Shown: positions 1 through 64,000 of the stretch, one piece after another
Numbering within the stretch: the stretch's first letter is position 1
How the letters are laid out: each line of letters starts with the position of its first letter
NCBI GenBank assembly: GCA_018696595.1
Contig: JABHQW010000008.1
Coordinates: forward strand, 64,001-128,000
Length of the DNA: 64,000 bases
Direction of reading: 5' to 3'
Origin: Candidatus Woesearchaeota archaeon
Lineage (GTDB): Archaea > Nanobdellota > Nanobdellia > Woesearchaeales > GW2011-AR9
Position numbers and translations under genes: made by a program
The notes under the pieces: model-generated
Databases searched by the model: none
What the model saw: the letters and a program-made list of their open reading frames with translations, nothing else
Told to the model about the DNA's origin: nothing

Positions 1-144
1 AAATATTTGATTATAAGTCCAAGTGCCAAGGACCAGTTCAAGATTGAAGAATTAAGTTATGCAACGGAAGACTGTTTTGAATTAGTTTACGATGAAGAGA
101 CTAAGATTTATCAAGTTAAGTGTCAATTATCAGCAACATCTTAA
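1..144 (+). CDS. C-terminal fragment of an upstream gene, probably the extracellular tail of a membrane glycosyltransferase-like protein
   Basis: Frame 1 is open from base 1 to TAA at 142-144 (KYLIISPSAKDQFKIEELSYATEDCFELVYDEETKIYQVKCQLSATS*). It resembles the C-termini of the neighbouring GT-C proteins and the next ATG follows at 147. Confidence 0.55.
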   Translation, partial: KYLIISPSAKDQFKIEELSYATEDCFELVYDEETKIYQVKCQLSATS

Positions 145-146
145 AA

Positions 147-1559
147 ATGGAACAAAAAGACAAACAAGAAATAATTGGGAAAAAGAATAAAGTTCTTTGT
201 CATTTAGTAAAGCACCAAAAAAAATATTTGATTTTACTACTCTTAATTATTTGGTCAATACCTTTATTAACAAATTTAGCCAATAATGAACCGATCATAA
301 AAGGGGCTGAAAGTTATTATCATTTAAGTCAAGCTAAAGACATTACAATAAACAATTTTTATTATTGGCCGTTAAATTTCCTCTCCACTAACTTCCCGGA
401 CCAATCATTAATCTTGATTCCATTAATCCTAGCAATTTCTTCAATCATACTATTTGTTGCTATAACAAAAAAGACAAACTTTACAGAAAAATCAACTTTC
501 TTTTATTTATCTTTAACAGTTATTTCTCCAGCATTTATCTGGACTTTTACAACCATTTCTGCTTATTCAGTTCAAATATTCTTGACTTTGTTAGGATTAT
601 ATTTTCTGTCAAGAGACAAACAATCCATCAAAATATTGTCTCTAGTTCCTTTCATCTTAGCAACGTTCTTTGATACATTCAGTTCATTAGTTTTAATCTC
701 ATTATTATTAGTTTACTGGTTTTACAAAAGAAAAGATGCAGTAATAGTAAAAACAATTTTAGGAGCAACTATTATTCTTACAACCATTAATTCCTTATTA
801 TTAAGATTGCCTTTTATGTTAGGCCCATTCCATCGACAAGAATTTGTTTCTGAATTAATTACAGATCTTGGCGGACTATCTGGAATTAGTTTGTTCACTA
901 TCTTGATTGGCTTAATCGGATTCACTATAACATGGAAAAAGAAAGGGTTTTACTTTGCCTATCTTTTGTTGCCAGTAGTATTAATCCCTTATTTTCTCAA
1001 CACTAATACAATTATTTATCTTTCTTTGTTAACAACCTTCTTTGCAACGGTAGGCTTAACAAAACTATTTGAAAGAAATTGGCGAATTGTATCATTAAAA
1101 AAAATAACATTTTTTATCCTAATATTAGGTTTATTGTTCTCAACATTAACTTATGTTGAGAGAATAGCAGAATATCAACCAACTGAAGAGATTATAGAAA
1201 CACTTTCCTGGGTTAACCAAAACCTACCAAATCAAGAGAAAGTTTTCTCAACTCCAAAAAACGGTTATTTCATTAAATATTTTACAAATAAAGAACCATT
1301 ATATTACATACACCAAGCAACCCTAGAAAAAGAAGACCTATTACAAAATATATCTCAATCGTTTTATGTTACAGAATTATTCCCACTTTTAGAAGAAAAC
1401 AACATCTCAATCATATATGTTACAAAAGATATGAAAGAACAATTGTCTGAAGAAATAGGCTTGTTATTTCTGTTAAAAAACGAAAGATTTAAAATAGTTC
1501 ATTCTCATGAGGATACAGAGGTATGGGTGTTTGTTCCAAGTGCAGCAGAAGAGGAGTAA
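147..1559 (+). CDS. Multi-pass membrane protein, GT-C (ArnT/PMT-like) glycosyltransferase candidate
   Basis: About 11 hydrophobic segments, a first-loop motif (GAESYYH) and a soluble C-terminal domain. Start moved to ATG 147, just after the upstream stop. Confidence 0.55.
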   Translation: MEQKDKQEIIGKKNKVLCHLVKHQKKYLILLLLIIWSIPLLTNLANNEPIIKGAESYYHLSQAKDITINNFYYWPLNFLSTNFPDQSLILIPLILAISSIILFVAITKKTNFTEKSTFFYLSLTVISPAFIWTFTTISAYSVQIFLTLLGLYFLSRDKQSIKILSLVPFILATFFDTFSSLVLISLLLVYWFYKRKDAVIVKTILGATIILTTINSLLLRLPFMLGPFHRQEFVSELITDLGGLSGISLFTILIGLIGFTITWKKKGFYFAYLLLPVVLIPYFLNTNTIIYLSLLTTFFATVGLTKLFERNWRIVSLKKITFFILILGLLFSTLTYVERIAEYQPTEEIIETLSWVNQNLPNQEKVFSTPKNGYFIKYFTNKEPLYYIHQATLEKEDLLQNISQSFYVTELFPLLEENNISIIYVTKDMKEQLSEEIGLLFLLKNERFKIVHSHEDTEVWVFVPSAAEEE

Positions 1560-1640
1560 ATAGAAGTACAATTAGCGACAATGATTCTGACTTGTATAAA
1601 CTAAAAAAGACAACTATCGTTTGGTGAATGAGGGCCTCTA

Positions 1641-2915
1641 ATGAATATTTTTGTAAACATACTATTATGGATCGCATATGCAGCATCTTTGTATTTCTCA
1701 ATTTTCTTATTACTAGTCTTTTTTGACAATAGAACAATTTTCGCTCAAGAAGAGTCATCCGCAAACCCCAAAATCACTCCAGAAGTTACAGTAATTGTTC
1801 CTGCATATAACGAAGAAAAAACAATTACTAGAACTTTACAATCCATTTGTAATTTAGATTACCCAAAAGAAAAGTTAGAAGTCTTGGTAGTGAATGACGG
1901 TTCAAAAGATAAAACTAAAGAAATAATTCAAGAATTTATCAAAGATAAACCCAACTTTAAACTAATCTCTCACTCCAATCAAGGTAAAGCTGCTTCAATG
2001 AATAAAGCGTTAAATGTAGCAAATGGAGAATTCTTTGCTTGTCTTGATGCAGATTCCTTTGTTGATTCTAAAACACTAAAGAAAATGTTATCCTTATACT
2101 ACAAAGAAGACGATCCTTCTCTTGTAATTATTACTCCAGCAATGAAAGTTTACAAACCTAAGAACATTCTCCAAAAAATCCAATGGCTAGAATATTTAGT
2201 AATAATCCTAATTGCCCGTATTACAAGTCAAATTGATTCGTTATACGTTGCACCTGGACCATTTTCGTTATACAAAACAAAAGTAATTCAGGAACTGGGT
2301 GGATTTGATGAAAAGAATATTACCGAAGATCAAGAGATTGCTTACAGAGTTCAAAGGAACCAGTATAAGATCAAACAATGTTTTGATGGGTATGTTTTCA
2401 CAACTGCTCCAAAAAAGATTAAACCATTTTATAAACAGAGAAGAAGGTGGTATTTAGGTAGTATTATGTGTATTAACCAGTATAAAGATATGGTTGCTAA
2501 CAGAAAGTACGGAGACTTTGGAGTGATGCAAATGATCAAAAATGTTTTGGGTTATGTTCTAGCAATAACAGGGATATCGTTAGCGGTGTACTTAATTTTC
2601 CTACCATTATTTAATAAGTTAAAAAACCTAATTTTAATCAAGTTCAATCTGTGGCCTTGGTTAACTAGTTTAGAATTAAAATTTAATTTCATCACTTTAC
2701 TTTTGATTGATTTTAGAAAAGGGTTCATCATCGCTTTTCTTTTTATGATTGGGTTCTTTTTCTTTTATTTAGCCCACAAAAATGCAAAAGAGAAAATGAT
2801 GAAATTTGGTCTTATTGCATTAATCCCTTATTTCATATTTTACTATTTGCTTAAAGGGATAATACTATTATTATCATTATTTGAATTTACGAGAGGTAGA
2901 AAAATAAAATGGTAG
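1641..2915 (+). CDS. Processive GT2 beta-glycosyltransferase (cellulose synthase / PgaC-like)
   Basis: PAYNEE, VNDGS, DADS, TED and QRRRW motifs (D,D,D,QxxRW), one N-terminal TM and several C-terminal TMs. Confidence 0.85.
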   Translation: MNIFVNILLWIAYAASLYFSIFLLLVFFDNRTIFAQEESSANPKITPEVTVIVPAYNEEKTITRTLQSICNLDYPKEKLEVLVVNDGSKDKTKEIIQEFIKDKPNFKLISHSNQGKAASMNKALNVANGEFFACLDADSFVDSKTLKKMLSLYYKEDDPSLVIITPAMKVYKPKNILQKIQWLEYLVIILIARITSQIDSLYVAPGPFSLYKTKVIQELGGFDEKNITEDQEIAYRVQRNQYKIKQCFDGYVFTTAPKKIKPFYKQRRRWYLGSIMCINQYKDMVANRKYGDFGVMQMIKNVLGYVLAITGISLAVYLIFLPLFNKLKNLILIKFNLWPWLTSLELKFNFITLLLIDFRKGFIIAFLFMIGFFFFYLAHKNAKEKMMKFGLIALIPYFIFYYLLKGIILLLSLFEFTRGRKIKW

Positions 2916-3652
2916 AAGAAAAAAATAAAGTTCAAAAGGAGAAAAAAGAAGAAAAAGAAAGCATTAGTACTTTCAGAAGAATTAGTAAAGACAAATACAT
3001 TCTTGCAGGAATCATTACTTTCCTAATCTTTTCTTTAGGTCTAACATTTGGTTTCATATTAGAAGATTATCGTTATGGCTTAGTGGAAGAAATTAACATG
3101 GAACAAGAAGTCAAGTATTTAAGTTTACAACTCCAATATTTATATTTGGATGTTTTCAGTAATCAAGATAATTGCCCAATATTAGCTACAACTTTAAAGA
3201 AAACTGTTGAAGATTTAGATGAATCATTAAGTCAAGTTATTGCTTATGAAGAGAATAACAAAGGTTCAAAGATAGAACAAGACTTAATTATGCGAAGATA
3301 CGTATTAGATAATTTGCGTTATTGGCTTTTGTCCTTAGAAAGTAAACGTAGATGTGATCTTGACATTGTACCAATACTTTACTTTTACTCCACTGAATGC
3401 CCTTCCTGCCCAAACCAAGGGGCTGTTCTAACTTTCTTCAAAAATAAATTTGGAGAACAAGTATTAGTGTTTCCAATCAATTTAGATTTAAGACAGAAAG
3501 AACCAATGGTAGAAATAACAAAGTCACAATTTAACATCAATAAGATTCCCACTTTAGTTATTGATAACAAAAAGTATGAGGGGGTTATGCCTAAAGAAAC
3601 ATTGCAAAAACTGATTTGCTCTTCATTAAAGAATAAAGAAAATTGTGATTAA
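2909..3652 (+). CDS. Membrane-anchored thioredoxin-fold protein
   Basis: Single TM (aa ~30-50), FYSTECPSCP CxxC motif, IPTLV cis-Pro-like motif and extra Cys residues. Start overlaps the GT2 stop. Confidence 0.7.
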   Translation: MVEEKNKVQKEKKEEKESISTFRRISKDKYILAGIITFLIFSLGLTFGFILEDYRYGLVEEINMEQEVKYLSLQLQYLYLDVFSNQDNCPILATTLKKTVEDLDESLSQVIAYEENNKGSKIEQDLIMRRYVLDNLRYWLLSLESKRRCDLDIVPILYFYSTECPSCPNQGAVLTFFKNKFGEQVLVFPINLDLRQKEPMVEITKSQFNINKIPTLVIDNKKYEGVMPKETLQKLICSSLKNKENCD

Positions 3653-5149
3653 ATGAAACTAAAAGACAATAAAACAATCAGGAAAGTACAAAAAGAGATA
3701 GTCAATAAACCACTATTTTATTTAATCCTACTTACAATCTTAATTCGATTGTTTTATTTGTCAATGCAACATCCTTTGTGGTGGGATTCCCACATTTATA
3801 TTGGAATGGGGAAGTTCATTTTTTCTCAAGGTAAAGTTGGAATCTGGGAAAGTTTTAGGCCGTTAGTTCACCCAATAATTATTGGGGCGTTCTGGAAACT
3901 AAACTTCAACCCTATCATGATTGGAAAACTATTAGATTTAGTCTTCTCAACTACCGCAGTTTACTTAACATACTTAATTGGAAAACAAACTTTTAATAAA
4001 ACGGTGGGACTGATTAGCGCATTAATTTTCAGTTTAACTTCTCTTTTCATTATGTTTACAGGATTAATTCTAACTGAACCCTTAGCAATTACTTTAGCAT
4101 TGTTAGGAATATACCTTTATCTTAGAGAAGAAAAAACCAGTAATACAAATAATGTAAAAGGTTATTTCTTATTAGCGATTTCAGGATTATTCTTAGGTCT
4201 TTCATTTATGACCAAATTTCCACAAGGGATAATATTTGGTGCATTGGCATTAATTCTATTATTTCGAAGAAAAAAATTAATTAAGAAATTTAAAGACCTA
4301 TTCTCCATAACATTCGGATTCTTGATTCCAGTCGCCCCCTATATGATTTTTAACTATTTTAAGTACCCAAACATGTTGGAACCGTTCATCTCAGGATCAT
4401 GGATTGTAACTACCTCTACCTGGGTTTATGGTACTGGAATAACTTTCTACCTAACAAATTTCTTTCTTCGCTATTGGATCTATCTTTTCTTTTTCGTGTA
4501 TATATATTTTTATTTCAAGGAAAAACATTGGCAAGACAATAAGAAAACATTTATCTTAATCACAGCAATCTTTTTTCTATTATACTTCATTATTCAAGTG
4601 CCAAGGAAAGAAGTAAGATACTTAACAACAATCTTACCTTTATTAACAACCTTAGTAGCCTATGCAATAATAAACATCTATCAAAAACTTAAAACAACCG
4701 AGAAACCCACATTAAGACCGTACGCTTTTGTAATTATTTGTATCATAATAACAATTGTTCATGTTCCAACTACCTTATACTCAGAGAAAGTCCCAACCTT
4801 TGAACAAGAAATCTTAATTCTTATTGATGAGTATAATATTACTAACGCAATTATGACCACAGACCCGTCATTTGTTTCATTTGTTGACCAACCAGTAATT
4901 ATCTTAAGTGCTGGATTACAGTTTGGGCCACAGATTTATGAAAGAGAGAAAAGTAATTATGGGTTATTGTTTATTAATAGTTGTGATTTCATTTGTGCTC
5001 CAAATGATAGTACTTGTTTAGAAAAAAAAAACAATTTTGTGAATTTAATTTTTAGTGAGAATAAAGAGATATTTAGGAAAACAGTTAAGAATTGTACTTA
5101 TTCAATCGCTTTACCAAAACCGCAAGATGGAGAATTAGCAGAAAAATGA
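3653..5149 (+). CDS. GT-C glycosyltransferase (PMT_2/ArnT-like)
   Basis: LWWDSHIY first-loop acidic motif, RPLVHP, LTEPL, TKFP and EVRY motifs, many TMs. Confidence 0.75.
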   Translation: MKLKDNKTIRKVQKEIVNKPLFYLILLTILIRLFYLSMQHPLWWDSHIYIGMGKFIFSQGKVGIWESFRPLVHPIIIGAFWKLNFNPIMIGKLLDLVFSTTAVYLTYLIGKQTFNKTVGLISALIFSLTSLFIMFTGLILTEPLAITLALLGIYLYLREEKTSNTNNVKGYFLLAISGLFLGLSFMTKFPQGIIFGALALILLFRRKKLIKKFKDLFSITFGFLIPVAPYMIFNYFKYPNMLEPFISGSWIVTTSTWVYGTGITFYLTNFFLRYWIYLFFFVYIYFYFKEKHWQDNKKTFILITAIFFLLYFIIQVPRKEVRYLTTILPLLTTLVAYAIINIYQKLKTTEKPTLRPYAFVIICIIITIVHVPTTLYSEKVPTFEQEILILIDEYNITNAIMTTDPSFVSFVDQPVIILSAGLQFGPQIYEREKSNYGLLFINSCDFICAPNDSTCLEKKNNFVNLIFSENKEIFRKTVKNCTYSIALPKPQDGELAEK

Positions 5150-6000
5150 AATTCAAAGATTTTTTAGCATTAATTAGAGTGCACCAATGGTACAAGAACT
5201 TAGTAGTTTTCTTAGCAATATTTTTTTCAGGAAACTTTTTTGATACAAACTTAATTTATTTAACAATAGTTGCATTCTTTTCTTTATCATTTGTTTCTTC
5301 TGCGGGATATATTATCAATGATTTAGTTGATTTAAAGAAGGATTTACTAAATCCCGAAAAAAGGACCAGACCTCTTGCTTCAGGTAAGGTTAAGAAGCCA
5401 ACAGCAATATTCATTTCATTACTACTATTGGCAGTTAGTATTTACATGGCTCATACTATCTCAATTGCCGTAACCTATTTTATAATCTTGCTTTTCATCT
5501 CACATCAAATTTATACCTTTTTCTTAAAGAATATTATCTTTGCAGATATTCTGTCTATTGCAACTTTCTTTGTTATTAGAGCAATAACGGGTGCATTTGC
5601 TATTGAAGTTAAAGTAAGTCCTTGGTTAATCTTGTGTCCGTTCTTTTTATCATTATTCCTTTCGATAGGAAAACGCCAATCAGAGTTGCACTTGTTAAAA
5701 GAGAAATCAGCCCAAGCAAGAAAAGTTCTTAAGGAATATAATAAAGAATTAACAAACTCATTAATGATTATCTCAACAACATTGTTAATCATCTCTTATG
5801 CTCTTTATTCATTTCTCAGCGAACATGCAAATTTATTATACACTTTACCCTTTGCATTATTTGTAATATTCCGCTTTTATTATTTGATTGATAAAGGATC
5901 TGAGATTGCCAGACACCCAGAAAGAATAGTTAAAGATAAAGCTATTATTGTAGGAATGATATTGTGGGCAATTGTAGTTGGGTTACTGATTTATTATTGA
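5146..6000 (+). CDS. UbiA-family polyprenyl-phosphate phosphoribosyltransferase (DPPR-synthase type)
   Basis: RVHQWYKN, YIINDLVD..KD...PEKRTRPLASG and GKRQSEL are characteristic of the Rv3806c-like subfamily. ATG 5146 forms an ATGA overlap with the previous stop. Confidence 0.8.
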   Translation: MKFKDFLALIRVHQWYKNLVVFLAIFFSGNFFDTNLIYLTIVAFFSLSFVSSAGYIINDLVDLKKDLLNPEKRTRPLASGKVKKPTAIFISLLLLAVSIYMAHTISIAVTYFIILLFISHQIYTFFLKNIIFADILSIATFFVIRAITGAFAIEVKVSPWLILCPFFLSLFLSIGKRQSELHLLKEKSAQARKVLKEYNKELTNSLMIISTTLLIISYALYSFLSEHANLLYTLPFALFVIFRFYYLIDKGSEIARHPERIVKDKAIIVGMILWAIVVGLLIYY

Positions 6001-6026
6001 AAATGTTTGAGAATATTTAACGAAAA

Positions 6027-6509
6027 CTATTTTCTCTTCCGCACCTTAATGAAATCGCCCAAAGTAAGCTCATCAGAAGGACCTTTCTTCTTTTTGTCAA
6101 TCTCAACAGAACCAACCACATCTTTTTCAACCAATACTAAGTTCAATAGTCGTTCTAATTGGCGAGCAATGTTAAGCCTAGGCCTTAATGTTCCAGATTC
6201 CCATTTAGCCAAAATGCTTTCCTTCTCATTTAAAGAATTGGCAAACTCTTCTTGAGTCATACATTTTTGTTCTCTCGCTTTACGAATTAACTGAGAATAA
6301 TTCCGAACTATTCTAAATTCAGGCTTATTTTGTTGCTTAGAAAAAGATTTTCTATTTGTCCCAGATGAAAATGTTCTTGTCCCGTGTCCATAACTTTTCT
6401 TTTTAACAGTACCATATTTACTACAACCAGAACATACACTAAGCTCTCCACCTTCAATTTCTGCTAAAATAAGGTTTCCTTCCTTCCCACACATCTCACA
6501 AATTGGCAT
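6027..6509 (-). CDS. mbf1: Archaeal multiprotein bridging factor aMBF1 (Zn ribbon + HTH)
   Basis: CEMCG...CSGCSKYG Zn ribbon, IRKAREQK...HTH...WESG, C-terminal LTLGD. Confidence 0.9.
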   Translation of the reverse strand: MPICEMCGKEGNLILAEIEGGELSVCSGCSKYGTVKKKSYGHGTRTFSSGTNRKSFSKQQNKPEFRIVRNYSQLIRKAREQKCMTQEEFANSLNEKESILAKWESGTLRPRLNIARQLERLLNLVLVEKDVVGSVEIDKKKKGPSDELTLGDFIKVRKRK

Positions 6510-6637
6510 TTTAGAATGTAAAAACAGAACCCATATTAAAAGCTAACGGTCATAAGAACTGATTAAAGTATTACACTATAATAAATCTTATAAAGGACCC
6601 CTGCTTAAAACCAAAATAAAGGGCGAGGTGGTCTAAT

Positions 6638-9600
6638 TTGGAAGAAAAAAGACTTGAAGAAGAAAATACAAATAATACCAATAACATTAATACTGTCAAC
6701 ATTACAAACGATATTATAAACAATAATCCAGAAGTTAATATTAACGATCCTGAGGTTAAAATTCTTGCTGAAGAGACTGAAATCGCTAAAGAAGAGACCA
6801 CAATAAATTTTAAAGAAAATAACCAAGAGCACAAAATAGAAGAAAGCAAAAGTAATGATAAAGAAAAGGAAAATGATGATGAAAAAAAGGCAGACAAAGA
6901 TGAAGAAATTGCCTTTGACTTCACTAAAACAAAAGAAAAAATAGTTGGATTCTTTAAAACAGATAAAAAATCAAATAAAAACAAACACAAAGAACAACAT
7001 CACTCTCATCATCATGAAAAAGAACAAAACTCAGAGAAAAAAGACTCTGAAGAAACTTCTTTTGATTTGAAAGAAATAAATAATGTATTTAAGAAAAATG
7101 CTAAATGGTTAATCCCTGTTCTTCTAATCTTTATTGCAATCTTTGTATCTAGTTATTTTAGAATGATGCCTTCAGATCTTCCAATCACAGATGCTTGGGC
7201 TGAGAATTCAGTAGACAATTTTTATAAACAACAGATACAACAACAAATTGATCAACAATATCCTAATTTACCACCACAAAACAAAGGCGCTTTAGTAGAA
7301 AAAGAGTTTCAAAACTTTCTCGATAATAATGAAGATTTAGTAAAACAACAAACCCAATCAACATCACAAGAGTATAAAAATTATTTCAAAGATGATTCTG
7401 GACAGACCTATCTATTAGCAATTGACCCGTACTATTGGTTCGCAGAGTCAAGAAATTATGTAGAAAACGGACAATTAGGAGATGGAACCAATTCTGAAGG
7501 AGATAGAATATTTAGTTTAAGAGGCGGAAGAGAAGATAAATCAATAACACAACTATCTTTTCACCCATTATTCCAAGGAATGTTGTTTAAAGTGTTAAGT
7601 TTCTTCAATAGAGATCTAACTTTATTACGAGTATCTTTCCTGCTACCTGCAATATTAATTGCACTATCGTTAATTCCTGCTTTCTTCATTGGAAGAAAAA
7701 TTGCCGGCAATGTTGGTGGGTTTTTTGCAGCAATAATCATAGCTATTAATTCAGCCCTACTAGGGCGGACCCCCGCGGGATTTTCTGACACTGACCCCTA
7801 TAACATACTTTTCCCATTAATAATTGCTTGGCTTTTCTTAGAAGCCTATACTATCAAAGAAAAATGGCAGAAACTTAGTGTTTTAGGTTTAGCTGGTTTA
7901 TTCACTGGTTTTTACGCAATCTCTTGGGGTGGATGGCACAACATTGTAAATTTTATTGTTTACGCTGCCATTGCATATTTGTTATATCAAACCTTCATTC
8001 ACCGTTCAGAGTTTAAAAAAGGAATAACCAATTTCTTTAAAAATAAAGAAATTAAAAACACTTTGTTAGTTTTATTCGCATATGTTATATCCTCTGGTAT
8101 TTTTGTTACTTGGTTTAAAAGTTTCGAAGATTTTATCCGAATACCCCTAAGACCTTTTCAATTTATTTTTATGAAAGATGTTGCAGTTAAATCTATTTGG
8201 CCAAATGTTTTAACAACCGTTGCAGAATTTAACGAAATTGCATTTAGTAATATTATTGCTCAAATGGGGGGCACTCTTTTGTTTTTCATTGGTGTTCTTG
8301 GAATAGTTTTAACATTTGTTAATAAAAATAAAGAAGGCAAAAGAAGAATTCATTACGCAATTTTCTTAACATTGTGGTTTATTGGAACTGCCTACTCATT
8401 CACTCAGGGAGTGCGTTTTTCAATCTTACTTGTACCTGCGTTTGCCATCTCATTTGGAGCGGCAATAGGAATTATTTATCAGTGGACATCCGGTTGGCTT
8501 AATAAAGAACTAAAATTGAGTAAATATTTAGCTAAGGGTTTAGTTTTGTTAATCTTTTGTTTGTTATTAATTGCTCCAATCACATCAGCAGATAAGATTG
8601 GAAAAAGTGAAATCCCAAGTATGAATGATGCCTGGTATAGTACCCTCACAAAAATTAAAGACACTTCAAATGATGCAATGATTACTTCATGGTGGGATTT
8701 TGGCCATTGGTTCTATGCAATTAGTGAAAGAAGAGTAACATTTGATGGTGGAGACCAAGGAGAAAGAATTCATTGGGTTGGAAAAACCTTGCTTACTGAT
8801 GATGAACAAGTTTCAGTAGGATTATTAAGAATGCTAAATTGTGGACAAGAAAAACCGGTACATATACTAGAAGAATTTTTAGAAAATGATGCAGTTAAAG
8901 CAGTAGACGTTCTTAATAAAATAATGGTAGTTAATGATAAAAAAGAAGCAATAAAAATATTGAAAAATGAAGGATTAACAACAGAACAGATTGCAGAAGT
9001 AATCAAATTAACTTATTGCGAAGACTTAATTGATCAGTATTATATTACTTCTGAAGATATGGTTGGAAAAGCTGGAGTCTGGGGCCATTTTGGTAGTTGG
9101 GATTTTAACAAAGCACTAATGTACCAAACAGTTATTAAAGACAAAGATAACGGAAAACAGATTTTAATGAACCAGTTTGGTTTAGATGAAGAAAAAGCAG
9201 ACCAATATTATTACAATATTATCAATACGGATGCTGATCGATGGATTGCACCATGGCCGGGCTATCACACTGGAATAAAAGGATGTGACTTGGTTTCAGG
9301 AACATCACAATTAAGTTGTTCTAACTCTGTCCAAGGACAAAATATAAATTTCTTGATAGACTTAAACACATACCAAGTTAGTATAGAAGGTAATCCTAAC
9401 GTTGTCCCAAACAGCATTGTTTACGCAACTAAAGAAGGAATAAAAGAGAAAGAACTTGAAGGGCAAAAGTTGGGTTCTTCCTTAGTTTTAATCCCAAATG
9501 GAGAAGGTTATAAAATTCTACTTGCCGACCCATTACAAGCAAATAGTATGTTCACAAAGCTATTTTACTTTGAAGGACATGGATTAAAATGTTTCAATAA

Positions 9601-10015
9601 ATTTGATGACCAACAACAAATGACTGGGGGTGGAAGAATAATTACTTGGACTGTTGATTTTAATTGCCAACAAGAAAACAGTATCTTTTTTCTTCCAAAA
9701 CCACTAAAAGAAGAAGTTAATGCTGCCCACATCTTAATTTCAACAGAAGATAAGAGTGAAGAAGAAGCATTAATATTAATTCAAGAAATAGAAAGTCAAG
9801 CAACAATAGAAAGTTTTGCAGAACTAGCCAAAAAGTATTCACAAGATCCAGGAAGCGCAGTTAATGGTGGAACTTTAGGGTGGTTTGGAAAAGGATTAAT
9901 GGTGCAAGAATTTGAAGAAGCTACTTTTTCACTAAATATTGGAGAGATTTCCAAACCAGTAAAAACACAGTTTGGGTATCATTTGATTTATTTAGTTGAT
10001 AAGAGAATGAGTTAG
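6638..10015 (+). CDS. aglB: Oligosaccharyltransferase AglB/STT3 fused to a C-terminal parvulin-type peptidyl-prolyl isomerase
   Basis: AIDPYYW, RTPAGFSDTD, TVAEF and SWWDFGHW (WWDxG) motifs. C-terminal AAHILI...FAELAKKYSQDPGSAVNGGTLGWF...MVQEFEEATF...PVKTQFGYHLI is a rotamase domain. TTG start preceded by GAGGTG. Confidence 0.92.
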   Translation: MEEKRLEEENTNNTNNINTVNITNDIINNNPEVNINDPEVKILAEETEIAKEETTINFKENNQEHKIEESKSNDKEKENDDEKKADKDEEIAFDFTKTKEKIVGFFKTDKKSNKNKHKEQHHSHHHEKEQNSEKKDSEETSFDLKEINNVFKKNAKWLIPVLLIFIAIFVSSYFRMMPSDLPITDAWAENSVDNFYKQQIQQQIDQQYPNLPPQNKGALVEKEFQNFLDNNEDLVKQQTQSTSQEYKNYFKDDSGQTYLLAIDPYYWFAESRNYVENGQLGDGTNSEGDRIFSLRGGREDKSITQLSFHPLFQGMLFKVLSFFNRDLTLLRVSFLLPAILIALSLIPAFFIGRKIAGNVGGFFAAIIIAINSALLGRTPAGFSDTDPYNILFPLIIAWLFLEAYTIKEKWQKLSVLGLAGLFTGFYAISWGGWHNIVNFIVYAAIAYLLYQTFIHRSEFKKGITNFFKNKEIKNTLLVLFAYVISSGIFVTWFKSFEDFIRIPLRPFQFIFMKDVAVKSIWPNVLTTVAEFNEIAFSNIIAQMGGTLLFFIGVLGIVLTFVNKNKEGKRRIHYAIFLTLWFIGTAYSFTQGVRFSILLVPAFAISFGAAIGIIYQWTSGWLNKELKLSKYLAKGLVLLIFCLLLIAPITSADKIGKSEIPSMNDAWYSTLTKIKDTSNDAMITSWWDFGHWFYAISERRVTFDGGDQGERIHWVGKTLLTDDEQVSVGLLRMLNCGQEKPVHILEEFLENDAVKAVDVLNKIMVVNDKKEAIKILKNEGLTTEQIAEVIKLTYCEDLIDQYYITSEDMVGKAGVWGHFGSWDFNKALMYQTVIKDKDNGKQILMNQFGLDEEKADQYYYNIINTDADRWIAPWPGYHTGIKGCDLVSGTSQLSCSNSVQGQNINFLIDLNTYQVSIEGNPNVVPNSIVYATKEGIKEKELEGQKLGSSLVLIPNGEGYKILLADPLQANSMFTKLFYFEGHGLKCFNKFDDQQQMTGGGRIITWTVDFNCQQENSIFFLPKPLKEEVNAAHILISTEDKSEEEALILIQEIESQATIESFAELAKKYSQDPGSAVNGGTLGWFGKGLMVQEFEEATFSLNIGEISKPVKTQFGYHLIYLVDKRMS

Positions 10016-10061
10016 AATTTCACAACCCTTATAAATTAACTTTTTAATTTTTATTATTATC

Positions 10062-10712
10062 ATGAACTACGTAGTTATTCCAGCACATAACGAAGAAAAG
10101 CATCTCGAACAAGTAATTGATACAACAAAAAAAAATTGTGAGAATATTATTGTTGTTGATGATGGTAGCAAAGATAAAACTTCGGAAATTGCTAAAAAGA
10201 AAGGGGTTTTATTGTTAAAATTAAAAGTTAATTTAGGTAAAGGTGCAGCATTAAAAACAGGGTGTGATTATGCTTATATCAATGGAGCTAAAAAGATAGT
10301 AGTAATGGACGCCGATGGCCAACATAATCCCAACCAAATACCATTATTCTTAAACAACCTTGATAATCATGACATTATTTTTGGGTACAGACAAAGATCA
10401 AAAGACATGCCAGCCATTCTAAGATTTGGCAATTGGTTTATTAATAAAACAGTGTCCATTCTTTACAATGTTTCATTAAATGATACTCAGTCAGGTTATA
10501 GGTCATTTACTAATAAAACATACAAAAAGATAAGATGGCAAGCTTCTGATTATAGTATGGAATCAGAAATGATTGCCAATACAGGAAAACATAAATTACG
10601 ATACAAACAAATACCAATTGAAACAATATATTCAGACAATTATAAAGGCACAACAGTTATTGATGGAATTAAGATTGTCTTAAAGACAATTAGTTGGAGG
10701 TTATTAAAATGA
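10062..10712 (+). CDS. GT2, DPM1-like polyprenyl-phosphate sugar synthase
   Basis: PAHNEE, VDDGSKD, NLGKG, MDADGQH and DTQSGYR motifs. Confidence 0.85.
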   Translation: MNYVVIPAHNEEKHLEQVIDTTKKNCENIIVVDDGSKDKTSEIAKKKGVLLLKLKVNLGKGAALKTGCDYAYINGAKKIVVMDADGQHNPNQIPLFLNNLDNHDIIFGYRQRSKDMPAILRFGNWFINKTVSILYNVSLNDTQSGYRSFTNKTYKKIRWQASDYSMESEMIANTGKHKLRYKQIPIETIYSDNYKGTTVIDGIKIVLKTISWRLLK

Positions 10713-11062
10713 GCACTACATTTTGGATTCAATTATTAGGGGCTATTTTTGGTATAGCTATGTCATACTTCACTTATGTTAAATTTAAAAGAAAAGAATT
10801 AAGTTCGACAGAAGTAGTTTTTTGGACAGGCGGATGGTTATTATTAATATTAGTAGCAATTATCCCGGAGATCTTAGATCCAATAATTGGCCCATTAAAC
10901 TTTTATCGCAGATTAGATTTTTTTGTAGTTTTAGGATTTTTCTTTTTATTGGGAATTGGATTTTACAATTATAGCCTCACTAAAAAAATGGAGAAAAAAA
11001 TTGAACGTTTAGTTAGAACAGAAGCAATTAATCAAAGAAAGGATGATAAAATAGAAGAATGA
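10709..11062 (+). CDS. DUF2304-like small membrane protein, partner of the DPM1-like GT2
   Basis: Three TMs, a coiled C-terminus (EKKIERLVR), ATGA overlap with the GT2 and a GGAGG ribosome-binding site. Confidence 0.7.
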   Translation: MSTTFWIQLLGAIFGIAMSYFTYVKFKRKELSSTEVVFWTGGWLLLILVAIIPEILDPIIGPLNFYRRLDFFVVLGFFFLLGIGFYNYSLTKKMEKKIERLVRTEAINQRKDDKIEE

Positions 11063-12198
11063 AAATACTATTTATTTGTGAGAATTACTTGCCCCATTAT
11101 GGGGGTGCCGAAGTTGTTTTCAAGAATCTTGCAGAATCTTATGCCATTAAAGGTCATAACGTTGCATTACTAACTCACCAAATTAAAGGAACAAAAAAAA
11201 GAGAAGAAATGGGGGCAGTTAAGGTTATCAGAGTCCCCTCATTTAACTCCAGATATATTTTTAGTTTTTCTGCTATTCTTAAGGCAATTAAATTAGCTAA
11301 ACATTGTGATGTAATCCAAACAACTACTTTTAATGGAACTTTTCCTGCTTGGATAGCTGCCAAAGTTTGCCGCAAACCAATAGTAATCACTGTACATGAA
11401 GTTTGGGTTAATAAATGGAGAAAAGTGACTAGTTTTCCCCGCTGGAAATGCTTCATTCATGATTTATTAGAAAGAGCAATTTATTTGTTACCATATGACC
11501 AATATGTTTGTGTTTCCAATGCAACAAAAAAAGACTTGCTTAAATTAGGAATAAATGAAAATAAAGTAAAAACAATCTATAATGGATTAGATTATAATTT
11601 CTGGAACAAAAATAATTTTAGTGACAAAAAGGTTCAAGAGATTAAGGAGCAACTCAATCTTAAAAAGAAAGTAGTTTATTACGCTAGTGGAAGACCCGGA
11701 GAATCAAAAGGTTTTGAAACTTTCATTAAAGCAATCCCTTTAATAAAGAGTAAAGTTCCAAATTCTTTTTTCTTATTAGCTTTGGGGTCTGTTGAAAAAT
11801 ACAAAAGAAAACATTTAGAATTACTGGCCTTAATAAAAAAGTTAAGAATTGAAAAAGAGATAAAAGTAATGAATTCTGTGCCATATGAAGAATTAGGACA
11901 TTATCTCAAAGCAGCCAATTATGTGGTGGTTCCTTCATTGGCGGAAGGATTTGGTTACACTACTGTTGAAGCAGTAGCAATGGAGAAACCAGTAATTGTT
12001 AGTAATGCGGGCTCACTTCCCGAAGTGGTTAGTGGTAAACACCTCATCTTTAAAAAAGGAAGCCCCATTGATTTAGCAGAGAAAGCGATACAAACAAATC
12101 AAGGCCAATACGAAAAAAGTAAAATGAAAAAGTTTTTATGGCAAAATAGTGTTCAAAGCTATTTGAGAGTTTATGAAAGATTGCTTAACCGTTTCTGA
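11059..12198 (+). CDS. GT4 family glycosyltransferase
   Basis: YGGAEVV N-terminal motif and EGFGYTTVE (EX7E). Confidence 0.85.
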   Translation: MKILFICENYLPHYGGAEVVFKNLAESYAIKGHNVALLTHQIKGTKKREEMGAVKVIRVPSFNSRYIFSFSAILKAIKLAKHCDVIQTTTFNGTFPAWIAAKVCRKPIVITVHEVWVNKWRKVTSFPRWKCFIHDLLERAIYLLPYDQYVCVSNATKKDLLKLGINENKVKTIYNGLDYNFWNKNNFSDKKVQEIKEQLNLKKKVVYYASGRPGESKGFETFIKAIPLIKSKVPNSFFLLALGSVEKYKRKHLELLALIKKLRIEKEIKVMNSVPYEELGHYLKAANYVVVPSLAEGFGYTTVEAVAMEKPVIVSNAGSLPEVVSGKHLIFKKGSPIDLAEKAIQTNQGQYEKSKMKKFLWQNSVQSYLRVYERLLNRF

Positions 12199-14192
12199 AT
12201 TAATGGTTTCCACCACCATTCGTTATCCCTATACCAAGAAATAGTTTTATCCAAACCTTCCTCGAAGCTGATTTGTGGTCTCCAACCAAGCGCATAAAGT
12301 TTATCAACATTAACACTATACCTTTTATCATTGAATGGTCGGTCTCTTACAAAGGTAATATAAGAATCATCTTTTCCCACCTTACTGATAATTAATTTTG
12401 TTAGTTCCAAGTTGGAGATTTCTTCATGGGTCCCAATGTTATAAGTTTCACCCACTATGCCACGTTCAAAAACAACATCTAATGCTGAACAAAAGTCTTC
12501 AACATGAATATAAGTTCTAATATTTTTGCCGTCACCATGTAAAGGAACTTTTTGATCCTGTAAAAGTTGAGTTATAAAACAAGGAATTATTTTTTCTGGA
12601 AACTGGTGTGAACCATAATTATTATTACCCCTAACAATAATAATTGGTAAGTTGTATGCCGTACAATACCCTTTAACAATCATCTCTGCAGCTGCTTTTG
12701 AAGCAGAGTAAGGATTCGTTGGATTTAACTTATCATCTTCTTTAAAACTGCCTTCTAAAATATCCCCATAAACTTCATCAGTAGAAACATGGATAATTCT
12801 CTTTATGTTACATTGGCGAGCCACTTCCATTAAAACATGTGTCCCATAAGTATTAGATTGAGTAAATATTAGTGAACTTTCAAAAGAATTGTCAACATGA
12901 CTCTCGGCAGCTAAATGAATTAAACAATCAACACCTTGTAATAAATGAGCCAAAAAGTTAAAATCACAAATATCCCCCCGTACAAAACTATAATTATCTT
13001 TATTATCAAGATCCTTTAAGCTATCTAAATTTCCGGCATATGTTAACTTATCAAAATTAATAAAATTGTGTTGTGGGTACTTGTTAACCATATAACGAAT
13101 AAAATTACTTCCAATAAAACCAGCCCCACCAGTTATAACAATCTTCATTTTATTTTTTATTTTGTTTCCTAATTCATTTTTAAAACCATCAATCATTTGT
13201 CCTTCACCATCCAAAGAATTATTCTTTTTAATATTATCAAAACAAGCATTTTTATTATTGTGATTAATATATTTATTTTTTAATCTTCCAATTCCTTCTT
13301 CTAAAAATATTTTTGGAGACCACCCGGTGATAGTTTTAATTTTTGTTATATCCATAACACAACTATCTAATTCAAACAACTTTTCTTTGTAAGCTAGCTC
13401 TTCAAATACAATGTTACTATTACTTTCACAAATAGAAATTATTTGTTTAGCAACATCCCTCATAATAACTCCTTCCCCAGAACCAACATTAAATACTCCC
13501 GTTGATTTTAAATCAATAAGTCTTAGGAAAAGATTAGTTAAATCATCAATGTAAAGAAAATCTTTAAAATCATTTCCATCACCAAAGACATTAATATCTT
13601 GATTACTAATGGCTTTTTTTACGAAAATAGGAATTACATTGTTTGGTTCTCCCCGACAATCAAACCCATAAACACTAGAAACTCTTAATGAAATTATTTT
13701 CAAACCATAGATCTTATGATAATAATTGATATACTGTTCCGCAGTTTGTTTGTGTATTCCATAAAGTGAAAAAGGATTTTGAAAAAAATCCTCGTTAATC
13801 TTTTTATCTAAAGCCCCAGTTTTTCCAAATTGTGTCCGCGAACCAATAAATATATGATAACAATTTGGATTAACATTTTTGATTGCTTCTAAAACATTTA
13901 ATTCCCCTAAGCAATTAACTTTTAAACTATTGATAGCAATTTTATCTTCAACATGTTTATCTATTACTGCAGCTAAATTTATAACAACATCATGATCTTT
14001 AATTAATCTCTCAACTAATAAGTAATCGGTGATAGACCCACTCACAAAATTAACTTTTTTAAAAAAAGCACAAGATTGAATTTTATTCTCATTATTAGCT
14101 AGAATAGTAATATGGTTTTCTTGTTCCAAAAGTGTTTTCACTAAGTTTAACCCAATAAAACCATTCCCTCCAATTATTAAAATTCTTTTCAT
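12171..14192 (-). CDS. rmlB: Tandem SDR fusion: NAD-dependent epimerase/dehydratase + dTDP-glucose 4,6-dehydratase (RmlB-like)
   Basis: Two GxxGxxG Rossmann motifs (GGNGFIG, GGAGFIG) and two YxxxK motifs. The C-terminal half has DKLTYAG, HLAAESHVD, STDEVYG and NPYSASK. Confidence 0.8.
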   Translation of the reverse strand: MKRILIIGGNGFIGLNLVKTLLEQENHITILANNENKIQSCAFFKKVNFVSGSITDYLLVERLIKDHDVVINLAAVIDKHVEDKIAINSLKVNCLGELNVLEAIKNVNPNCYHIFIGSRTQFGKTGALDKKINEDFFQNPFSLYGIHKQTAEQYINYYHKIYGLKIISLRVSSVYGFDCRGEPNNVIPIFVKKAISNQDINVFGDGNDFKDFLYIDDLTNLFLRLIDLKSTGVFNVGSGEGVIMRDVAKQIISICESNSNIVFEELAYKEKLFELDSCVMDITKIKTITGWSPKIFLEEGIGRLKNKYINHNNKNACFDNIKKNNSLDGEGQMIDGFKNELGNKIKNKMKIVITGGAGFIGSNFIRYMVNKYPQHNFINFDKLTYAGNLDSLKDLDNKDNYSFVRGDICDFNFLAHLLQGVDCLIHLAAESHVDNSFESSLIFTQSNTYGTHVLMEVARQCNIKRIIHVSTDEVYGDILEGSFKEDDKLNPTNPYSASKAAAEMIVKGYCTAYNLPIIIVRGNNNYGSHQFPEKIIPCFITQLLQDQKVPLHGDGKNIRTYIHVEDFCSALDVVFERGIVGETYNIGTHEEISNLELTKLIISKVGKDDSYITFVRDRPFNDKRYSVNVDKLYALGWRPQISFEEGLDKTISWYRDNEWWWKPLIQKRLSNLS

Positions 14193-14226
14193 TTTATGCC
14201 AAAAGTAAATTCTTTATTTTTATTCT

Positions 14227-15876
14227 TTATTTTTTATCTCTTTTTGCTATTATGGCATTAATTCTTTTATAATCTTCAAATGTATGAATTTCAGTCCAAC
14301 CTTTATTGACTTCTAAACAATCAACTTTGTGTCCTTGCTCAATTAACTTTTGAATAGCATAAGTAAAATCTTTGTTTTTCATTTCTTCATAATTCTCAGA
14401 ATAGATTTGTTTTAGTAACTCGGTACCTTGTCCCGAAAACATTGCCATGCCAATAAATTCAAAATTTGCTTCATCCGGATCTAAATGTGAACCAATTTTA
14501 ACAATTTCATTATGGTCATCAAAAGTTAATGATCTTTCACCTAGATAGGGGTCTCTTTTACCAACAACAAGATCTAACTTTTTATTATACCGATTAGCAT
14601 TTAATTTATATGAAGAATCAATCACTAAAGTAATATCTCCTTCTTTCTTAATTAATCTTTCAACAATGTCCTTATCAAAAAGAAGGTCAGAATAAAGCAT
14701 TAGAATTTTTCCGTTCATTTTATCTTTAGCAGTCATGATTGAATGTAACGCTTTGGTGTTTTCATATTCAGAGTTATGATACTTATTAATTGCAGGAAGA
14801 TTAATTTTTTCCCCACAATAGCCAGTAACTACACTAATATCATTAATCTTAAGAGAATTAAGAATCTCAATATTTCTTTGAATAATTGGTTTGCCATTAA
14901 TATCAAGTAAACAAAGAGGGGTATCTTTTAGGTATACATCATTGAGCTTAGGATCTATTGGCTTACCAGCGGCAGGAATAATAACTTTAATCTCTTCAAA
15001 GTCTCCTTTAACATATTTCGTTTCATGGTCCTTCATTTCAAAAGTACCTTGAAGTTCAAACAATTCTTTTACTGGAATCAATTTTTCTGAGATTGTATGA
15101 ATCCCTCCTTGTTCTTTTATTTCCTTAAGTGTTTCTTTAATAGAAGTTACTGCAGATCTAATCACATGATTAGCATAAATAACCATCTTAACTTTAGGGT
15201 GATTTTTTATTTTATCCTCAGTCAAAGTGTAATAATTTGTAGGAACAATGACGATTGGAATATCTTCTTTCCACTCTTCAATAAACCTAATAACTTCTGC
15301 AGGATCACTTTGTTTAGAATGAATCATAATTGCATCTGCCCCTGCCTCAACATAAGCTTTGGCTCTTTTTTTTGCTTCTTCATGACCCCATCCAGCAATG
15401 AGGGCTTCAACACGAGCAATAACCATGAAATCATCATCTCGTTGAGCATTTTTAGCAGCCATAATCTTTCCAGAGAACTCAGCAATAGATGCTAATTCTT
15501 GTTTCCCTCCAACTAAAAGGCTATTCTGTTTTGGAAACTTTTTATCTTCCATAATTACTCCTGCAATTCCGGCTGCCTCAAATTTTTGAACCATCCGAAT
15601 TACGTTAATAGAATTACCATAACCTTGATCAACATCAACAACAACGGGAATCGTAACTGCATCATTCATAGAAACTGCCGCATCTAAATAGTCTGTCATA
15701 GTGAGAATATTAGCATCTGGAACAGCATGTGACGCCGAAACTTCTAAAGAAGAAGCCCAAACTCCTTCAAAGCCTGCTTTCTCGATTAATTTCGCAGTCA
15801 AACCATTATGAGCCCCAACTAAACGAAAGAACCCAGGAAGATTAAATAATTCACGCAATTTTTTTGATTTTTCCAT
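14227..15876 (-). CDS. pepM: Phosphoenolpyruvate mutase fused to a C-terminal sugar-phosphate nucleotidyltransferase-like domain
   Basis: GAHNGLTAK, DVDQGYG, the diagnostic EDKKFPKQNS (EDKx5NS) and ARVEALIAG motifs. C-terminal VIIPAAG...P.CLLDINGKPII...YSDLLFD is an NTP-transferase fold. Confidence 0.92.
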   Translation of the reverse strand: MEKSKKLRELFNLPGFFRLVGAHNGLTAKLIEKAGFEGVWASSLEVSASHAVPDANILTMTDYLDAAVSMNDAVTIPVVVDVDQGYGNSINVIRMVQKFEAAGIAGVIMEDKKFPKQNSLLVGGKQELASIAEFSGKIMAAKNAQRDDDFMVIARVEALIAGWGHEEAKKRAKAYVEAGADAIMIHSKQSDPAEVIRFIEEWKEDIPIVIVPTNYYTLTEDKIKNHPKVKMVIYANHVIRSAVTSIKETLKEIKEQGGIHTISEKLIPVKELFELQGTFEMKDHETKYVKGDFEEIKVIIPAAGKPIDPKLNDVYLKDTPLCLLDINGKPIIQRNIEILNSLKINDISVVTGYCGEKINLPAINKYHNSEYENTKALHSIMTAKDKMNGKILMLYSDLLFDKDIVERLIKKEGDITLVIDSSYKLNANRYNKKLDLVVGKRDPYLGERSLTFDDHNEIVKIGSHLDPDEANFEFIGMAMFSGQGTELLKQIYSENYEEMKNKDFTYAIQKLIEQGHKVDCLEVNKGWTEIHTFEDYKRINAIIAKRDKK

Positions 15877-16009
15877 AATTTCACCTAATGCAAAAGCAGA
15901 ATTGAAAACTTATAAAACTTATGAATTTGTCTTATTAATTAAGACTATTAATTAAAATATTAAATGAAAGTCTTCCCAAAAAATAACAAAAATAACGTTA
16001 ATCTTTACT

Positions 16010-16025
16010 CCATAGAATATATAAA
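16010..16025 (+). promoter_or_regulatory. BRE/TATA promoter of the GT4 gene at 16048; identical 16-mer to 21198-21213
   Basis: CCATAGAATATATAAA ending about 23 nt before the ATG. Confidence 0.55.
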
Positions 16026-16047
16026 GGGACTACCTTAAATCAAATTT

Positions 16048-17103
16048 ATGAAAATCTTATTAGTCCATGAATTATTTATGCCCGACCAAGTTGGAGGGGG
16101 CGAAGTTTTAGTTTATGAATTAGCAAAAGGACTAATTAAGAAAGGTCACGAAGTCAAAGTCTTTACAACTGGAAAGCCAGAAATTAAACAGTATGAGAAT
16201 ATCCCAACAGTTAGAATAAATATCAACAGATATTTGTTTAATTTTTCATTTCTAAAAATAAAGAAATTAGCTAAAGATTATGATATCATTCAATCTTTTA
16301 GTTATAATGCTGCCTTCCCATCATATTTAGCTAGCAAACTTGGAAAAAAGCCAGTTATTTGTACCATCTTGGGAGTATACGGAAAAACTTGGAAGAAATT
16401 AAGAAAATTAAGTTTCTTTTGGAGAATGATGGAAAAAGTACAACTTAACAGAAAATTTAATGCCACTGTTTTCTTAAGCCCTCTCTCTCGTGAAATTGGT
16501 CATGAGATTGGGATGAAGATGGCCCCAAATTTTATAATTCCTTCAGGAGTTAATTTATCTAACACCCATCCCAATCTAAAAAAGGAGAAGTTTGTTCTTT
16601 TTGTAGGGAGGCTTTCAAAACAAAAAGGATTAGATTTACTTATTGATACAGCAGTTTTACTTCCAGAAATTAAGTTTGTTTTAGTAGGTGAAGGACCAGA
16701 AAAACAAAAGTTGCAACAAAAAGCAACGAAAAATGTTAGTTTTCTTCCTCCACAATACGGAGACAAATTGTTCAATCTATTTGGAAAAGCTCAGATTTTT
16801 TGTTTACCTTCTTACGCAGAAGGATTTCCAGTTGTTATAGTAGAAGCCATGGCCTCCGGTTGTGCCATTGTTTCAACTTTAGATTATCCTTATCATGGCC
16901 AGTACGTACCAAATAGGTGTCCGAACGAACTAGCCACTACAATTGAGAAATTGTATAATAATGAAAAATTATTACAGAAATATTCCAATAGCAATATTAA
17001 AGATTCTCGAGATTATACTTGGAATAACTTCGTTAATAAAACGGAACAAGTTTATCATTGGGTTCTAAATCAGAAAACATCAGAAAAAGAGATTGAAGAT
17101 TAA
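16048..17103 (+). CDS. GT4 family glycosyltransferase
   Basis: VGGGEV, FVGRLSKQKG and EGFPVVIVE motifs. Confidence 0.85.
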   Translation: MKILLVHELFMPDQVGGGEVLVYELAKGLIKKGHEVKVFTTGKPEIKQYENIPTVRININRYLFNFSFLKIKKLAKDYDIIQSFSYNAAFPSYLASKLGKKPVICTILGVYGKTWKKLRKLSFFWRMMEKVQLNRKFNATVFLSPLSREIGHEIGMKMAPNFIIPSGVNLSNTHPNLKKEKFVLFVGRLSKQKGLDLLIDTAVLLPEIKFVLVGEGPEKQKLQQKATKNVSFLPPQYGDKLFNLFGKAQIFCLPSYAEGFPVVIVEAMASGCAIVSTLDYPYHGQYVPNRCPNELATTIEKLYNNEKLLQKYSNSNIKDSRDYTWNNFVNKTEQVYHWVLNQKTSEKEIED

Positions 17104-17186
17104 TGCACAAGAATTATAAATGAATTATAACCATTAACTACCTATTAATTTAAAAAAATTAACGAGAATGGATTAATTAATTGAAA

Positions 17187-18308
17187 ATGATAAACCCAGC
17201 ACAATTTTACGAACTTTTACAAACTAAAGAACTAACTATGTTTACCGGGGTGCCTGATTCTACCTTAAAACAATTATGTGCTTACATCACAGATCATGTG
17301 CCTCCAGAAAGAAATATTATAACTGCAAATGAAGGTAATGCAATTGGTTTAGCAAGTGGGTATTACTTAAGCACAAACAACCCTGCCATCGTTTACATGC
17401 AAAATTCGGGATTGGGAAATTGTGTTAATCCCTTAACTTCTTTAACTGATGAAGATGTTTATTCTATTCCAATGTTATTGATTATCGGCTGGAGAGGCGA
17501 ACCAGGAAAAAAAGATGAACCGCAACATGTAAGAATGGGACAAATAACTCTGGAGATGTTGGATGTTCTAAAAATACCTTATTCTATTATTCCTGATACA
17601 ATTGAAGAAACAGAAATAGAGGTTAGTAAAGCTGTTGTTCATATGAACAATCATAAAACACCTTATGCTCTTGTTGTAAGAAAAGGAACTTTCACGGAAC
17701 ATAAATTACAAAATACAAAAACAACAAATTATCCCCTTAATCGCGAACAAGCAATAAGGACCCTTGTTCCGTTATTAGAAGAAGATGCTATTATAGTTTC
17801 AACCACTGGAAAAACATCAAGAGAATTATTTGAATTTAGAGAAGAACTTCAACAAGGACACGAAAGAGATTTCTTAACTGTTGGTTCAATGGGCCATTCA
17901 TCTTCAATTACTTTAGGAGTCGCCTTACAAAAACCAAAAAAGAAAGTATACTGTTTTGATGGTGATGGTGCGCTAATAATGCACATGGGTGCCTTATCAA
18001 CAATTGGCCAGTTACAACCAAAGAATCTGTGTCATATTGTATTGAATAATTTTGCACATGATTCGGTCGGGGGACAACCAACTGCTGCAGACAATATTGA
18101 TATTCCGCAAGTTGCTCAAGCTAACGGATATAAGAAAGTGTTCTCGGCTCAAAGCGAAGAAGAGATTAGAGCTAAAATAAAAGAAATCCAACAACTAGAA
18201 GGGCCAACATTATTAGAAATTAAAGTAAACAAAGGGGCAAGAAAAGAATTAGGAAGACCCACTACAACACCAAAAGAGAACAAATCTGAATTGATGAAGT
18301 ATTTATAA
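17187..18308 (+). CDS. ppd: Phosphonopyruvate decarboxylase (ThDP-dependent)
   Basis: FTGVPDSTLK, ANEGNAIG, YMQNSGLGN, GWRGEPG..DEPQH and GDGALIMHMG...NN motifs. ATG 17187 preferred over TTG 17181. Confidence 0.92.
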   Translation: MINPAQFYELLQTKELTMFTGVPDSTLKQLCAYITDHVPPERNIITANEGNAIGLASGYYLSTNNPAIVYMQNSGLGNCVNPLTSLTDEDVYSIPMLLIIGWRGEPGKKDEPQHVRMGQITLEMLDVLKIPYSIIPDTIEETEIEVSKAVVHMNNHKTPYALVVRKGTFTEHKLQNTKTTNYPLNREQAIRTLVPLLEEDAIIVSTTGKTSRELFEFREELQQGHERDFLTVGSMGHSSSITLGVALQKPKKKVYCFDGDGALIMHMGALSTIGQLQPKNLCHIVLNNFAHDSVGGQPTAADNIDIPQVAQANGYKKVFSAQSEEEIRAKIKEIQQLEGPTLLEIKVNKGARKELGRPTTTPKENKSELMKYL

Positions 18309-18390
18309 CTCATTCTCCTCGAAGGAAAATTTATTAAAATTTCTAACTAACTATACTCATAATTAAAAAGATTCAAAAAAGACTCTTTAC

Positions 18391-19452
18391 TTAATTATCT
18401 TCCCAATCCTTTTTTGGAATTCTCCAGTCTTTTCCATAAACAAATTCGAGATGTTTTTCAGGATTAAAAGGGGCATGATACTCTTTCCCATAAAAATCTA
18501 TTTTTCCTAATTGACTATAATGTTCTCTTAAAAACTTCCACTCAATGATTCTACAATCTTTTAGTGAAACTTTTTCCCATAATAATTGAATTAATTTCCC
18601 TTTATAAGGAATAAAAGTAAATATAAATATCACTACATTAAAAAAACCTTTTAAAAACCAAGAAGGGATTCTTGAATCTTGTAGCTCTCCACCATGCCTT
18701 CTTATTAAAGTAATAAATGTATTTATTATCATCCTTCGCTTTTTTATGCCATCTCTAGCTGCCAACAACAACCAACCCAATAACGCAGTAATTTTTGTTT
18801 TTTTCTTTAAACTTTTTGTTTGAAAAAAAACTAAATAGTCCTTTTTTTTCCTAAGAATATGAATATTAATATGTAATGAACCTTTCTTTCTAAATGTAAT
18901 CATTCCACGATCAGCAAACCAACATACTTCAAACCCCTGATCTGATAGCTTATTAAGAGCATCTAGTAATGTATTTATATTAATTTCTTCCCTCACCATA
19001 CTAGTATCAATATCACAATCCCAAGATAATATTTTCTTATCCCTAACTGCTCCAAGAAGGGTACCACAATCTAATCTCCAAATTAAGTTATGTTCTTCAA
19101 ATACCTCTTTTATTTCTTCTAACGCTTTCACTGTTCCTTTTTCATGTGGGTTTTTTTCTTTTGAAGAAATTGTGGGCGTGTTCTTTCTAGAAATAACTTT
19201 TTCATTTAACTCCATTTGTATTTTTTGATTAATACTTTTATCTTTTATATTTCCAATTTTAGTTAAGTGTTTCCTAAAAGGACCGAGATTTGTCCTAAAT
19301 ATTCTACAATTTAACCAAAGGTATCCTTTCTCTTTTGTAATAGTATACACATTTTCTCTGAAAGGGTCTAATGGTGGTGTAAACCGAGTTGTTTTTACTA
19401 TATCGCCAACTTTAAAAATTGTTTTTGTCATTTTCTTTATTATTCTCCACAT
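18391..19452 (-). CDS. LicD-family nucleotidyltransferase-fold phospho-headgroup transferase with N-terminal extension
   Basis: LDCGTLLGAVRD...WDCDID and C-terminal P...E.HLEFVYG.DW.IP LicD motifs. The true start may be ATG 19431. Confidence 0.8.
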   Translation of the reverse strand: MWRIIKKMTKTIFKVGDIVKTTRFTPPLDPFRENVYTITKEKGYLWLNCRIFRTNLGPFRKHLTKIGNIKDKSINQKIQMELNEKVISRKNTPTISSKEKNPHEKGTVKALEEIKEVFEEHNLIWRLDCGTLLGAVRDKKILSWDCDIDTSMVREEININTLLDALNKLSDQGFEVCWFADRGMITFRKKGSLHINIHILRKKKDYLVFFQTKSLKKKTKITALLGWLLLAARDGIKKRRMIINTFITLIRRHGGELQDSRIPSWFLKGFFNVVIFIFTFIPYKGKLIQLLWEKVSLKDCRIIEWKFLREHYSQLGKIDFYGKEYHAPFNPEKHLEFVYGKDWRIPKKDWEDN

Positions 19453-19473
19453 AGTTAATCAATAAAATCAAAG

Positions 19474-19498
19474 ATTATAATTACTAAGTAATTATAAT
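19474..19498. repeat. Perfect 12-bp inverted repeat with a 1-nt spacer
   Basis: ATTATAATTACT-A-AGTAATTATAAT in the 50-bp gap between the radical SAM stop and the licD start. Confidence 0.8.
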
Positions 19499-19502
19499 TA
19501 AA

Positions 19503-21032
19503 TTATGTTTGTTTTATCCCCACAAAACCTATTCTTTCACCATACATCGCTTTTGCCCGAATTGGATCTCTTTTAAGTAACAAATGATTAAGATCAAAGT
19601 TTTGTTTTTCTACCCAACATTCAAACTCTCCTGCACTTTTAAAACCGTCAACAGTTATATGGGAGTTTCTGAAAGTACCACTTTTTTTTACTTCTCCATC
19701 CCACCATAAATTTTCTTTTGTAACTTGTCGATAAAGCTCTGTTCCAGGAAGGGGATTCACAATGGCAACAGAATAACTATCTGCCCCACAACTAGCAGCA
19801 AACTTAATTGTTTCTTCCCTTTCTTCTCTTGTTTCGCCTGGAAAACCAACCATCCAAAAAGTATGAGTATACAACCCGGCATCAATAGCAGTTCTAATTG
19901 TTTGAGGAATAAGTTCTAAATCCAACCTTTTATTGGCCTGATCTAAAGTTTTTTGCACACCACTTTCACATGCTAAAGTGACTTGATAGCAACCCGAATC
20001 TGCCATTTTTTCAAATAATTCCTGATGCTTACCCTGGTGATAATCTACTCTGATTCCATTCGGCGGGCACCAAGGAATATTCAAGGGTTTCATTAGATCA
20101 CATAATTCATTTAATTTTGAAAGGTCAGATGTTAGAGTATCGTCTTCAAACTGAACTTCTTGAATACCATGATTTTCAATAGCGTCTTTTATTTCTGCAA
20201 CAATTTCTTGAGGGCTTCTCCACCTAACTTTTCTTCCCCAAGTAACGGGAGTAGTACAATAAGTACAACGTTCCGGACATCCCCTAGAAGCCATAACATT
20301 CAATACCCTTTTTCTTTCAGTATCTGCATTATGAAATAAACCAACATTAAAGTACCCTTCCATATTCATAAGATGCCTAGCGGGAGAAGGTAAATCTTGG
20401 AGATTAAGTGTTTCTCCAGATAAAGGATTAATTACTATTTTACCTGCTTCGGATGAAGAATTTTCTCTATGAACTAAACCGGGAATCAAACTATAATCAC
20501 CACCAGTTAATAAACAATCAATTAAATGTGCAAATCTCAGTTCACTTTCTCCAACCATTGCAAAATCAATATTTTGATTATCCATGAAAGCCAATTCTTT
20601 TTCTAGATTTGATTCTTGGTTTCTAGGATCATTGGCATAAAGATAATCTGACACACTATTAGTGATATAGTTTCCACCTACAATAACTGGGAGATCTCTT
20701 TTAACCTCTTTTGTAATCCGAGCTAAGGCATGAGAGCCTTGAACAAGATTAGAAAAGAGTACAGAAATCCCAACAATGTCTGGATTAATTTCTGAGATAT
20801 ATTTAGCAATATCAGTATCTGATTCTCCCACAATAACTATTCCCTTCTCCCCGGAGGATTCAGAATGGTGATAGCCTTCTAATGCAGTATCACGAACATA
20901 AACGTCGTGGCCTTCTTTTTCAAGAACTGCCGCCAAATAACCCAAACCCAAAGGAGGTTGTATTCGGTTAACCCCTCCTTCAATGCCCCTGATATTTGGA
21001 GAGAATAACAAAATCCTACTTTTATTTACCAT
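19503..21032 (-). CDS. B12-binding-domain radical SAM protein
   Basis: N-terminal PPLGLGYLAA...VGIS...VGG B12-binding domain, SRGCPERCTYC (CxxxCxxC), FEDD and ESG motifs. Confidence 0.85.
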   Translation of the reverse strand: MVNKSRILLFSPNIRGIEGGVNRIQPPLGLGYLAAVLEKEGHDVYVRDTALEGYHHSESSGEKGIVIVGESDTDIAKYISEINPDIVGISVLFSNLVQGSHALARITKEVKRDLPVIVGGNYITNSVSDYLYANDPRNQESNLEKELAFMDNQNIDFAMVGESELRFAHLIDCLLTGGDYSLIPGLVHRENSSSEAGKIVINPLSGETLNLQDLPSPARHLMNMEGYFNVGLFHNADTERKRVLNVMASRGCPERCTYCTTPVTWGRKVRWRSPQEIVAEIKDAIENHGIQEVQFEDDTLTSDLSKLNELCDLMKPLNIPWCPPNGIRVDYHQGKHQELFEKMADSGCYQVTLACESGVQKTLDQANKRLDLELIPQTIRTAIDAGLYTHTFWMVGFPGETREEREETIKFAASCGADSYSVAIVNPLPGTELYRQVTKENLWWDGEVKKSGTFRNSHITVDGFKSAGEFECWVEKQNFDLNHLLLKRDPIRAKAMYGERIGFVGIKQT

Positions 21033-21197
21033 AAGTAATCTTCCTCTAAATCAATATCTAATAATTGTATTTTTTCGCATCAAGGGTCTTTTATAAAAGT
21101 TATGAATATGTAATGCAGTCAAAATCCTTTTATAAAGAACCCTAATGAATTAAATGTGGCCAAATCCACATTAGAATTATAAAAATGAATCGAAGAA

Positions 21198-21213
21198 CCA
21201 TAGAATATATAAA
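21198..21213 (+). promoter_or_regulatory. BRE/TATA promoter of the four-domain phosphonate gene; identical 16-mer to 16010-16025
   Basis: CCATAGAATATATAAA ending about 25 nt before ATG 21238. Confidence 0.55.
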
Positions 21214-21237
21214 TACTTTAATTTATTTAGTTGTTAA

Positions 21238-24200
21238 ATGTCATTAGCAAAACAGAGGGAATATTTTGGAATTGGAAAAATAGATAAGTTAAAAGAAATA
21301 TTAGCATTAGAACGAGCAAAAAAAGTATTTTTAGTAACCACAAAAAGATCATTCTCATCTTCTAGTGCTAAAGAAAGAATTGCCCCCCAATTAAAAGATT
21401 ACCAGGTCACTATTTTTAACGAATTCTCCCAAAACCCAAAACTAGAAGATATTAAAAGAGGAATAAAGATATTTAAAGAAAGTAATTCCGATTTAATTAT
21501 TGCTATTGGTGGAGGGAGTGTAATTGATATGGCAAAATCAATTAATGTCTTATCTGCCCAAACTTTAGCACCTGAAATATACATCATTGAAAAAGTTCCG
21601 TTTGAAAAGAAAGGTTGCCCATTAGTTGCAATACCAACCACATCAGGAACAGGAAGTGAAGCGACACATTTCGCGGTTTTGTATATTAACAAATCCAAAT
21701 ATTCGTTAGCTCACGAAGAATATATTCTTCCAAATTATGCCATTATCGATCCCGAATTGACATTTAGTTTACCTAAAGCCATTACTGCTACAACTGGTAT
21801 TGATGTTTTAAGCCAAAGCATAGAATCATATTGGTCGGTAAACTCAACTGAAGAAGCAAAGGCTTACGCCCAAGAAGCAATAAAGTTAGTTTTAAAAGAT
21901 CTAAAAACTGCGGTTAATTACCCTTGCAAAGAAGCCAGAGTAGCAATGGCCAAAGCGGCCAATTTATCTGGAAAAGCAATTAACATTGCAAAATCCACGG
22001 CCCCACACGCGATATCATACCCTTTTACTTCATACTTTAATATTCCTCACGGCCATGCAACAGGATTAACCCTTGGCCCAATACTAGTTTTTAATGCCAA
22101 TATTAATGAAACTAATTGTACAGACCCAAGAGGGGCAGAATATGTTAGATTAACTATTAATAAAATAATTTCTTTTTTTGGGTCTACTTGTGCCGCTGAT
22201 ACTTGTAAAAAAATTCAATATTTAATGCGAGATATTGGACTTGAAACAAACATTAAAAGATTAGGGATTGATTCTGAAGAAAAAGTAAATTTAATAATTG
22301 AAAAAGGGTTCAACCCCGATCGAATTAAAAATAACCCCAAAAGAATAGAGCCAGAACAGTTAAGAAAAATTTTAAATGAAATTAGCCAAGAAACAGAAAT
22401 TAAACCAGAAAAAATGGAAACAGTTTATATTGGCATGGTTGCTGATAGCATCCACCACGGCCACATAAATATTATCAGTGAAGCAAGAAAATTGGGAGAT
22501 GTAATTGTGGGATTAGTTACTGATGATGCGGCCCAAAGCTATAAAAGAAGACCAATCTTAAGCTTTAGTGATAGAGCAAGAATTATTAAAAATATCAAAG
22601 GAGTAACAAAAATTGTTCCCCAAAACACATTGGATTATGTCCCAAATATAGAGAAATATAAACCATCAATAATCATGCATGGGGATGATTGGAAAAAAGG
22701 ATCCCAAAGAATTATTAGAGAAAGAGCATTAAATGCAGTTGAAAAGTATGGGGGGAGAATTATAGACCTCCCTTATACTAAAGGCATTTCAACTACAGAA
22801 TTTATAGAAAAAGTTAAATCTTGTTCATTAAATAAAAAAAACACAACCCAAGCAATAATTCTGGCAGCAGGGATGGGTACAAGATTAAGACCACTTACTG
22901 AAGAGACACCAAAATGTTTAATTAAAGTGAACAATAAAACACTATTAGAATATTCACTTGATTGTCTTAAAGAAAATGGAATCCAAGAGGTAATTATTGT
23001 TATTGGTTATCGCGGAGAATTAATTAAACAAAAAATAGGTAATGATTATCACGGCTTAAAAGTAGCATACATTGAAAATTTACGTTTTTCCGAGACTGGA
23101 AGTATGTATTCTTTGTCACTTGCTAAAAAAGAGATTAAAAATGACATCCTGGTTTTAGAATCTGATCTGTTATATGAATCGTCTGCTATTAATACAATAT
23201 TAAATTCAAATCATAGAAATACTATGGTCATCTCTAAATTACTTCATTCTGGAGATGATGTTTACATTTGTACAAATGAAAAAGAAGAAATTATTAATCT
23301 TGGGAAAGAAATATCAGAAGAAGAGAAAAAAAGAGCTAAAGGAGCAATGATCGGAATTTCAAAATATTCTGGTGAATTTCTTGCAGAACTTTTTAAGAAA
23401 GCAGAAGAAGATTATGAAAAGGGGGAAGTCAATTACCATTATGAAGAGTGTGTATTTGCCACCAGTCATGAGAATAACCCGGTTAAAGCTATCTTTTGTC
23501 CTGAACTTCATTGGATTGAAATTGACAATGAAAATGATTTAAAGAAAGCAACAGAAGTAACATACCCCAAGATCAGAAATTTAGAGAATAATAAGCAAAA
23601 AAGTTCAAGTATAAAAAGAAATATCCTTTTAAATCCTGGACCAGCTACTACTACTGACACCGTAAAATATGCACAAATTGTTCCCGACATTTGTCCAAGA
23701 GAAAAAGAATTTGGGGATGTAATGAAATACATTAATAATAATTTAATTGAAATTGCTGGGGGAAATACGGAGGAAGATGTCTGCGTATTATTTGGTGGCT
23801 CTGGAACGGCGGCCATGGATGCTACAATTAATTCTGTTGTACCACCTGATAAAAAAATCTTAGTGATTAATAATGGAGCATATGGGGAAAGAATTGCTAA
23901 GATTGCTCGAGCGTATAGTCTTGGTTGTATTGAACTAAAGTTTGAATGGGATGCTCTACCAGATCTAAAAATAATTGAGGACCAACTAAACGAAAACCCT
24001 GAAATTTCTTGCGTTGCTATGATTCATCATGAAACAACAACGGGACTATTAAATCAGGTTAAAGAAATTGGAGAATTAGTTAAAAATCACAATAAAGTGT
24101 TCATAGTTGACACAATATCTAGTTTCGCAGGGATCCCAATGAATATTAAAGAATTTAATATTGATTTTATGATGTCTACTTCAAACAAGTGTATTCAAGG

Positions 24201-24732
24201 AATGGCAGGGGTTAGTTTTGTTATTTGTAGTAAGAAACAACTTGAAAGAATTAAAGAATACCCACGCCGATCTTTTTATTTAAGCTTATATGACCAATAC
24301 GAATATTTCATTAAAAATTACCAGATGAGGTTTACCCCCCCAGTACAAACATTATATGCTCTTAAAAAAGCAATTGCAGAATTTTTAGAGGAAGGATATG
24401 AAAACCGAGTTGCAAGATATACTCAGAGTTGGAAAGTTCTAAGAGCAGGAGTTCAAGAATTAGGATTTAAGATATTAACTCAACCTGAAAATGAGTCCAA
24501 CCTTTTAATTACTTTACTTAATCCAGAACACCCTAATTTTAATTTTAATATTCTTCATGACAAATTATTTGAAAAAGGATTTACTATTTATCCTGGAAAA
24601 GTGGGAAAAGTTAATTCATTTCGGTTATCTAATATGGGTGCCATTGATGAAAAGGATATTAGCGAATTCTTAGTAACATTTGAAGGTGTATTAAATGAAA
24701 TGGGAACAATTGGACAGCAAAAACCAACATAA
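21238..24732 (+). CDS. Four-domain phosphonate enzyme: Fe-dependent alcohol dehydrogenase (phosphonoacetaldehyde reductase-like) + HxGH cytidylyltransferase + LicC/PntC-like nucleotidyltransferase + 2-aminoethylphosphonate transaminase
   Basis: aa 1-385: GGGSVID, PTTSGTGSE, HAISY..PHG. aa ~393-530: DSIHHGH, HGDDW, PYTKGIST. aa ~535-780: ILAAGMGTRL...PKCL...ESDLLY...EID. aa ~795-1160: LLNPGP, HHETTTG, STSNKCIQG (PLP lysine), RFTPP. Confidence 0.9.
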   Translation: MSLAKQREYFGIGKIDKLKEILALERAKKVFLVTTKRSFSSSSAKERIAPQLKDYQVTIFNEFSQNPKLEDIKRGIKIFKESNSDLIIAIGGGSVIDMAKSINVLSAQTLAPEIYIIEKVPFEKKGCPLVAIPTTSGTGSEATHFAVLYINKSKYSLAHEEYILPNYAIIDPELTFSLPKAITATTGIDVLSQSIESYWSVNSTEEAKAYAQEAIKLVLKDLKTAVNYPCKEARVAMAKAANLSGKAINIAKSTAPHAISYPFTSYFNIPHGHATGLTLGPILVFNANINETNCTDPRGAEYVRLTINKIISFFGSTCAADTCKKIQYLMRDIGLETNIKRLGIDSEEKVNLIIEKGFNPDRIKNNPKRIEPEQLRKILNEISQETEIKPEKMETVYIGMVADSIHHGHINIISEARKLGDVIVGLVTDDAAQSYKRRPILSFSDRARIIKNIKGVTKIVPQNTLDYVPNIEKYKPSIIMHGDDWKKGSQRIIRERALNAVEKYGGRIIDLPYTKGISTTEFIEKVKSCSLNKKNTTQAIILAAGMGTRLRPLTEETPKCLIKVNNKTLLEYSLDCLKENGIQEVIIVIGYRGELIKQKIGNDYHGLKVAYIENLRFSETGSMYSLSLAKKEIKNDILVLESDLLYESSAINTILNSNHRNTMVISKLLHSGDDVYICTNEKEEIINLGKEISEEEKKRAKGAMIGISKYSGEFLAELFKKAEEDYEKGEVNYHYEECVFATSHENNPVKAIFCPELHWIEIDNENDLKKATEVTYPKIRNLENNKQKSSSIKRNILLNPGPATTTDTVKYAQIVPDICPREKEFGDVMKYINNNLIEIAGGNTEEDVCVLFGGSGTAAMDATINSVVPPDKKILVINNGAYGERIAKIARAYSLGCIELKFEWDALPDLKIIEDQLNENPEISCVAMIHHETTTGLLNQVKEIGELVKNHNKVFIVDTISSFAGIPMNIKEFNIDFMMSTSNKCIQGMAGVSFVICSKKQLERIKEYPRRSFYLSLYDQYEYFIKNYQMRFTPPVQTLYALKKAIAEFLEEGYENRVARYTQSWKVLRAGVQELGFKILTQPENESNLLITLLNPEHPNFNFNILHDKLFEKGFTIYPGKVGKVNSFRLSNMGAIDEKDISEFLVTFEGVLNEMGTIGQQKPT

Positions 24733-24756
24733 TCAGAACTTAAAAAATTTATAAAA

Positions 24757-25503
24757 ATGATTACTAGAAATCAACAGAAAGAAAAATATGAAACTGATTT
24801 AAGATACCATTCAGATTCGGACAACTTAAATCAAACGTTTGATAACCGCTATTCATTACGTAATAATTGGGGATTATATTTTGAATTAATAAAATTTAAA
24901 GAGATGGTTAAGCTCTTAAATAAAAGTAAAGTTAGGTTAAAGAATAAAAAAATCTTAGATTTAGGTTGTCACCGTGGCTTTACTTCTAACCTTTTAGCAC
25001 AATTAAAAGGATCTTCTGAAAACATTTATGGGGCAGATTTTATCAATTCTTTTGTTGAGCAAGCCCAAGAAATTAATCCTGGTGTTAAATTCTTTCAACA
25101 TGATGTTTATAATGAGCTACCTTTTGAGAACTCTTATTTTGATTTAGTTACATTAATTTACTTGTTTAATGCCCTTCCCTCCCAAGACCAACAAGAAGTT
25201 GTTAAGAATATTTCCAAAAAAATAAAAGTAGGAGGTCATATCTTATTCTTTGACTTGTTTGAATCCAGAATGTCACGAGTAACACAAAGATTAGCTCACC
25301 TTAACAAGAGATATACTCCTTTGCCACATTTTAATGATAAAATTATTAAAAAATTGTTCCCGGACTTTAAGATAATCCAATCTAAAAAAATAATTAATTT
25401 GTTAACTTATCGAACAATTGGGTTTTCGTATGGTTTAGCAGAATTTTTAGATAAAATGTTACCATGCGAGTATTATATCACATTATTAAGAAAAATAAAA
25501 TAA
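24757..25503 (+). CDS. Class I SAM-dependent methyltransferase
   Basis: ILDLGCHRG motif I, YGAD, LPFENSYFD and GGHILFFD. Confidence 0.8.
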   Translation: MITRNQQKEKYETDLRYHSDSDNLNQTFDNRYSLRNNWGLYFELIKFKEMVKLLNKSKVRLKNKKILDLGCHRGFTSNLLAQLKGSSENIYGADFINSFVEQAQEINPGVKFFQHDVYNELPFENSYFDLVTLIYLFNALPSQDQQEVVKNISKKIKVGGHILFFDLFESRMSRVTQRLAHLNKRYTPLPHFNDKIIKKLFPDFKIIQSKKIINLLTYRTIGFSYGLAEFLDKMLPCEYYITLLRKIK

Positions 25504-25504
25504 A

Positions 25505-26155
25505 ATGGGCGAAAAAAGAATAAAAGAAAATGTGGAATTTTGGGATTGGGTATTCAGATTTGTATCTAAACCAGTCACACACTTTTTTGTTAAGTTCACT
25601 AAGATAACCCCTAACCAAATCACCATATTAAGTTTTATTTTAGGCTTATTAGCCGCGGGACTAATTTTAATGGGAGATTATAATTACTTAGTTGTTGCAG
25701 GCGTCTTAGTATTAATTTTCATGGTCTTAGATAATGTTGACGGGGAGATTGCTAGAATAACTAAGAAAACAAGTAAGTTAGGCCATTGGTTAGATGGAGT
25801 TGTGGGTTTTATTATAAATGAAGCATTAATTTTAGCCATGGCATTAAGTATTGGTAGCCCATTATCTCTATCCGTTGGATTATTAACAATGATTGCTTTT
25901 CCAATGCAATATTTATTAATATTCTTTTACAAAGCAGAGATTGTTAAAGAGAATGCCCCAATTACAATTGGATCTGGAAGCCTAATCAATAAAATAAAGT
26001 ATTTATATGGTTCAACCTTCTTTCAATTTACAGTTGCGATAGGTTGCTTTTTCAATAAGCTACTATGGGTTTTAATCTTCTTTGCAGTCATCGGAAACTT
26101 ATTCTGGATGGGGACATTGTTTGTCCAATATATCAACTTAAAACGAAAGTTTTAA
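25505..26155 (+). CDS. CDP-alcohol phosphotransferase family membrane protein (fourth Asp replaced by Gly)
   Basis: ITPNQIT and LDNVDGEIAR-x8-GHWLDGVVG. Confidence 0.8.
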   Translation: MGEKRIKENVEFWDWVFRFVSKPVTHFFVKFTKITPNQITILSFILGLLAAGLILMGDYNYLVVAGVLVLIFMVLDNVDGEIARITKKTSKLGHWLDGVVGFIINEALILAMALSIGSPLSLSVGLLTMIAFPMQYLLIFFYKAEIVKENAPITIGSGSLINKIKYLYGSTFFQFTVAIGCFFNKLLWVLIFFAVIGNLFWMGTLFVQYINLKRKF

Positions 26156-26180
26156 AGAAGGCGGTTGTTCTGACTATAGA

Positions 26181-27170
26181 ATGGTAAACAATTTGTTGAG
26201 TCATTATAAAGTCTCCCCAAAATTAGAAGTGAAATTAACAGCAAGTTTTCCTTTATCTCGGAGTACAGGAATTCAACAAGCTTATAATTCTCAAGAACCA
26301 GATTGGGACTTATTATTTACGCATTGGGGTAAAGAGATTATATATATTAATCCTAATATCCCCCAATTACAGTGGAGAGAGATATGCTTAGCAACCCATT
26401 GGAATCAATTTGAAGAAGCAGTTAAAAAAAATGATAAATTAGTACTAGATGGGAGAAAAATCGATGGTTTTTCAATTCAAGCTCAACGTAAAGGGGCTTT
26501 AAAAGATTTAAGTTTTTTATCTACTGCAAATTATTGTTTTACTCTTACCGATGATGACCAACATATTTTAATGGGAGTTAGGGGAGGAAGTGATAATGTA
26601 GGACAAGCAGTAACAATGCCATTGGGGGTTGTTTCTTATCCTTCAGAACCTGACCCTAATAATTTAGATCCAATTACGGCTTCAGTTTACTCCGAAGCAA
26701 ATGAAGAAGGGGGCATTTTACCAAATGAATATTCTTCATTAAATTGTATTGGAACCTTGCGACAAGAGCAATGTTCTACACCAGTAAATAATCTTATTTG
26801 GATTGGAAGATTAAAGATTACAGGTGAAGAAATTATAGAGAGACACAAAGTAGCCATTGAATTATATAATAAATTTGGAAATGATTCTGAGAACATATTA
26901 AAGGCACGAATGGAGTTGAGAAAAAGATTTTTATTTAATCCAAGATTTCCAAAAGATGCTTGGGAAAATTCAAGATTAAATTTATTTTCTAATGATCCCG
27001 AGAAAATGGTTGCAGATCTCAGTTATTTAATTGACCAAGGAAAAGAAATTAAACATGGATTATATGGTGCTTTAGCCTTATATATTTTAAACCAACATGG
27101 AGATAAATATTATAGTCAATTAATGAATATACCACAATTTAAAGAAAAGATTCATGATCAAAAATTATAG
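26181..27170 (+). CDS. Hypothetical protein with a possible degenerate NUDIX-like motif
   Basis: Long open frame in an apparent operon. HILMGVRGG...MPLGVV...VYSEANEEGGI resembles a NUDIX box. Confidence 0.4.
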   Translation: MVNNLLSHYKVSPKLEVKLTASFPLSRSTGIQQAYNSQEPDWDLLFTHWGKEIIYINPNIPQLQWREICLATHWNQFEEAVKKNDKLVLDGRKIDGFSIQAQRKGALKDLSFLSTANYCFTLTDDDQHILMGVRGGSDNVGQAVTMPLGVVSYPSEPDPNNLDPITASVYSEANEEGGILPNEYSSLNCIGTLRQEQCSTPVNNLIWIGRLKITGEEIIERHKVAIELYNKFGNDSENILKARMELRKRFLFNPRFPKDAWENSRLNLFSNDPEKMVADLSYLIDQGKEIKHGLYGALALYILNQHGDKYYSQLMNIPQFKEKIHDQKL

Positions 27171-27257
27171 GAACAATAAAAGAAATAATCCATATCAAAA
27201 AGTGAATATATCAATGTAGCATAATATTTATATAATCAATTTTTGTTTTCTCTTTAA

Positions 27258-27962
27258 ATGAAAGCATTAATTACTGCGGCCGGAATGGGTACGAGACTGG
27301 GTAATATTACTAAAGACACAAACAAGTGTATCTTAAATGTCGGAAACAAACCATTACTTCTCCATTCAGTCGAGATTCTCAAGAATGTAGGAATTGATGA
27401 CATATATGTAATTATTGGCCATCACGGAGAGAAAATTAAACAACTTCTTGGAGATAAAGTTAATTATATCTATAATCCTGATTATGCCACTACTAGTATT
27501 CTAGGTTCTATTGTTCTTGCTAAAGAACATTTATTCCAGTCAGAATTTGTTTTTCTAACCGGAGATTCTTTGCTCCATCCCGAACTCATCAAGGGCTTAT
27601 TAGAACCAAGTCAAGATGTTCTTGTTTCTATTGAGCTTAAAAAATGTAATGAAGAAGATATGAAAGTTGTTTTAGAGAACCATAATATTAAAGAAATAAG
27701 TAAAACAATATCTTTGGATCAGGCCCAGGGAGAATATACTAGCCTTACTAGATTCCCAAAAGAGTCTTCCACTGTTTTTTTTAATGAAGTTGAAAAAGCA
27801 ATAAACAATCAGAATTGTAAAACTTATGTTGCTGACATCCTTTTAAATTTACAAAATTTAGGGTTTAATCTTAAACCAATATATACCAATAAACCAAGAA
27901 TTGAAATTGATTTCTTAGAAGACTTAGAAAAAGCCCAAGCATTGTACAAACAATATTTTTGA
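27258..27962 (+). CDS. LicC/PntC-like phospho(no)-headgroup cytidylyltransferase (NTP transferase)
   Basis: LITAAGMGTRL, NKCIL, YNPDY, TGDS, DMKV and EIDFLEDL motifs. Confidence 0.8.
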   Translation: MKALITAAGMGTRLGNITKDTNKCILNVGNKPLLLHSVEILKNVGIDDIYVIIGHHGEKIKQLLGDKVNYIYNPDYATTSILGSIVLAKEHLFQSEFVFLTGDSLLHPELIKGLLEPSQDVLVSIELKKCNEEDMKVVLENHNIKEISKTISLDQAQGEYTSLTRFPKESSTVFFNEVEKAINNQNCKTYVADILLNLQNLGFNLKPIYTNKPRIEIDFLEDLEKAQALYKQYF

Positions 27963-28032
27963 TTTCTAGTATGAAAATTATAAGAATATAGAAAAGATAA
28001 AAAGAAAATTAAAAAAGAAATTAATAAAAAAA

Positions 28033-28761
28033 TTAAAATTTCTTTTCTTCAACACCTAACCGATCACAAATTTGACTAATACTAATTACTTTCAAATCAT
28101 ATTGATCTGCTAAGCCCCTAAGTTGTGCAGGGGAAGCCATTTTGTAAGGGTCATCAGGATGTAATATTTCCATATCAACTACCACTGGAGGATTGATTCC
28201 AGCTAACTTCATCAATTCAATTCCCGATTCTGTATGACCTTGTCTAGCATAAAGTCCCTGAGGATTACCTGCAATTGGAACAAGATGTCCTGGTCTAACC
28301 AAGTCTTCTGGGGTTGATGCTCTTTCTTCTAATTCTCCGGAAACTAATCGTGAATAATCAAAAGGCCTACCGTTCTCTCCAGTTTGATAAGGAACAAATC
28401 GACCGCCAAGAATATTCGCAGTTTGTGCTCTTTCTGCAGCAGAACAACCAGAATGACCATACAATGTATCGGTAGTTAAACGAAAATTAGTTTGACTACT
28501 TTCTTGGTTATCACTTGCATCTACTTGACCAGGCAACCCAAACTGAGTTGCATAATCTTCAGGCATAAAAATAGCAATAAATGCCCCTTTAGCATTATCT
28601 AAAACAAATTTCATTGTTGTGGGTGTTATTTTAGCAGCAGAAACAAGAAAATCTCCTTCTCCTTCCCTACCTGGATTATCCATTAAAATAATTGGTTTGC
28701 CTTGTTGGATATCAATTAAAGCATCATCCAAACTATCTAATTTTACGCCATAATTATTCAT
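28033..28761 (-). CDS. ribB: 3,4-dihydroxy-2-butanone-4-phosphate synthase (RibB)-like protein, divergent
   Basis: D...REGEGDF, SGCSAAER, RPGHLVP and RQGHTE motifs. ATG 28761 has a GAGGT ribosome-binding site. Confidence 0.75.
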   Translation of the reverse strand: MNNYGVKLDSLDDALIDIQQGKPIILMDNPGREGEGDFLVSAAKITPTTMKFVLDNAKGAFIAIFMPEDYATQFGLPGQVDASDNQESSQTNFRLTTDTLYGHSGCSAAERAQTANILGGRFVPYQTGENGRPFDYSRLVSGELEERASTPEDLVRPGHLVPIAGNPQGLYARQGHTESGIELMKLAGINPPVVVDMEILHPDDPYKMASPAQLRGLADQYDLKVISISQICDRLGVEEKKF

Positions 28762-28929
28762 TTTATTTACCTCTTCACATTTTTTAAAAATGTTAAATTT
28801 ATAAAGTAATCTCAAATTCTGATATATAAGTTTTATGCACTACAAATCAGACTACGAAAACCTAAATGATTTAAAACCCACATTCCAAAATAGAGATTAA
28901 TTTAACAGAAAGACAAGAGATCCAAAAAA

Positions 28930-29691
28930 ATGAAAACCAAATATCCATTTAAAACAATAACAAAAACTGAAGAGCAACTTCATTCTTGGACTTATGTATT
29001 TCTACTTAAGTATCCAACAATCTTATTAACCTGGCTATTTGCAAATTTTACTAACTTCTCTCCAAACTTAGTTTCTTTCCTAGGGCTGATTCCTTCTTTT
29101 ATTAGTGCTTATTTTTATGTTAATGGGAACTTACTATTTGGTGCTCTTTTTTATCTCTTGGCTTGGCTTCTTGATGGAGTTGATGGAAGATTAGCAAGAG
29201 TCAAAAGCCTAGGGTCAAAGTACGGGGCATTTTATGACAATTATGTTGGCCAAATTGGTTTTATTATAATGATCATGGGATTTTTTTATGGTATAGCTAG
29301 AATAAAACAAAATTCTTTATGGTTGTTGTTGGGCATTCTAGTTTACTTTCTGGTTACTTTCCGCAGCTTGATTGCTTTAAAAGTTAAAACCTTGATGGGA
29401 AATGAATATCGTGTCAACTTAGATGAAGTAAATGTTGAAGAAGCAAGTATTAAAGAAACAAAAGGATTATGGGGATTAGCTGTAAGATTACAAAATAAAC
29501 TGAACCAAAAAGGTTTAGTTGAACCATTTAACCTAATTGATATGATTGTATTGATTTTTATTATTGGCCCAATTGCGGAATTAATTTTATCTGGTTCTCT
29601 AATATATGTGATAATATTTGCATTGATTATGATTATAATAAAAGAAATCATCTGGTTTCTCTATTATAGAAAGATTTTAAAAGATAGGTGA
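28930..29691 (+). CDS. CDP-alcohol phosphotransferase family membrane protein (fourth Asp replaced by Gly)
   Basis: FSPNLVS and LDGVDGRLAR-x8-GAFYDNYVG. Confidence 0.8.
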   Translation: MKTKYPFKTITKTEEQLHSWTYVFLLKYPTILLTWLFANFTNFSPNLVSFLGLIPSFISAYFYVNGNLLFGALFYLLAWLLDGVDGRLARVKSLGSKYGAFYDNYVGQIGFIIMIMGFFYGIARIKQNSLWLLLGILVYFLVTFRSLIALKVKTLMGNEYRVNLDEVNVEEASIKETKGLWGLAVRLQNKLNQKGLVEPFNLIDMIVLIFIIGPIAELILSGSLIYVIIFALIMIIIKEIIWFLYYRKILKDR

Positions 29692-29699
29692 AATTAAAA

Positions 29700-30836
29700 A
29701 TGAATATAATTCTTCTTACTGATGGATTCATGCGGAATAAAAAAGAATCAATATATCTTACATTAACTAGTTTAAGTAAAGAATTAATTAATCAAGGACA
29801 TCAAGTAGTAATTATTGCTAATGGAAATAATGATCTTCCCCGGATTAATATTGAAGAGAGAGTAACAATCGTTAGGCCGCCAAAAATCTTCAGTTTTTGT
29901 AGAATAATGAGGATAATTATTATTGGTCCTTTTATTAGAGTCTTACAAAAAAAACAGAAAAGAAAATACCAAATCATTAATAATTTTAGTTCTGCTCCAA
30001 TCTTAGTATTGAGAGCAGTATTTGCAAAATTGTTTTTGCCAAATATTAAAATTATTCAAAGCATAAAGTCTTATTCAAAAATGAATCTTGGAAACCATTT
30101 TTTTCATTTACTTAATTTTGCAAATTTAGTAACTATACCAACAAAAGTATTTGCAAAAAAGCTGGTTAGAAAAGGAGTAAAAGAAGAGAAAATCGAGGTC
30201 ATGAGATCCACCATTAATACCAATAAATTTTATCCAAAGAATGGAGACAAACTTAAGCAGGAATATGGCTATAACAATAAAAATGTGATTTTTTATTATG
30301 GGGCATTATGGAAAGAAAAAGGAGTGAAATATCTTGTTGAAGCCATCCCCGAAATTAAAAAGGTAGAACCACAAACAATGTTCATTTTTGCACCACGAGA
30401 AAGAAAAGAATTTTTATATCAACATAAGAAGTTACTAAATAAAATTAAAAAAATACCTGATACAACTATTTTAATTAACAAAATTAAAATTGAAGATTAT
30501 GTCAATATGGCCCAGATTTTAGTACTCCCTTATGCCAGCATTATTGGAACAGAAGGTAATCCTTCCTGCTTACTAGAAGCAATGGCTTGTAAAACTGCCG
30601 TTGTTACAAGTAATCTCCCTGAGTTGAAGGAAATTGTGCAACATGAACAAGATGTTCTTTTAGCAGAACCCGAAAATCCCGCCTCCATTGCTAAAAATGT
30701 AATCCGATTATTAAATGATAAACAGTTACAAGAAAGATTAACTGAAAATGCATATAAGAAATCAAAACAATTTGATGTAAGAATCATTGCCCAACAATAT
30801 TTAAAGTTATATCAAAATGTTTTAAACAAGAAGTAA
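29700..30836 (+). CDS. GT4 family glycosyltransferase
   Basis: YYGALWKEKG and EGNPSCLLE (EX7E). ATG 29700 follows a GGTGA ribosome-binding site. Confidence 0.8.
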   Translation: MNIILLTDGFMRNKKESIYLTLTSLSKELINQGHQVVIIANGNNDLPRINIEERVTIVRPPKIFSFCRIMRIIIIGPFIRVLQKKQKRKYQIINNFSSAPILVLRAVFAKLFLPNIKIIQSIKSYSKMNLGNHFFHLLNFANLVTIPTKVFAKKLVRKGVKEEKIEVMRSTINTNKFYPKNGDKLKQEYGYNNKNVIFYYGALWKEKGVKYLVEAIPEIKKVEPQTMFIFAPRERKEFLYQHKKLLNKIKKIPDTTILINKIKIEDYVNMAQILVLPYASIIGTEGNPSCLLEAMACKTAVVTSNLPELKEIVQHEQDVLLAEPENPASIAKNVIRLLNDKQLQERLTENAYKKSKQFDVRIIAQQYLKLYQNVLNKK

Positions 30837-30870
30837 TAATGATTAAATTATGAATAAACTCTGATTTGTT

Positions 30871-32175
30871 TTATTTATTCAAGAAAGAAAGAGTTTTTGT
30901 GACTATTGCATTTAGATTTAACTCTTTATTATCAGTCTTCACATTATTTGCTTCAAAATTATTAGATAACTGTTCAAATAAACCCATCTGTCTACTTAAT
31001 TCTTCAGGAGACTGGTCCCTTTTTCGGTTATAAAGAGTATTGGGATCATTGTAAAGATAAAAAGTTAAAGAAGGTTTAGGGAAAAAACTAAGAAAAAATC
31101 TTTTCAGAAAAAAAGGAACATGTTTCATCAAAAGAATATCGCTGCAGTATCTGTCTGTGACCACAATAAAGCGTTTTCTCTTTGGTAAAACAATAAACAA
31201 ATATCGAATTAATAAATCAAGAGTATAAATTGGAGAAGACAATGAATAAATAATTTTCTTTAAGTTCTTGCCAACTTTCTTTTTCTTTTCAACCCCTTTG
31301 TAAATATTACCAATCTTTTTAATGGGGATTATATTCTTCTTTCCCCGTCCAACATAAATTAAATTGACAGGATAACCATTATTCTTTAATATGCTTACCA
31401 ATCCTTCTGTCATTGTTGATTTTCCAGATCCATCTGGCCCAATTAAAGAGATCAATGGTTTGCTAGGCATCAATAGATTAAGTAAAGGAACCTTTCTTAA
31501 AGGACAATATTTTCTACTAAAAAACCACCGAGCAGATAATTTAGTAAAAGTCCAAGCCCTTTTAAAATCTTTAAAAGCATAATAACTCGCTAAGAATTTC
31601 ATTCTTCTTTCAATCTTCTCAAATGTTCCTTCTTGTACATTCTTTAATAAAAATAAAGCAATCTTTTTATTAAATATTTGAGCCAGGTTAGATTTAATAT
31701 AACTAAAATTAAGATCTTCCTGAGATAAACTCACCAGTTCCTCTTTATACTTATGTTTAAAAAATCGTTTTCCCAAAATAGAATGACATAAATAATGAAG
31801 ATAAGAATCATTAACAGAAAGTATTGGAAAGAAATACTTGTTTTCTATTCCTGATAAAATCTGATTCATCTTTAGATACACAATGTCGTTCCAGTAGATT
31901 CCTCCTTTTTGTAAGTCAAAAGAAAAAGTTTTTTTATTCTCTGGAAAATATTTCCAAAAACCTTGGTGTTTTAAAGAAAAGTTCTTACTAGATTTATTAA
32001 ACCCTTGATTAAGCAATATTTCTTCGGCGTTATTCCAATTACTATCATCAACAGAAATATCCAAATCAGTCCCCAGATCCCCTTGATTTAAGAGAAAAGC
32101 ATAATTACGTAAAACACAATACTTGATGTTATTCTGATTAAATACTTGTAATATTTCTTTTATTTTTGGAATCAT
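30871..32175 (-). CDS. Nucleotidyltransferase-fold domain fused to a thymidylate/NMP-kinase-like P-loop domain
   Basis: N-terminal YCVLRNY...GTDLDI (DxD). C-terminal GPDGSGKST, TDRY and PKPSLTFYL. Confidence 0.7.
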   Translation of the reverse strand: MIPKIKEILQVFNQNNIKYCVLRNYAFLLNQGDLGTDLDISVDDSNWNNAEEILLNQGFNKSSKNFSLKHQGFWKYFPENKKTFSFDLQKGGIYWNDIVYLKMNQILSGIENKYFFPILSVNDSYLHYLCHSILGKRFFKHKYKEELVSLSQEDLNFSYIKSNLAQIFNKKIALFLLKNVQEGTFEKIERRMKFLASYYAFKDFKRAWTFTKLSARWFFSRKYCPLRKVPLLNLLMPSKPLISLIGPDGSGKSTMTEGLVSILKNNGYPVNLIYVGRGKKNIIPIKKIGNIYKGVEKKKKVGKNLKKIIYSLSSPIYTLDLLIRYLFIVLPKRKRFIVVTDRYCSDILLMKHVPFFLKRFFLSFFPKPSLTFYLYNDPNTLYNRKRDQSPEELSRQMGLFEQLSNNFEANNVKTDNKELNLNAIVTKTLSFLNK

Positions 32176-32194
32176 TTTGCAATCGTTTTTGTAG

Positions 32195-33682
32195 TCATTT
32201 TCTAAATAACTTAAAGTAATATTTCAATTCTTTTAAGCTCCAAACCTTAAAAAGCCAAGCTAAAAGTAGATATAATGTTCCAGCCATAGTAATGCTTAAG
32301 ATAACATTTGCCCAAAGCCCAAAAGTTAAAACATCTTTTAAAAAGTTAATGAAAAACAAGAACATAATCGCCAACAAAGATAGTTTAATCCATTCCATAA
32401 TACGAGATTTCATACCCAAGATGCGGTTCAAGAATATAGTTGATATAATAAAAACAATAAAATAACTCACAGAAGTAGCAATGGCCGCACCAATAATCCC
32501 ATAGATAGGAATTAAAATAACGTTTAGAGTTACGTTGATTAAGGCAGCAATTACGATTGTAATTGTAACTACTTTTGGTTTGCCAATGCCAGAAATCATA
32601 TTATTATTGATCCCAGCAATGATATAAAATAACACGCCCACTAAAAGTATTTGAAAAGAAACTGTTCCAACATTAAATTTTAATCCAAAAGATAAAGTTA
32701 TAAAAAGTTTAGCAAAAGAGAATAAAGCAAGAATCATTGTACTCATAAAAAGAAAAGTATATTTATGTAATAAATTAATTCCTGCCGTCAATCGTTTAAA
32801 ATCCTTCTTAGCAAACAATTCTGAAGTCATTGGAAAAACTACGGCTGACAAAGATGTCCCCACGAATAAAAATAACATTGCAGAAGGGAGGATTGCATTA
32901 TAAACCCCAACCTGTTCTAAAGTTCCAAAGTAAGTTAATATTAAAGTATCTAAGTAACCAATAACTTTTCCCCCAATTCCAGTAAACAAAACAGGCAAAC
33001 CAAACAGAAACATTTTTTTAGTTGTTTTTTTAAATGAAATTAAGGGGTATTGAAAGAAAGGGAAAGTTCGTATTGCAAAAGGTAGCAATATGCAAAATAA
33101 AATTAATGACCCCACCACATATGCCCAGGCTGTCGCAAGAACAGTCTTATGCCCGAACATAAAGAATATAACCAAAGTTATTAGGATAATCCCATTTTTC
33201 AAAAATTCAAATAAAGAAAAAACCCTGAAGTTCTGAAAACCTCTTAAAATATATTTAGTCATCTTAAAAAAAACGCTGAGAATAATATACATGATAAATA
33301 ACTTAATTAAACTTTCCGCCATGGCTTCTTTAAAGTAACTAGTTGCTAAAAAACCAGCAAAAAAATAAAGAAAGAAACTAAAAATAATAGAACTGATTAA
33401 TTGAAAAAATAGAGTTACAAAAGTAATTGTGGTAATTAAATGTAATTTATTACTTACCTTAAACTCGGCAATATACTTGACTAATGCAGTTCCTAAACCA
33501 AGATCTCTAAAAAACAACAAGAACATTACTAAATTAAAAACGGCATAAAACAAACCATATTCTGTAATACTAAGATTTCTTGCAAGAATAATTTTTGTTG
33601 TAAAAGCTAACAGATTTGCTAATGCATTCATTACGAAAATTAGGGTTGCGCCAACAAGTGCTTTTCTAAAATAATTAACCAT
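32195..33682 (-). CDS. Oligosaccharide flippase (Wzx/MOP family)
   Basis: About 14 TMs with ILARNLS..EYGLF, DLGL, DTLIL...VGVY and LIPIYGIIGAAIAT motifs. Confidence 0.85.
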   Translation of the reverse strand: MVNYFRKALVGATLIFVMNALANLLAFTTKIILARNLSITEYGLFYAVFNLVMFLLFFRDLGLGTALVKYIAEFKVSNKLHLITTITFVTLFFQLISSIIFSFFLYFFAGFLATSYFKEAMAESLIKLFIMYIILSVFFKMTKYILRGFQNFRVFSLFEFLKNGIILITLVIFFMFGHKTVLATAWAYVVGSLILFCILLPFAIRTFPFFQYPLISFKKTTKKMFLFGLPVLFTGIGGKVIGYLDTLILTYFGTLEQVGVYNAILPSAMLFLFVGTSLSAVVFPMTSELFAKKDFKRLTAGINLLHKYTFLFMSTMILALFSFAKLFITLSFGLKFNVGTVSFQILLVGVLFYIIAGINNNMISGIGKPKVVTITIVIAALINVTLNVILIPIYGIIGAAIATSVSYFIVFIISTIFLNRILGMKSRIMEWIKLSLLAIMFLFFINFLKDVLTFGLWANVILSITMAGTLYLLLAWLFKVWSLKELKYYFKLFRK

Positions 33683-33683
33683 T

Positions 33684-35645
33684 TTATACTATCTTAAAAA
33701 CAACGTAAAGATTCTCTTTTTGATAAATTGGTTGGAATGATGGTGAACTAACAAACCCATTTATTCTTTCCTGGAATTTCTTATTTACTTGTTCCTCATC
33801 ACCACAATCGGGGGTCAAATATTTTAAATCTCCAATTCCCGCTAGAAGGTATTCGTATTTGTTCCTTTTTAAAAAAGAATATAATTCTTCATTGTTTAAG
33901 CCCATGATACATTGATCTCTGGTATTTTCAATAATGTCTTCACACCAAGTACAACTAAATGCATCAAAACCGGCCATTAAATGGTTTCGATCAGAGTAAG
34001 TAAAAACTGAAGTCCCTTTAGGTAATGTTGCAAACCACTCCGCATATTCAAATGCAACTTGGGGATTCCCACCACCAAAATAGCCATACGTTGGCCAAAT
34101 GGCAGTATTAGCAGAATATTTTTGATGAGCTGAAGTCAATACAACCCCTGAAACAACAACCAATAAAACTATGATTATGGGGATCCCTACTTTCTTCAAA
34201 GAGTTTTTAATCAACCAATAGCCTTCAGCTGCCAATAAAGAAATAGGAATTGCTAAAAGCATCCAGAATCTAAAAGCAATAAGTCCCACAGGAAGATTAA
34301 ATGTCATACTATTAACTCCAAGGAAAGTAAAAATAAACCAGCCTATAGTTACAGGCAACCAATAATTTTTATTCCTAAAAGTTTTCTTGTAGAATATTAA
34401 TGAAGACAAAACCCCAATAACAAGTAGAATACTAATAAAAATACCTACTCCAATTGGATTATTGATCATATTATTATGTTGAGCAAAGAAAAAATCACCA
34501 AAAGTATACGCTCTCGTTGCTGAACCCACATCTGGTGGAAACATGGATAATATCCTACTAAATAAGCTACTACTACCAGAAGTTTCTGCAATCTTGAATC
34601 CACCCAAGCCAAGAGCCTGAGCAATTCCGCTTGCCCCCTTATATTTTGTCAACATATTACCCCACCATATAAATGAAATAACATATCCAGCAACAATACT
34701 AATAAAAGACCATCTTAGAAATTTCTTAGCTAAAATAGATTTAATAACAAAATAAATTAATAACAGAAAACCAATCTTAATTGGTTGAGTTGGTTGTGAG
34801 ACTGCTATGCTCGCAATCGTTAGTGCAGCAGGACACATCCATTTCTTATTTTCATCAATCTTTTCTAAACAATACATAGATACAAAGAAAAGAGCAGGAA
34901 TCAATGAATGAGCCCAAATAAAATGACTAAGATAACAAGGAATCGCAGCTAGAATAAATGTTGCAAATAACGCTTTATTACTTGAACCAATAAAGTTTCT
35001 GGCAAAGAAAAAGAAAAATATAATGCTTAATGATATAATTAAAGCATTAAAAAACTTCAGAGTCCAATTAATAGAATCATTTGTTTGATACAATAAAGCC
35101 ATTAAAATGTCATAAGCAGGAGGGTAAGGGTCCAAATAAGTCAGTTGATCATTATGCCTGTCAAGAATCTCCCTAGGAGGATCATAAGCCGTCTTTTCTA
35201 ATGAAATATATTGGGCCCCATTTGCGTGTGACCAAGGATCAGCATTTTCTAAATAAGGATATGCTGTTGCCCCAGTATAATACATAAAAAATGTTGCTCC
35301 AAAAATAATCAGAAGTGTAAACATAATCAAATGAGATTTTTTTATTTTCAAGTTTGGTTTAAATTTAAACTTAAACTGGTCAAGATGAATAGGTTTATTC
35401 TTAATACTAACAATAAATTTAATTAAAGGATAAATTAAACCAATAGAAAGAAATATTCTCCAATCCAGAGGAATTCTAACAAAGTTAAAGAAAACAGACA
35501 CTATTAAAATAACCCCTAAACCAATTCCTAAAATCATAAAAAAAGATTCCCATTTATCAACAATTTTCAATTTAAGAAGAGAAGTCATAGTATAACCAAA
35601 CCCAAGTAAGTATACAAAAAATAAGATTATTGTTAGTATATCCAT
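33684..35645 (-). CDS. Large multi-pass membrane protein, GT-C glycosyltransferase candidate
   Basis: First-loop ENADPWSH and YPPAY motifs, many TMs, RFWM and a soluble C-terminal domain. Confidence 0.6.
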   Translation of the reverse strand: MDILTIILFFVYLLGFGYTMTSLLKLKIVDKWESFFMILGIGLGVILIVSVFFNFVRIPLDWRIFLSIGLIYPLIKFIVSIKNKPIHLDQFKFKFKPNLKIKKSHLIMFTLLIIFGATFFMYYTGATAYPYLENADPWSHANGAQYISLEKTAYDPPREILDRHNDQLTYLDPYPPAYDILMALLYQTNDSINWTLKFFNALIISLSIIFFFFFARNFIGSSNKALFATFILAAIPCYLSHFIWAHSLIPALFFVSMYCLEKIDENKKWMCPAALTIASIAVSQPTQPIKIGFLLLIYFVIKSILAKKFLRWSFISIVAGYVISFIWWGNMLTKYKGASGIAQALGLGGFKIAETSGSSSLFSRILSMFPPDVGSATRAYTFGDFFFAQHNNMINNPIGVGIFISILLVIGVLSSLIFYKKTFRNKNYWLPVTIGWFIFTFLGVNSMTFNLPVGLIAFRFWMLLAIPISLLAAEGYWLIKNSLKKVGIPIIIVLLVVVSGVVLTSAHQKYSANTAIWPTYGYFGGGNPQVAFEYAEWFATLPKGTSVFTYSDRNHLMAGFDAFSCTWCEDIIENTRDQCIMGLNNEELYSFLKRNKYEYLLAGIGDLKYLTPDCGDEEQVNKKFQERINGFVSSPSFQPIYQKENLYVVFKIV

Positions 35646-35647
35646 AT

Positions 35648-37066
35648 TTAACCCTTCATAACAGAGAAATGATAAACCTCTATCCCCTTATAAGTTTTAT
35701 TAAAGTCAAGAATTAAGTTTTTTTCTGCTTGTTCCAGATAATAATCAATATCGTTATAGTTATGAGAGAGAATCAACCAAAAACCTTTGCTTGAGAGTAA
35801 TGGAAAAGAATAATTATTTTCAGTATTAAGACCCATGATTTTTGATTTTCCTTGGTAGTAATAATCAAACGGAACAATAGCAGATGAACTATCAAATAAG
35901 ATTATTTCTCCTTTTTTTTCTTTTAGACTTATTAACTCAGAGACATTATCCCATTCCTCTTTTGTGATATCTTGATAATATAGTTGTAAGGAAGAAAAAG
36001 ACAATATAATAATTAAGACAATAACACTTATTCTTAATAATTTCTTCTTAGTTAAGCTAATTATGTATGCAAAGAAAACAAAAAGAAACGGCAATAAAAA
36101 TAAAGTATACCTGGTTAAGAAAAATGGAGAGTAGAGAGATTTGACAAATATTAGAATTAAAAAGAAATAGATGATAACCAAAAGTAAAAGAAAATTGTGA
36201 TTAATAAAAAAGAAAAAGTTAACAATTTTCTTCCAATTTCTAACAACAACAAATATAGTCAAAATAAGTGAGATAATTGGAATTAAAAATAAGATAATAC
36301 CAAGATTTGCAACACTTGAAGATAATCCCCACTTATTTATGAAAATGTTGATTAAAATATTATTGTACCAAAAAAACTTAGTTATAAATTTTGGTAAAAA
36401 TGGAATAAAAAGTAAAATAATTATTAACTGGCTGATAAACCATCTCTTTAGAGATGTACCCTTTTTATAAAATAAGGATAATAAAATGATGTTTTGAACA
36501 AGAAAAATTAACAAACCAAAATAATGGATAGCATTTAAGAATGCACCTACAACTCCAAAGAAAAAATAAAGAAAAAGGCTGCTTTTTTTAGAATCCTTGT
36601 TTACAAAACCCTTAATTAATTTTACAAATATAAAAAAAGATAAAATTGTCAAAGTAGTAAAAAAAGAGAAAACTCTGGCTTCTTGAGAATAAATTATATC
36701 GAATAGTGAAATTGAAATCAATAGTGCTGATAATATTGCTACTTTTTTATCAAACAACTCTTTTGCCAAAAGGTATAGTAAGATTATAGAAATAACACCA
36801 CACAATAAAGAGAAAAAACGTAAAGCGAACATAGAAAGACCAAAAATCTCTGACCAAAGATGTAAAATAATAAAATATACTGACGGCTTAGTCTCGGTAA
36901 TTTCTGCTTGATCAATCACACCACCAATATTATCTTGATTAATTGATAATATCGTATATCCTTCATCAAACCAAAGATTTTCTTTATCTAAATCATAAAA
37001 TCGCAATCCAAAACCCAAGAGAACTATTAAAGCCAAAATAATTAAGGGAACATATCTTTTTTTCAT
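35648..37066 (-). CDS. GT-C glycosyltransferase (PMT_2/ArnT-like)
   Basis: LWFDEGYT, KPSVYF, LRFFS, YSQEARVF and TRY motifs. Confidence 0.8.
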   Translation of the reverse strand: MKKRYVPLIILALIVLLGFGLRFYDLDKENLWFDEGYTILSINQDNIGGVIDQAEITETKPSVYFIILHLWSEIFGLSMFALRFFSLLCGVISIILLYLLAKELFDKKVAILSALLISISLFDIIYSQEARVFSFFTTLTILSFFIFVKLIKGFVNKDSKKSSLFLYFFFGVVGAFLNAIHYFGLLIFLVQNIILLSLFYKKGTSLKRWFISQLIIILLFIPFLPKFITKFFWYNNILINIFINKWGLSSSVANLGIILFLIPIISLILTIFVVVRNWKKIVNFFFFINHNFLLLLVIIYFFLILIFVKSLYSPFFLTRYTLFLLPFLFVFFAYIISLTKKKLLRISVIVLIIILSFSSLQLYYQDITKEEWDNVSELISLKEKKGEIILFDSSSAIVPFDYYYQGKSKIMGLNTENNYSFPLLSSKGFWLILSHNYNDIDYYLEQAEKNLILDFNKTYKGIEVYHFSVMKG

Positions 37067-37075
37067 TTTTCTGAT

Positions 37076-38155
37076 TTACAACTTTTGTTGTAAGATAGAT
37101 ATTATCCTTTCTGCAGTTTTACCATCACCATAGGGATTTGTCCAAGACCGATCCTTTTTAGTCATCTCTTTAGTTCCATTCAATACCGATTCTGGCTCAA
37201 CTCCGACTAAAATATTACTACCAACATTTAATGTTTCGGGTCTTTCAGTATTATCTCTAAGAGTCACACACGGAACCTTTAAAACACAACTCTCCTCTTG
37301 CATCCCGCCCGAATCAGTCATAATTAGGTGAGAATTTTTTTGTAATTGTAAAAATTCCAAGTACCCTAAAAGGGGAATCGTCTTAACACATCCTGGAACT
37401 TTTAAATTAAACTTTTCCAACATTTTAATTGTTCTTGGATGAATGGGCCAAACAATTGGCAAGCCATGGTATTCTGCAACCAAAGAAATGCTGTCAAGTA
37501 ATTTTAATAATCTAGGTTCAAAATCAACATTTTCTTGTCGATGAGATGACATAAGAATATACTGCCCCTTCTTTAATTCAAACCTTTGCAAAACATTACT
37601 CTTACGATCAGACAATTCAATATTTTGTGAAAGAGCATCAACAACTGTGTTTCCAGTAACAAAAATCTTATTTTGATCATGGTTTTCTTTAAGAAGATTG
37701 TTTTCAGTTGTAAGGGTCGGAGTAAAAAGAAAATCTGATAAATTATCAATTATTATTCTATGAGTTTCCTCCAACATTTGAATATCATCACTTCTAAGTC
37801 CTGCTTCTACGTGCCCAAGGGGAATTCTTAGTTGAGTCGCAGCTAATCCACCAGCTAACACAGAATTAGTATCACCAATAACTAAAACCACACTCGGTTT
37901 TTCCTGTTTAAGAATTTTTTTAATATTTGGAAGCATAGTACTTAATTGAAACTTAAATGCCCCCACCCCTCCTTGAATATGATATTTTGGAAGTGGCAAT
38001 TCCAATTCTTCAAAAAAGAGTTTATCTAAGTCATAAGAATAATGTTGCCCAGTATGAATAATAAAATAATCAGTACCTCTTTGTTCACAACACCTAATTA
38101 AAGAACATGCTTTAATTATCTCTGGTCTGGTCCCCAGAACAATACAAACTTTCAT
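37076..38155 (-). CDS. wecB: UDP-N-acetylglucosamine 2-epimerase (non-hydrolysing)
   Basis: GTRPEIIK, HTGQHY, GDTNS, HVEAGLRS, HRQEN, TDSGGMQEE and RDNTERPE motifs. Start MKVCIV at 38155 forms a TAATG overlap. Confidence 0.92.
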   Translation of the reverse strand: MKVCIVLGTRPEIIKACSLIRCCEQRGTDYFIIHTGQHYSYDLDKLFFEELELPLPKYHIQGGVGAFKFQLSTMLPNIKKILKQEKPSVVLVIGDTNSVLAGGLAATQLRIPLGHVEAGLRSDDIQMLEETHRIIIDNLSDFLFTPTLTTENNLLKENHDQNKIFVTGNTVVDALSQNIELSDRKSNVLQRFELKKGQYILMSSHRQENVDFEPRLLKLLDSISLVAEYHGLPIVWPIHPRTIKMLEKFNLKVPGCVKTIPLLGYLEFLQLQKNSHLIMTDSGGMQEESCVLKVPCVTLRDNTERPETLNVGSNILVGVEPESVLNGTKEMTKKDRSWTNPYGDGKTAERIISILQQKL

Positions 38156-39192
38156 TAAACAATCCACCCCGGATTTGGTTTCTCATACTGCCAGAGAACT
38201 GATTGAAGTGCAAACATGGTGACCCAAGAATTAACGTCAGAGGAAGTTTCCCCACTTAGCTTCATATTATAAACTAATCCCTCAAATTGGTGTTGTAATT
38301 TTCTTAAGAAAGAAGTACCCAAGAGGATATTCTCTTTATACTTCTCAGAATCAGCAAATAACCAAATTCTAATTGCTTGCGAAGTTGCATCCCCTTGTTT
38401 TTCTAATTCAACATTTTCTTTAAAATACCAATTATACAAACTACCATCTTTATTTTGTTGTTTAGCTAGCCATTCTGCGGATAATTGTATGGGTTCATTA
38501 TATTGAGAGTACCCTTTAGATGTTAGAAAAATCAACCCTTCTGTAGCATAACAATGAGGATGAGTATAAACATAATCTTGTTCTTTGTTTATAGTAAAAT
38601 AATTTTCTTTAAAAGCCCCCATTATCTCGTTGGTTAAACTCTCTGCTAGAACTTTATATTTCTCATCATTAAAGTATTCTGCAGCTTCAATTAGGGCCAT
38701 AGTATTCTTAATCAAAAGAGAACCATAACTTAAAGACCACCTTGTTTTGTCAAAAATAGCTAAATCTTGTTTATCATATACTAATTCTTTCTTTTGTAGA
38801 GAGTTATAAATAAATTCAATCATTTTCTTCATAGCGTTTTTATGGGAATCACTTAACTCACTAACTTTACTTAATGCAATTAAACCTGAAAAACAAATAG
38901 CAGTATCAAAGACATACTTGAATTCTTCCCTACCAACTGAACCATCTTCATTCAAATTCTCACTTAAGTAATCTGCAGAGGTTATTGCTTTTTCTAAATA
39001 CTTAGGCTCATTATATAACAGATATAAATAAGAGAAAGTCTTAACATAATATCCAATTATTTCAAAATAAATATAACCAGGTTTATCGGAATTAGTCCAA
39101 CTATAAACAGCTCCATCTTCTGAGCAAATTTCAGAATTAGACAACCAATTAATCATTTGATGAGTAAATAATTTTAATTCTTCAGGAGCCAT
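38155..39192 (-). CDS. (alpha/alpha)6-barrel protein (AGE-epimerase / six-hairpin glycosidase-like) of unknown activity
   Basis: Helical repeats, Y.Y.EIIGY, HPHCYATEG and WLAKQQNKDGS motifs, inside the glycan operon. Confidence 0.45.
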   Translation of the reverse strand: MAPEELKLFTHQMINWLSNSEICSEDGAVYSWTNSDKPGYIYFEIIGYYVKTFSYLYLLYNEPKYLEKAITSADYLSENLNEDGSVGREEFKYVFDTAICFSGLIALSKVSELSDSHKNAMKKMIEFIYNSLQKKELVYDKQDLAIFDKTRWSLSYGSLLIKNTMALIEAAEYFNDEKYKVLAESLTNEIMGAFKENYFTINKEQDYVYTHPHCYATEGLIFLTSKGYSQYNEPIQLSAEWLAKQQNKDGSLYNWYFKENVELEKQGDATSQAIRIWLFADSEKYKENILLGTSFLRKLQHQFEGLVYNMKLSGETSSDVNSWVTMFALQSVLWQYEKPNPGWIV

Positions 39193-39259
39193 CTTTTATT
39201 TCTTCTTTTTTATTCTTACCGATTATTATTACTGACTACTCTTACTATTTTGGTGCTTG

Positions 39260-40237
39260 CTATTTTGATGTTTTCTGATTCTTAACAAATTCGATATTTC
39301 TCTTCAATCCTTCTTCAAAAGAAACTTTTGGTTCCCAACCAAATAATTGTTTAGCATAAGAATAATCACCACACAAACGATCTACTTCGGCCGCTCTTTC
39401 TTCTACATGAACAATCTCAGAAACACTATTGGTTAATTCTTTTATTTTTTGAGCACAATAATTTACAGAATAATCTTTACCAGTGGCAAAATTTACTGCT
39501 TTCCCTACTGCGTCTGGGTGGGACCCCATTATCAAAAATCCTTCTACTGCATCGTCAACATAAAGTAAATCTCGACTTTGTTCACCATTACCATAAACAG
39601 TAATTGGCTTCCCTTCCAAAGCTAAATTAATAAATTTTGGCACCATGTCATAAGTATGTCTTGGTCCAAACATATTAAATGGTCGAATAATTGAAACTGG
39701 AACCCCATAAGTGTTCCAATAAGCAAAACTATATCGATCTGCAGCAACTTTTGATGCAGCATATGGCGAAGTTGGATTTAACGGATGTTTTTCATCAATT
39801 GGAACGTATTGGGCAGTACCATAAGCTTCACTCGAAGAAGTACAAACTACTCTTTTAATATTCTTATTTAATCTAGCAGCCTCTAAAATATTTAATGTGC
39901 CAATTAGATTAGTTTCCATAACTTCAAAAGGATGATCAAAAGAAAAAGGCACATAAGCTTTTGCTGCCAAATGGAAAATCACTTCAGGACCATTACGATT
40001 AATTAAATTAATTGCATCCTTATCTGCAATATCTCCAGTGATAATTTCTTCAAATTCATCAACTAAGTGTGCGATTTTTCCCAATTGACATTGGATAGGG
40101 CCATCACTTGTTTTTTCTTTAACATAAACTGAAACTTTCGCTCCTAATTTTAACAATGCTTCTGTCAAATGTGATCCCACAAATCCATCAGGACCAGTGA
40201 TTAAAACTTTTTTTCCTTGCCAGTGTGTATTTTCCAT
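39260..40237 (-). CDS. NAD-dependent nucleotide-sugar epimerase/dehydratase (extended SDR)
   Basis: TGPDGFVG, HLAA, TSSSEAYG, SPYAASK and RPFNMFGP motifs. Confidence 0.85.
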   Translation of the reverse strand: MENTHWQGKKVLITGPDGFVGSHLTEALLKLGAKVSVYVKEKTSDGPIQCQLGKIAHLVDEFEEIITGDIADKDAINLINRNGPEVIFHLAAKAYVPFSFDHPFEVMETNLIGTLNILEAARLNKNIKRVVCTSSSEAYGTAQYVPIDEKHPLNPTSPYAASKVAADRYSFAYWNTYGVPVSIIRPFNMFGPRHTYDMVPKFINLALEGKPITVYGNGEQSRDLLYVDDAVEGFLIMGSHPDAVGKAVNFATGKDYSVNYCAQKIKELTNSVSEIVHVEERAAEVDRLCGDYSYAKQLFGWEPKVSFEEGLKRNIEFVKNQKTSK

Positions 40238-40375
40238 TATTGATACCCCGTCATGAGATTATTATAAGATTATTATAACAAGGAGAAAGCCCCTATTCGC
40301 TTTATAAATATTGTTAAACATTGTCAAGTGAAATGTACTTACTTCCCTGTGACAGAAGAGACAAAGAGTAGTAAA

Positions 40376-41074
40376 TTAAAACCACCGATATCCAAATATT
40401 CTTACCATTCCTTTGATATAACGTAAACCATGTTCAGATAATACAAATTTTGATTCGCCCTTTTCCCTATCAACAGAATTAAAACCAACTTCTGAAATCT
40501 TTGCACCTTTTTTCATTAACTTAACTAAAATTTCAAGTTCAACTTCAAATCCTTCTTCTTTCGTTTTTAAGCCCTTCAATATTTCTTTACGATATGCTCT
40601 AAAACCAGAAGTAACATCCTTTAATTGAGACAAGATCATCAACTTGGTGAAAAAGTTAGTAATTTTACTAAGAAGATCAGATTTTAAAGGTACGCCCTTG
40701 ACTCCAGCTCCCTTAACATACCTTGAACCAATTACAATATCATTATTGGAATCTAATCTATTAACCAATCTGGAGATTATTTTTGGAGGATGAGCTAAAT
40801 CTGAGTCCATAGTAACAATGATTCTTCCTTTGGCAGCTTTAAAACCAATTGGTAATGCGTATCCTAAGTTCTTATTTGGGGCATAACTAATCAGTTTAAT
40901 TTTAGAATAATTCTTCTGAAATTGTTTGATTATTTTTTCAGTCTGATCAGAACTACCATCATTAACAAAAATCAATTCATATTCTTCATTTAAATCAATT
41001 TGTTTAAAGAAAGTAACTATAAAACTAGGTAAAACCTCTTCTTCATTATAAACAGGAACAATTATTGAAATCAT
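40376..41074 (-). CDS. GT2, DPM1-like polyprenyl-phosphate sugar synthase
   Basis: PVYNEE, VNDGSSD, MDSDLAHPP, GSRY and DVTSGFR motifs. Confidence 0.85.
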   Translation of the reverse strand: MISIIVPVYNEEEVLPSFIVTFFKQIDLNEEYELIFVNDGSSDQTEKIIKQFQKNYSKIKLISYAPNKNLGYALPIGFKAAKGRIIVTMDSDLAHPPKIISRLVNRLDSNNDIVIGSRYVKGAGVKGVPLKSDLLSKITNFFTKLMILSQLKDVTSGFRAYRKEILKGLKTKEEGFEVELEILVKLMKKGAKISEVGFNSVDREKGESKFVLSEHGLRYIKGMVRIFGYRWF

Positions 41075-41700
41075 TTTTTCCTAAATACCCCATATAAAAC
41101 TAAAGTTAAAAAATTTCTGATTCTTAAACATCTAAAACCCAAAAACATTTTTATAAACGATTTTCTATCATAAGTTCTGTTAATGGGTTCATCATTGGGA
41201 TTTTTTTTACCAGTGATTATTCTTCGCAAGAACATTGAATTATAAATACTATATTTCCACGGAACTTCCGCAACTACAATTCCCCCTGGTCTGAGAATCC
41301 GATGCATTTCTTTAATTGTTTTTTGGGGATTATCTAAATATTGGATTAAACCAGTATTTACAATAACATCAAAAGAATTATCTTCAAAATTAAGTTTCTC
41401 TGAATCCATTACTTTAAATCCGATCATTGGAAAGTTTTTTTTTGCTCTTTCGATTGCCCAAGAAGATAAATCCACCCCCATCGTTTTCCCACTCCTCTTA
41501 AACAAATCAAAAGTATTTACTCCCGTTCCACAAGCTAAGTCTAAAATTCTTTTGTTTTTATATTTGGTTAATGACAAGATAAATTTTATTTTCAAACCAT
41601 AAAACAAACGTTCTAAGAGGTTGCCTTTCTTTCTCGCTTTATACCAATCATAACGAGCAGAATTAACCCAATATTCCTTAACTTTTTCTTTTTCTACCAT
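41071..41700 (-). CDS. Class I SAM-dependent methyltransferase
   Basis: ILDLACGTG, GVDLS, FEDNSFD and LRPGG motifs. Confidence 0.85.
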   Translation of the reverse strand: MVEKEKVKEYWVNSARYDWYKARKKGNLLERLFYGLKIKFILSLTKYKNKRILDLACGTGVNTFDLFKRSGKTMGVDLSSWAIERAKKNFPMIGFKVMDSEKLNFEDNSFDVIVNTGLIQYLDNPQKTIKEMHRILRPGGIVVAEVPWKYSIYNSMFLRRIITGKKNPNDEPINRTYDRKSFIKMFLGFRCLRIRNFLTLVLYGVFRKK

Positions 41701-41839
41701 GTAATACTTTTCATAACAGGATTATATAAAACTTACGAAAGGAGATTCAATTTAAATTAGAAGTACATAAGTTATATAAATAACTATTTTTGCATTCTTT
41801 AATAAATTAAAATATTTATAGATCCCACCCGAACAAAAA

Positions 41840-42715
41840 ATGAAAATAATAATAACGATTCCGGCTTACAATGAAGAAAAAACTCTTCCTAAAGTAATTG
41901 CAGAGATCAGGCAAGTGATGGAAAAAACTGATTATGATTACCAAATTATGGTTCTTAATGATGGAAGTATAGATCAAACAAAAAGAGTGGCAGAAGAAGC
42001 AGGAGCAATTGTTTTTTCCAATAAAAGAAATAAAGGGTTAGCTGATACATTTAAGCATGAGATTAAAAGATGTTTAGAATTAAATGCAGATATTATTGTT
42101 CACACTGATGCTGATGGTCAATATCCCGCAATATATATCCCCCAACTTATTGAAAAATTAAATAAAGGTTATGATCTCATTTTAGGTAGCAGATTTGGCA
42201 AAGGAAATTATTCTGGATCTTTAATGAAAAACATTGGAAACAAAACATTTGCTAAAGTTTTCTCGGGATTATTAAAGGTTAAACTAACAGACACTACCAC
42301 GGGATTTAGAGCTTTTACTAGAGAAGTTGCTGAGCTTCCTCTGATCAATAATTTTACTTACACACAAGAACAATTAATCAGAGCCGGAAAAGAAAAAATG
42401 AAAATTGGTGAAGTCCCAATAACAACAAATAGAACAAGAAAAAGTCGATTATTTAAAAATCCGTTTGATTATGCAATTAAAGCTTGGATAAACATATTTA
42501 GAATTTATCGAGATTTTGAACCAATAAGGTTTTTTGGGCTAATTGGATTCTTAAGTATTATTTTTGGAATGTTAATTGGAGTTTATTTTGTATACTTGCA
42601 TTTTACATCTGGAATCTCAGGACATTTAGGTCTTTTATTTCTAATGTTAATTCTACTTGTTTTTGGGGTTCAGACAATATTATTTGGTTTTATAGCAGAT
42701 ATGATTAGGAAATAA
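41840..42715 (+). CDS. GT2, DPM1-like glycosyltransferase with two C-terminal TMs
   Basis: PAYNEE, NDGSID, DADGQY, GSRF and DTTTGFRA motifs plus a hydrophobic tail. Confidence 0.85.
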   Translation: MKIIITIPAYNEEKTLPKVIAEIRQVMEKTDYDYQIMVLNDGSIDQTKRVAEEAGAIVFSNKRNKGLADTFKHEIKRCLELNADIIVHTDADGQYPAIYIPQLIEKLNKGYDLILGSRFGKGNYSGSLMKNIGNKTFAKVFSGLLKVKLTDTTTGFRAFTREVAELPLINNFTYTQEQLIRAGKEKMKIGEVPITTNRTRKSRLFKNPFDYAIKAWINIFRIYRDFEPIRFFGLIGFLSIIFGMLIGVYFVYLHFTSGISGHLGLLFLMLILLVFGVQTILFGFIADMIRK

Positions 42716-42741
42716 ATAGAAGATTAAGAAATAGATAAAGT

Positions 42742-44163
42742 TTAATTTCTTCGCATTTGATTCTTTAACATATTAAATCCCATTTTCATCCCATTAATTA
42801 AACCAATCTTAAAAGAACTTAATGATCGAATCCCATAAGAAACAACGCCCACCACATAAAATATTCGGTTTGGTTTTAGTTTTATTAACTTTCTAATCAA
42901 TGGAATGGTAGAAGGATATTTTGCACCAAGACTAAAAAACTTTTGTAAATTAGCAAATTGATCTGCATACTCTGATTTTAATAACGAAGAATCAAATAAA
43001 GAAGGAATAACGTCAACATTAAATTCCTTACCAATGTAACCATTCTCAACACAATATTCCGCTAAATCTGTTTTAGGATAAGGTTGAAAGATGCATGGCA
43101 AAGTATAATCTGTTTTAATCTTAGCATTAAATTTCATTGTTTCAATAGCTTCTTCAATTGTTTCTCCAGGAAGACCAATCATATTGTAAGTTCCAACTTT
43201 AATTTTATACTTTCTCAATAGTTCCACTCCTTCGATTATACTTTCATTTTTCAAAGCTTTACGTAAAAGTAAATTTCGCATATTCTCATTAGCAGTTTCT
43301 AAACCAAAAGTAATACAATCACACCCTGCCCAACTTAATTTTTTAACGACTTCTTCATTTAGTTCATTAGCTCTTCCTAAACAAGTAAAGGGAAGCCCAA
43401 TTTCTTGATGATATAAGTCCAATAGTTCCATTAACCATCGCTTATCCACCGTAAAATTATCATCAATAAAACGCACAACTTCTAAAGGATATTTTTCTTG
43501 AACAGATTTAATCTCTTCAATTATTCTTGCCGGGCTCATTCTTCTAACATATTTTCCTTTACCTTTATACAAAAGCCTCTTAGCATGATTGTAACAAAAA
43601 GAACAATTATAAGGACATCCTCTGCTAGTAGCAAACCTTTTTGTCACTAAACCCCTTAAGAACGGAAACTTGGAATAATAAAGTTCACGATCTGGAAATG
43701 GAAAAGAATCTAAATCTTCTACTAAGTTTCCCAGTGGGTTTTTAATGATTTGTCCTTCTTTTTTTACCCATAATCCTTCAATATCAGAATAATCTTCATT
43801 CTTATCAATCCTATTAGCCAATTCTAACATTGGGACTTCACCCTCCCCAATACAAATCATATCAACCGCTTCTTCATTAATAACATCTCTAAAAAAAGTT
43901 GGATGGGGACCCCCAAAAATAAAAGGAACTGAAAAATATCTTTTTAATTGTTGAGCGGCTCTTAAGTTCCATTTATGGAATCCAGAAACAACTGAAAATG
44001 CAATGAGGTCAGGATTAAGTTTCTTTATCGAAGAAATAATCTTTTTTTCTTCTTTTAAAATAAATATCTCTACTTGGTGCCCTTGTTCTTTAAGAACAGC
44101 AGAAAGTGACATAGGGCCAAAATAATCAAATAAAGTATCTTGAATAAATGCGATTTTTGCCAT
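42742..44163 (-). CDS. B12-binding-domain radical SAM protein
   Basis: GPMSLSA...GGPHPT...GEGE and SRGCPYNCSFC motifs, DDNF. Confidence 0.85.
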   Translation of the reverse strand: MAKIAFIQDTLFDYFGPMSLSAVLKEQGHQVEIFILKEEKKIISSIKKLNPDLIAFSVVSGFHKWNLRAAQQLKRYFSVPFIFGGPHPTFFRDVINEEAVDMICIGEGEVPMLELANRIDKNEDYSDIEGLWVKKEGQIIKNPLGNLVEDLDSFPFPDRELYYSKFPFLRGLVTKRFATSRGCPYNCSFCYNHAKRLLYKGKGKYVRRMSPARIIEEIKSVQEKYPLEVVRFIDDNFTVDKRWLMELLDLYHQEIGLPFTCLGRANELNEEVVKKLSWAGCDCITFGLETANENMRNLLLRKALKNESIIEGVELLRKYKIKVGTYNMIGLPGETIEEAIETMKFNAKIKTDYTLPCIFQPYPKTDLAEYCVENGYIGKEFNVDVIPSLFDSSLLKSEYADQFANLQKFFSLGAKYPSTIPLIRKLIKLKPNRIFYVVGVVSYGIRSLSSFKIGLINGMKMGFNMLKNQMRRN

Positions 44164-44244
44164 GAAACCTAGTTTAAAACATTCCTTTTTTTAAACATTC
44201 CTATAATAAATCCACAACATATATAACTATAAGAAAAACAATTA

Positions 44245-45234
44245 ATGATTCACAAAATGAGTAAAATAAAAAAACCGTTATTAAAGATATTAAAAACTCC
44301 AGCCCTTTATATTATCGGTATCGCAATTATTGGGTTTATTCTCTATAAAATTGGAATCAAAGAAATAACTGTGACAATTAGTTCTATGAATCTTTTTTAT
44401 CTCCCCTTAATAATCATATTAACCCTAGGGGCATTATTCTTAGGCAGTTTAAGTATTTGGATTTTAGTAAGGCCAATCAAAGAAATTAGTTTAAGAAAAA
44501 TAATTAGATATTATTGTATTTCTTGGGCGTTTGGATTGATTGCGCCAGGTAAAATTGGGGATTTCTCAATTCTCCTTTGGTTTAAGAAAAAAGAAAATAT
44601 TAATTTTGGACAAGGGCTTGCAGTAGTAATATTAGATAAAGTAATAACATTCGCAATATTATTCATTTTTGCTAGCGCTAGTTTATTTCTATTTTTTCCA
44701 TTTGTTATGGCATTAAAATTATTCTTTCTAGTTTTAGGTATTGGGGCCGTTGGTTTAATCATCATTTATACCCCCTGGGGAAGAAGAATTGTTAGAAAAA
44801 CGATTCTGAGGAAACACGCAATTTATTTTAATGGTTTTTGGACAGCAAGTAAAAATTATTTTAGCAGTTTACAAAAAACACTTTTAATTAATATAGCTGC
44901 CACCCTAGGTAGAGTTATATTAACTGGATTGATTTATTATTCAATTTTCTTAAGCATAGGATTAAAAACAAATATAATTTATGTTTTTTTAATTTCTGCC
45001 ACCGTTTTAATTATTTCATTTATTCCAATCTCTATTAATGGCCTGGGTATAAGAGAATTAACCAATGTTTACTTGTATAGCCAAGTTGGAATTACGCCAC
45101 AAATTGCTTTTTCCTCATCTATCATCAATTTAATAATACTTTACGTTCTTGGAGCAATTATCTTTTCTTACACTTACAAGATGAGGAATTCAGAAAACGA
45201 TCCTCAATCAGCCCCAGATACTTTTCCCAACTAA
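44245..45234 (+). CDS. UPF0104 / lysylphosphatidylglycerol-synthase TM-like (AglD-type flippase-like) membrane protein
   Basis: APGKIGD and IPISINGLGIRE motifs, about 8 TMs. Confidence 0.8.
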   Translation: MIHKMSKIKKPLLKILKTPALYIIGIAIIGFILYKIGIKEITVTISSMNLFYLPLIIILTLGALFLGSLSIWILVRPIKEISLRKIIRYYCISWAFGLIAPGKIGDFSILLWFKKKENINFGQGLAVVILDKVITFAILFIFASASLFLFFPFVMALKLFFLVLGIGAVGLIIIYTPWGRRIVRKTILRKHAIYFNGFWTASKNYFSSLQKTLLINIAATLGRVILTGLIYYSIFLSIGLKTNIIYVFLISATVLIISFIPISINGLGIRELTNVYLYSQVGITPQIAFSSSIINLIILYVLGAIIFSYTYKMRNSENDPQSAPDTFPN

Positions 45235-46306
45235 AATTCTGTTTATAAACTTTGACGTTTTCAATAAAATTTTCTTTTTTATTAAGTTTGTAGAAATTAA
45301 CAACCGCCCGAGCTAAAGCAGAAGCATCTTTGGGTGGGACTAAATATCCTGTATAATCATCTTTTACTGATTCTGATAATCCACCAACATCAGTAACAAC
45401 ACAGGGTTTATTAAAATGATATGCAGTTTGAACAATCGCTGATTGAGTTGTAGTTAAGTAAGGTAAAACTAACAAATCAGAAACAACAAAATATTTGCCG
45501 ACTTCTTTATCGGGAACATAATTATCAATTAATACAATTGAATCTTCCAAGTTGTTATCTTTAATTAAATCTAAATACCTCTTTTTATCTTCCCAAAATT
45601 CTCCAACAATTAAAAGAGTAATATCCCCTAATTGTTTAACAATTTCGGGCATAGCTTTAATTAAATACCATAAGCCTTTATATTCGCGAATATAACCAAA
45701 AAAAAGTATTGTTCTTTTCTTTAAACCCATGTCTATTTTTAACTGTTCTGACAGAACCACTTTATCAAAATTATTAAAATTTGGCAAGAATGAAGTAATT
45801 ACAGAACATTTCTTATTCATCTTTTTTACTTCTACTGCTTCATCAGAAGAATGAGCCACAAAATAGTCCACATTACTAAAAGACAGTTTTGTTAAAAAAG
45901 AGTCCACTAAACGCCCTTCGTGTGGCTTAGCACAATGACAAATAAATATGGGTTTAGCTTTTGAAAAAAGTTTAATCATAATGGTGAGAGGGTAAAATAC
46001 TGGAGTCATTGCCGGAGACACCCAGTTAAAAAAAACAAATTTAGATTTATTTCTCTTAATCAATTTAACAACCTTAATCCAAGTAAGTGGGTTCAAATAA
46101 TCTAAAACAAACACAGATTTATTTTTCTTAATAACTTCAGAACTATTATTTTCTACTTGATTCTTAACCAAAAAAGAAGGGTAACGCCTCTTCCAACTGA
46201 TTAATTGAACTTCATGTTTTTTGCTAAATTCTTGATTAAGTTGTTGAGTAAAATGAGTTATGCCACCTTTGTAAGGATAAACCGGACCAATTAAAGTTAT
46301 TTTCAT
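45158..46306 (-). CDS. GT4 family glycosyltransferase
   Basis: YPYKGGI, FFGYIREYKG, LPY...QS and VTDVGGL motifs. Confidence 0.85.
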   Translation of the reverse strand: MKITLIGPVYPYKGGITHFTQQLNQEFSKKHEVQLISWKRRYPSFLVKNQVENNSSEVIKKNKSVFVLDYLNPLTWIKVVKLIKRNKSKFVFFNWVSPAMTPVFYPLTIMIKLFSKAKPIFICHCAKPHEGRLVDSFLTKLSFSNVDYFVAHSSDEAVEVKKMNKKCSVITSFLPNFNNFDKVVLSEQLKIDMGLKKRTILFFGYIREYKGLWYLIKAMPEIVKQLGDITLLIVGEFWEDKKRYLDLIKDNNLEDSIVLIDNYVPDKEVGKYFVVSDLLVLPYLTTTQSAIVQTAYHFNKPCVVTDVGGLSESVKDDYTGYLVPPKDASALARAVVNFYKLNKKENFIENVKVYKQNFSWEKYLGLIEDRFLNSSSCKCKKR

Positions 46307-46309
46307 TTT

Positions 46310-47317
46310 TTATTGAACTATTTTTATACTAGAGATAGTATTCTGAAGAGCTTCTTTCATTGAATGATATTTTCTCTCACCTAATGCTATAGTGATTAAA
46401 TTGTTGGAAATGGTCCGATATTCTTTTTTCAGATTATTTTCATCAGTATATTCTATACTAATCATTTCATCACCCAATATTTCTTTAATAAGTTCAGCAA
46501 TATTACTTAAAGACAAGACTTCTGAGGAAGAAAGATTATAAACCCGATGTTTTAGTTCTAAAAAATTAGAAGAGGCCAAATCAATTATGTCTCGCACTAA
46601 ATCCTTAACATAAATAAATGTTCTTTTATTAGAACCATCACCAAAAACGGTAATCTTTTGTTTTGTCATTGCATCTTTAATAAAACGCGGGATAATCTGA
46701 GGATAATTGTCAAAGTCATCACCCTCGCCAAAAGTATTATCAATACGAATAATAATAACATTTAAACCAGATTCTTTATTATAAGCAGAACAAAGGTTTT
46801 CCCCAAATCGTTTTGCAATAACATAACCATAATTAGGGGTTGTATTAACATCACTACCATCTTTTATACAAAAATTATCAGATTCGTTAATTAAGTCTTC
46901 TTTAAAATCATATAAAGCAACCGAACTCCCATAAATTAATTTTTCAATTTTGTTCTCTTGACAAGCCTTAATTATATTTGAATCAATCTTACTATTAAGA
47001 TCCATCATAGTTGCTGGAAATTGATTGTGGTACCCATAATTTTTTTTAAAATTAGCTAAATGAATAACAATATCTACTTCATTAAAACTCTTTTGACAAA
47101 AAGAAGCATCTAATAAATCCCCCGTTACAAAATCTATCTTTGATCCAAATCTTTTTGTTAAGTTTCTATGATCTTTACGCCCAATAATTTTTAATGGAAA
47201 CTGACTAATATTCTTGGTAATTAGTTCTTCAACAAGATGCGAACCAATAAATCCCGAACCACCGGTAATTAATATTCGTTTACCTTTCAAAACATCATCT
47301 TGTTCTCTCAAATTCAT
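46310..47317 (-). CDS. NAD-dependent epimerase/reductase (GDP-fucose synthase-like SDR)
   Basis: [26 protein letters not shown] and PRFI motifs, directly downstream of gmd. Confidence 0.7.
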
Positions 47318-48344
47318 TAACCTCCCATTCTGTCATTAATTTGATCAACTCCTTAAATTTAACTTTTGGTTGCCAACCCAGAAGCGTTCTAGCTTTTGCA
47401 GGATTACCTAATAATAAATCAACTTCAGTTGGCCGAAAATAATTAGGATCAACGTCAACAATTACTTCTCCCGAATCAGAATTAATTCCTTTCTCATCAA
47501 TCCCAGACCCTTGCCAAACAATATTAATCCCTAATAGACTACAAGTTTCTTCTATCAACTCCCTTACAGTATGAGTTTCCCCAGTAGCAATAATATAATC
47601 TTCGGGTTTATCTTGTTGAAGCATTAACCACATAGATTCAACATAATCTTTAGCATAGCCCCAATCACGTCGTGCTTCTAAATTTCCAATCCCTAACTTT
47701 TTCTGTTTACCATACTTTATTCTGACAAGAGATTCAATTACTTTCTTTGAAACAAAATTCTTCCCTCTCCTTGGAGACTCGTGGTTAAACAAAATACCAT
47801 TACACCCAAAAAGATTATACGCTTCACGATAATTTTTGATAATCCAATAACCATATAATTTTGCAACCCCATAAGGACTTCGAGGATAAAAAGGAGTTTT
47901 CTCAGTTTGTGGAGTTTCTACTGCTTTACCAAACAATTCCGATGTTGAAGCTTGATACACTCGAGTTGTTTCCACTAATCCCGCTGAACGAACTGCTTCC
48001 AATATTTTTAAAACACTAAAACCAGTTGCTTCCGCAGTACCTTCAGGAACTTTAAAGGAAATCCCAACATGACTTTGTGCAGCAAGATTATAAATTTCAT
48101 CAGGCCGTATTTTTTGAATTAGTTGAAATAAGTTACTAGAATCAGTAATATCACCATAATGTAAAAATAGTTTCTCATTTCGATTATGTTTATCCTGATG
48201 CAAATGTTTAATTCTTTCCCGATTAAATGTTGAAGATCGTCTCACTAAACCATGAACTTCATAGCCTTTTTCTAACAAAAACTCAGCAAGATAAGACCCA
48301 TCTTGGCCAGTTATTCCTGTAATAAATGCCTTTTTTATCATCAT
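47295..48344 (-). CDS. gmd: GDP-mannose 4,6-dehydratase
   Basis: [46 protein letters not shown] and RDWGYAKDY motifs. Confidence 0.95.
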
Positions 48345-48410
48345 TTAAGTTCCAACTATAGAGTATTTAAATGTTATTATACTATTTTTCAGGTAACACA
48401 AATTTATCAT

Positions 48411-49712
48411 TTATTTTCTGCCAACTCCAAAATATTCGAAGCCAATCTCTCGCAAATAATTGGGATTATAAATATTACGGCCATCAAACATTTTCTTAGC
48501 TAACATGGTTTCTCCAATTCCTTTCAAATTAATATTTCTAAATTCGTCCCATTCAGTAACAAGAATAATTCCATCTGTCCCCTTTGCAGCAGCTTCGGGA
48601 GAGTTAAAGTAATTTATTTGTTCACCAAATATTTCTTTAATATTATCTATTGCTTCAGGATCATAAACATTTATTTTTGCACCAGATTTTAATAGTTCTT
48701 TAATTACAGAAAGAGAACAAGAGTCCCTGATGTCATCTGTTTTTGGTTTAAATGAAAGGCCCCAAATCGCTAGCTTTTTCTCTTTTAGATCAGGATAAAC
48801 AAAATTAATCTTAGGTAAAAGCACCAACTTTTGTCTTTCATTAAGTTGGTGGACTTCTTCTAATAACTTTGAGCGATAACCTTGTTCTTTAGCGGTGGCA
48901 CATATTGCTTTTATATCCTTGGGAAAACAACTGCCCCCATAACCAGTCCCAGCATTTAGGAATTTAGGACTAATTCGATAATCCATACCAATTGCTTGTG
49001 AAACTTCTTTAATATCCGCCCCAACCAAATCACAAATATTGGCAATTTCATTAATAAAACTGATTTTGGTAGCTAGGAAAGAATTATTAGCGTACTTACT
49101 CATTTCTGAAGTTTCCCAATTAGTTACTAAGAATTTTAGATAGGGCCTCATTAGTCCAGCATAAACTTGTTTAATAATCTCAGCAGATTTATCACTTTTA
49201 ACTCCGATGATGATTTTATCGGGATGCGTAAAATCATGAACAGCATTTCCTTCTTTCAAGAACTCGGGATTAGACGCAACTTCAACTTCAGAATTTGGAT
49301 TAATCTCAATAATTGTTTTTTGACATTTTCTTGCAGTCCCAGGAGGAACTGTACTTTTGTTAATAAGAAGTTTATATCCCTGAGAATATCTTGCTACATC
49401 TTTTGCAACATTAAAAACATAATCTAGTTTCGCAGAACCATCTTCCTTACTTGGAGTTCCAACACAATTAAAAATGACTTCGCCAAAATTAGCCCCTTCT
49501 TGACAATCAGTTGAAAAGAATAATCTGTTTCTTCCCATATTCTTTGTGATTAGCTCTTTTAATCCTGGCTCATAAAAAGGAACCACACCATTCTTTAATT
49601 GAATAATTTTGTTCTCATCAATATCAATACATAAAACATTATGACCTAAGTTAGCTAAACAAGCACCCGTTACTAAGCCAACGTATCCAGTTCCAAAAAT
49701 ACTAATCTTCAT
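48411..49712 (-). CDS. ugd: UDP-glucose/GDP-mannose 6-dehydrogenase
   Basis: GTGYVGL, VGTP, KSTVPPG, NPEFLKEG, KYANNSFLATKISF, GYGGSCFPKD and FKPKTDD motifs. Confidence 0.93.
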   Translation of the reverse strand: MKISIFGTGYVGLVTGACLANLGHNVLCIDIDENKIIQLKNGVVPFYEPGLKELITKNMGRNRLFFSTDCQEGANFGEVIFNCVGTPSKEDGSAKLDYVFNVAKDVARYSQGYKLLINKSTVPPGTARKCQKTIIEINPNSEVEVASNPEFLKEGNAVHDFTHPDKIIIGVKSDKSAEIIKQVYAGLMRPYLKFLVTNWETSEMSKYANNSFLATKISFINEIANICDLVGADIKEVSQAIGMDYRISPKFLNAGTGYGGSCFPKDIKAICATAKEQGYRSKLLEEVHQLNERQKLVLLPKINFVYPDLKEKKLAIWGLSFKPKTDDIRDSCSLSVIKELLKSGAKINVYDPEAIDNIKEIFGEQINYFNSPEAAAKGTDGIILVTEWDEFRNINLKGIGETMLAKKMFDGRNIYNPNYLREIGFEYFGVGRK

Positions 49713-49751
49713 TCTTTATTACCTCATTAATTGTTTTATATATTATCTCCA

Positions 49752-50510
49752 TTATTTCTCTAGATAAAAAATCCCTGTCGCAATTTTTTCATTATTACTT
49801 GATTCAAATTCCATTGCTTTTTCTAAAGCCATCATTTTATTTGTTAAATCGTGATCATTTCCCAATTCATAAATTCTTTCTTGATAGAAATCAAACTTGT
49901 GCCCAAACGTAACACAAGATTGTAAAATATCTACAAACGCGAAACCATTATGGTGGATTGCCTCTTTAATTATTTCAGTCATCTGTTTTAAATTTCCCGC
50001 ATAAGCTCTAGCAACAAAAGTAGCCCCTGCAGAGATTGCAAGAGTAATCGGGTTAATTGGTTTTTCTGTTGAACCCAAAGGACTGGATTTACTTTTCTTC
50101 CCAATACTTGAAGTTGGAGAATATTGTCCAATTGTTAAACCAAAAACACTATTGTTGTGAACTAAATAAGTGAGGTTAACATTTCTTCTACATGCATGAA
50201 TAAAATGATTTCCGCCTTCACCATAACCTGCTCCGTCTCCACTTAGTGCAATAACATTAAGTTTAGGATTAGCTAACTTAACTCCCTGAGCTACTGGTAA
50301 ACTTCGACCATGCAATCCCACAAAACCATTAACTTTGATCCAATAAGGAAGTTTAGCATAACACCCAACTCCAGAAACTAAAGTAGTGTTGTGTGGTTCT
50401 AAATGAAGTTCTGTTAAAGATTTCTTTATCCCCATTAAGATTGCATAATTGCCACAACCACTACACCAGTTTGAAAGTTCAGTCCTATCATAATCTTTAA
50501 TTGCTACCAT
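49752..50510 (-). CDS. korB: 2-oxoacid:ferredoxin oxidoreductase beta subunit
   Basis: WCSGCG, SGVGC, LHGR, GDG...GG.H, HNN..FGLT.GQ.SPT and SCVTF motifs. Slightly short at the C-terminus. Confidence 0.9.
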   Translation of the reverse strand: MVAIKDYDRTELSNWCSGCGNYAILMGIKKSLTELHLEPHNTTLVSGVGCYAKLPYWIKVNGFVGLHGRSLPVAQGVKLANPKLNVIALSGDGAGYGEGGNHFIHACRRNVNLTYLVHNNSVFGLTIGQYSPTSSIGKKSKSSPLGSTEKPINPITLAISAGATFVARAYAGNLKQMTEIIKEAIHHNGFAFVDILQSCVTFGHKFDFYQERIYELGNDHDLTNKMMALEKAMEFESSNNEKIATGIFYLEK

Positions 50511-52240
50511 TAGTTTAACCTTTTCTTTAATTCTTCATAAACTTTATTTATAGTAAATGGATTCCCATCATAACGTAAAATTTTATCTTCAATCATTATC
50601 CCTGTTTGTTCTGCGATTAATTCTCCAAGTTGCCCAGAATAATTACACTCCAGTAAAACCAGTTTCTTAGAACCCACTAAAAGTTCTTTAACTTCTTTAT
50701 TATGGAAAGGAAATAAATATTCTAAACAAAGGAAATTAACTTTTTTACTTTCTAAATTTAACTTTTCCATTGCTTCAACAACAGCCCCATAATTACTACC
50801 CCAAGAAACAATTGTAAGTTCCGCATCTTCTGGTCCAACTAATTTAGGGATGGGCAATTCTTTTTTTGCTAACTTTAACTTATTCATTCTCCTTTGCATC
50901 ATTTCTATTCTGGTTTTAGGTTCTTCTATAATTTGACCAACAGCATCATGTTCATCACCAGTACAAGTATAAACCCCATTAATGGTTCCAGGAAGGGTTC
51001 TATTAATGTTGTCTTTTTCATAGCGTTTGTAAATCCCATCAGAATTTAGTTGTCCCTCATTCACAGATTCAATCATATTTATTCTTTGATCATAATTAAA
51101 AGTAAATTCTTTTTCTACCTCTTCTAAATTCAAGGTTTGAGAACTTTCTGTAAGATGTTTATCTACCAACACAATAACTGGTAACTGATACTTTTCTGCT
51201 AAATAAAAAGCACGTTTTGTTTCAGTATAACATTCACCAACTGTTTTTGGAGCAATAACCACTCTAGGAAAATCTCCTTGTGAAGCAGAAAGAACAAACT
51301 TCAAATCTCCTTGTTCAGTTTTTGTTGGTAATCCTGTTGCAGGACCGGGTCTTTGACCTTCAATCAAAACTAAAGGAATTTCTGCCATTCCCGCTAATCC
51401 AAAAGATTCTACCATTAAAGAAAATCCCCCACCAGATGTTGCAGTCATTGCTCTTCTTCCAGTATAAGATGCACCTAACGCCATATTAATTGCAGAGATC
51501 TCATCTTCTGGTTGAATAACAATTAAATTTTTATTTCTCACTGCTTCTTTAGCTAAGTTATGTAATATCCCCGTTACGGGAGTCATTGGATACTGAGCAT
51601 GAAATGTTAATCCTGCTTTCAATGCCCCTAATGTAATAGCATCATTACCATTAATAAAATGTGAAACTTTATTTTCAATTTCTTTTGCAAATTCCGTCTC
51701 CTTATTTTCCTCAACAGAATCAGATCCTTCTTTCGCTGCAAGTAATAACTTGCCAACAAGAGTTTCTTTTCCTTGGAAATGATCTTTAATTCTTTTTCTT
51801 AAGAGAGAATAATCAATCCCTAATGATTTAACCATCGCTCCTAAAAAAACCGCATTACGAACATTCTTCAAATGATTTCTTTCTTCTATTTTTGTTAGTG
51901 GGATTGGCACATAATTGATATTTTGTTTTTTTTCTTCCAGAACAACCTTTTCGTCATAAAGAACTATTCCGTTTTCAGAAACATTTTTTGTATGTAAATC
52001 TAACGTTCTTTTATCCAAAGCTAACAACAAATCAACATTTTTTACATCTGCAGAAGCTTCTTTATTAGAAATTCTAATAGTGTGATAATTGTGCCCACCT
52101 TTTATCTGCGAAGCGTAATCTTTACTAGAAAAAATATTATAACCCAAATTAATGAAAAGTTTAGCAATTATGTCGGCAGCTGAAGCTAAACCCCAACCCG
52201 CTTCTCCACCAATCCTAATTACATAAGATTCTGTATTCAT
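50510..52240 (-). CDS. korA: 2-oxoacid:ferredoxin oxidoreductase alpha subunit (gamma+alpha domains)
   Basis: GGEAGWG, QIKGGH, GNDA, YPMTP, QPEDE, TATSGGGFSLM and QRPGPATGLPT motifs. Confidence 0.92.
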   Translation of the reverse strand: MNTESYVIRIGGEAGWGLASAADIIAKLFINLGYNIFSSKDYASQIKGGHNYHTIRISNKEASADVKNVDLLLALDKRTLDLHTKNVSENGIVLYDEKVVLEEKKQNINYVPIPLTKIEERNHLKNVRNAVFLGAMVKSLGIDYSLLRKRIKDHFQGKETLVGKLLLAAKEGSDSVEENKETEFAKEIENKVSHFINGNDAITLGALKAGLTFHAQYPMTPVTGILHNLAKEAVRNKNLIVIQPEDEISAINMALGASYTGRRAMTATSGGGFSLMVESFGLAGMAEIPLVLIEGQRPGPATGLPTKTEQGDLKFVLSASQGDFPRVVIAPKTVGECYTETKRAFYLAEKYQLPVIVLVDKHLTESSQTLNLEEVEKEFTFNYDQRINMIESVNEGQLNSDGIYKRYEKDNINRTLPGTINGVYTCTGDEHDAVGQIIEEPKTRIEMMQRRMNKLKLAKKELPIPKLVGPEDAELTIVSWGSNYGAVVEAMEKLNLESKKVNFLCLEYLFPFHNKEVKELLVGSKKLVLLECNYSGQLGELIAEQTGIMIEDKILRYDGNPFTINKVYEELKKRLN

Positions 52241-52986
52241 AATGTTCTGTAAACCTCATCTGCTTGTTTTAAACTTTCTATATTTCCAACATCAAACCAA
52301 TGGTCTTCAAATATATATCCATGCACTTTGGACTCTTTTACTAAAAATTTAACTAAATCCCCAGAATTATCTGCATAACCAGATTCTACAGCTTTTTCTA
52401 CATGTTTCAAATCTTCTTTATGAAAAATGTAACACGCAGTTGCAGCTAAAGTACTTTTTGGTTCTTCAGGTTTTTCTTCGAAATCAATCACTTGAGAACA
52501 TTCTTGTTTGAGAATCGCCACCCCAAATTTATTTCTAACTTTATCTTTGTCTTTAAGATCATGTAAAGCAACAACAGAATTATTCTTTGTGTTAAACTGA
52601 TTGATAAAACTATTTAATGGAAAACCAAAAAGGTTATCGCCAGCAATAACTAACAAATTATCATTAATCTCTTCTTCTTTGAGAACATGATGAATATCCC
52701 CCACCGGACCTAGACGATCTTCATTGCTGATTGTGCCATCATTAATTACCTTTACTTTTTTAGAACAATTAAGATCATTTAACCAAACCATAAAATGACC
52801 ATAAAATTTATTATTTGTAACTATGAAGATTTCATCGATATTATCTACATCATTTAACTTTTTAAGAATATGTTCTACGATTGGAACTCCTGCCACTTTA
52901 AGTAATGGTTTTGGTTGATTTTCTGTTAATGGATAAAGTCTTGTCGCGTATCCTGCCGCCAATATTAATGCTTTTATTTTGATCAC
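52237..52986 (-). CDS. Sugar-1-phosphate nucleotidyltransferase
   Basis: LILAAGYATRL.P...PKPLL, AGDNLF, FEEKP and WFDVG motifs. Confidence 0.85.
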   Translation of the reverse strand: MIKIKALILAAGYATRLYPLTENQPKPLLKVAGVPIVEHILKKLNDVDNIDEIFIVTNNKFYGHFMVWLNDLNCSKKVKVINDGTISNEDRLGPVGDIHHVLKEEEINDNLLVIAGDNLFGFPLNSFINQFNTKNNSVVALHDLKDKDKVRNKFGVAILKQECSQVIDFEEKPEEPKSTLAATACYIFHKEDLKHVEKAVESGYADNSGDLVKFLVKESKVHGYIFEDHWFDVGNIESLKQADEVYRTL

Positions 52987-53098
52987 CTATTTTGTATATT
53001 TATTCTGATTTAAGTTAAATTAACTCAAAATCGTTTAAAAGCATTGTGGAAGAAAGGTATTAAATAGAAGGTAAATTTGATTAAAGACAAACAAGATT

Positions 53099-53106
53099 AA
53101 AAAAAA
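53099..53106 (-). terminator. Oligo-U terminator of the 5S rRNA
   Basis: An 8-T run on the minus strand immediately after the 5S 3' end. Confidence 0.6.
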
Positions 53107-53107
53107 G

Positions 53108-53218
53108 GAGGACAGCTTATCAAGTTTCCCGCGTAATGCAGTACACCAAGATACGGAGGCGTTCTTAACTTCTGTGTTCGAAATGGGAACAGGTGAACCA
53201 AGCCCCTATGGCCGTCCA
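53108..53218 (-). rRNA. rrf: 5S ribosomal RNA, stand-alone
   Basis: Minus strand GGACGGCCATAG...CCTGTTCCCATTTCGAACACAGAAGTTAAG...GTACTG...GGGAAAC...GCTGTCC, with the conserved 5S core and paired ends. Exact termini uncertain by about 2 nt. Confidence 0.95.
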
Positions 53219-53239
53219 TTAAGCTCATAATACTGGCTA

Positions 53240-53247
53240 TTTATAAA
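53240..53247 (-). promoter_or_regulatory. TATA box of the 5S rRNA gene
   Basis: TTTATAAA about 23 nt upstream of the 5S 5' end. Confidence 0.65.
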
Positions 53248-53400
53248 GGTTTCTGAAAGAAGCTTAAAAAATTCGAAGAATTTTTGCTTAATTTTGATTG
53301 AAAATGCCTTACTAAAGAAGATAGATTTAGATTCTTATTCCATAACCCTTTAAAAAAGAAAAACATTACTTCCACTAACAAAAAGAAGGTGAATAAAAAA

Positions 53401-54105
53401 ATGATTGAAACGGCAATTATTCTGGCAGGTGGACTAGGAACAAGGTTAAGACCTTTAACAGATAAAACCCCAAAACCCTTACTGCCAATTAAAGAAAAAC
53501 CAATAATAAGTCACATAATTGAGAATTTGAAAAAATTTGGAGTTAAGAATATAATTCTCTCTATAGGATACAAAGCAGAAGATATCCAAGAACATTTCAA
53601 AGATGGATCACATTTAGGTGTAAATATCTCTTATTCTATTGAAACAGAACCCTTGGGTACAGGAGGAGCAATCAAGCAAGCAGCAGCAGGATTAGAAAAA
53701 CCGTTTATTTTATTGTGGGGAGATAACTTAATGGACATTGACTTAAACACAATGTATAAAGATTTTTTAAGAGATGCACCCCAAGTAACTATGACTTTAA
53801 CCCCCAGAGAAGATGTAGAAAACTTTGGTGTGGCAACATTACAAGAAAATAAAATAATTAGTTTTGTAGAAAAACCTAAAAGGGAAGAAGCGCCAAGTAA
53901 TTTAATTAATGCTGGCGGTTTTATTATTGAACCAGAATGTCTAAAGATTCTTCCAGAAGGAAAGTCTTCGATGGAAAAAGATTGTTTTGAAAAAATTGCC
54001 CCACTTGGAGAAATTTCTGCACATGTCCATGAAGGACAATGGTTCCCAACAGACACATTAGAGAAATATCAACACGCTTACGATAATTTTAAGCCACTAT
54101 TATAA
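53401..54105 (+). CDS. NDP-sugar synthase (mannose-1-phosphate guanylyltransferase-like)
   Basis: ILAGGLGTRLRP...PKPLL, EPLGTGG, GDN, FVEKP and INAG motifs. ATG 53401 follows a GGTGA ribosome-binding site. Confidence 0.85.
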   Translation: MIETAIILAGGLGTRLRPLTDKTPKPLLPIKEKPIISHIIENLKKFGVKNIILSIGYKAEDIQEHFKDGSHLGVNISYSIETEPLGTGGAIKQAAAGLEKPFILLWGDNLMDIDLNTMYKDFLRDAPQVTMTLTPREDVENFGVATLQENKIISFVEKPKREEAPSNLINAGGFIIEPECLKILPEGKSSMEKDCFEKIAPLGEISAHVHEGQWFPTDTLEKYQHAYDNFKPLL

Positions 54106-54107
54106 AA

Positions 54108-54869
54108 ATGCCAATCGTAGAAAATATTAATTCAAGTGAGAAGAAAGTTATCATTGCCGATGTTGATGATACCATTTGTGAAAGTTGTCAACTTGTTTCT
54201 GATGAAATGGCTTTAGAAATTTCTCGATTAATTGATACTGGTTTTAGTTTCGCTTTTATCAGTGGAACAAAAAGTGAAAGTTTGCAAAGAATGATTTCTT
54301 CAAAGTTAAAAAAAGAACACCACATCTTAGGTACTACTGGAACAAATTATACATTAATTAAAGAGGATAGTTCAGTTGAAATAATTTACAAATATTCTCT
54401 TTCAGATGAAGAAAAAGGAGAAATTATTAATGCATTTGATAAACTAATTGAAAATTATAACATCCAATCGATGACCACTAAAGAAGATCAAGTACAAGAC
54501 AGAGATTCACAAATTACTCTTTCTGCCATTGGAAGACATGCTCCTACAGAAGCTAAGGCAGCTTATGATTCAGATGGAAAAATAAGATTAATGTGGATTG
54601 AGTTTCTAAAGAAACATTTAGATTCTGAAAAGTACCATATGAAGATCGGTGGAACAACATCTGTTGATATTACTAAAAAAGGTTTTGATAAAGAATGGGG
54701 AATCAGAAAGTTTGCTAAACACAATAACATAAACCATTCAGAGATAATCTTCTTTGGGGACAAGTTGTATCCAGGAGGAAATGACTTCCCGGCAACTAAG
54801 ATAGTTGATTGTGTTGCTGTTAAGAACCCAGAAGATACTATTAGAAAACTAAAAGAATTTTTCTCATAA
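54108..54869 (+). CDS. HAD-superfamily IIB phosphomannomutase-like enzyme
   Basis: DVDDT (DxD), SG, QDRDSQIT, GGTTSVD...FDK and FFGDKLYPGGND motifs, as in eukaryote-type PMM. Confidence 0.75.
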   Translation: MPIVENINSSEKKVIIADVDDTICESCQLVSDEMALEISRLIDTGFSFAFISGTKSESLQRMISSKLKKEHHILGTTGTNYTLIKEDSSVEIIYKYSLSDEEKGEIINAFDKLIENYNIQSMTTKEDQVQDRDSQITLSAIGRHAPTEAKAAYDSDGKIRLMWIEFLKKHLDSEKYHMKIGGTTSVDITKKGFDKEWGIRKFAKHNNINHSEIIFFGDKLYPGGNDFPATKIVDCVAVKNPEDTIRKLKEFFS

Positions 54870-54875
54870 CTTTAT

Positions 54876-55223
54876 CTAATGAACAATTGCAGGAGTAGGG
54901 CGACCTTTCTTCATAGTAGAAGAACTAACATTCTCAGAACGCAATCTTCTCTGCCGAATTTCTTCCCCAAGTCTCCAATCTTGAACTATTGCAGTTGTAG
55001 TAATTTCTGCGGCCACCTGATCTGGAAAAATCATTTTATGAGCCATACAATAATCTCTTGCTTGCCCTAAATATACTTTGGTTTGAGCTTCATCTCCTTC
55101 CTGAGCAGAACTAAGTGCTAGAGATAATGAGGTGTATCCAACTGTTCCTTGATTAGCCGTTAATGAAGCCTTAACTGCTTGACTTTCACGCCGAGCTAAA
55201 TATTCTAAGCTTAAATTTACCAT
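54876..55223 (-). CDS. Hypothetical protein
   Basis: 115-aa ORF with an upstream TTTATAAA box about 25 nt before the ATG; no recognisable motif. Confidence 0.5.
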   Translation of the reverse strand: MVNLSLEYLARRESQAVKASLTANQGTVGYTSLSLALSSAQEGDEAQTKVYLGQARDYCMAHKMIFPDQVAAEITTTAIVQDWRLGEEIRQRRLRSENVSSSTMKKGRPTPAIVH

Positions 55224-55310
55224 TTTTATGTTTTTTAATGAGAAGTTTATAAAGTTTATTGTAAATTTGTAATGAAAACATTTAAATTAAACAAACATTA
55301 ATTCTTAATT

Positions 55311-56204
55311 ATGGATGAAGAAACATTACAAAAATATGTTGATGCTGGCAAGATTGCCTCAGAAGCATTACATTACGGAAAATCACTAATTGTTAAAGGA
55401 GCAAAAGTAATCGAGATACTTGATGCTGTTGAAGAGAAAATTGCAGAATTAGGAGGAAAACCGGCTTTTCCTGCACAAATCTCATTAAACGAATTTGCAG
55501 CACATTCTTGTTCAGATTTAAATGACGAAACAATCTTATCAGATCAGATTGTTAAATTGGATGTAGGAGTGCATCTTGATGGTTTTATCGCTGATAATGC
55601 TTTAACAGTAGACTTATCTGGCAAGTATAATGATTTAGTTAAAGCCAGCCGTGAAGCCCTAAATAATGCTTTAAAGGTTATCAAACCAGGTGTTACTTTG
55701 GGAGAAATTGGAAAAGTGATTCATGAAACAATTACTTCTTACGGATTTGCTCCAGTAAAGAATCTTTCAGGCCATGGATTAGGAGAATATCAAATCCATA
55801 CAAAACCCTCAGTTCCAAACTTTGATAATGGGAATGAAAATGTTCTGGAAGAAGGAGATGTAATTGCAATTGAACCATTCGCATCAACCGGCGCAGGTAT
55901 TGTTCAAGAAAGTTCTCCAGCAACAGTTTTCACATTAATTAATGATACGGGTGTTAGAGATCCAATTTCAAGAAAAATTATGATTAAAGCTAAAGAAAAT
56001 AAAGGTTTACCTTTTGCCAAAAGATGGTTAGAAAAAGATTTTGGAACTGCTAAAACTAATTTTGCTTTACGAATGTTAAGAAAAGCAGGTTGTGTTGATG
56101 AACATCCACCTTTGTTTGACCAGAATAAAGGCATGGTAAGTCAAGCAGAACATACTGTTATTGTTTCTGAAGAACCAATTATAACAACTTGGCATGAAAA
56201 GTAA
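55311..56204 (+). CDS. map: Methionine aminopeptidase, type II
   Basis: AFP, AAH, KLDVGVHLDGFIAD, NLSGH, AIEPF and QAEHT motifs. Confidence 0.95.
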   Translation: MDEETLQKYVDAGKIASEALHYGKSLIVKGAKVIEILDAVEEKIAELGGKPAFPAQISLNEFAAHSCSDLNDETILSDQIVKLDVGVHLDGFIADNALTVDLSGKYNDLVKASREALNNALKVIKPGVTLGEIGKVIHETITSYGFAPVKNLSGHGLGEYQIHTKPSVPNFDNGNENVLEEGDVIAIEPFASTGAGIVQESSPATVFTLINDTGVRDPISRKIMIKAKENKGLPFAKRWLEKDFGTAKTNFALRMLRKAGCVDEHPPLFDQNKGMVSQAEHTVIVSEEPIITTWHEK

Positions 56205-56240
56205 GTTTTAAATAGATAACTTGTTTCTTTTTATCACTAA

Positions 56241-56765
56241 ATGAAAAAAAATACTAAATCATTGTTGATTATTGTAGCAGTAATTGTTGTTTTATTCTTA
56301 GGTTATTTTATTATTAAATGGAATGGTTGTATTGGATGCGGACAGAATAATGATTTTTATGAAGAACAAAAAGCAAAACAAATTCAGGAACAAATAAAAC
56401 TGCAATTATTAGAAGATCTTGACAATGGAGCGGGGAGGTTAGCATTTCCCGCAACAACTTTAAAATTAAAACAAAGTGAAAAAGAATATTTTTTCTTTGG
56501 AATCAATAATGTTTTACCGCTTCCACTTAACTTCAAGGTTAAAATTGAGAAGAAAGAATGTAAGAATAATGATAAAGAAGTAGAAATAAAGACCACATAT
56601 GATGAAGACCCACAATTTCTTAATTCAACAGATCGTTTAATGGTAAGTTTTAATATGGAAACAGAGAGTCATAATTTTGGAGATTGCCTATATCAATTAT
56701 TAATCATTAATTTAGAAACAGAAGAAATTTATGCAGAAAAAGCCTTCTTTGTACAAATCACTTAA
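56241..56765 (+). CDS. Secreted or membrane-anchored hypothetical protein
   Basis: N-terminal hydrophobic helix followed by a beta-rich domain. Confidence 0.6.
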   Translation: MKKNTKSLLIIVAVIVVLFLGYFIIKWNGCIGCGQNNDFYEEQKAKQIQEQIKLQLLEDLDNGAGRLAFPATTLKLKQSEKEYFFFGINNVLPLPLNFKVKIEKKECKNNDKEVEIKTTYDEDPQFLNSTDRLMVSFNMETESHNFGDCLYQLLIINLETEEIYAEKAFFVQIT

Positions 56766-56934
56766 TTCTTTCCCTAATCAAAGGCAATCCTTTCCAAACA
56801 AATAATGCACCAAGAGCAATAACAATCCAAAACATCAATGTGCTAACTAATTGCATTGCAAATAGAATCATGTTCGCAATAAGAATTACTAGAACAACAT
56901 ATCCAATTGCTTTTAATTTCTGAGGTTTATCCAT
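56758..56934 (-). CDS. Small two-TM membrane protein (58 aa), not in the ORF track
   Basis: MDKPQKLKAIGYVVLVILIANMILFAMQLVSTLMFWIVIALGALFVWKGLPLIRERIK*; the ATG overlaps the hisS stop. Confidence 0.65.
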   Translation of the reverse strand: MDKPQKLKAIGYVVLVILIANMILFAMQLVSTLMFWIVIALGALFVWKGLPLIRERIK

Positions 56935-58225
56935 CTTGTTTCAACTTCTTAACAACACTTTTCAAAGCCAGCAGTTTCTGGTCTCCAGTAACCATATCTC
57001 TAAGAAGAACTTTATTTTTCTTCACTTCATCGCTACCGATAATGATTGCATAAGGAATTCCTAAAGTGTTTGCATATTGTAAATTCTTGCTCATCCCTCT
57101 ACCATTAAGATCATAATCTGCAGCAATCCCTTCATTCCTTAACTGTTGAACTATTTGTAAAGATTCCTTTTCAGTTTTAATTGGAATTACAAAAACTTTT
57201 GCCAGAGTTCGTTTTACTAAATTTTCTTTTTCTTTAATACTTTCAATGATTGGAACTAAACCAAAGCTCCCACCTACTGCCGGAACAACTCTGTTTCCGC
57301 CCATGAAGTTTCCAATCATATTATCCCACCTTCCGCCAGCGGCTAATGAGGAAGTTATTTTTCCTTTCTTCATAAAAGCTTCAAAGATAGTTCCAGTATA
57401 ATATGCTAATCCCCTAGCAAGAGAAACATCAAACTTAGCAGATTTAATACCCATACTTCTTAAGTAAGAAAAAACTTCTTCCAATTCTTTAACACCTTCT
57501 TTTCCTTCTTCAGAAGTTATTTTCTTTTTTATTCCTGCTAATGAAATGTTTTCTTGAATTAATTCAAAGATTGCATTAATTTGTTTTTTCTTAAATCCTT
57601 TTTCTAACAATTCTTCTGTAACTCCCGTTACCCTAATCTTTGCTAACTTGTCAATAGAAATAATTGCCTCTTCTTTATTTTCTATTCCTGCTTGTTCTAA
57701 AATTCCGTTAAGCAATTTCCGATTATTAACTTTGATAATTGTATCAAGTTTTAATTTATTAAAACCAGTACTCATGATAGCAATAATTTCAGCATCAGCT
57801 AACATAGATTTACTGCCAATAGTATCTACATCACATTGCCAGAATTGTCTTACTCGACCTGCTTTAATTGGGCCATCTCTGAAAACAGAACCCATCTCAA
57901 AACGTTTAAAGGGCATTTTTAAAGTTGGATTCATAGCAACAAATCTTGCCAAAGGAACAGTTAAATCAAACCTTAATCCCAAATCCCTTTTTCCTTGATC
58001 AGTTAATGTAAAAGTTTCTTTCAACGCATCAGAAGCCTCTCCAGCTGCAAACTTAGCAGTTAGAGTTTCGTACCTTTCTATGATTGGTGTTTCTAAAGGA
58101 GCGAACCCGTATAGTTGAAACACTTCTCTTAAAGTATCAACTACCTTATTCTTGATAATCTTTTCTTCAGGTGGAGTATCTTGTACTCCTCTTGCTGTTT
58201 GTAGCTTCATTTTCATATTCCTCAT
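56927..58225 (-). CDS. hisS: Histidine--tRNA ligase
   Basis: ARGVQD, ETP, LRFDLTVP, FRDGP...GRVRQFWQCD, LARGLAYYTG and GGRWD motifs plus the anticodon-binding domain. The start may be a downstream ATG (MKMKLQ). Confidence 0.95.
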   Translation of the reverse strand: MRNMKMKLQTARGVQDTPPEEKIIKNKVVDTLREVFQLYGFAPLETPIIERYETLTAKFAAGEASDALKETFTLTDQGKRDLGLRFDLTVPLARFVAMNPTLKMPFKRFEMGSVFRDGPIKAGRVRQFWQCDVDTIGSKSMLADAEIIAIMSTGFNKLKLDTIIKVNNRKLLNGILEQAGIENKEEAIISIDKLAKIRVTGVTEELLEKGFKKKQINAIFELIQENISLAGIKKKITSEEGKEGVKELEEVFSYLRSMGIKSAKFDVSLARGLAYYTGTIFEAFMKKGKITSSLAAGGRWDNMIGNFMGGNRVVPAVGGSFGLVPIIESIKEKENLVKRTLAKVFVIPIKTEKESLQIVQQLRNEGIAADYDLNGRGMSKNLQYANTLGIPYAIIIGSDEVKKNKVLLRDMVTGDQKLLALKSVVKKLKQDG

Positions 58226-58260
58226 TATTATTTTATTGTTTATATAATTTACTTGTAATT

Positions 58261-58353
58261 GTGAGTATTAAGTTAGATTTGCCAATTGAGACGCATTTTT
58301 TCCGCATTTCAGGAAAAAATCTACGCACCGTGCAATCTTAACTTAATACTTAC
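58261..58353. mobile_element. 93-bp MITE-like element with 14-bp TIRs and an 8-bp target-site duplication
   Basis: TIRs GTGAGTATTAAGTT (58261-58274) and AACTTAATACTTAC (58340-58353), 13/14 matching. TTGTAATT flanks both sides (58253-58260, 58354-58361). Inner 9-bp stem at 58295-58303 / 58312-58320. Confidence 0.7.
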
Positions 58354-58491
58354 TTGTAATTACAAGCAAAAGTATAAGTTCGTTGATCGTTATCATAATA
58401 CTCACAAATAATCCCTTTGACTTTCTGTAAAAGATTTTCTTGTTCTTTAGTCAGTTCATCATTATCCAGGTATCTTTCTTTTTCTATTTTT

Positions 58492-58578
58492 TCAACTAAG
58501 ACAGTGAATACAATCAGCACTATCTTGTGCCTGAGCCCCTAAAGTTTGTTCAATTATTTTTTGTTTTGTTTGTTGCAT
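58492..58578 (-). CDS. Small ORF (28 aa) ending DCIHCLS, possibly extended by a +1 frameshift to 58350
   Basis: MQQTKQKIIEQTLGAQAQDSADCIHCLS* with a GGAGA ribosome-binding site. The +1 frame is open for 48 more codons. Confidence 0.35.
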   Translation of the reverse strand: MQQTKQKIIEQTLGAQAQDSADCIHCLS

Positions 58579-58846
58579 TTTATTTTATCTCCACGTTTTG
58601 AGCTCGTCAGCTTATTGATTGATTATTTACTCTAAGAATAATAGAGTTAGAACTAATGATTATGAATATGAATATGAAAAGAAGGGCGGCCACCGGGAGT
58701 TGAACCCGGCCCAAAGGTGCCACAGACCTTTATGCTACCGATACACCATGGCCGCCATGAATTATTGAATAGAAACATATCTCTTTTAAAAAACTTTTTG
58801 TAGTTATAACTAGAATAATAAGAATTACTGACAGTGAATACAATCA
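58500..58846. repeat. 17-bp direct repeat GACAGTGAATACAATCA flanking tRNA-His
   Basis: Exact copies at 58500-58516 and 58830-58846. Confidence 0.85.
58685..58756 (-). tRNA. trnH: tRNA-His (GUG), with G-1 encoded and no CCA encoded
   Basis: G-GCGGCCA / TGGCCGC-C acceptor stem, anticodon arm AAGGT-CTGTGGC-ACCTT, T arm CCGGG-TTCAACT-CCCGG. Confidence 0.95.
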
Positions 58847-58863
58847 ACTCTGGTTTGTGTCAT
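58825..58863 (-). CDS. Micro-ORF (12 aa) MTQTRVDCIHCQ
   Basis: ATG about 25 nt downstream of a TTTAAATATATA box (leaderless geometry). It shares DCIHC with the ORF at 58492-58578. Confidence 0.3.
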   Translation of the reverse strand: MTQTRVDCIHCQ

Positions 58864-58933
58864 CTTATTTATATGAGAATGGAGTATATATTTAAATGTT
58901 TTGGAACAGAATTGTTAAAGGAGGAATATTGTT

Positions 58934-59431
58934 TTAAAATTCCTTTTTGAACAATACATTATAAGTTTCTTTTGTTCTTTTACTATCTCTATAACGTTTA
59001 ATTTCTACAAATCCCATTTTTTTCTGTAATTTTAAAGAAGCAACATTATTAGAACCAACATCTGAATAAATTCCTTTAAATCCTTCAGCACGTATCACTT
59101 TTAGCATAAATTCAGTTAATAGTAATCCAACACCTTTACCCTGATAATCTGGGTCGACACCTATCCCTAAATGATAAGCAAAACCTTTCTTCTCAACTTC
59201 AAATGGACACATTAAAAACGCTTCTGCAGATCCGAAAATAGCGTAACCAATTACTTTTTTTTTCTCAGTGCAAATTAAAAAACTTCTACTAGGAAATTCG
59301 CTTTGAATTGTAGCTTGTACTTTATTCAAAGACATATTCTTAAATCTAAATTTAATATAGCCAACTTTATTCATAACATTAATAATACTAGATATATCGC
59401 TTTTTTTTGCAAGTCTTAACTTTAATGTCAT
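58934..59431 (-). CDS. GNAT family N-acetyltransferase
   Basis: VIGYA, IGVDPDYQGKGVG (acetyl-CoA motif A) and N..SLKL..KMGF motifs. Confidence 0.85.
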   Translation of the reverse strand: MTLKLRLAKKSDISSIINVMNKVGYIKFRFKNMSLNKVQATIQSEFPSRSFLICTEKKKVIGYAIFGSAEAFLMCPFEVEKKGFAYHLGIGVDPDYQGKGVGLLLTEFMLKVIRAEGFKGIYSDVGSNNVASLKLQKKMGFVEIKRYRDSKRTKETYNVLFKKEF

Positions 59432-59476
59432 TGTAATAAAGATATTTCTTGAGTTTATAAAAATGTAACTAAAATA

Positions 59477-60952
59477 CTATATAACCAAGACTTTCTGCTT
59501 TCTAACAACACGAACCTTAACCCACTTAGTGTGTCCTAGAAACTCACCACCTGCCTGAATTGGAAAAGGAACTTCGCTCTCAATAATAAACTTCTTTGCC
59601 TTCAATTTCAAAAGCGGGTTCTTATCTTTGTTTAACATCCCTAATATTAAACCCCAGAAACGAACAGCCTTATTCAAAAAAACATTATGAGTATTAATCA
59701 CAGCAGATGCATAAACATAATTATCATCAGAATCTAAGTTTCCAGTTATAGACCGAACCCCATAACCGTAATAAGGAACTTTACAAATTGTTAAGTTAGG
59801 ACAATTATTTAATTCCCTTTTCTTACCATCTAATTTACAAGAGAAATCGTAATCGGATTTTGCTCTTAACAAAGCTTTGTAACTAGCTTTAATATAATCA
59901 GAAAAGCCAGACTTAGTTCTTTCTTTACTATATCGAGCAACATCAGAATCAATCCCCAATGTAATAAAAGTAGATTGAGTTTTTCCACCTTCCCATTCTA
60001 ATTCTAAAATATCTAAATCAATTTCCATGAAATTAAATCTTGAACGCAAATATTCAAACCGATTACCTTTGTAAAAATAAGAATAATAAGCGTTCCCCGC
60101 ACCTAAAGGAAAGAACCCTAACACTTTCTCATGAAACGGTTTGTAATTCAAAGCCCCTTCAAAAGAACCATCTCCGCCAGCAATAACAACATGATCAAAG
60201 TTTTTCGTTTTTGTTGCTGCTCCAATAAACATATCTTTTTTATTGTGTGATAAAAAAATCAAAGGTGCTTTTCTTCTCTTTGAAAATTTCTTAAGTAATC
60301 TTCTCCTATACTTGCTATGATATCCGCGAGCCCTTTTGTTAGCTAAAACCACCATATTTTCATTCTCAACCTTTCTGCCCACTTTCTTTCTTTTTCTCAA
60401 ACCAAAATGGTAAGCGAACAAATAATGGAAAACTGAAACCACCGAAACAATCACTGCAAAGATTGTCATTAAAACAATAAAAATTTCTGTGTAAACTAAA
60501 AACATTCCATCAACAACATTATCCATAATTAAAAAGTTTTCAATTAACAAACCAAGTACTACGCCGAACTGAGAAGCAACAACTAATTTACTATAAACTT
60601 TTTCTCCTACTAAAATGCTGTCACGAGTAGCAAACCACCTTACAAAGATTGCCACAATTTCTCTAACTACAAAGATTAGTAATAACCAAACAGAAAAAGC
60701 TTCAGTTAAAACAAAAATAAACATTAAAATTAAAGTTAATGTTTTGTCTGCAAACAAATCTAAGAAAGATCCTGCTTTTGTAACTTCATTTCGTTTTCTA
60801 GCAACATAACCATCAACGATATCGCTAATAATAGCAAGAGCAAATAAAAACACAGCAATTGAACTAGCCGTAGCAGTTTCCTGATAAATTAAGTAAATAA
60901 TCACGGGTAAACAGACTATCCGAAATAAAGCAATTAAGTTAGCTATGTTCAT
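59477..60952 (-). CDS. PgsA-like CDP-alcohol phosphatidyltransferase fused to a diacylglycerol-kinase-family (YegS/BmrU-like) domain
   Basis: N-terminal NIANLIALFRI...SDIVDGYVAR-x8-GSFLDLFADK. C-terminal AGGDGS, PLGAGNAY, YYGYG and IQAGGE motifs. Confidence 0.8.
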   Translation of the reverse strand: MNIANLIALFRIVCLPVIIYLIYQETATASSIAVFLFALAIISDIVDGYVARKRNEVTKAGSFLDLFADKTLTLILMFIFVLTEAFSVWLLLIFVVREIVAIFVRWFATRDSILVGEKVYSKLVVASQFGVVLGLLIENFLIMDNVVDGMFLVYTEIFIVLMTIFAVIVSVVSVFHYLFAYHFGLRKRKKVGRKVENENMVVLANKRARGYHSKYRRRLLKKFSKRRKAPLIFLSHNKKDMFIGAATKTKNFDHVVIAGGDGSFEGALNYKPFHEKVLGFFPLGAGNAYYSYFYKGNRFEYLRSRFNFMEIDLDILELEWEGGKTQSTFITLGIDSDVARYSKERTKSGFSDYIKASYKALLRAKSDYDFSCKLDGKKRELNNCPNLTICKVPYYGYGVRSITGNLDSDDNYVYASAVINTHNVFLNKAVRFWGLILGMLNKDKNPLLKLKAKKFIIESEVPFPIQAGGEFLGHTKWVKVRVVRKQKVLVI

Positions 60953-61089
60953 ATAAGATTAAAAATAAAGAACTATTAAAAACGTTTCTAAAAATTGTAT
61001 GAATTAAACTTAAATTAACTTGAAAATTAATGTTTGAGGATAATAATATTTATTAAGTCCATTTACTCTCAGTATTAAAAGAGAGTAAT

Positions 61090-61896
61090 ATGGCAAGTAT
61101 ACTATTTTTAGGCACAGCAGGAAGTTCAGCAGTTGTAAACAAACAACTTAGGTCTTCCGGCGGAATAATTGTGCAAGTAGAAGACTTACAATTCCACCTA
61201 GATCCTGGACCAGGAGCATTAGGTCAAGCTAAAGAATACGGGGTAAATTTACAGCATAATACGGCAATTTGTGTTTCTCACAACCATATTAACCATTGTA
61301 ATGATTTAAATGCAGTAATCGATGCGATGACCCATTCTGGCATTGAACACCGAGGAATCATTCTTGGCAGTAAATCTGTTTTACAAGATAGTGAAACCAG
61401 TCACCCTTATTTAACAAAACATCACCAAAATTTAGTTGAGAAAATCATTCCTTTAGAAAAAAATCATAAAGTTGGAATCGAATTAATTGAAATTAATGCT
61501 TTATCTGCCGAACATACAGATGAAACAGCGATTGGATTCAAATTCTTTTGTCCAAAATTTACTTTAAGTTATACTGGAGATACAAAATTAACTCCACAAT
61601 TAATTGAAGAACTTACTGGAACGGACGTTTTAATTCTTAACGTCCCTTATCCTGGCGATAAAGCTAAAGGATCAAATTTAGATACTGAATCAGCAATTAA
61701 AATTATTTCTCAAGTTAGACCAAAACTAGCAGTTTTAACACATTTCGGCTTAGAAATGTTAAGAGCAGACCCTCTTCAAGAGGCTCGAGAGATTCAAAGA
61801 ATTACTGGCGTGCAAACAATTTCTGCTAAAGATGGCTTGTTAATTTCCCCACAGAATTATGGCAATGCCAGAAGTCCTGTTCGTGGATACGATTAG
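61090..61896 (+). CDS. Metallo-beta-lactamase-fold hydrolase
   Basis: FLGTAG, LDPGPG, SHNHINH (HxHxDH variant), AEH, YTGDT and LTHFG motifs. Confidence 0.8.
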   Translation: MASILFLGTAGSSAVVNKQLRSSGGIIVQVEDLQFHLDPGPGALGQAKEYGVNLQHNTAICVSHNHINHCNDLNAVIDAMTHSGIEHRGIILGSKSVLQDSETSHPYLTKHHQNLVEKIIPLEKNHKVGIELIEINALSAEHTDETAIGFKFFCPKFTLSYTGDTKLTPQLIEELTGTDVLILNVPYPGDKAKGSNLDTESAIKIISQVRPKLAVLTHFGLEMLRADPLQEAREIQRITGVQTISAKDGLLISPQNYGNARSPVRGYD

Positions 61897-62801
61897 ATAA
61901 GCATCCCAATTAACCAAACAACTAACAGTCCTAAAAAGCACCCTGCAGAAATGAAAGGCATAGCAGGATAAAATCTTTTTTCTTTACCAATAAACATTAA
62001 TAATCCCAATCCAAGTAAAGCAAAGAATGGTATTAGTAAAGCTTGCCATAAACCAATTTCTTTTAGAATAACTCCAGCAAAGATTAAGGGGAATCCAATA
62101 TCTCCGCCACCTAAAAGAGCAGTTCTAACTTTCTGTGGAATCTTTTTTACTTTCGCTTTGATCTTCTTGTTAGTGGCTTTTTTTATTTTAGATTTCTTAG
62201 CTTTCCCAAGTTTGTAAGGAATTAATAAACCAGCAAACATGTTTGCTTTCGCTTGCGACTTTGCCAATTTAATCATATGTTTAGATTTCCAGACAGCGTA
62301 AGCATCGTAAGCAGAAATGATAACCAATAAAATTGAAACTGATAATAAATTGAATATTGGAACAAAGATAATTGCTAATCCACCATAAATAAATAATTCA
62401 GTAAAGTTCTGAACCCAAACATTTGGTTTGAACACTTTCCAGATTGCTAATATTAAAGCTAACAAAAGTGCTATTTCCATTCTGATAAAAGCACCAAAGG
62501 CAACAAATAAAGATATTAATACTGCAATTAAAAACCAACCCTTCCATAACCAGATTGCGTTGAATTTTATTATTAAAAATAATAATCCAGTTCCAACTAA
62601 GATTGCTAAAACGATTGGCAAATAAGAAACATCTTCATCTATCGGCGGTCTTTCTCCAAAAGGTAATTCTTCAAACGTTGTTTCTCCTGTTTCTAAAGTC
62701 TTTTCTGTATCAATCGATTGATGAAGAGCAGCAATTCCAATAAACTGTGCTAGTAAAAATATTGCTAAAAGAATAATAGTAATCTTCACACCGTGTTTCA
62801 T
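61893..62801 (-). CDS. Presenilin-family intramembrane aspartyl protease (PSH)
   Basis: YD (SAYDAY), GxGD (LGGGDIGFP) and PAM (YPAMPF) motifs, about 9 TMs. Confidence 0.9.
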   Translation of the reverse strand: MKHGVKITIILLAIFLLAQFIGIAALHQSIDTEKTLETGETTFEELPFGERPPIDEDVSYLPIVLAILVGTGLLFLIIKFNAIWLWKGWFLIAVLISLFVAFGAFIRMEIALLLALILAIWKVFKPNVWVQNFTELFIYGGLAIIFVPIFNLLSVSILLVIISAYDAYAVWKSKHMIKLAKSQAKANMFAGLLIPYKLGKAKKSKIKKATNKKIKAKVKKIPQKVRTALLGGGDIGFPLIFAGVILKEIGLWQALLIPFFALLGLGLLMFIGKEKRFYPAMPFISAGCFLGLLVVWLIGMLI

Positions 62802-62841
62802 GAAGAGAATTATATTTTATTGGTTTATATAATTTGCTGAA

Positions 62842-63795
62842 TTACTTGAACAACTTTTTATAGAATTCTTCTCTGCCAACACTGTCTAAGAACTCAAGTC
62901 TCTTTAAACATTTAATAAAAACATCTTCACCTTCATATTTTTTATAGAAAAACCAACCCATATAAGTAAAAATAACCATTTTTATTCCGTCAAACAAATG
63001 TTTTTTCTCAGTTTCAGAAAGTTTTCTATATTTCAAGTAATCTTTCAATAAAGATCTTGCCCTAACAAAATTAAACTTTCTTTCTCTCATCCAAGCCCAA
63101 TAATAAATAAAATTGGCAACATCAAAAATTAGATGAGTATAACAAGCATCATCAAAATCTAAAACCCCAACTATTTTATCACCATCAAATTTCAAATTGG
63201 TAATATCCCAATCCCCATGACATACCCCTTTTGGGAGAGAACCAGATAATTTAACTTTATTAATCTCATCTCTTAGAAATTGTAACCTTTCTTTACCTTT
63301 AGTCTTTGATTTAAATCGTTTTGCTTCAACCTTTGCAATATCTAAACAAAACTTTTTATCCTTAGTTTCTCTAACATCCCAATAATCAGGCCTATAACCT
63401 TGTGAAATATTGTGAAGTTTAGCTAAATACTTTCCTAACTCATGAGATTGAATTTTATTTGGCTTCTTAATGTGCTTTCCTTTAATATAATCAAAAATAG
63501 CATAATATTTCTCCTTATATTTTCCTATGAAGTCTCCATGAACATTTCTAATAGGGGTTGGACAGGGATATTTATGGTCATAAAAATAATGAAGAATATT
63601 AACTTCAAAAAGAATATATTTTCTGGATCTATGCTCATAGTATCTTAAAACAAATTTCCCCTTAGTTGTTTTAAGCAAAATATTTGTTTGTACAGTCCCT
63701 TCTTTGAATGGTCTTGAACTCTTTAATTGACCGAGATTATAACCTACAAGAATTTTATTTAACTCCTCTTTTGAAAATTTTTTTTTAGCAACCAT
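62842..63795 (-). CDS. APH/choline-kinase-fold phosphotransferase, homoserine kinase type II-like
   Basis: G.VQTN.LL.T..GKFVLR, LAKLH, CHGDWDITN and LDFDD motifs. Confidence 0.75.
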   Translation of the reverse strand: MVAKKKFSKEELNKILVGYNLGQLKSSRPFKEGTVQTNILLKTTKGKFVLRYYEHRSRKYILFEVNILHYFYDHKYPCPTPIRNVHGDFIGKYKEKYYAIFDYIKGKHIKKPNKIQSHELGKYLAKLHNISQGYRPDYWDVRETKDKKFCLDIAKVEAKRFKSKTKGKERLQFLRDEINKVKLSGSLPKGVCHGDWDITNLKFDGDKIVGVLDFDDACYTHLIFDVANFIYYWAWMRERKFNFVRARSLLKDYLKYRKLSETEKKHLFDGIKMVIFTYMGWFFYKKYEGEDVFIKCLKRLEFLDSVGREEFYKKLFK

Positions 63796-63859
63796 CTATA
63801 AAAACTAATTAGAATTCTTGATTATATAAATTTTATTCCTTTTTAATTATTTATCAACC

Positions 63860-64000
63860 CTAACTAAATCCGACACCACTAAAGCTAGTCTCAAATTCTT
63901 TCTCTTTCTTAACCGCAGCGAATTCCTTAAACAGAGGAATCTTAATCGGAACTGCAAACTTAGTAAACGTTGAAGTTACTAAAGCTTCCCCTTTATCTAA
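63860..64000 (-). CDS. C-terminal fragment of a probable HerA/DUF87-like ATPase
   Basis: [22 protein letters not shown]...GFS* resembles the end of HerA-family helicases; the rest of the gene lies outside the window. Confidence 0.5.

What the first reader, a model, noticed from the sequence alone, without database searches (positions are those of the whole stretch)
6638..10015. Oligosaccharyltransferase AglB fused to a parvulin (PrsA/SurA-like) prolyl isomerase
Seen: after the WWDFG-containing extracellular domain, the same ORF continues into an intact-looking rotamase domain of about 95 aa (AAHILI...SQDPGS..NGGTLG..F..MVQEFEEATF...KTQFGYHLI). Established: OSTs act best on unfolded or flexible sequons, and PrsA-type parvulins fold exported proteins. 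Inference: this is a glycosylate-and-fold machine that couples sequon access or proline isomerisation to N-glycan transfer outside the membrane.
Basis: partly seen in the sequence, partly recalled or inferred. Interest (0 to 1): 0.8.

Follow-up and report, generated by a model that had tools for sequence, protein, structure and literature searches.

The report
Archaeal glycosylation enzyme with built-in prolyl isomerase
A tiny marine DPANN archaeon makes its only protein N-glycosylating enzyme (AglB) as one chain with an outward-facing prolyl-isomerase (parvulin) domain. Relatives carry an unrelated isomerase (FKBP) at the same spot, so glycosylation and folding of exported proteins appear to be physically coupled.

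Summary
Window 6638-10015 (+) is one open 1125-aa frame. It holds a complete STT3/AglB oligosaccharyltransferase with every catalytic motif invariant. After a short linker comes a complete parvulin domain with the catalytic positions H1031, D1070, T1110 and H1115.

It is not an assembly error:
- Contigs from four independent marine runs bridge the junction without a single difference.
- More than 100 protein clusters from Woesearchaeota/Nanoarchaeota share the architecture.

The gene is the genome's only STT3 and its only parvulin. The parvulin is the best-conserved part of the protein.

Among the 150 nearest 50%-identity representatives of the AglB external domain, 43 carry a C-terminal tail of 80 aa or more. 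The only Pfam families found in those tails are parvulin (22) and FKBP (16). On the AglB tree both labels are patchy and interleaved.

Best reading: an oligosaccharyltransferase with a tethered extracellular catalytic prolyl isomerase that acts on the exported chains it glycosylates. Coupling to glycosylation is inferred, not shown. The main rival is that AglB serves only as a membrane anchor.

I found no paper describing the fusion. Databases annotate it automatically, and this scan had already met it on other DNA.

The parts
6625..6631 (+). Shine-Dalgarno-like GAGGTGG, 6 nt before the TTG start
   Evidence: read directly
6638..10015 (+). whole aglB-parvulin ORF, 1125 aa, TTG start, stop included
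6638..7108 (+). residues 1-157: E/K/N-rich low-complexity tail, cytoplasmic by inference, carrying two conserved FDxxK...FFKK-like motifs; no Pfam family
7109..7165 (+). TM1 (residues 158-176), with KKNAK on the inner side
7169..7411 (+). residues 178-258: conserved three-helix insertion in external loop 1, ahead of the catalytic Asp; function unknown
7367..8473 (+). STT3 membrane core (Pfam PF02516, residues 244-612)
   Evidence: structural match Z 28-29.6 to STT3A, Stt3 and AfAglB
7424..7426 (+). D263 of the DPYY motif (first catalytic Asp, EL1), invariant in 96 of 96
7787..7795 (+). D384-T-D386 (second acidic, DxD-type motif), invariant
8213..8233 (+). TTVAEFN (TIXE-type motif of EL5; E530 invariant)
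8585..9673 (+). external C-terminal OST domain (residues 650-1012)
   Evidence: unfused relatives end right after it
8690..8704 (+). WWDFG motif (residues 685-689), invariant
9056..9070 (+). DK motif DMVGK (D807, K811), invariant
9674..9715 (+). short linker (residues 1013-1026). The spacing from the last conserved Cys to the catalytic His is 21 residues here and exactly 18 in 57 of 78 relatives
9716..10003 (+). parvulin (PpiC/Rotamase) domain, residues 1027-1122; catalytic positions H1031 (9728-9730), D1070 (9845-9847), T1110 (9965-9967), H1115 (9980-9982)

Best explanation
Shown: this is a genuine single gene for the archaeal oligosaccharyltransferase AglB. It has a GT-C fold and all catalytic motifs. 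Its external C-terminal domain continues through a linker of about 14 residues into a bare, intact parvulin prolyl-isomerase domain. By the topology of every STT3-family enzyme, that domain lies outside the cytoplasmic membrane. It is the only OST and the only parvulin of a 1.19-Mb, 97%-complete DPANN genome from seawater.

Inferred: the parvulin is a catalytically active PPIase held within a few nanometres of the OST. It meets the same freshly exported, still unfolded chains that AglB glycosylates, and it catalyses their proline-limited folding steps and/or keeps proline-containing stretches pliable while sequons are read. In this reading AglB is both enzyme and docking site for a foldase. 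This is a covalent, single-chain counterpart of the folding-factor subunits that accompany eukaryotic OST.
For: Architecture and integrity:
- ORF, Pfam domains and invariant OST motifs.
- AF2 model of residues 150-1125 with pLDDT 93.2.
- The OST part matches human STT3A at Z 29.6, AfAglB at Z 28.3 and PglB at Z 26.4. The parvulin part matches SurA P2 and PrsA at Z about 18, rmsd 1.3-1.6 A, 40-46% identity (sequence match).

Not an artefact:
- Four independent run assemblies bridge the junction.
- 99 of the 120 listed clusters share the architecture.

Selection on the domain:
- The parvulin is the most conserved segment: mean 60% identity, against 42% for the TM core and 53% for the external OST domain.
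- H1031 and H1115 are invariant in 96 of 96. T/S fills position 1110 in 96 of 96. D or C fills position 1070 in 75 of 96.

Convergence on PPIase function:
- Three AglB genes from two other families of the same order carry a full FKBP_C domain at the C-terminus instead.
- Among the 150 best 50%-identity representatives of the external domain, 43 have tails of 80 aa or more. The only Pfam families in those tails are Rotamase (22) and FKBP_C (16).
- Both are minimal catalytic domains without chaperone inserts.

Not just a substitute anchor: in at least 7 genomes outside the window's family, a frame of 1001-1151 aa (the fusion's size) holding a parvulin coexists with a separate parvulin frame of 387-496 aa. 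That is the size of the membrane-anchored PrsA-like forms I fetched from other genomes of the order.

Short, length-conserved linker.

Eukaryotic parallel: FKBP11 sits beside OST-A at the human translocon (PMC12804085; PDB 9n9j).
Against: - There is no experiment of any kind, and no RNA run was found.
- The domain is dispensable in evolution. The tree of 117 close AglBs needs 12 changes of state, at least 7 of them forced by well-supported branches. An unfused orthologue sits in the same gene neighbourhood with no separate parvulin gene.
- No OST column is conserved specifically in the fused proteins. So there is no sign of a fixed docking surface.
- 21 of 96 fused proteins have Gly at the Asp/Cys catalytic position, and two representatives have degenerate parvulin tails. 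Catalysis may therefore not be universal.
- In the human case the FKBP11 active site is buried and the authors argue against an isomerase role.
- The genome also encodes a cyclophilin with a signal peptide and a lipobox-like LLSC. The fused parvulin is thus probably not the only external PPIase.
- I could not obtain model coordinates or PAE, so the distance and orientation relative to the peptide site are unknown.
Confidence: 0.6

Rival explanations
1. Anchor sharing only. The parvulin is a general extracellular foldase that merely uses AglB as a convenient membrane anchor. An archaeon without an outer membrane must tether such enzymes. There is no functional link to glycosylation beyond being at the cell surface.
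For: Frequent gain or loss among close relatives. No OST residues track the domain. The phylum also tethers parvulins by their own N-terminal TM helix (PrsA-like L010, L011, L014) and fuses them to thioredoxin-like domains (L012, L013), so fusing foldases is common there. In the window's own family the fused copy is the only parvulin, as expected if it simply replaces a PrsA-like gene.
Against: Two unrelated PPIase folds were fused to the same protein at the same position. No other domain family was found there among the 43 long tails. If any anchor would do, a spread of carriers and of passengers is expected. Outside family f1, the fused form appears to coexist with a separately anchored PrsA-like parvulin in at least 7 genomes (judged by frame size). 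The linker is short and fixed in length rather than a loose leash.
Confidence: 0.25
2. Non-catalytic holdase or adaptor. The domain binds unfolded or proline-containing segments, or a partner protein, and delays folding so that sequons stay accessible. Isomerase chemistry is not needed. This is the logic of SurA P1, of Ost3/6 in yeast, and of FKBP11 at the human translocon.
For: 21 of 96 relatives have Gly at the catalytic Asp/Cys position. Degenerate tails occur in P0199 and P0252. The FKBP11 active site is buried and the protein works as an adaptor (PMC12804085). From general knowledge, PPIase activity of PrsA and SurA is largely dispensable for their chaperone role.
Against: In this protein all four catalytic positions are present, and the two His are invariant in 96 of 96. 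The chaperone (NC) domain that carries most holdase activity in PrsA and SurA is absent. Both alternative passengers are minimal catalytic domains.
Confidence: 0.12
3. Artefact: two genes joined by misassembly, a frameshift or a sequencing error.
For: None found.
Against: Contigs of four independent runs cross the junction identically. The identical protein lies on 5 contigs, and 99 of the 120 listed clusters have the same architecture. The linker is conserved.
Confidence: 0.01

Closest known systems
Single-subunit oligosaccharyltransferases: A. fulgidus AglB-L (3WAK, 7E9S), C. lari PglB (3RCE, 5OGL, 6GXC), and eukaryotic STT3A/Stt3 (8B6L, 8AGC)
   Same: GT-C fold (Z 26-29.6). EL1 Asp, DxD-type motif, TIXE-type motif, WWDxG and DK motifs are all present and invariant. 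The C-terminal domain is external.
   Different: None of these carries a PPIase domain. This family also has a cytoplasmic tail of about 157 aa and a three-helix insertion of about 80 aa between TM1 and the catalytic Asp.
Extracytoplasmic parvulin foldases: SurA domain P2 (1M5Y, 4G2P), PrsA (6VJ4, 4WO7), PEB4 (3RFW)
   Same: The parvulin domain is 40-46% identical with rmsd 1.3-1.6 A. It has the same SQDPGS..GG.LGW signature as SurA P2. It is located outside the membrane and kept at the membrane.
   Different: There is no N/C chaperone (SurA_N-like) domain. The tether is an enzyme, not a lipid or a dedicated helix. As a whole protein it is not a member of the PrsA/SurA family.
AglB-FKBP fusions in the same archaeal order (L003, L004, L005; 16 of 150 representatives)
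   Same: The same AglB family, the same C-terminal position, and the same kind of passenger activity (PPIase).
   Different: The passenger has an unrelated fold (FKBP_C instead of parvulin).
Folding factors attached to eukaryotic OST: FKBP11 with CCDC134 at the OST-A translocon (PMC12804085, PDB 9N9J), and the thioredoxin-like Ost3/Ost6 subunits (7OCI; their role is from general knowledge)
   Same: A protein with a folding-catalyst fold is placed next to the STT3 active site on the extracytoplasmic side.
   Different: They are separate polypeptides, bound non-covalently and dependent on substrate or ribosome. The FKBP11 catalytic site is buried and it acts as an adaptor.
Single-domain archaeal parvulins NmPin and CsPinA (2M08, 2RQS; PMC4922055)
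   Same: Archaeal parvulin fold. NmPin is reported at the outer face of the membrane.
   Different: That paper states that all archaeal parvulins known in 2016 were single-domain. Here the domain is part of an 1125-aa enzyme. Small parvulins of this phylum separate from the fused ones at 98% SH-aLRT.

Membership tests
STT3/AglB/PglB oligosaccharyltransferase (GT66, GT-C) | STT3 membrane-domain profile above the curated cut-off | tested here: met
   PF02516 at 128.5 bits against a cut-off of 24.5
STT3/AglB/PglB oligosaccharyltransferase (GT66, GT-C) | GT-C fold with a multi-span membrane domain plus an extracytoplasmic C-terminal domain | tested here: met
   Model pLDDT 93.2. Z 29.6 to 8b6l_I, 28.3 to 3wak, 26.4 to 6gxc_A, spanning model residues 1-865.
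STT3/AglB/PglB oligosaccharyltransferase (GT66, GT-C) | Catalytic acidic residues in EL1 and in the DxD-type motif, plus the TIXE-type motif in EL5 | tested here: met
   D263, D384, D386 and E530 (TTVAE) are invariant in 96 of 96. Their assignment to the named motifs rests on my knowledge of PglB and AglB.
STT3/AglB/PglB oligosaccharyltransferase (GT66, GT-C) | WWDYG-type motif and DK/MI motif in the external domain | tested here: met
   WWDFG 685-689 and DMVGK 807-811 are invariant
STT3/AglB/PglB oligosaccharyltransferase (GT66, GT-C) | Transfers a lipid-linked glycan to Asn of N-X-S/T | not testable with these tools
   Enzyme assay needed. The context fits: GT2, GT4, a PMT_2-type GT-C enzyme, UbiA and sugar-nucleotide genes flank it.
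Parvulin (PpiC/Rotamase) PPIase | Rotamase profile above the cut-off, and the parvulin fold | tested here: met
   PF13616 at 103.9 bits and PF00639 at 85.4 bits. Z 18, rmsd 1.3-1.6 A to SurA P2 and PrsA.
Parvulin (PpiC/Rotamase) PPIase | Catalytic tetrad His / Asp-or-Cys / Thr-or-Ser / His, and the hydrophobic proline pocket | tested here: met
   H1031, D1070, T1110 and H1115 are present, and L1080, M1088 and F1092 are conserved. Equivalence to Pin1 and Par14 positions is from memory plus the SurA P2 alignment. Across relatives, position 1070 is D in 68, C in 7 and G in 21.
Parvulin (PpiC/Rotamase) PPIase | Measurable cis-trans isomerase activity | not testable with these tools
   Needs a protease-coupled or NMR assay
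PrsA/SurA-type foldase (whole-protein family) | Parvulin domain embedded in an N/C-terminal chaperone (SurA_N-like) domain | tested here: not met
   No SurA_N-type family at E<=0.01 on the whole protein, and none at E<=1 on residues 176-262 or 700-880. Real PrsA-like proteins of the phylum (L010, L011, L014) have about 190-215 residues (cytoplasmic tail, TM helix and a long, helix-like stretch) ahead of the parvulin (domains read by eye, not run through Pfam).
Pin1-type phospho-specific parvulin | WW domain, and a basic cluster in the beta1-alpha1 loop | tested here: not met
   No WW domain. The loop after AAHILIS is acidic (STEDKSEEE). The role of the basic cluster is from general knowledge.

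The most novel reading that the evidence does not exclude
The PPIase is an integral working part of the glycosylation cycle rather than a neighbour. Held by a short fixed linker beside the peptide groove, it isomerises or grips Xaa-Pro bonds flanking sequons, so that exported chains are fed to, or released from, the OST in the right conformation. Recurrent recruitment of two unrelated PPIase folds by DPANN AglB, together with the FKBP11/OST-A association in humans, would then reflect one general rule: N-glycosylation machines need a proline-directed folding factor at their active site.
Probability: 0.28. Interest if true: 0.8.

Novelty: new variant of a known kind. Interest (0 to 1): 0.62.

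Why it matters
[quoted passage not shown] OSTs need flexible acceptor segments, and eukaryotes solve this with extra subunits and translocon partners. Here evolution has welded a folding catalyst directly onto the catalytic subunit, and has done so with two unrelated isomerase folds. This gives a minimal single-polypeptide system in which the coupling can be tested: delete, mutate or swap one domain.

It also overturns the published view that archaeal parvulins are all single-domain proteins (PMC4922055). The DPANN lineage has AglB-fused, PrsA-like and PrsA-thioredoxin forms.

Practically, an OST with a built-in foldase could be of interest for glyco-engineering of recombinant proteins.

Tried and rejected
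- Complex prediction of the OST body (150-1010) against the parvulin (1021-1125) scored 0.00, which the tool reports as no verdict. It says nothing either way.
- The AF2 job returns no coordinates or PAE, so the distance from parvulin to peptide site could not be measured. pTM 0.85 is dominated by the 860-residue OST body and does not show docking.
- The search for OST columns conserved only in fused proteins found none.
- The parvulin-domain tree (104 columns) could not resolve whether the fused domains have one origin. PrsA-like domains scatter among them without support.
- No RNA holder was listed among the sequencing runs.
- The ESM Atlas feature search gave no usable hit.
- Lenient Pfam scans of the N-terminal tail, the EL1 insertion and the helical part of the external domain gave nothing meaningful.
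- Literature searches for an OST-PPIase fusion and a 2024 review of archaeal N-glycosylation gave no description of it. This covers only the held open-access library.
- My first regex labelling of fused versus unfused proteins was wrong for 8 proteins. I replaced it with the Pfam-based labels.
- Some 'none' representatives are fragments cut at contig ends, so the number of changes there is an upper estimate.
Full report
**What is there**

Window 6638-10015 (+) is a single open frame of 1125 codons. The TTG at 6638 is preceded by GAGGTGG at 6625-6631 with a 6-nt spacer. The frame opens only six codons further upstream (open frame 1131 aa). There is no ATG before the first membrane helix, and relatives conserve two motifs inside the first 157 residues. 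The long N-terminal tail is therefore most likely translated.

Pfam finds:
- STT3 at residues 244-612 (E 6e-37)
- a weak STT3/PglB core at 681-775
- Rotamase_3 / Rotamase at 1024-1122 (E 1e-29 / 5e-24)

NCBIfam sees only the PrsA/SurA-type parvulin part and weak PglB and archaeal STT3 matches.

**Is it real?**

Yes.
- The identical protein lies on 5 contigs, and 99 of the 120 clusters listed for residues 640-1125 have the same STT3 plus Rotamase architecture (three further rows are fragments). Where named, they are Woesearchaeota, Nanoarchaeota or Nanoarchaeia.
- The junction stretch is held by 20 marine or seawater metagenome runs from at least 15 studies.
- Contigs of four runs that are not candidate sources cross nt 9665-9716 with no difference and no indel.

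**The two enzymes**

In an alignment of 96 fused proteins (A1), every OST catalytic element is invariant:
- D263 (DPYY)
- R377
- D384 and D386
- TTVAE530
- R593
- WWDFG 685-689
- D807 and K811 (DK motif)

An AlphaFold2 model of residues 150-1125 has mean pLDDT 93.2.
- Residues 1-865 of the model align to human STT3A (Z 29.6), yeast Stt3 (Z 29.3), A. fulgidus AglB (Z 28.3) and PglB (Z 26.4).
- Residues 872-976 align to SurA P2, PrsA and PEB4 at Z about 18 and rmsd 1.2-1.6 A.

By sequence the parvulin is closest to SurA P2 (E 2e-23) and PrsA. The catalytic positions are H1031, D1070, T1110 and H1115. Across relatives the two His are invariant, position 1110 is T or S, and position 1070 is D (68), C (7) or G (21).

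The parvulin is the most conserved segment of the protein: 60% mean identity, against 42% for the TM core and 53% for the external OST domain. There is no SurA_N-type chaperone domain, so the passenger is a bare catalytic domain.

**Topology**

This part is inferred. TM1 has KKNAK on its N-terminal side. The whole membrane domain superposes on STT3 enzymes whose C-terminal domain is extracytoplasmic (plus established knowledge). The parvulin follows that domain after about 14 residues, so it is outside.

The spacing from the last conserved Cys of the OST domain to the catalytic His is 21 residues here. It is exactly 18 in 57 of 78 relatives, which makes it a short, length-conserved tether.

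**Genome context**

The genome is 1.19 Mb in 8 contigs and 97% complete. It has one STT3 and one parvulin, both in this gene.

Its other PPIases are:
- a 183-aa cyclophilin with a signal peptide and a lipobox-like LLSC
- two FKBPs without signals

The gene sits in a glycosylation cluster, in this order:
- GT2
- a membrane-anchored thioredoxin-like CPSC protein
- a PMT_2-type GT-C enzyme
- UbiA
- HTH (minus strand)
- aglB-parvulin
- GT2
- DUF2304
- GT4

An unfused orthologue (P0045, 64% identical in the external domain) lies in the same neighbourhood. The next gene starts 95 bp after its stop and there is no separate parvulin gene. Unfused relatives end right after the ...WKVDFxCQQ end of the OST domain, so the module boundary is clean.

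**Distribution**

I searched 401 genomes of the phylum, all at least 90% complete.
- 196 have a parvulin.
- At least 22 hold it in a frame of 937-1218 aa: 13 of 42 genomes in the window's family and 9 genomes in 8 other families of the same order. Not each long frame was checked for STT3.
- Among the listed matches, none of the long frames lies outside the window's order.
- In the window's family the fused copy is the only parvulin. In at least 7 genomes of other families it coexists with a parvulin frame of 387-496 aa. That is the size of the PrsA-like forms I fetched from other genomes of the order.

Those PrsA-like proteins have an N-terminal TM helix, a long helix-like stretch and then the parvulin. 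Some also carry a C-terminal thioredoxin-like CxxC part.

**The FKBP test**

Earlier notes of this scan said that relatives carry FKBP at the same place, and I tested that. The FKBP_C profile falls in frames of 1129-1216 aa in three genomes. All three are STT3 plus a C-terminal full-length FKBP_C, with E about 1e-21.

An exhaustive HMMER search with the external OST domain alone (residues 641-1012) found 1519 representatives. Among the top 150:
- 80 end within 30 residues of the domain.
- 27 have acidic or N-x-S/T-rich tails of 30-79 residues.
- 43 have tails of 80 residues or more.

Pfam on those 43 tails finds only Rotamase (22) and FKBP_C (16), and no other family. The remaining tails are four acidic low-complexity ones and one degenerate parvulin-like one (P0199 or P0252) that Pfam misses.

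On a tree of the external domain, the parvulin label needs 17 changes (at least 8 forced by supported branches). The FKBP label needs 9 changes (at least 5 forced), and the two are interleaved. On the closer set of 117 AglBs, fused against unfused needs 12 changes (at least 7 forced). Counts cannot separate gains from losses, and some 'none' rows are fragments.

**Reading**

Two unrelated minimal PPIase domains occupy the same position on the same enzyme. Nothing else is found there, and the parvulin is under stronger constraint than its carrier. Together these argue that proline-isomerase function next to the OST is what selection keeps.

The most likely mechanism is that AglB glycosylates exported, still flexible chains while the tethered parvulin catalyses or controls their proline-limited folding at the same place.

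The following weaken a tight mechanistic coupling:
- The domain turns over frequently in evolution.
- No OST residues track its presence.
- A quarter of relatives have Gly at the catalytic position.
- In humans, FKBP11 next to OST-A works as an adaptor with a buried active site (PMC12804085).

They keep two rivals alive: AglB as a mere anchor, and a non-catalytic holdase.

**Novelty**

Databases name these proteins automatically ('peptidylprolyl isomerase', 'STT3 domain-containing protein'). This scan had already noted the architecture on other genomes. I found no paper that describes it. A 2016 study states that all known archaeal parvulins are single-domain (PMC4922055). I class it as a new variant of a known kind of enzyme.

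Noticed in passing
window 2909-3652 (+): A 247-aa protein with a K/E-rich N-terminus, one TM helix and an external thioredoxin-like domain with a CPSC motif. It lies between GT2 and the PMT_2-type GT-C gene. A 65%-identical copy sits at the same place beside an unfused AglB (L006 1-570). It is a possible extracellular thiol-disulfide oxidoreductase kept with the glycosylation genes, reminiscent of Ost3/6.
   Followed up: partly
window 12171-14192 (-) and 14227-15876 (-): A 673-aa protein with two NAD-dependent epimerase/dehydratase domains, next to a PEP mutase fused to a nucleotidyltransferase domain. This suggests phosphonate-decorated sugars or glycans in this archaeon.
   Followed up: no
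window 6638-7108 (+), residues 1-157: The long E/K/N/H-rich tail ahead of TM1 holds two similar motifs (FDFTKTKEKIVGFFK at about residues 93-107, and FDLKEINNVFKKNAK at about 142-156). Both are conserved in relatives, including AglB-FKBP forms that also have long N-termini. No Pfam family matches and the role is unknown.
   Followed up: partly
window 7169-7411 (+), residues 178-258: A conserved three-helix insertion lies between TM1 and the catalytic Asp of external loop 1 (50% mean identity). As far as I recall, solved AglB, PglB and STT3 structures have the Asp about 15-30 residues after TM1.
   Followed up: partly
L012 and L013 (genomes G297, G226): PrsA-like archaeal proteins in which the parvulin is followed by a thioredoxin-like CxxC domain (WCPHC, CPFC). 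This is a second kind of foldase fusion in the same order.
   Followed up: partly
L007 1414-1965 (own genome, contig C3): A 183-aa cyclophilin with a signal peptide ending in LLSC. It is a likely lipid-anchored extracellular PPIase in the same genome.
   Followed up: partly
tails of P0211, P0214, P0226, P0098 and others: AglB relatives without a PPIase often end in tails of 30-80 residues. These are either strongly acidic or packed with N-x-S/T sequons, and so are possibly self-glycosylated.
   Followed up: no
window 6027-6509 (-): An HTH_3 regulator is transcribed divergently from aglB. It is conserved at the same position beside the unfused orthologue (L006 3378-3857, with a weak HVO_2718_N hit).
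   Followed up: no
P0199 and P0252: Two AglB representatives carry degenerate parvulin-like tails that lack the GG.LG signature. They are possible inactivated domains.
   Followed up: no

Follow-up and report, generated by a model that had tools for sequence, protein, structure and literature searches.

Positions 14227–32175 of the window that we analysed, a 64,000-nucleotide stretch of a contig from a Candidatus Woesearchaeota archaeon, likely encode a phosphonyl-tailoring cassette of a marine DPANN archaeon, located in the variable portion of an AglB-linked island for surface glycans. An initial annotation had placed genes for phosphonate synthesis and attachment in this region, and all of the domains that it listed were recovered there with Pfam and NCBIfam. 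The identities of the genes and their domains, the intact motifs, the reality of a fusion protein described below, and conservation and context in relatives were established directly.

The DPANN-type host proposed in the initial annotation is borne out by an SSU rRNA that scores 1407 bits with the archaeal model, a genome of 1.19 Mb (97% complete, contamination 0.38%), relatives whose genomes measure 0.6–2.1 Mb in 59 of the 59 searched, and the NCBI label Nanoarchaeota on one same-family genome. The source is a metagenome-assembled genome, and the second junction of the fusion protein sits at a run of eight A, as might be expected of an assembly artefact, a chimeric contig or bacterial contamination. 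However, contigs from the seawater metagenomes of different studies, all from runs other than the source, reproduce the region with 0–1 differences and without indels; one contig covers 19717–23169, and with it both new junctions of the fusion, and a contig from run X9 (13955–15627) joins the neighbouring epimerase gene to the gene for PEP mutase (PepM). GC content is even across the region (0.29–0.34), AglB and the archaeal housekeeping genes 5S rRNA, tRNA-His, HisRS and PFOR share the contig with the cassette, and the same AglB-to-phosphonate arrangement recurs in other genomes of the family. We therefore rejected a chimeric or bacterial origin, which had been named as a possible refutation and whose probability we regard as practically nil.

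The island extends over ~50 kb, and its conserved part is anchored by AglB (STT3), an oligosaccharyltransferase fused to a parvulin PPIase (6638–10015, + strand; Pfam STT3, 128 bits, and Rotamase_3, 104 bits). Its conserved partners GT2, DUF2304 and GT4 (10062–12198, + strand; Pfam) share 54–66% amino acid identity with AglB-adjacent counterparts in loci L029, L032, L033, L053 and L054. The core HTH-AglB-GT2-DUF2304-GT4 is kept in same-genus and same-family genomes, and in the same-genus genomes it is present with PepM absent. A tandem double NAD-dependent epimerase/dehydratase for nucleotide-sugar modification follows (12171–14192, − strand; two Epimerase/GDP_Man_Dehyd stretches in Pfam). Two GT4 glycosyltransferases (16048–17103, + strand, Pfam Glycos_transf_1 and Glyco_transf_4; 29688–30836, + strand, Pfam) and a Wzx/MurJ-type flippase for lipid-linked glycans (32195–33682, − strand; Pfam Polysacc_synt, 90.7 bits; 15 hydrophobic segments) are interleaved with the cassette, and PepM lies 4.2 kb from the end of AglB (10015), confirming the proposed location inside an AglB glycan island.

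De novo formation of C–P bonds, also claimed at the outset, is supported by the families and motif of two predicted enzymes. The PepM protein (14227–15876, − strand) consists of a PEP mutase domain (residues 1–292) and a divergent LicC/MobA-like nucleotidyltransferase domain (~296–545), the latter without the GxGTR signature and, at 24.7 bits, below the Pfam cut-off of 27. Its score with TIGR02320 (319.8 bits) exceeds the cut-off of 319.55 by only 0.25 bits, and its clade adjoins the phosphonopyruvate hydrolases (PPH), which counts against the assignment. However, the diagnostic EDKx5NS motif is intact (MEDKKFPKQNSL), with the Asn found in the solved PepMs 5UNC and 1M1B where the PPH 2DUA has Thr, and the best PDB match is PepM 5UNC (313 bits), followed by 2DUA. 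Counterparts in same-family MAGs are 73–75% identical over the full length and 80–87% over the PepM domain. Phosphonopyruvate decarboxylase (Ppd; 17181–18308, + strand) scores 507 bits with TIGR03297 against a cut-off of 312.5 and is 78–90% identical to the Ppd of the AEP-type cassettes L003 and L004. PepM, Ppd and the AEP transaminase (AEPT) described next all pass their NCBIfam equivalog cut-offs.

The fusion protein (1164 aa; 21238–24732, + strand) comprises two bifunctional modules in tandem, with domains in the order Fe-ADH (residues 1–385), CTP_transf_like (~395–527), NTP_transferase (538–~790) and AEP transaminase (793–1156); we found no other protein with this architecture. The Fe-ADH domain (21238–22395, + strand; Pfam Fe-ADH, 145 bits), a predicted reductase of phosphonoacetaldehyde (PnAA) to HEP, shares ~50% identity with the free-standing ADHs of HEP cassettes as well as with the ADH portions of proteins that join Ppd to ADH, and has the DxLxQxIE signature of its clade, in which fusion to Ppd occurs in many genomes. 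The domain that follows (22411–22836, + strand), a putative HEP-to-CMP-HEP cytidylyltransferase (CyTase), carries an HxGH motif, finds its best PDB match in the CyTase domain of Fom1 (5X3D, E 2.2e-42), and shares ~50% identity with the CyTase that same-family genomes carry as a fusion to PepM; this Fom1-type nature of the HEP half is absent from the initial annotation. The remainder (22849–24732, + strand), a PntC-type cytidylyltransferase with AEP transaminase predicted to convert PnAA through AEP to CMP-AEP, aligns end to end (residues 530–1164) with Tde1415 (6PD1; 476 bits, E 1.4e-141), whose PntC-AEPT activity has been characterised biochemically (PMC6697681). Its transaminase domain scores 430 bits with TIGR03301 (cut-off 360.8), and the module is 68–70% identical to two-domain proteins of relatives. 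The N-terminal module should thus give CMP-HEP and the C-terminal module CMP-AEP, which supports the two branches and the CMP activation originally proposed, and we consider it very probable that both activated phosphonates are made.

Two candidate methylases flank the fusion gene. A cobalamin-dependent (class B) radical SAM protein (19503–21032, − strand; Pfam B12-binding and Radical_SAM) contains CxxxCxxC and is probably a B12-dependent methylase of an activated phosphonate; among NCBIfam models it comes closest to P-methyltransferase families, though far under the cut-off (259 versus 575 bits). Some of its relatives form fusions with AEPT-PntC or AEPT-MTase; others are encoded in CyTase-PepM/Ppd/Fe-ADH clusters, in a Tara gammaproteobacterium and in archaea of the same family. 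Neither the B12-dependent methylase nor these fusions had been recognised in the initial annotation. The class-I SAM methyltransferase (24757–25503, + strand; Pfam Methyltransf_25/11), a candidate N-methylase of AEP, weakly resembles phosphoethanolamine N-methyltransferases in the PDB (E 4e-6). The Woesearchaeota protein P0133 joins radical SAM-AEPT to a domain from these Pfam families; that domain gave no sequence match to the methyltransferase gene here at the threshold used. Because a radical SAM methylase and a methyltransferase domain are joined to AEPT in relatives, the head groups may be methylated derivatives of AEP and HEP rather than the plain compounds.

The attachment transferases named in the initial annotation were likewise found by Pfam. 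The LicD-family protein (18391–19452, − strand; Pfam LicD, 39.6 bits against a cut-off of 22.6), a candidate CMP-phosphonate:glycan transferase, has the GTLLGAVR...DxD signature and a sub-threshold NCBIfam match to Mf1 cholinephosphotransferase (61 bits). Two membrane proteins belong to the CDP-alcohol phosphotransferase family, one at 25505–26155 (+ strand; Pfam, 42.6 bits; 5 hydrophobic segments; motif DxxDGxxARx8Gx3Dx3G) and one at 28930–29691 (+ strand; Pfam, 48 bits; motif DGVDGRLARx8Gx3Dx3G). The fourth Asp of this motif is the proposed catalytic base, and both proteins have Gly in its place, which weighs against the proposed transfer; the same variant also occurs in homologues of the former in four other DPANN phosphonate cassettes (L032, L033, L005 and L038).

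Several genes in the region may be part of another glycan module, namely those for a Nudix-fold protein, a stand-alone nucleotidyltransferase, a RibB-like protein and the second CDP-alcohol phosphotransferase. The Nudix-fold protein (26181–27170, + strand; 329 aa), a candidate nucleotide-sugar or CMP-phosphonate hydrolase, has no Pfam or NCBIfam match and was recognised as NUDT22-like from its AF2 model (pLDDT 95.5; best Foldseek match human NUDT22, E 3.7e-9). Its family is rare (58 cluster representatives), with homologues between AglB and GT2 or beside an NTP transferase, in some cases at AglB loci where phosphonate genes are not seen. The next gene (27258–27962, + strand; Pfam NTP_transf_3, 56.8 bits), encoding a MobA/LicC-like nucleotidyltransferase, also forms a pair with a Nudix-family gene in L042, and the two probably form a general glycan module. 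The divergent RibB-like protein (DHBP synthase family; 28033–28815, − strand; Pfam, 149 bits) scores 113.6 bits with TIGR00506 against a cut-off of 177 and has no close homologue in 59 relatives; the host genome has no members of the lumazine or riboflavin synthase families. Neither this gene nor the Nudix-fold gene appeared in the initial annotation. At 30871–32175 (− strand) lies a protein with weak matches to NTP_transf_5 (25.6 bits, below the Pfam cut-off of 31.2) and to a thymidylate kinase-like P-loop kinase (Thymidylate_kin, 31.0 bits, just above 27; dTMP kinase TIGR00041, 31.1 against 83.25) in its two halves. The earlier count of four nucleotidyltransferase domains holds, but the PepM-fused one is sub-threshold, as is this fifth.

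The catalytic activities, the methylation chemistry and the acceptor in the following scheme are those that we infer from these assignments. PepM would convert PEP to phosphonopyruvate, and Ppd would decarboxylate this to PnAA, drawing the PepM reaction forward. Flux would then be split at PnAA by the 1164-aa protein, its N-terminal half leading through 2-HEP to CMP-HEP and its C-terminal half, with the architecture of Tde1415, through 2-AEP to CMP-AEP. The head groups would probably be methylated, on carbon by the radical SAM protein, in analogy to Fom3, whose substrate is CMP-HEP, and on the AEP nitrogen by the class-I enzyme. At the cytoplasmic face, LicD and the two variant CDP-alcohol phosphotransferases would move the phosphonyl group from CMP to membrane-anchored acceptors, most likely dolichol-linked glycans made by the adjacent GT2/GT4 enzymes. 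Flipping of the tailored glycans by Wzx would be followed by their display on surface proteins through AglB or another route. That AEP/HEP phosphonates reach the cell surface, on glycan, lipid or both, is quite probable; that the acceptor is specifically the AglB-dependent N-glycan is less probable than not, other Wzx-flipped glycans or lipids being plausible acceptors too. The reading of the initial annotation is supported in part: an S-layer N-glycan as the acceptor and an influence of the coat on host or phage interaction, both put forward there, are conjectures. A phosphorylated non-sugar substituent does occur in an archaeal N-glycan, the myo-inositol phosphate of Thermococcus (reviewed in PMC11407970).

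Membrane lipids could receive the phosphonates if the CDP-alcohol phosphotransferases joined CMP-AEP or CMP-HEP to archaeol or diacylglycerol, or CDP-archaeol to the hydroxyl of HEP. Lipid head groups are the usual products of this family, its sub-threshold best NCBIfam matches here are archaetidylinositol-phosphate synthase and PIP synthase, and in ciliates it is established that phosphonolipids arise from CMP-AEP via ethanolaminephosphotransferase-type enzymes. A CDP-alcohol phosphotransferase is moreover the sole transferase in many compact DPANN cassettes, and the host genome encodes CarS (CDP-archaeol synthase) and four such transferases, so that lipid head-group chemistry is equally possible. 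However, a better candidate for a lipid enzyme is the transferase linked to CarS at another place in the genome, those of the cluster are without the fourth motif Asp, and the cassette is interleaved with the GT4s, LicD and flippase inside the glycan island. Phosphonolipids as the main product seem rather unlikely, although they are compatible with tailored glycans.

The Fom1-type CyTase, Ppd, Fe-ADH and B12 radical SAM protein parallel the first steps of fosfomycin biosynthesis (PMC8158854, PMC9088020), and a Fom1/Fom2/FomC/Fom3-like set could yield CMP-2-hydroxypropylphosphonate, from which the Nudix hydrolase, in place of FomD, would release a soluble antibiotic-like product exported against host or competitor. 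We regard this as very unlikely: Pfam searches of the cluster ORFs revealed no Fom4 epoxidase, FomD-type (DUF402) gene or exporter, the Nudix family is also found apart from phosphonate genes, as noted above, and LicD, the CDP-alcohol phosphotransferases, the glycosyltransferases and the flippase indicate attachment. Barely plausible, too, is the salvage of environmental AEP, which is abundant in seawater (PMC9381506), by a transaminase working in the PhnW direction and an ADH that detoxifies PnAA, with no de novo synthesis. TIGR03301 does span biosynthetic and catabolic AEP transaminases, but PepM and Ppd are present and apparently intact, the cluster has no gene for phosphonatase (PhnX, HAD type), PhnY/PhnZ or C-P lyase, and the transaminase shares one protein with a PntC cytidylyltransferase, like that of the biosynthetic enzyme Tde1415.

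The cassette can also be viewed against the distribution of PepM in the phylum, for which the initial annotation had called for a survey together with aglB. PepM is present in 22 of 400 other sampled genomes (5.5%), mostly in HEP-type cassettes, and AglB or its partner DUF2304 lies within ~11 kb of PepM at 9–10 of 27 loci; adjacency to AglB is frequent, not universal. Parts of the cassette are linked by fusion elsewhere, as AEPT-PntC-B12 radical SAM (P0127, P0128), B12 radical SAM-AEPT-MTase (P0133), Fe-ADH-LicD (P0156) and Fe-ADH-AEPT (P0130), and the present cluster seems to combine two cassette types found separately in the same archaeal family, a point not made in the initial annotation. 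The phosphonate tailoring chemistry predicted here is of a known, bacterial type, the cassette being of the kind that Rice et al. 2019 described in bacteria; what is new is an unusually elaborate archaeal version with a four-enzyme fusion.

The phosphonate genes of the cassette (14227–32175) include one that encodes a 1164-aa protein, P0002 (21238–24732, plus strand), in which four domains are joined in a single polypeptide: an Fe-ADH (residues 1–385), a PF01467 CyTase (~395–527), a PF00483/PF12804 nucleotidyltransferase (538–~790) and a 2-aminoethylphosphonate (AEP) transaminase (AEPT; 793–1156). The top PDB match to residues 395–527 is the CyTase domain of Fom1 (5X3D; E 2.2e-42), which turns 2-hydroxyethylphosphonate (HEP) into CMP-HEP in fosfomycin biosynthesis (PMC6697681), and the C-terminal 635 residues (530–1164) align end to end with residues 4–613 of Tde1415 (6PD1; 476 bits, E 1.4e-141), a bifunctional PntC-AEPT of Treponema denticola for which CMP-AEP formation was measured (PMC6697681). 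The transaminase domain scores 430 bits against TIGR03301 (cut-off 360.8). The Fe-ADH domain, a candidate group III phosphonoacetaldehyde reductase, scores 145 bits in Pfam and 177 bits against the curated model TIGR03405, whose cut-off is 424. Its identity is ~50% both to the ADHs that stand alone in HEP cassettes and to those joined to phosphonopyruvate decarboxylase (Ppd) in many fusion proteins, and it has in common with both a DxLxQxIE signature in which Gln replaces the canonical metal-ligand His. Taken together, the Fom1, Tde1415 and Fe-ADH matches indicate that P0002 is two predicted bifunctional modules in tandem, both of which would start from phosphonoacetaldehyde, with CMP-HEP as the product of one and CMP-AEP as that of the other. 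The Gln-for-His replacement in DxLxHxIE marks a phosphonate-linked Fe-ADH clade (21238–22395 in the window; proteins P0134–P0169; loci L028–L033 and L037), many members of which are fused to Ppd in CPR bacteria.

Both new junctions of P0002 are in frame, with no internal start codon for a downstream domain. The junction between CyTase and PntC (22819–22852) contains a run of eight A, a potential slippage site; independent (Logan) contigs agree on the length of this run, and the CyTase-PntC fusion is therefore real. The contigs from runs other than the likely source reproduce both junctions with 0–1 differences and no indels, one of them spanning 19717–23169 and another 21905–23217. When 5.8 billion protein clusters were searched at lengths of 640–2037 aa, none of the proteins matched over more than 53% of P0002, and its closest relatives (68–70% identity) carry the PntC-AEPT half only.

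A chimeric or bacterial contig, which the initial annotation had named as a refutation of its reading, was not borne out. The 1.19-Mb genome (8 contigs, 97% complete, 0.38% contamination) has an SSU rRNA that aligns with the archaeal model along its entire length (1407 bits), GC is uniform, and the contig with the cassette also carries 5S rRNA, tRNA-His, HisRS and PFOR. The metagenome runs that contain the 21–25 kb stretch number 20, are marine or from seawater, and come from at least 15 studies; among the runs listed for the fusion region or for PepM, none was an RNA run. Apparent joints in the Logan output with sides of 20–27 letters in the metagenome were set aside as repeats or other organisms. 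From the rRNA, the GC, the housekeeping genes and the matching independent contigs, it follows that the contig is neither chimeric nor bacterial and that it comes from a DPANN-type archaeon that is widespread in the sea. Genome sizes in the 59 relatives searched (same family and order) are 0.6–2.1 Mb, one of the same-family genomes (G005) being labelled Nanoarchaeota at NCBI. The nearest relatives of the window's PepM occur in three MAGs deposited as "uncultured Methanosarcinales archaeon" (L002–L004; CAYSWQ01..., CAZQLW01..., CAZXEM01...); that label looks unreliable, as it conflicts with the placement of at least the first of these (L002, genome G033, ~1.1 Mb) in the window's own small-genome family.

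All of the components listed by the initial annotation were recovered where it had placed them by ORF listing and Pfam/NCBIfam scans, including LicD (18391–19452, minus strand), a B12-binding radical SAM protein (rSAM; 19503–21032, minus strand), a class-I methyltransferase (24757–25503, plus strand), two CDP-alcohol phosphotransferases, a stand-alone nucleotidyltransferase, GT4s and Wzx (32195–33682, minus strand). The assignment of PepM itself (14227–15876, minus strand) required closer inspection: it passes TIGR02320 marginally (319.8 bits; cut-off 319.55) and scores 317 bits against the phosphonopyruvate hydrolase (PPH) model TIGR02321, below the cut-off of 374.4, a near tie between the two NCBIfam models. 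The ambiguity was settled by reading the Asn/Thr position of the motif from a residue-level alignment to solved structures. The motif of the window's protein, MEDKKFPKQNSL, contains EDKKFPKQNS and fits EDKx5NS, with Asn at the position that is also Asn in the PepMs 5UNC and 1M1B and Thr in the PPH 2DUA. A hydrolase is ruled out by this Asn together with the adjacent Ppd, which lies 1.3 kb from PepM and scores 507 bits against TIGR03297, well over its cut-off; conversion of PEP to phosphonopyruvate is the predicted activity. Bacterial tree neighbours with EDKx5TS form a group apart from PepM. Four bacterial loci (L015–L018) encode stand-alone 290-aa homologues with EDKKFPKDTS, which are probably phosphonopyruvate hydrolases; in our biased sample they branch beside the PepM-NT clade.

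Comparison of PepM loci indicated that two cassette types occur in the archaeal family to which the host belongs. The HEP type has a Fom1-like CyTase-PepM fusion (~440 aa), Ppd and Fe-ADH, to which a nucleotidyltransferase, a B12 rSAM (48% identical to that of the window) and a CDP-alcohol phosphotransferase are often added; the AEP type has PepM-NT, Ppd and PntC-AEPT. The PepMs of the two types form deeply separate clades (support 100/100). PepM, Ppd and PntC-AEPT of the window are 70–90% identical to those of the AEP type, and its ADH, CyTase, rSAM and first CDP-alcohol phosphotransferase resemble those of the HEP type at ~32–50%. The cassette looks like a merger of the HEP and AEP types found in the same family. 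Among the 27 PepM loci examined, that of the window is the only one in which ADH and AEPT occur together and the only one with LicD. Within the family, 8 of the 35 genera searched have PepM; in a sample of 400 other high-quality genomes from the whole phylum it was present in 22, close to the rate given for bacteria (PMC8942020). Most of the PepM loci found are of the HEP type, which (as CyTase-PepM, Ppd and Fe-ADH) is also the commonest cassette in the phylum survey (L055–L072), with the AEP type in the minority, the reverse of the pattern reported for bacteria, where AEP accounts for 56% and HEP for 8.5% (PMC8942020).

The placement of the cassette near AglB, noted in the initial annotation, holds in the window and in several of its relatives. 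AglB (6638–10015, plus strand; STT3 128 bits) is fused to a parvulin and ends 4.2 kb from PepM, and 9–10 of the 27 PepM loci, several of which are cut by contig ends, have AglB or DUF2304 within ~11 kb. Two genomes of the same genus (81–84% complete) keep the core of HTH, AglB, GT2, DUF2304 and GT4 (the last three at 10062–12198 in the window) with different genes downstream, and PepM was not found in either. It follows that the cassette is cargo, carried by a surface-glycan island of variable content that lies between ~1.6 and 55 kb in the window. Between the core and PepM lies a 673-aa protein (12171–14192, minus strand) in which two NAD-dependent epimerase/dehydratase domains are fused in tandem.

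The rSAM protein has a CxxxCxxC cluster motif and a B12-binding domain and belongs to class B. Its top curated matches are P-methyltransferase families (Sden_1168, PhpK), at scores far under the cut-offs: 259 bits for a cut-off of 575, and 106 bits for one of 600. There was no informative match in the PDB sequence set, which contains no Fom3 chain, and a look-up in the ESM Atlas returned generic B12-rSAM clusters only. When 8,000 candidates were scored, ~1,400 homologues were obtained at E ≤ 1e-10, many of them marine and none with a functional name. We examined the genomic contexts of three close homologues: a gammaproteobacterial locus from Tara has the rSAM with CyTase-PepM, Ppd, Fe-ADH and a TagF-like transferase, a Nitrohelix locus (L035) has it with AEPT, a CDP-alcohol phosphotransferase, methyltransferases and Ppd, and an Omnitrophica genome has no phosphonate genes near it. 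Fusions of AEPT-PntC-rSAM (P0127 and P0128) and of rSAM-AEPT-class-I methyltransferase (P0133, from a Woesearchaeota cluster that likewise adjoins AglB), whose rSAMs have the same Pfam architecture and are ~25% identical to that of the window where compared, tie a class B rSAM and a class-I methyltransferase to an activated phosphonate. By analogy with Fom3, whose substrate is CMP-HEP rather than free HEP (PMC8158854), we infer that the rSAM would C-methylate a CMP-phosphonate. A second B12 rSAM, 28% identical to the first, is encoded 10 kb downstream in the same island (41071–45234). Its neighbours there are a class-I methyltransferase, GT2s and an LPG_synthase_TM/flippase-like protein, and the rSAM cluster of Nitrohelix is likewise flanked by two LPG_synthase_TM genes.

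The transferases bear on where the phosphonate would be placed. LicD has the family signature and scores 39.6 bits (cut-off 22.6), and three GT4s, one GT2 and Wzx lie within or beside the cluster. The two CDP-alcohol phosphotransferases (25505–26155 and 28930–29691) are polytopic and pass Pfam (42.6 and 48 bits; cut-off 22), each departing from the full motif DxxDGxxARx8Gx3Dx3D in that Gly replaces the fourth Asp. The same Gly-ending variant (...Gx3Dx3G) is found in four DPANN homologues within phosphonate cassettes (L032, L033, L005 and L038) and is thus a trait of the subfamily and not decay; we regard the two proteins as putative variant members of the family. The catalytic domains are predicted to face the cytoplasm and Wzx follows, which would fit modification of lipid-linked glycans before they are flipped. 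Inositol phosphate in the Thermococcus N-glycan provides a precedent for a phosphodiester-linked non-sugar (PMC11407970), and a candidate reading is that the phosphonate is carried on the glycan that AglB transfers. The genome also encodes CarS and two further CDP-alcohol phosphotransferases, and the products may therefore be phosphonolipids, a reading that we consider less likely. A CDP-alcohol phosphotransferase domain (94.5 bits) also occurs fused to a diacylglycerol-kinase catalytic domain in a 491-aa protein (59477–60952, minus strand), possibly a lipid-salvage enzyme of this small-genome archaeon.

The 329-aa protein encoded at 26181–27170 (plus strand) is predicted with high confidence to have a NUDT22-like Nudix fold (pLDDT 95.5). 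Its family is rare, accounting for 58 of 1.8 billion cluster representatives. In other archaea its homologues are encoded immediately between AglB-PPIase and GT2-DUF2304, or have a nucleotidyltransferase and a GHMP kinase as neighbours. The idea that it is a phosphonate-specific analogue of FomD is weakened by the homologues in AglB loci in which no phosphonate genes were seen, and again by the homologue beside a sugar nucleotidyltransferase; together with the next gene it probably forms a general nucleotide-sugar module. A divergent RibB-like protein of the DHBP synthase family is encoded inside the glycan and phosphonate cluster (28033–28815, minus strand; 113.6 bits, with a ribB equivalog cut-off of 177) and has no close homologue in the 59 relatives. 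A role in riboflavin synthesis is ruled out because PF00885 is absent and neither a lumazine nor a riboflavin synthase family is represented in the genome; the protein may be the source of a C4 ketol phosphate for a substituent of the glycan.

Much of the dissolved organic phosphorus in the sea consists of phosphonates, whose producers are only partly known. Here, a cosmopolitan marine DPANN archaeon holds a full and unusually elaborate kit for phosphonate decoration, in a phylum in which ~5% of the sampled genomes have PepM and in which the cassettes are mostly of the Fom1-like HEP type and not, as in most bacteria, of the AEP type. Systems of this kind are already known from bacterial phosphonyl tailoring, from the early steps of the Fom pathway and from the methylphosphonate cluster of Nitrosopumilus; particular to the window are the dual-branch four-domain enzyme, the co-occurrence of LicD with variant CDP-alcohol phosphotransferases, and the pairing of rSAM and methyltransferase. 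In the open literature and preprints we found no specific description of pepM or phosphonate clusters in DPANN archaea, and none of phosphonates on archaeal N-glycans or of aminoethylphosphonate with AglB; a cold-seep survey records phosphonate BGCs in six archaeal phyla and nothing further, and a 2024 review of archaeal N-glycosylation does not mention phosphonates. A speculative and rather doubtful proposal is that a host-attached DPANN archaeon makes two methylated CMP-phosphonates and puts them on its AglB-dependent N-glycans, that the rSAM belongs to a clade of B12 methylases acting on CMP-activated C2 phosphonates, and that P0002 is a single-polypeptide branch point that sets the ratio of HEP to AEP. 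The methylated products could then be 2-hydroxypropyl- or 2-aminopropyl-phosphonate and/or N-methyl-AEP. If true, this would be the first phosphono-N-glycan in Archaea. Phosphonate on N-glycans would add a new class of substituent to archaeal N-glycosylation and would bear on the hydrolysis-resistant, strain-variable surface that episymbiotic archaea show to hosts and viruses. The sources searched contain no characterisation of the large B12 rSAM clade, for which the fusions (rSAM-AEPT-methyltransferase, AEPT-PntC-rSAM, ADH-LicD and the four-domain protein) offer hypotheses.

The cassette has parts in common with several known systems. Like LicC/LicD of Streptococcus pneumoniae, which places phosphocholine on teichoic acids, it pairs a LicC-fold cytidylyltransferase with a LicD-family transferase, so that activation would precede transfer to a glycan; indeed, LicC (1JYK) is the third-best PDB match in the search that returned 5X3D and the 16th in that which returned Tde1415. 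The predicted substrate, however, is a phosphonate and not phosphocholine, and the cluster contains no choline kinase or transporter. In the fosfomycin cluster of Streptomyces wedmorensis, a CyTase-PepM (Fom1), a Ppd (Fom2) and an Fe-ADH (FomC) precede the B12 rSAM Fom3, which acts on CMP-HEP. The window likewise has a CyTase that best matches 5X3D, Ppd, Fe-ADH and an adjoining B12 rSAM, and the commonest cassette of the DPANN phylum is, as in Fom1, the CyTase-PepM form. In the window, by contrast, the fusion partner of the CyTase is ADH instead of PepM, and where fosfomycin synthesis has release and epoxidation the cassette has transferases; no ORF at 14–33 kb matches a Pfam family of FomD or Fom4, and the cassette is therefore not a fosfomycin cluster.

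The system of Nitrosopumilus maritimus (ppm, ppd, pdh and mpnS), in which methylphosphonate is esterified to exopolysaccharide, is also archaeal, with PepM, Ppd and Fe-ADH leading to HEP; it too has nucleotidyl- and glycosyltransferases close by, and its product is likewise presumed to end up on a surface polymer. Whereas N. maritimus is a free-living ammonia oxidiser, the host of the window is a small-genome DPANN archaeon, and the window adds the AEP branch, the B12 rSAM, LicD and the CDP-alcohol phosphotransferases. An MpnS/HEPD-type dioxygenase was not recognised among the cluster ORFs (at least 80 aa, 14–33 kb), the sole one without a family being the Nudix-fold protein. Prochlorococcus SB, for which there is chemical evidence of phosphonate-bearing surface glycoproteins and a proposed protection against grazers or viruses (bioRxiv 10.1101/2020.11.04.368217), is similarly marine and planktonic, with pepM at low frequency, variable among strains and tied to glycosylation genes. 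That system, however, is bacterial and its linkage is proposed to be O-linked, whereas that of the window is predicted from the genome and belongs to an archaeon with AglB.

The Pnt systems of Treponema denticola, Atopobium rimae and Olsenella uli (Rice et al. 2019, PMC6697681; PDB 6PD1/6PD2) comprise Ppm(-NT), Ppd, AEPT, PntC and LicD-like transferases. The window has the same fusion of PepM to a PF12804-like nucleotidyltransferase, a Ppd, a PntC-AEPT matching Tde1415 over its whole length, and LicD and glycosyltransferases nearby, and its logic would be the same, with phosphonates first activated by CMP and then passed to polymers of the surface; we predict that it forms CMP-AEP and transfers it in this way. 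Unlike Pnt, the cassette resides in an archaeal host and in an AglB island, its PntC-AEPT is further fused to an Fe-ADH and a Fom1-type CyTase, and it adds a B12 rSAM, a class-I methyltransferase and two variant-motif CDP-alcohol phosphotransferases, with both the HEP and the AEP branches in one cassette.

Follow-up and report, generated by a model that had tools for sequence, protein, structure and literature searches.

A four-domain enzyme of a DPANN archaeon with predicted roles in both the HEP and AEP branches of phosphonate biosynthesis

Introduction

In inventories of phosphonate gene clusters, the iron-type alcohol dehydrogenase (Fe-ADH), which leads to 2-hydroxyethylphosphonate (HEP), and the AEP transaminase (AEPT), which leads to 2-aminoethylphosphonate (AEP), are treated as competing and mutually exclusive branch points (PMC8942020). 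A 64,000-nucleotide stretch of DNA from a Candidatus Woesearchaeota archaeon (the window) contains a gene that places both enzymes and two unrelated cytidylyltransferase folds in one polypeptide (P0001). This raises the question of whether such a protein is real, where it came from, and whether it could direct phosphonoacetaldehyde (PnAA) into both products and activate each with its own CTP transferase.

Domain composition of the fusion protein

The gene is a single ORF on the plus strand (21238..24732) that encodes 1164 aa plus stop, with an ATG start and no internal stops. All four domains are complete and were found by Pfam above the gathering score (Fe-ADH at residues 9-172 with ADH_Fe_C at 183-381, CTP_transf_like at 403-524, NTP_transferase/NTP_transf_3 at 539-657, and Aminotran_5 at 821-1081), which bears out the uninterrupted four-domain frame described in the initial annotation; its domain coordinates match the present ones to within a few codons. 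The domain limits lie at residues 1-385 (Fe-ADH), 393-529 (HxGH cytidylyltransferase, CyTase), 537-781 (PntC), and 791-1164 (AEPT), and the junction linkers are short (approximately 7-10 residues). Linker 1 (residues 386-392; 22393..22413, plus strand) is defined by the junction sequence and by alignment A1, in which stand-alone Fe-ADH homologues stop just upstream and CyTase homology starts just downstream; contigs of X1, X7, X8, and X9 bridge it.

Domain 1 (21238..22392, plus strand) is an iron-type (group III) alcohol dehydrogenase, matching PF00465 with 145.5 bits (cut-off 31.3; profile positions 5-168 of 168) and PF25137 with 101.2 bits (cut-off 27; positions 1-192 of 194). Alignment A1 shows no variation in the cofactor motif GGGS (91-94) or in the metal ligands D189, H257, and H271. 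At position 193, a metal-ligand site with His in the canonical family, P0001 has Gln; Gln is also present at the equivalent position in 6jko and in nine of the 11 other aligned phosphonate-cluster homologues. Against the NCBIfam model TIGR03405 (PsrA equivalog, phosphonate Fe-ADH), the domain scored 176.7 bits, far below the cut-off of 423.7; it is thus outside this equivalog, and the predicted role as a PnAA reductase making HEP (PhpC/FomC-like) comes from its context. Homologues of this domain with 47-54% identity adjoin Ppd and/or CyTase-PepM genes (L012-L016, L019, L029, L048, and L179), and approximately 20 genomes of the phylum have them.

Domain 2 (22414..22824, plus strand) is an HxGH Rossmann cytidylyltransferase of the Fom1 CyTase type, supported by PF01467 (61.7 bits, cut-off 21), by a full-length match to the solved Fom1 CyTase domain in PDB 5x3d (E 1.2e-43 over 133 residues, query 11-143 to chain 26-158 of 160), and by the motifs HHGH (406-409) and GISTT (516-520; consensus (R/Y)TxGISTT). 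With the CyTase domains of CyTase-PepM fusions it shares 47-59% identity. The predicted reaction is the conversion of HEP and CTP to CMP-HEP, although a preference for HEP cannot be read from the fold, since HxGH CyTases fused to AEPT also exist (P0092, CyTase-AEPT; P0018, AEPT-CyTase-PepM).

Domain 3 (22846..23580, plus strand) is a LicC/PntC-type GT-A nucleotidyltransferase (PF00483, 56.9 bits; PF12804, 43.4 bits) that matches the PntC domain of Tde1415 in 6pd1 with E 3.6e-26 over residues 4-243. The PntC signature GxG(T/S)Rx(4-8)PK is present as GMGTR (545-549) and PK (558-559), and R549, K559, and K690 align with R15, K25, and K153 of Tde-PntC, the importance of which has been demonstrated by mutation (PMC6697681). 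The choice of AEP over phosphocholine by PntC is steric and was defined via kinetics and pocket volume (PMC6697681). For domain 3, we infer a preference for AEP, and hence the predicted formation of CMP-AEP from AEP and CTP, from its fusion to AEPT and from its 57-59% identity to the PntC of PntC-AEPT proteins from AEP-only operons.

Domain 4 (23608..24729, plus strand) is a PLP-dependent AEP transaminase of the AepZ/PhnW type. TIGR03301 (PhnW-AepZ) spans residues 796-1147 with 430.4 bits (cut-off 360.8), NF010006 scored 354.5 bits (cut-off 296), and the match to the AEPT domain of 6pd1 reached E 1.4e-109. The PLP lysine, K984 in the motif SNKCIQG, is invariant in alignment A2 and aligned to the SNK-motif lysine of 6pd1. 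The domain is 80-82% identical to its counterparts in G303 and L011 and is predicted to convert PnAA to AEP. Against the catabolic PhnW model TIGR02326, it scored below the cut-off (340.5 bits, cut-off 400.8), which agrees with an AepZ-type role in biosynthesis and not in degradation.

Gene neighbourhood

Two genes near that of P0001 encode the upstream steps, both at equivalog level. A 549-aa PEP mutase (PepM) with a C-terminal GT-A nucleotidyltransferase (14227..15876, minus strand; PF13714, 192 bits; TIGR02320, 319.8 bits with cut-off 319.55; NTP_transf_3 at 322-411) supplies phosphonopyruvate, and a phosphonopyruvate decarboxylase (Ppd; 17181..18308, plus strand; TIGR03297, 507 bits with cut-off 312.5) supplies PnAA, the substrate shared by domains 1 and 4. 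A B12-binding radical SAM enzyme (19503..21032, minus strand; PF02310 and PF04055) is divergent from the four-domain gene and is a candidate for methylation of a CMP-phosphonate; it is 48-49% identical to radical SAM genes beside Fe-ADH in HEP-type clusters (L013 and L014) and 31-33% identical to AEPT-PntC-rSAM fusions. Downstream of it lies a gene for a LicD-family phospho-head-group transferase (18391..19452, minus strand; PF04991, 39.6 bits).

On the other side, the four-domain gene is immediately followed by co-oriented genes for a SAM methyltransferase (24757-25503, plus strand) and a CDP-alcohol phosphatidyltransferase (25505-26155, plus strand), and L021 and L022, which are independent assemblies, have the same two neighbours. 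Beyond them, also on the plus strand, lie genes for another stand-alone GT-A nucleotidyltransferase (27258-27962) and for a second CDP-alcohol phosphatidyltransferase (28930-29691).

Related clusters and mosaic origin

The two halves of P0001 have different relatives. Contiguous operons of PepM-nucleotidyltransferase, Ppd, and PntC-AEPT genes with 57-90% identity and no Fe-ADH were found in G303 and L011. Clusters of the other type, with CyTase-PepM, Fe-ADH, radical SAM, and CDP-alcohol transferase genes (approximately 33-54% identity) and no AEPT, were found in G018, G005, and others. The HEP set of CyTase-PepM, Fe-ADH, and B12 radical SAM enzyme is approximately 50% identical, and in G207 Fe-ADH is directly followed by CyTase-PepM; among relatives, Fe-ADH, CyTase, and radical SAM enzymes of this family stay together and form a functional set. 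AEP-type and HEP-type clusters occur apart in sister genera, and the P0001 gene sits at their seam. The ancestry of the protein is mosaic, and the fusion probably arose when the Fe-ADH/CyTase pair of a HEP-type cluster became attached ahead of PntC-AEPT in an AEP-type operon.

One related MAG (G416) has all four domains in the absence of a four-domain fusion (CyTase-Fe-ADH, PntC, and AEPT), indicating that the HEP and AEP branches co-occur elsewhere too. Genomes of the same genus (G001 and G002) are without the pathway, and no four-domain variants were present in the 90%-identity cluster of P0001, which suggests that the fusion is young.

Comparison with known fusions

Fusions of PntC with AEPT and of PepM with Fom1-type cytidylyltransferases had been cited as known in bacteria, and Tde1415 and Fom1 are indeed such proteins. 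Tde1415 of Treponema denticola (PDB 6PD1/6PD2; PMC6697681) is colinear with the C-terminal 630 residues of P0001, with the same PntC-AEPT order and linker position and with equivalents of R15, K25, K153, and the PLP lysine kept. However, it is a bacterial protein of an AEP-only pathway without Fe-ADH or an HxGH cytidylyltransferase, and its PntC domain is well diverged from domain 3.

The fosfomycin set of Streptomyces consists of Fom1 (CyTase-PEP mutase, PDB 5X3D), FomC (Fe-ADH), and Fom3 (B12 radical SAM) (Cho et al. 2017, as cited in PMC6697681 and PMC9088020). The likeness extends from domain 2 to its partners, one Fe-ADH and one B12 radical SAM gene, and to the logic of PnAA to HEP to CMP-HEP to methylation. 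On the other hand, the CyTase of P0001 is joined to Fe-ADH and PntC-AEPT and not to PEP mutase, which here is a separate gene fused to a GT-A nucleotidyltransferase. The genes checked included no HppE epoxidase, and the presence of glycosyltransferases, LicD, and CDP-alcohol transferases nearby suggests that the products decorate the cell surface rather than serve as an antibiotic.

Both unrelated cytidylyltransferase folds have also been found in one phosphonate-pathway polypeptide in Ppm triple fusions with PF12804 and PF01467 (42 proteins, 2.8% of Ppm; Rice et al. 2019, PMC6697681). These contain PEP mutase and neither branch-point enzyme, whereas P0001 contains both branch-point enzymes and no mutase. 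Assignment of P0001 to the Ppm-nucleotidyltransferase fusion class (Rice et al. 2019) was rejected, as it has no match to PF13714 and the mutase is encoded separately.

The impression that the architecture was undescribed held up: no second four-domain protein was found among 1.84 billion protein representatives, in the 441 genomes of the phylum, or in two junction-spanning scans of contig collections. Two- and three-domain permutations of these families are common in metagenomes. P0107 (NTase-CyTase-Fe-ADH, 751 aa), a metagenomic and uncharacterised protein, already joins three of the four domains, and P0007 (Fe-ADH-AEPT without a nucleotidyltransferase; metagenomic, 30 member sequences) already joins both branch-point enzymes. 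Other uncharacterised metagenomic fusions include CyTase-Fe-ADH (P0083, P0106, P0139, and that of G416), CyTase-AEPT (P0092), and AEPT-PntC-B12 rSAM (P0004 and P0005). The order Fe-ADH to CyTase was found in P0001 only, while every other Fe-ADH/CyTase fusion found has CyTase first. The four-domain combination is so far unique, but each of its parts and most of the fusions in pairs have been seen before. Given the Ppm triple fusions and the partial metagenomic fusions, the architecture is the largest permutation of a common shuffling theme and introduces no new principle.

Proposed function and alternatives

The host is a small marine DPANN (Nanoarchaeota-type) archaeon in which the PepM and Ppd encoded nearby would make PnAA. 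P0001 would split this intermediate into two parallel branches, each making and activating a phosphonate: the N-terminal Fe-ADH would form HEP for the adjacent Fom1-type cytidylyltransferase to convert to CMP-HEP, and the C-terminal transaminase would form AEP for the adjacent PntC to convert to CMP-AEP. The B12 radical SAM enzyme and SAM methyltransferase could then modify the CMP conjugates, which LicD and the two CDP-alcohol transferases would move onto surface glycans or lipids. It is probable that P0001 acts in this way as a tetra-functional enzyme ahead of tailoring and surface transfer. The routing, with a CTP transferase for each branch, was proposed in the initial annotation, and every computational test run agrees with it, including the resemblance of domain 2 to the Fom1 CyTase, the colinearity of domains 3-4 with Tde1415, the PepM and Ppd neighbours, and the position of domain 1 orthologues in PepM/Ppd/CyTase clusters. 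From these comparisons we infer which substrates are used, that both branches run at the same time, and what follows downstream. It is hard to see a kinetic reason for linking two enzymes that draw on the same substrate, which counts against parallel branches; the low TIGR03405 score of domain 1 and its Gln193 also speak against the proposed reading.

A different assignment of domains to substrates, or only one productive branch, appears unlikely but carries some weight. Both cytidylyltransferases might serve the AEP line (e.g., AEP and a methylated derivative), or the substrate of the GT-A domain might be no phosphonate at all but a sugar-1-phosphate or phosphocholine, for example; either way, Fe-ADH would be a mere overflow or detoxifying sink for PnAA. 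The pairing of CyTase with HEP and PntC with AEP is not secure, given the CyTase-AEPT fusions P0092 and P0018, the PF01467-Ppm fusions present in AEPT-type clusters (PMC8942020), and the GT-A nucleotidyltransferases in HEP-only clusters without AEPT (L014 and L152); moreover, the cluster has four nucleotidyltransferase domains and two methylating enzymes. However, domain 2 is 35-40% identical to AEPT-fused CyTases and much closer to Fom1 and the CyTase-PepM/CyTase-Fe-ADH proteins (47-59% identity, E 1e-43), domain 3 resembles the PntC of AEP-only operons and keeps the Tde-PntC residues, and Fe-ADH, CyTase, and the same radical SAM family go together in relatives.

Serial action, in which the dehydrogenase and transaminase interconvert HEP and AEP via enzyme-bound PnAA with the fusion channelling the aldehyde, is considered improbable. 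Its purpose would be salvage of HEP and AEP into each other or redox-linked remodelling. Consecutive steps are what fusions usually join, and the Fe-ADH-AEPT fusion P0007 is more naturally explained by a serial reaction. In P0001, however, PnAA made de novo by PepM and Ppd gives both enzymes direct access, each branch enzyme is fused beside its own activating enzyme, the two lie at opposite ends of the chain, and no phosphonate importer was noted beside the gene.

There is also little likelihood that the long transcribed ORF yields separate proteins through internal initiation or proteolysis, or that the fusion is a selectively meaningless read-through of very recent origin. Met393 lies exactly at the start position of stand-alone CyTase homologues, and a young fusion would fit such a reading. 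Against this, three in-frame junctions have short clean linkers, many samples yield an identical sequence (at least 24 contigs), PntC and AEPT are joined just as they natively are in a characterised bifunctional enzyme, and no promoter-like or Shine-Dalgarno-like element precedes Met393. Most other genes of the cluster likewise have no conspicuous element of this kind upstream.

The fusion itself is genuine and intact. The exact protein was found on at least 24 contigs of different assemblies (NCBI, JGI, ENA, and Logan data), the longest of 496 kb. Logan contigs of X8 and X9, seawater runs of independent studies not flagged as a possible source, span junctions 1 and 2 (21000-23169 and 21905-23217, respectively) and junction 3 (23143-23838 and 23290-23838) with no indels and one substitution; at the level of contigs, the stops or frameshifts that had been a concern are not seen. 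In the 97%-complete genome, the P0001 gene provides the only Fe-ADH, Fom1-type CyTase, and AEPT matches. Although the genome is a metagenome-type assembly of eight contigs and the halves are separate genes in the nearest relatives, chimeric joining or loss of stop codons is extremely improbable given the same ORF from independent assemblers and samples, junctions crossed by runs of different studies, and domain GC of 0.31-0.33 without a compositional seam (genome 0.32).

Implications

P0001, the Fe-ADH-AEPT fusions, and G416 indicate that some organisms keep both branches, in the case of P0001 in a single chain. The known chemistry of the individual steps is unchanged by these findings. P0001 can be read as a Rosetta-stone fusion that ties together four activities and two cluster types, and it offers a construct with internal controls for finding out which of the two cytidylyltransferase folds acts on which phosphonate. 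Near-identical DNA of this organism occurs in seawater metagenomes of approximately 15 studies, and HEP-type esters are described in PMC9381506 as a recognised component of marine dissolved organic phosphorus; together, these suggest DPANN archaea as a further, so far unlisted, candidate source of such esters.

A more far-reaching and tentative reading is that P0001 is a bifurcating PnAA machine that fixes the stoichiometry of two activated head groups, yielding two distinct phosphonates from one locus for glycans and lipids. A Fom3-like methylated hydroxyalkylphosphonate might be put on glycans by LicD, and a possibly N-methylated aminoethylphosphonate on scavenged lipids by the CDP-alcohol transferases. 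If this is true, P0001 would be a natural side-by-side system in which the HxGH and GT-A folds partition HEP and AEP, and a genome-reduced DPANN cell would display two chemically distinct phosphonates from a single locus.

Domain structure

The gene at window 21238-24732 (plus strand) is a single ORF of 1164 codons with an ATG start and zero internal stops, in which four non-overlapping sets of Pfam domains, each above its gathering score, could be identified: Fe-ADH with ADH_Fe_C (residues 9-381), CTP_transf_like (403-524), NTP_transferase/NTP_transf_3 (539-657) and Aminotran_5 (821-1081). Moreover, residues 796-1147 matched TIGR03301 (PhnW-AepZ) of NCBIfam with 430.4 bits (cut-off 360.8). 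The uninterrupted four-domain ORF proposed in the initial annotation is thus confirmed, and its domain coordinates were right to within a few codons. The domains are separated by linkers of 7-10 residues, and junction 1, the border between the Fe-ADH and the HxGH cytidylyltransferase (CyTase), is both the exact end point of stand-alone Fe-ADH homologues and the exact start of CyTase homology.

The identities of the domains were based on sequence matches to solved structures. Domain 1 is a group III ADH of a clade present in phosphonate clusters; its GGGS (91-94), D189, H257 and H271 are invariant across twelve phosphonate-cluster homologues, and Gln193 at its second canonical metal-ligand position is common to most of these homologues and 6jko. 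It scores below the cut-off of the NCBIfam phosphonate Fe-ADH equivalog (176.7 vs 423.7 bits), and its role as phosphonoacetaldehyde reductase therefore rests on context. Domain 2, which carries an HxGH motif (HHGH, 406-409) and a GISTT motif (516-520), belongs to the family of Fom1, the CyTase-PEP mutase of the fosfomycin pathway. Its best solved relative (E 1.2e-43, covering residues 26-158 of the 160-residue chain) is 5x3d, deposited under the name phosphoenolpyruvate phosphomutase, which we take to be the cytidylyltransferase domain of Fom1. The C-terminal half (domains 3 and 4, residues 530-1164) is colinear with 6pd1, the Treponema denticola enzyme Tde1415 (E 3.6e-26 for PntC and 1.4e-109 for the AEP transaminase, AEPT), and belongs to this PntC-AEPT family. 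R549, K559 and K690 of domain 3 align with R15, K25 and K153 of Tde-PntC, an enzyme crippled by mutation of these residues (PMC6697681), and the PLP lysine of domain 4 is K984. Tde1415 is dimeric, and dimers are the usual form of the AEPT and Fe-ADH families.

Genomic context

The genome (1.19 Mb in 8 contigs, 32% GC, 97% complete) contains archaeal SSU and LSU rRNA, and the same domains match named relatives from Nanoarchaeota, Nanoarchaeia or Woesearchaeota MAGs. Within this genome, the Fe-ADH, Fom1-type CyTase and AEPT regions of the query matched the four-domain gene and nothing else. The genes around it include a PEP mutase (PepM) fused to a GT-A nucleotidyltransferase (NTase; 14227-15876, minus), a GT4 glycosyltransferase, a phosphonopyruvate decarboxylase (Ppd; 17181-18308; TIGR03297, 507 bits), and LicD and a B12 radical SAM (rSAM) enzyme, which are transcribed divergently from it. 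Downstream, a SAM methyltransferase is followed by a first CDP-alcohol transferase, the gene of a 329-aa protein, a further NTase and then a second CDP-alcohol transferase. The 329-aa protein (26181-27170, plus) falls into no Pfam or NCBIfam family; a homologue with 36.5% identity adjoins the CyTase-PepM gene in the 2-hydroxyethylphosphonate (HEP)-type cluster of genome G018 (locus L013, 11867-12937), and the protein may be a conserved component, of unknown function, of such clusters.

The flanks consist of sugar-nucleotide and glycosyltransferase genes, with a 673-aa double epimerase/dehydratase fusion (12171-14192, minus) and a GT4 glycosyltransferase (29688-30836, plus). For these two genes and for 30871-32175, the matches in the same-genus genomes G001 and G002 are only 31-47% identical, implying that the whole glycosylation region is variable, and the phosphonate block lies within this hypervariable surface-glycan region. 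At the edge of the block, a 434-aa protein (30871-32175, minus) combines in one ORF an NTase-like PF14907 N-terminus (25.6 bits, under the cut-off of that family) with a thymidylate-kinase domain.

Proposed function

The best-supported reading, which we regard as moderately probable, is that the protein serves two parallel branches, each making and activating its own product. The N-terminal half would convert phosphonoacetaldehyde (PnAA) to HEP and then to CMP-HEP, and the C-terminal half would convert PnAA to 2-aminoethylphosphonate (AEP) and then to CMP-AEP. Tailoring and transfer would follow, via the neighbouring rSAM enzyme, methyltransferase, LicD and CDP-alcohol transferases. The rSAM enzyme (19503-21032, minus) is 48-49% identical to the Fe-ADH-adjoining rSAM enzymes of the HEP-only clusters L013 and L014, but only 31-33% to the corresponding region of AEPT-PntC-rSAM fusions, and its identity to the rSAM-containing fusion P0010 is 23%; at least two rSAM lineages therefore serve phosphonate clusters. 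Its closer similarity to the HEP-cluster enzymes fits a Fom3-like methylation of CMP-HEP. Either CMP conjugate could be its substrate, because AEP-only clusters clearly make use of related enzymes as well.

A less likely alternative is that the domains map to substrates in a different way, or that only one branch is productive. It is improbable that HEP and AEP are serially interconverted via bound PnAA. Equally doubtful is that separate products arise by internal starts, or that the fusion is a recent and selectively neutral read-through; against internal starts, no recognisable start signal was present at Met393, and an obvious Shine-Dalgarno sequence is also absent from most other genes of the cluster.

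Integrity and distribution of the fusion

The exact 1164-residue protein was found in NCBI, JGI, ENA and Logan data, and near-identical DNA occurs in the seawater metagenomes of about 15 studies. Logan contigs from X8 and X9, sequencing runs of different studies of which neither was flagged as a possible source, cross junctions 1 and 2 (CyTase/PntC) at 21000-23169 and 21905-23217, and junction 3 (PntC/AEPT) at 23143-23838 and 23290-23838, respectively. Zero indels and one substitution were observed in this contig-level check, in which rare variants are still possible, so the stops or frameshifts raised in the initial annotation as a potential objection did not appear at any of the three junctions. 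The GC content is uniform across the domains (0.31-0.33; genome 0.32). An assembly artefact is very improbable and was rejected, given that the identical protein is called, with the same neighbours, on at least 24 contigs, which reach 496 kb in length, and that the junction-crossing contigs of different studies are free of indels. Among the listed runs that contain window 22000-23900, none was an RNA run.

The occurrence of the identical protein on at least 24 contigs, together with the lack of any match to the phosphonate pathway in G001 (84% complete) and G002 (81% complete), indicates a population of low diversity and wide distribution, in which the locus is species-specific. The 90%-identity cluster of the protein contains no variant, and the amino-acid sequence is identical across many seawater samples.

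Uniqueness of the architecture

When 5.8 billion clusters were searched by word index, no second four-domain protein appeared among those of 640-2037 aa, the best match being a 643-aa PntC-AEPT with 68% identity. An exhaustive HMMER search over 1.84 billion representatives likewise found none; its top match was a 617-aa PntC-AEPT with 677 bits, a score that any four-domain relative should have exceeded by a wide margin. The 90%-identity cluster of the query is represented by a 135-aa fragment, so that neither large protein search returned the 1164-aa protein itself and long fusions can stay hidden in representative-based searches; direct genome and contig scans were added to offset this. A second four-domain protein was absent from all 441 genomes searched in the phylum. 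With a query that covers both junction 1 and junction 2, 185,579 species genomes and JGI metagenome contigs yielded CyTase-PepM, CyTase on its own and a single CyTase-Fe-ADH, and nothing else. Among the junction-spanning tblastn matches, L029/L131 (query 36-265) and several that extended to query 259-274 at first resembled same-order fusions; by ORF-level BLAST they were ordinary CyTase-PepM genes, adjoined by rSAM, Ppd and Fe-ADH genes. The initial annotation was aware of no description of this architecture, and no second case emerged from the cluster, representative, 441-genome, species-genome or JGI contig searches. Nor did full-text literature searches, which covered CMP-AEP, HEP and Fom3 as well as the biosynthesis of phosphonates in DPANN, Woesearchaeota and Nanoarchaeota, bring up a paper that describes it.

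Origin and related fusions

In sister genera, AEP-type and HEP-type clusters occur apart from each other. The AEP type, found in G303 (L017) and metagenome contig L011, is a contiguous operon of PepM-NTase, Ppd and PntC-AEPT without Fe-ADH or CyTase, and its identity to the window genes is 85-87% for PepM, 78-90% for Ppd, 57-59% for PntC and 80-82% for AEPT. The HEP type, found in G018 (L013), G005 (L014) and others, comprises CyTase-PepM, Fe-ADH, B12 rSAM and CDP-alcohol transferase without AEPT, with identities of 47-52% for CyTase, 49-54% for Fe-ADH, 48-49% for rSAM and 33-35% for CDP-alcohol transferase. Genome G207 carries Ppd, Fe-ADH and CyTase-PepM back to back in this order, an arrangement that could be a route to the Fe-ADH-CyTase fusion. 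The separate clusters and the G207 gene order therefore place the four-domain gene at the seam of the two types, where a gene of the AEP operon received an HEP module at its 5' end.

Co-occurrence of the four activities without their fusion is known elsewhere, as the Nanoarchaeota MAG G416 has CyTase-Fe-ADH on one contig and adjacent PntC (58%) and AEPT (72%) on another. In G416 (L183-L186, L082, L087), a second stand-alone HxGH CyTase also lies upstream of CyTase-PepM, followed by Ppd, PntC and AEPT. The latter two abut in different frames (17511/17512), representing either two overlapping genes or a PntC-AEPT with a frameshift.

Shuffling of these phosphonate domains is rife. Fusions include CyTase-Fe-ADH (P0083, P0106, P0139), CyTase-AEPT (P0092), AEPT-CyTase-PepM (P0018), CyTase-PepM-Ppd (P0047) and many cases of Ppd-Fe-ADH. 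The 751-aa P0107 combines GT-A NTase, HxGH CyTase and Fe-ADH, and the 695-aa P0007 (30 member sequences) joins Fe-ADH to AEPT, both 'competing' branch-point enzymes, without an NTase; both proteins appear to be undescribed so far. Rice et al. (PMC6697681) have already reported fusions of PEP mutase (Ppm) that carry both NTase folds, but the four-domain protein is not one of them. Three-domain versions, and two-domain versions with both branch enzymes, already exist; what is new is that one chain unites the two PnAA branch-point enzymes with the two cytidylyltransferase folds, and that Fe-ADH precedes CyTase.

Metagenomic proteins also include AEPT-PntC-B12 rSAM fusions (P0004 and P0005, 1115 and 1103 aa) and the 1059-aa rSAM-AEPT-SAM methyltransferase P0010 from Woesearchaeota. 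These fusions imply that an AEP-type (CMP-)phosphonate undergoes radical methylation, an uncharacterised chemistry. The value of the four-domain protein lies in its Rosetta-stone link between the HEP and AEP modules and in the opportunity to examine the specificity of the cytidylyltransferases.
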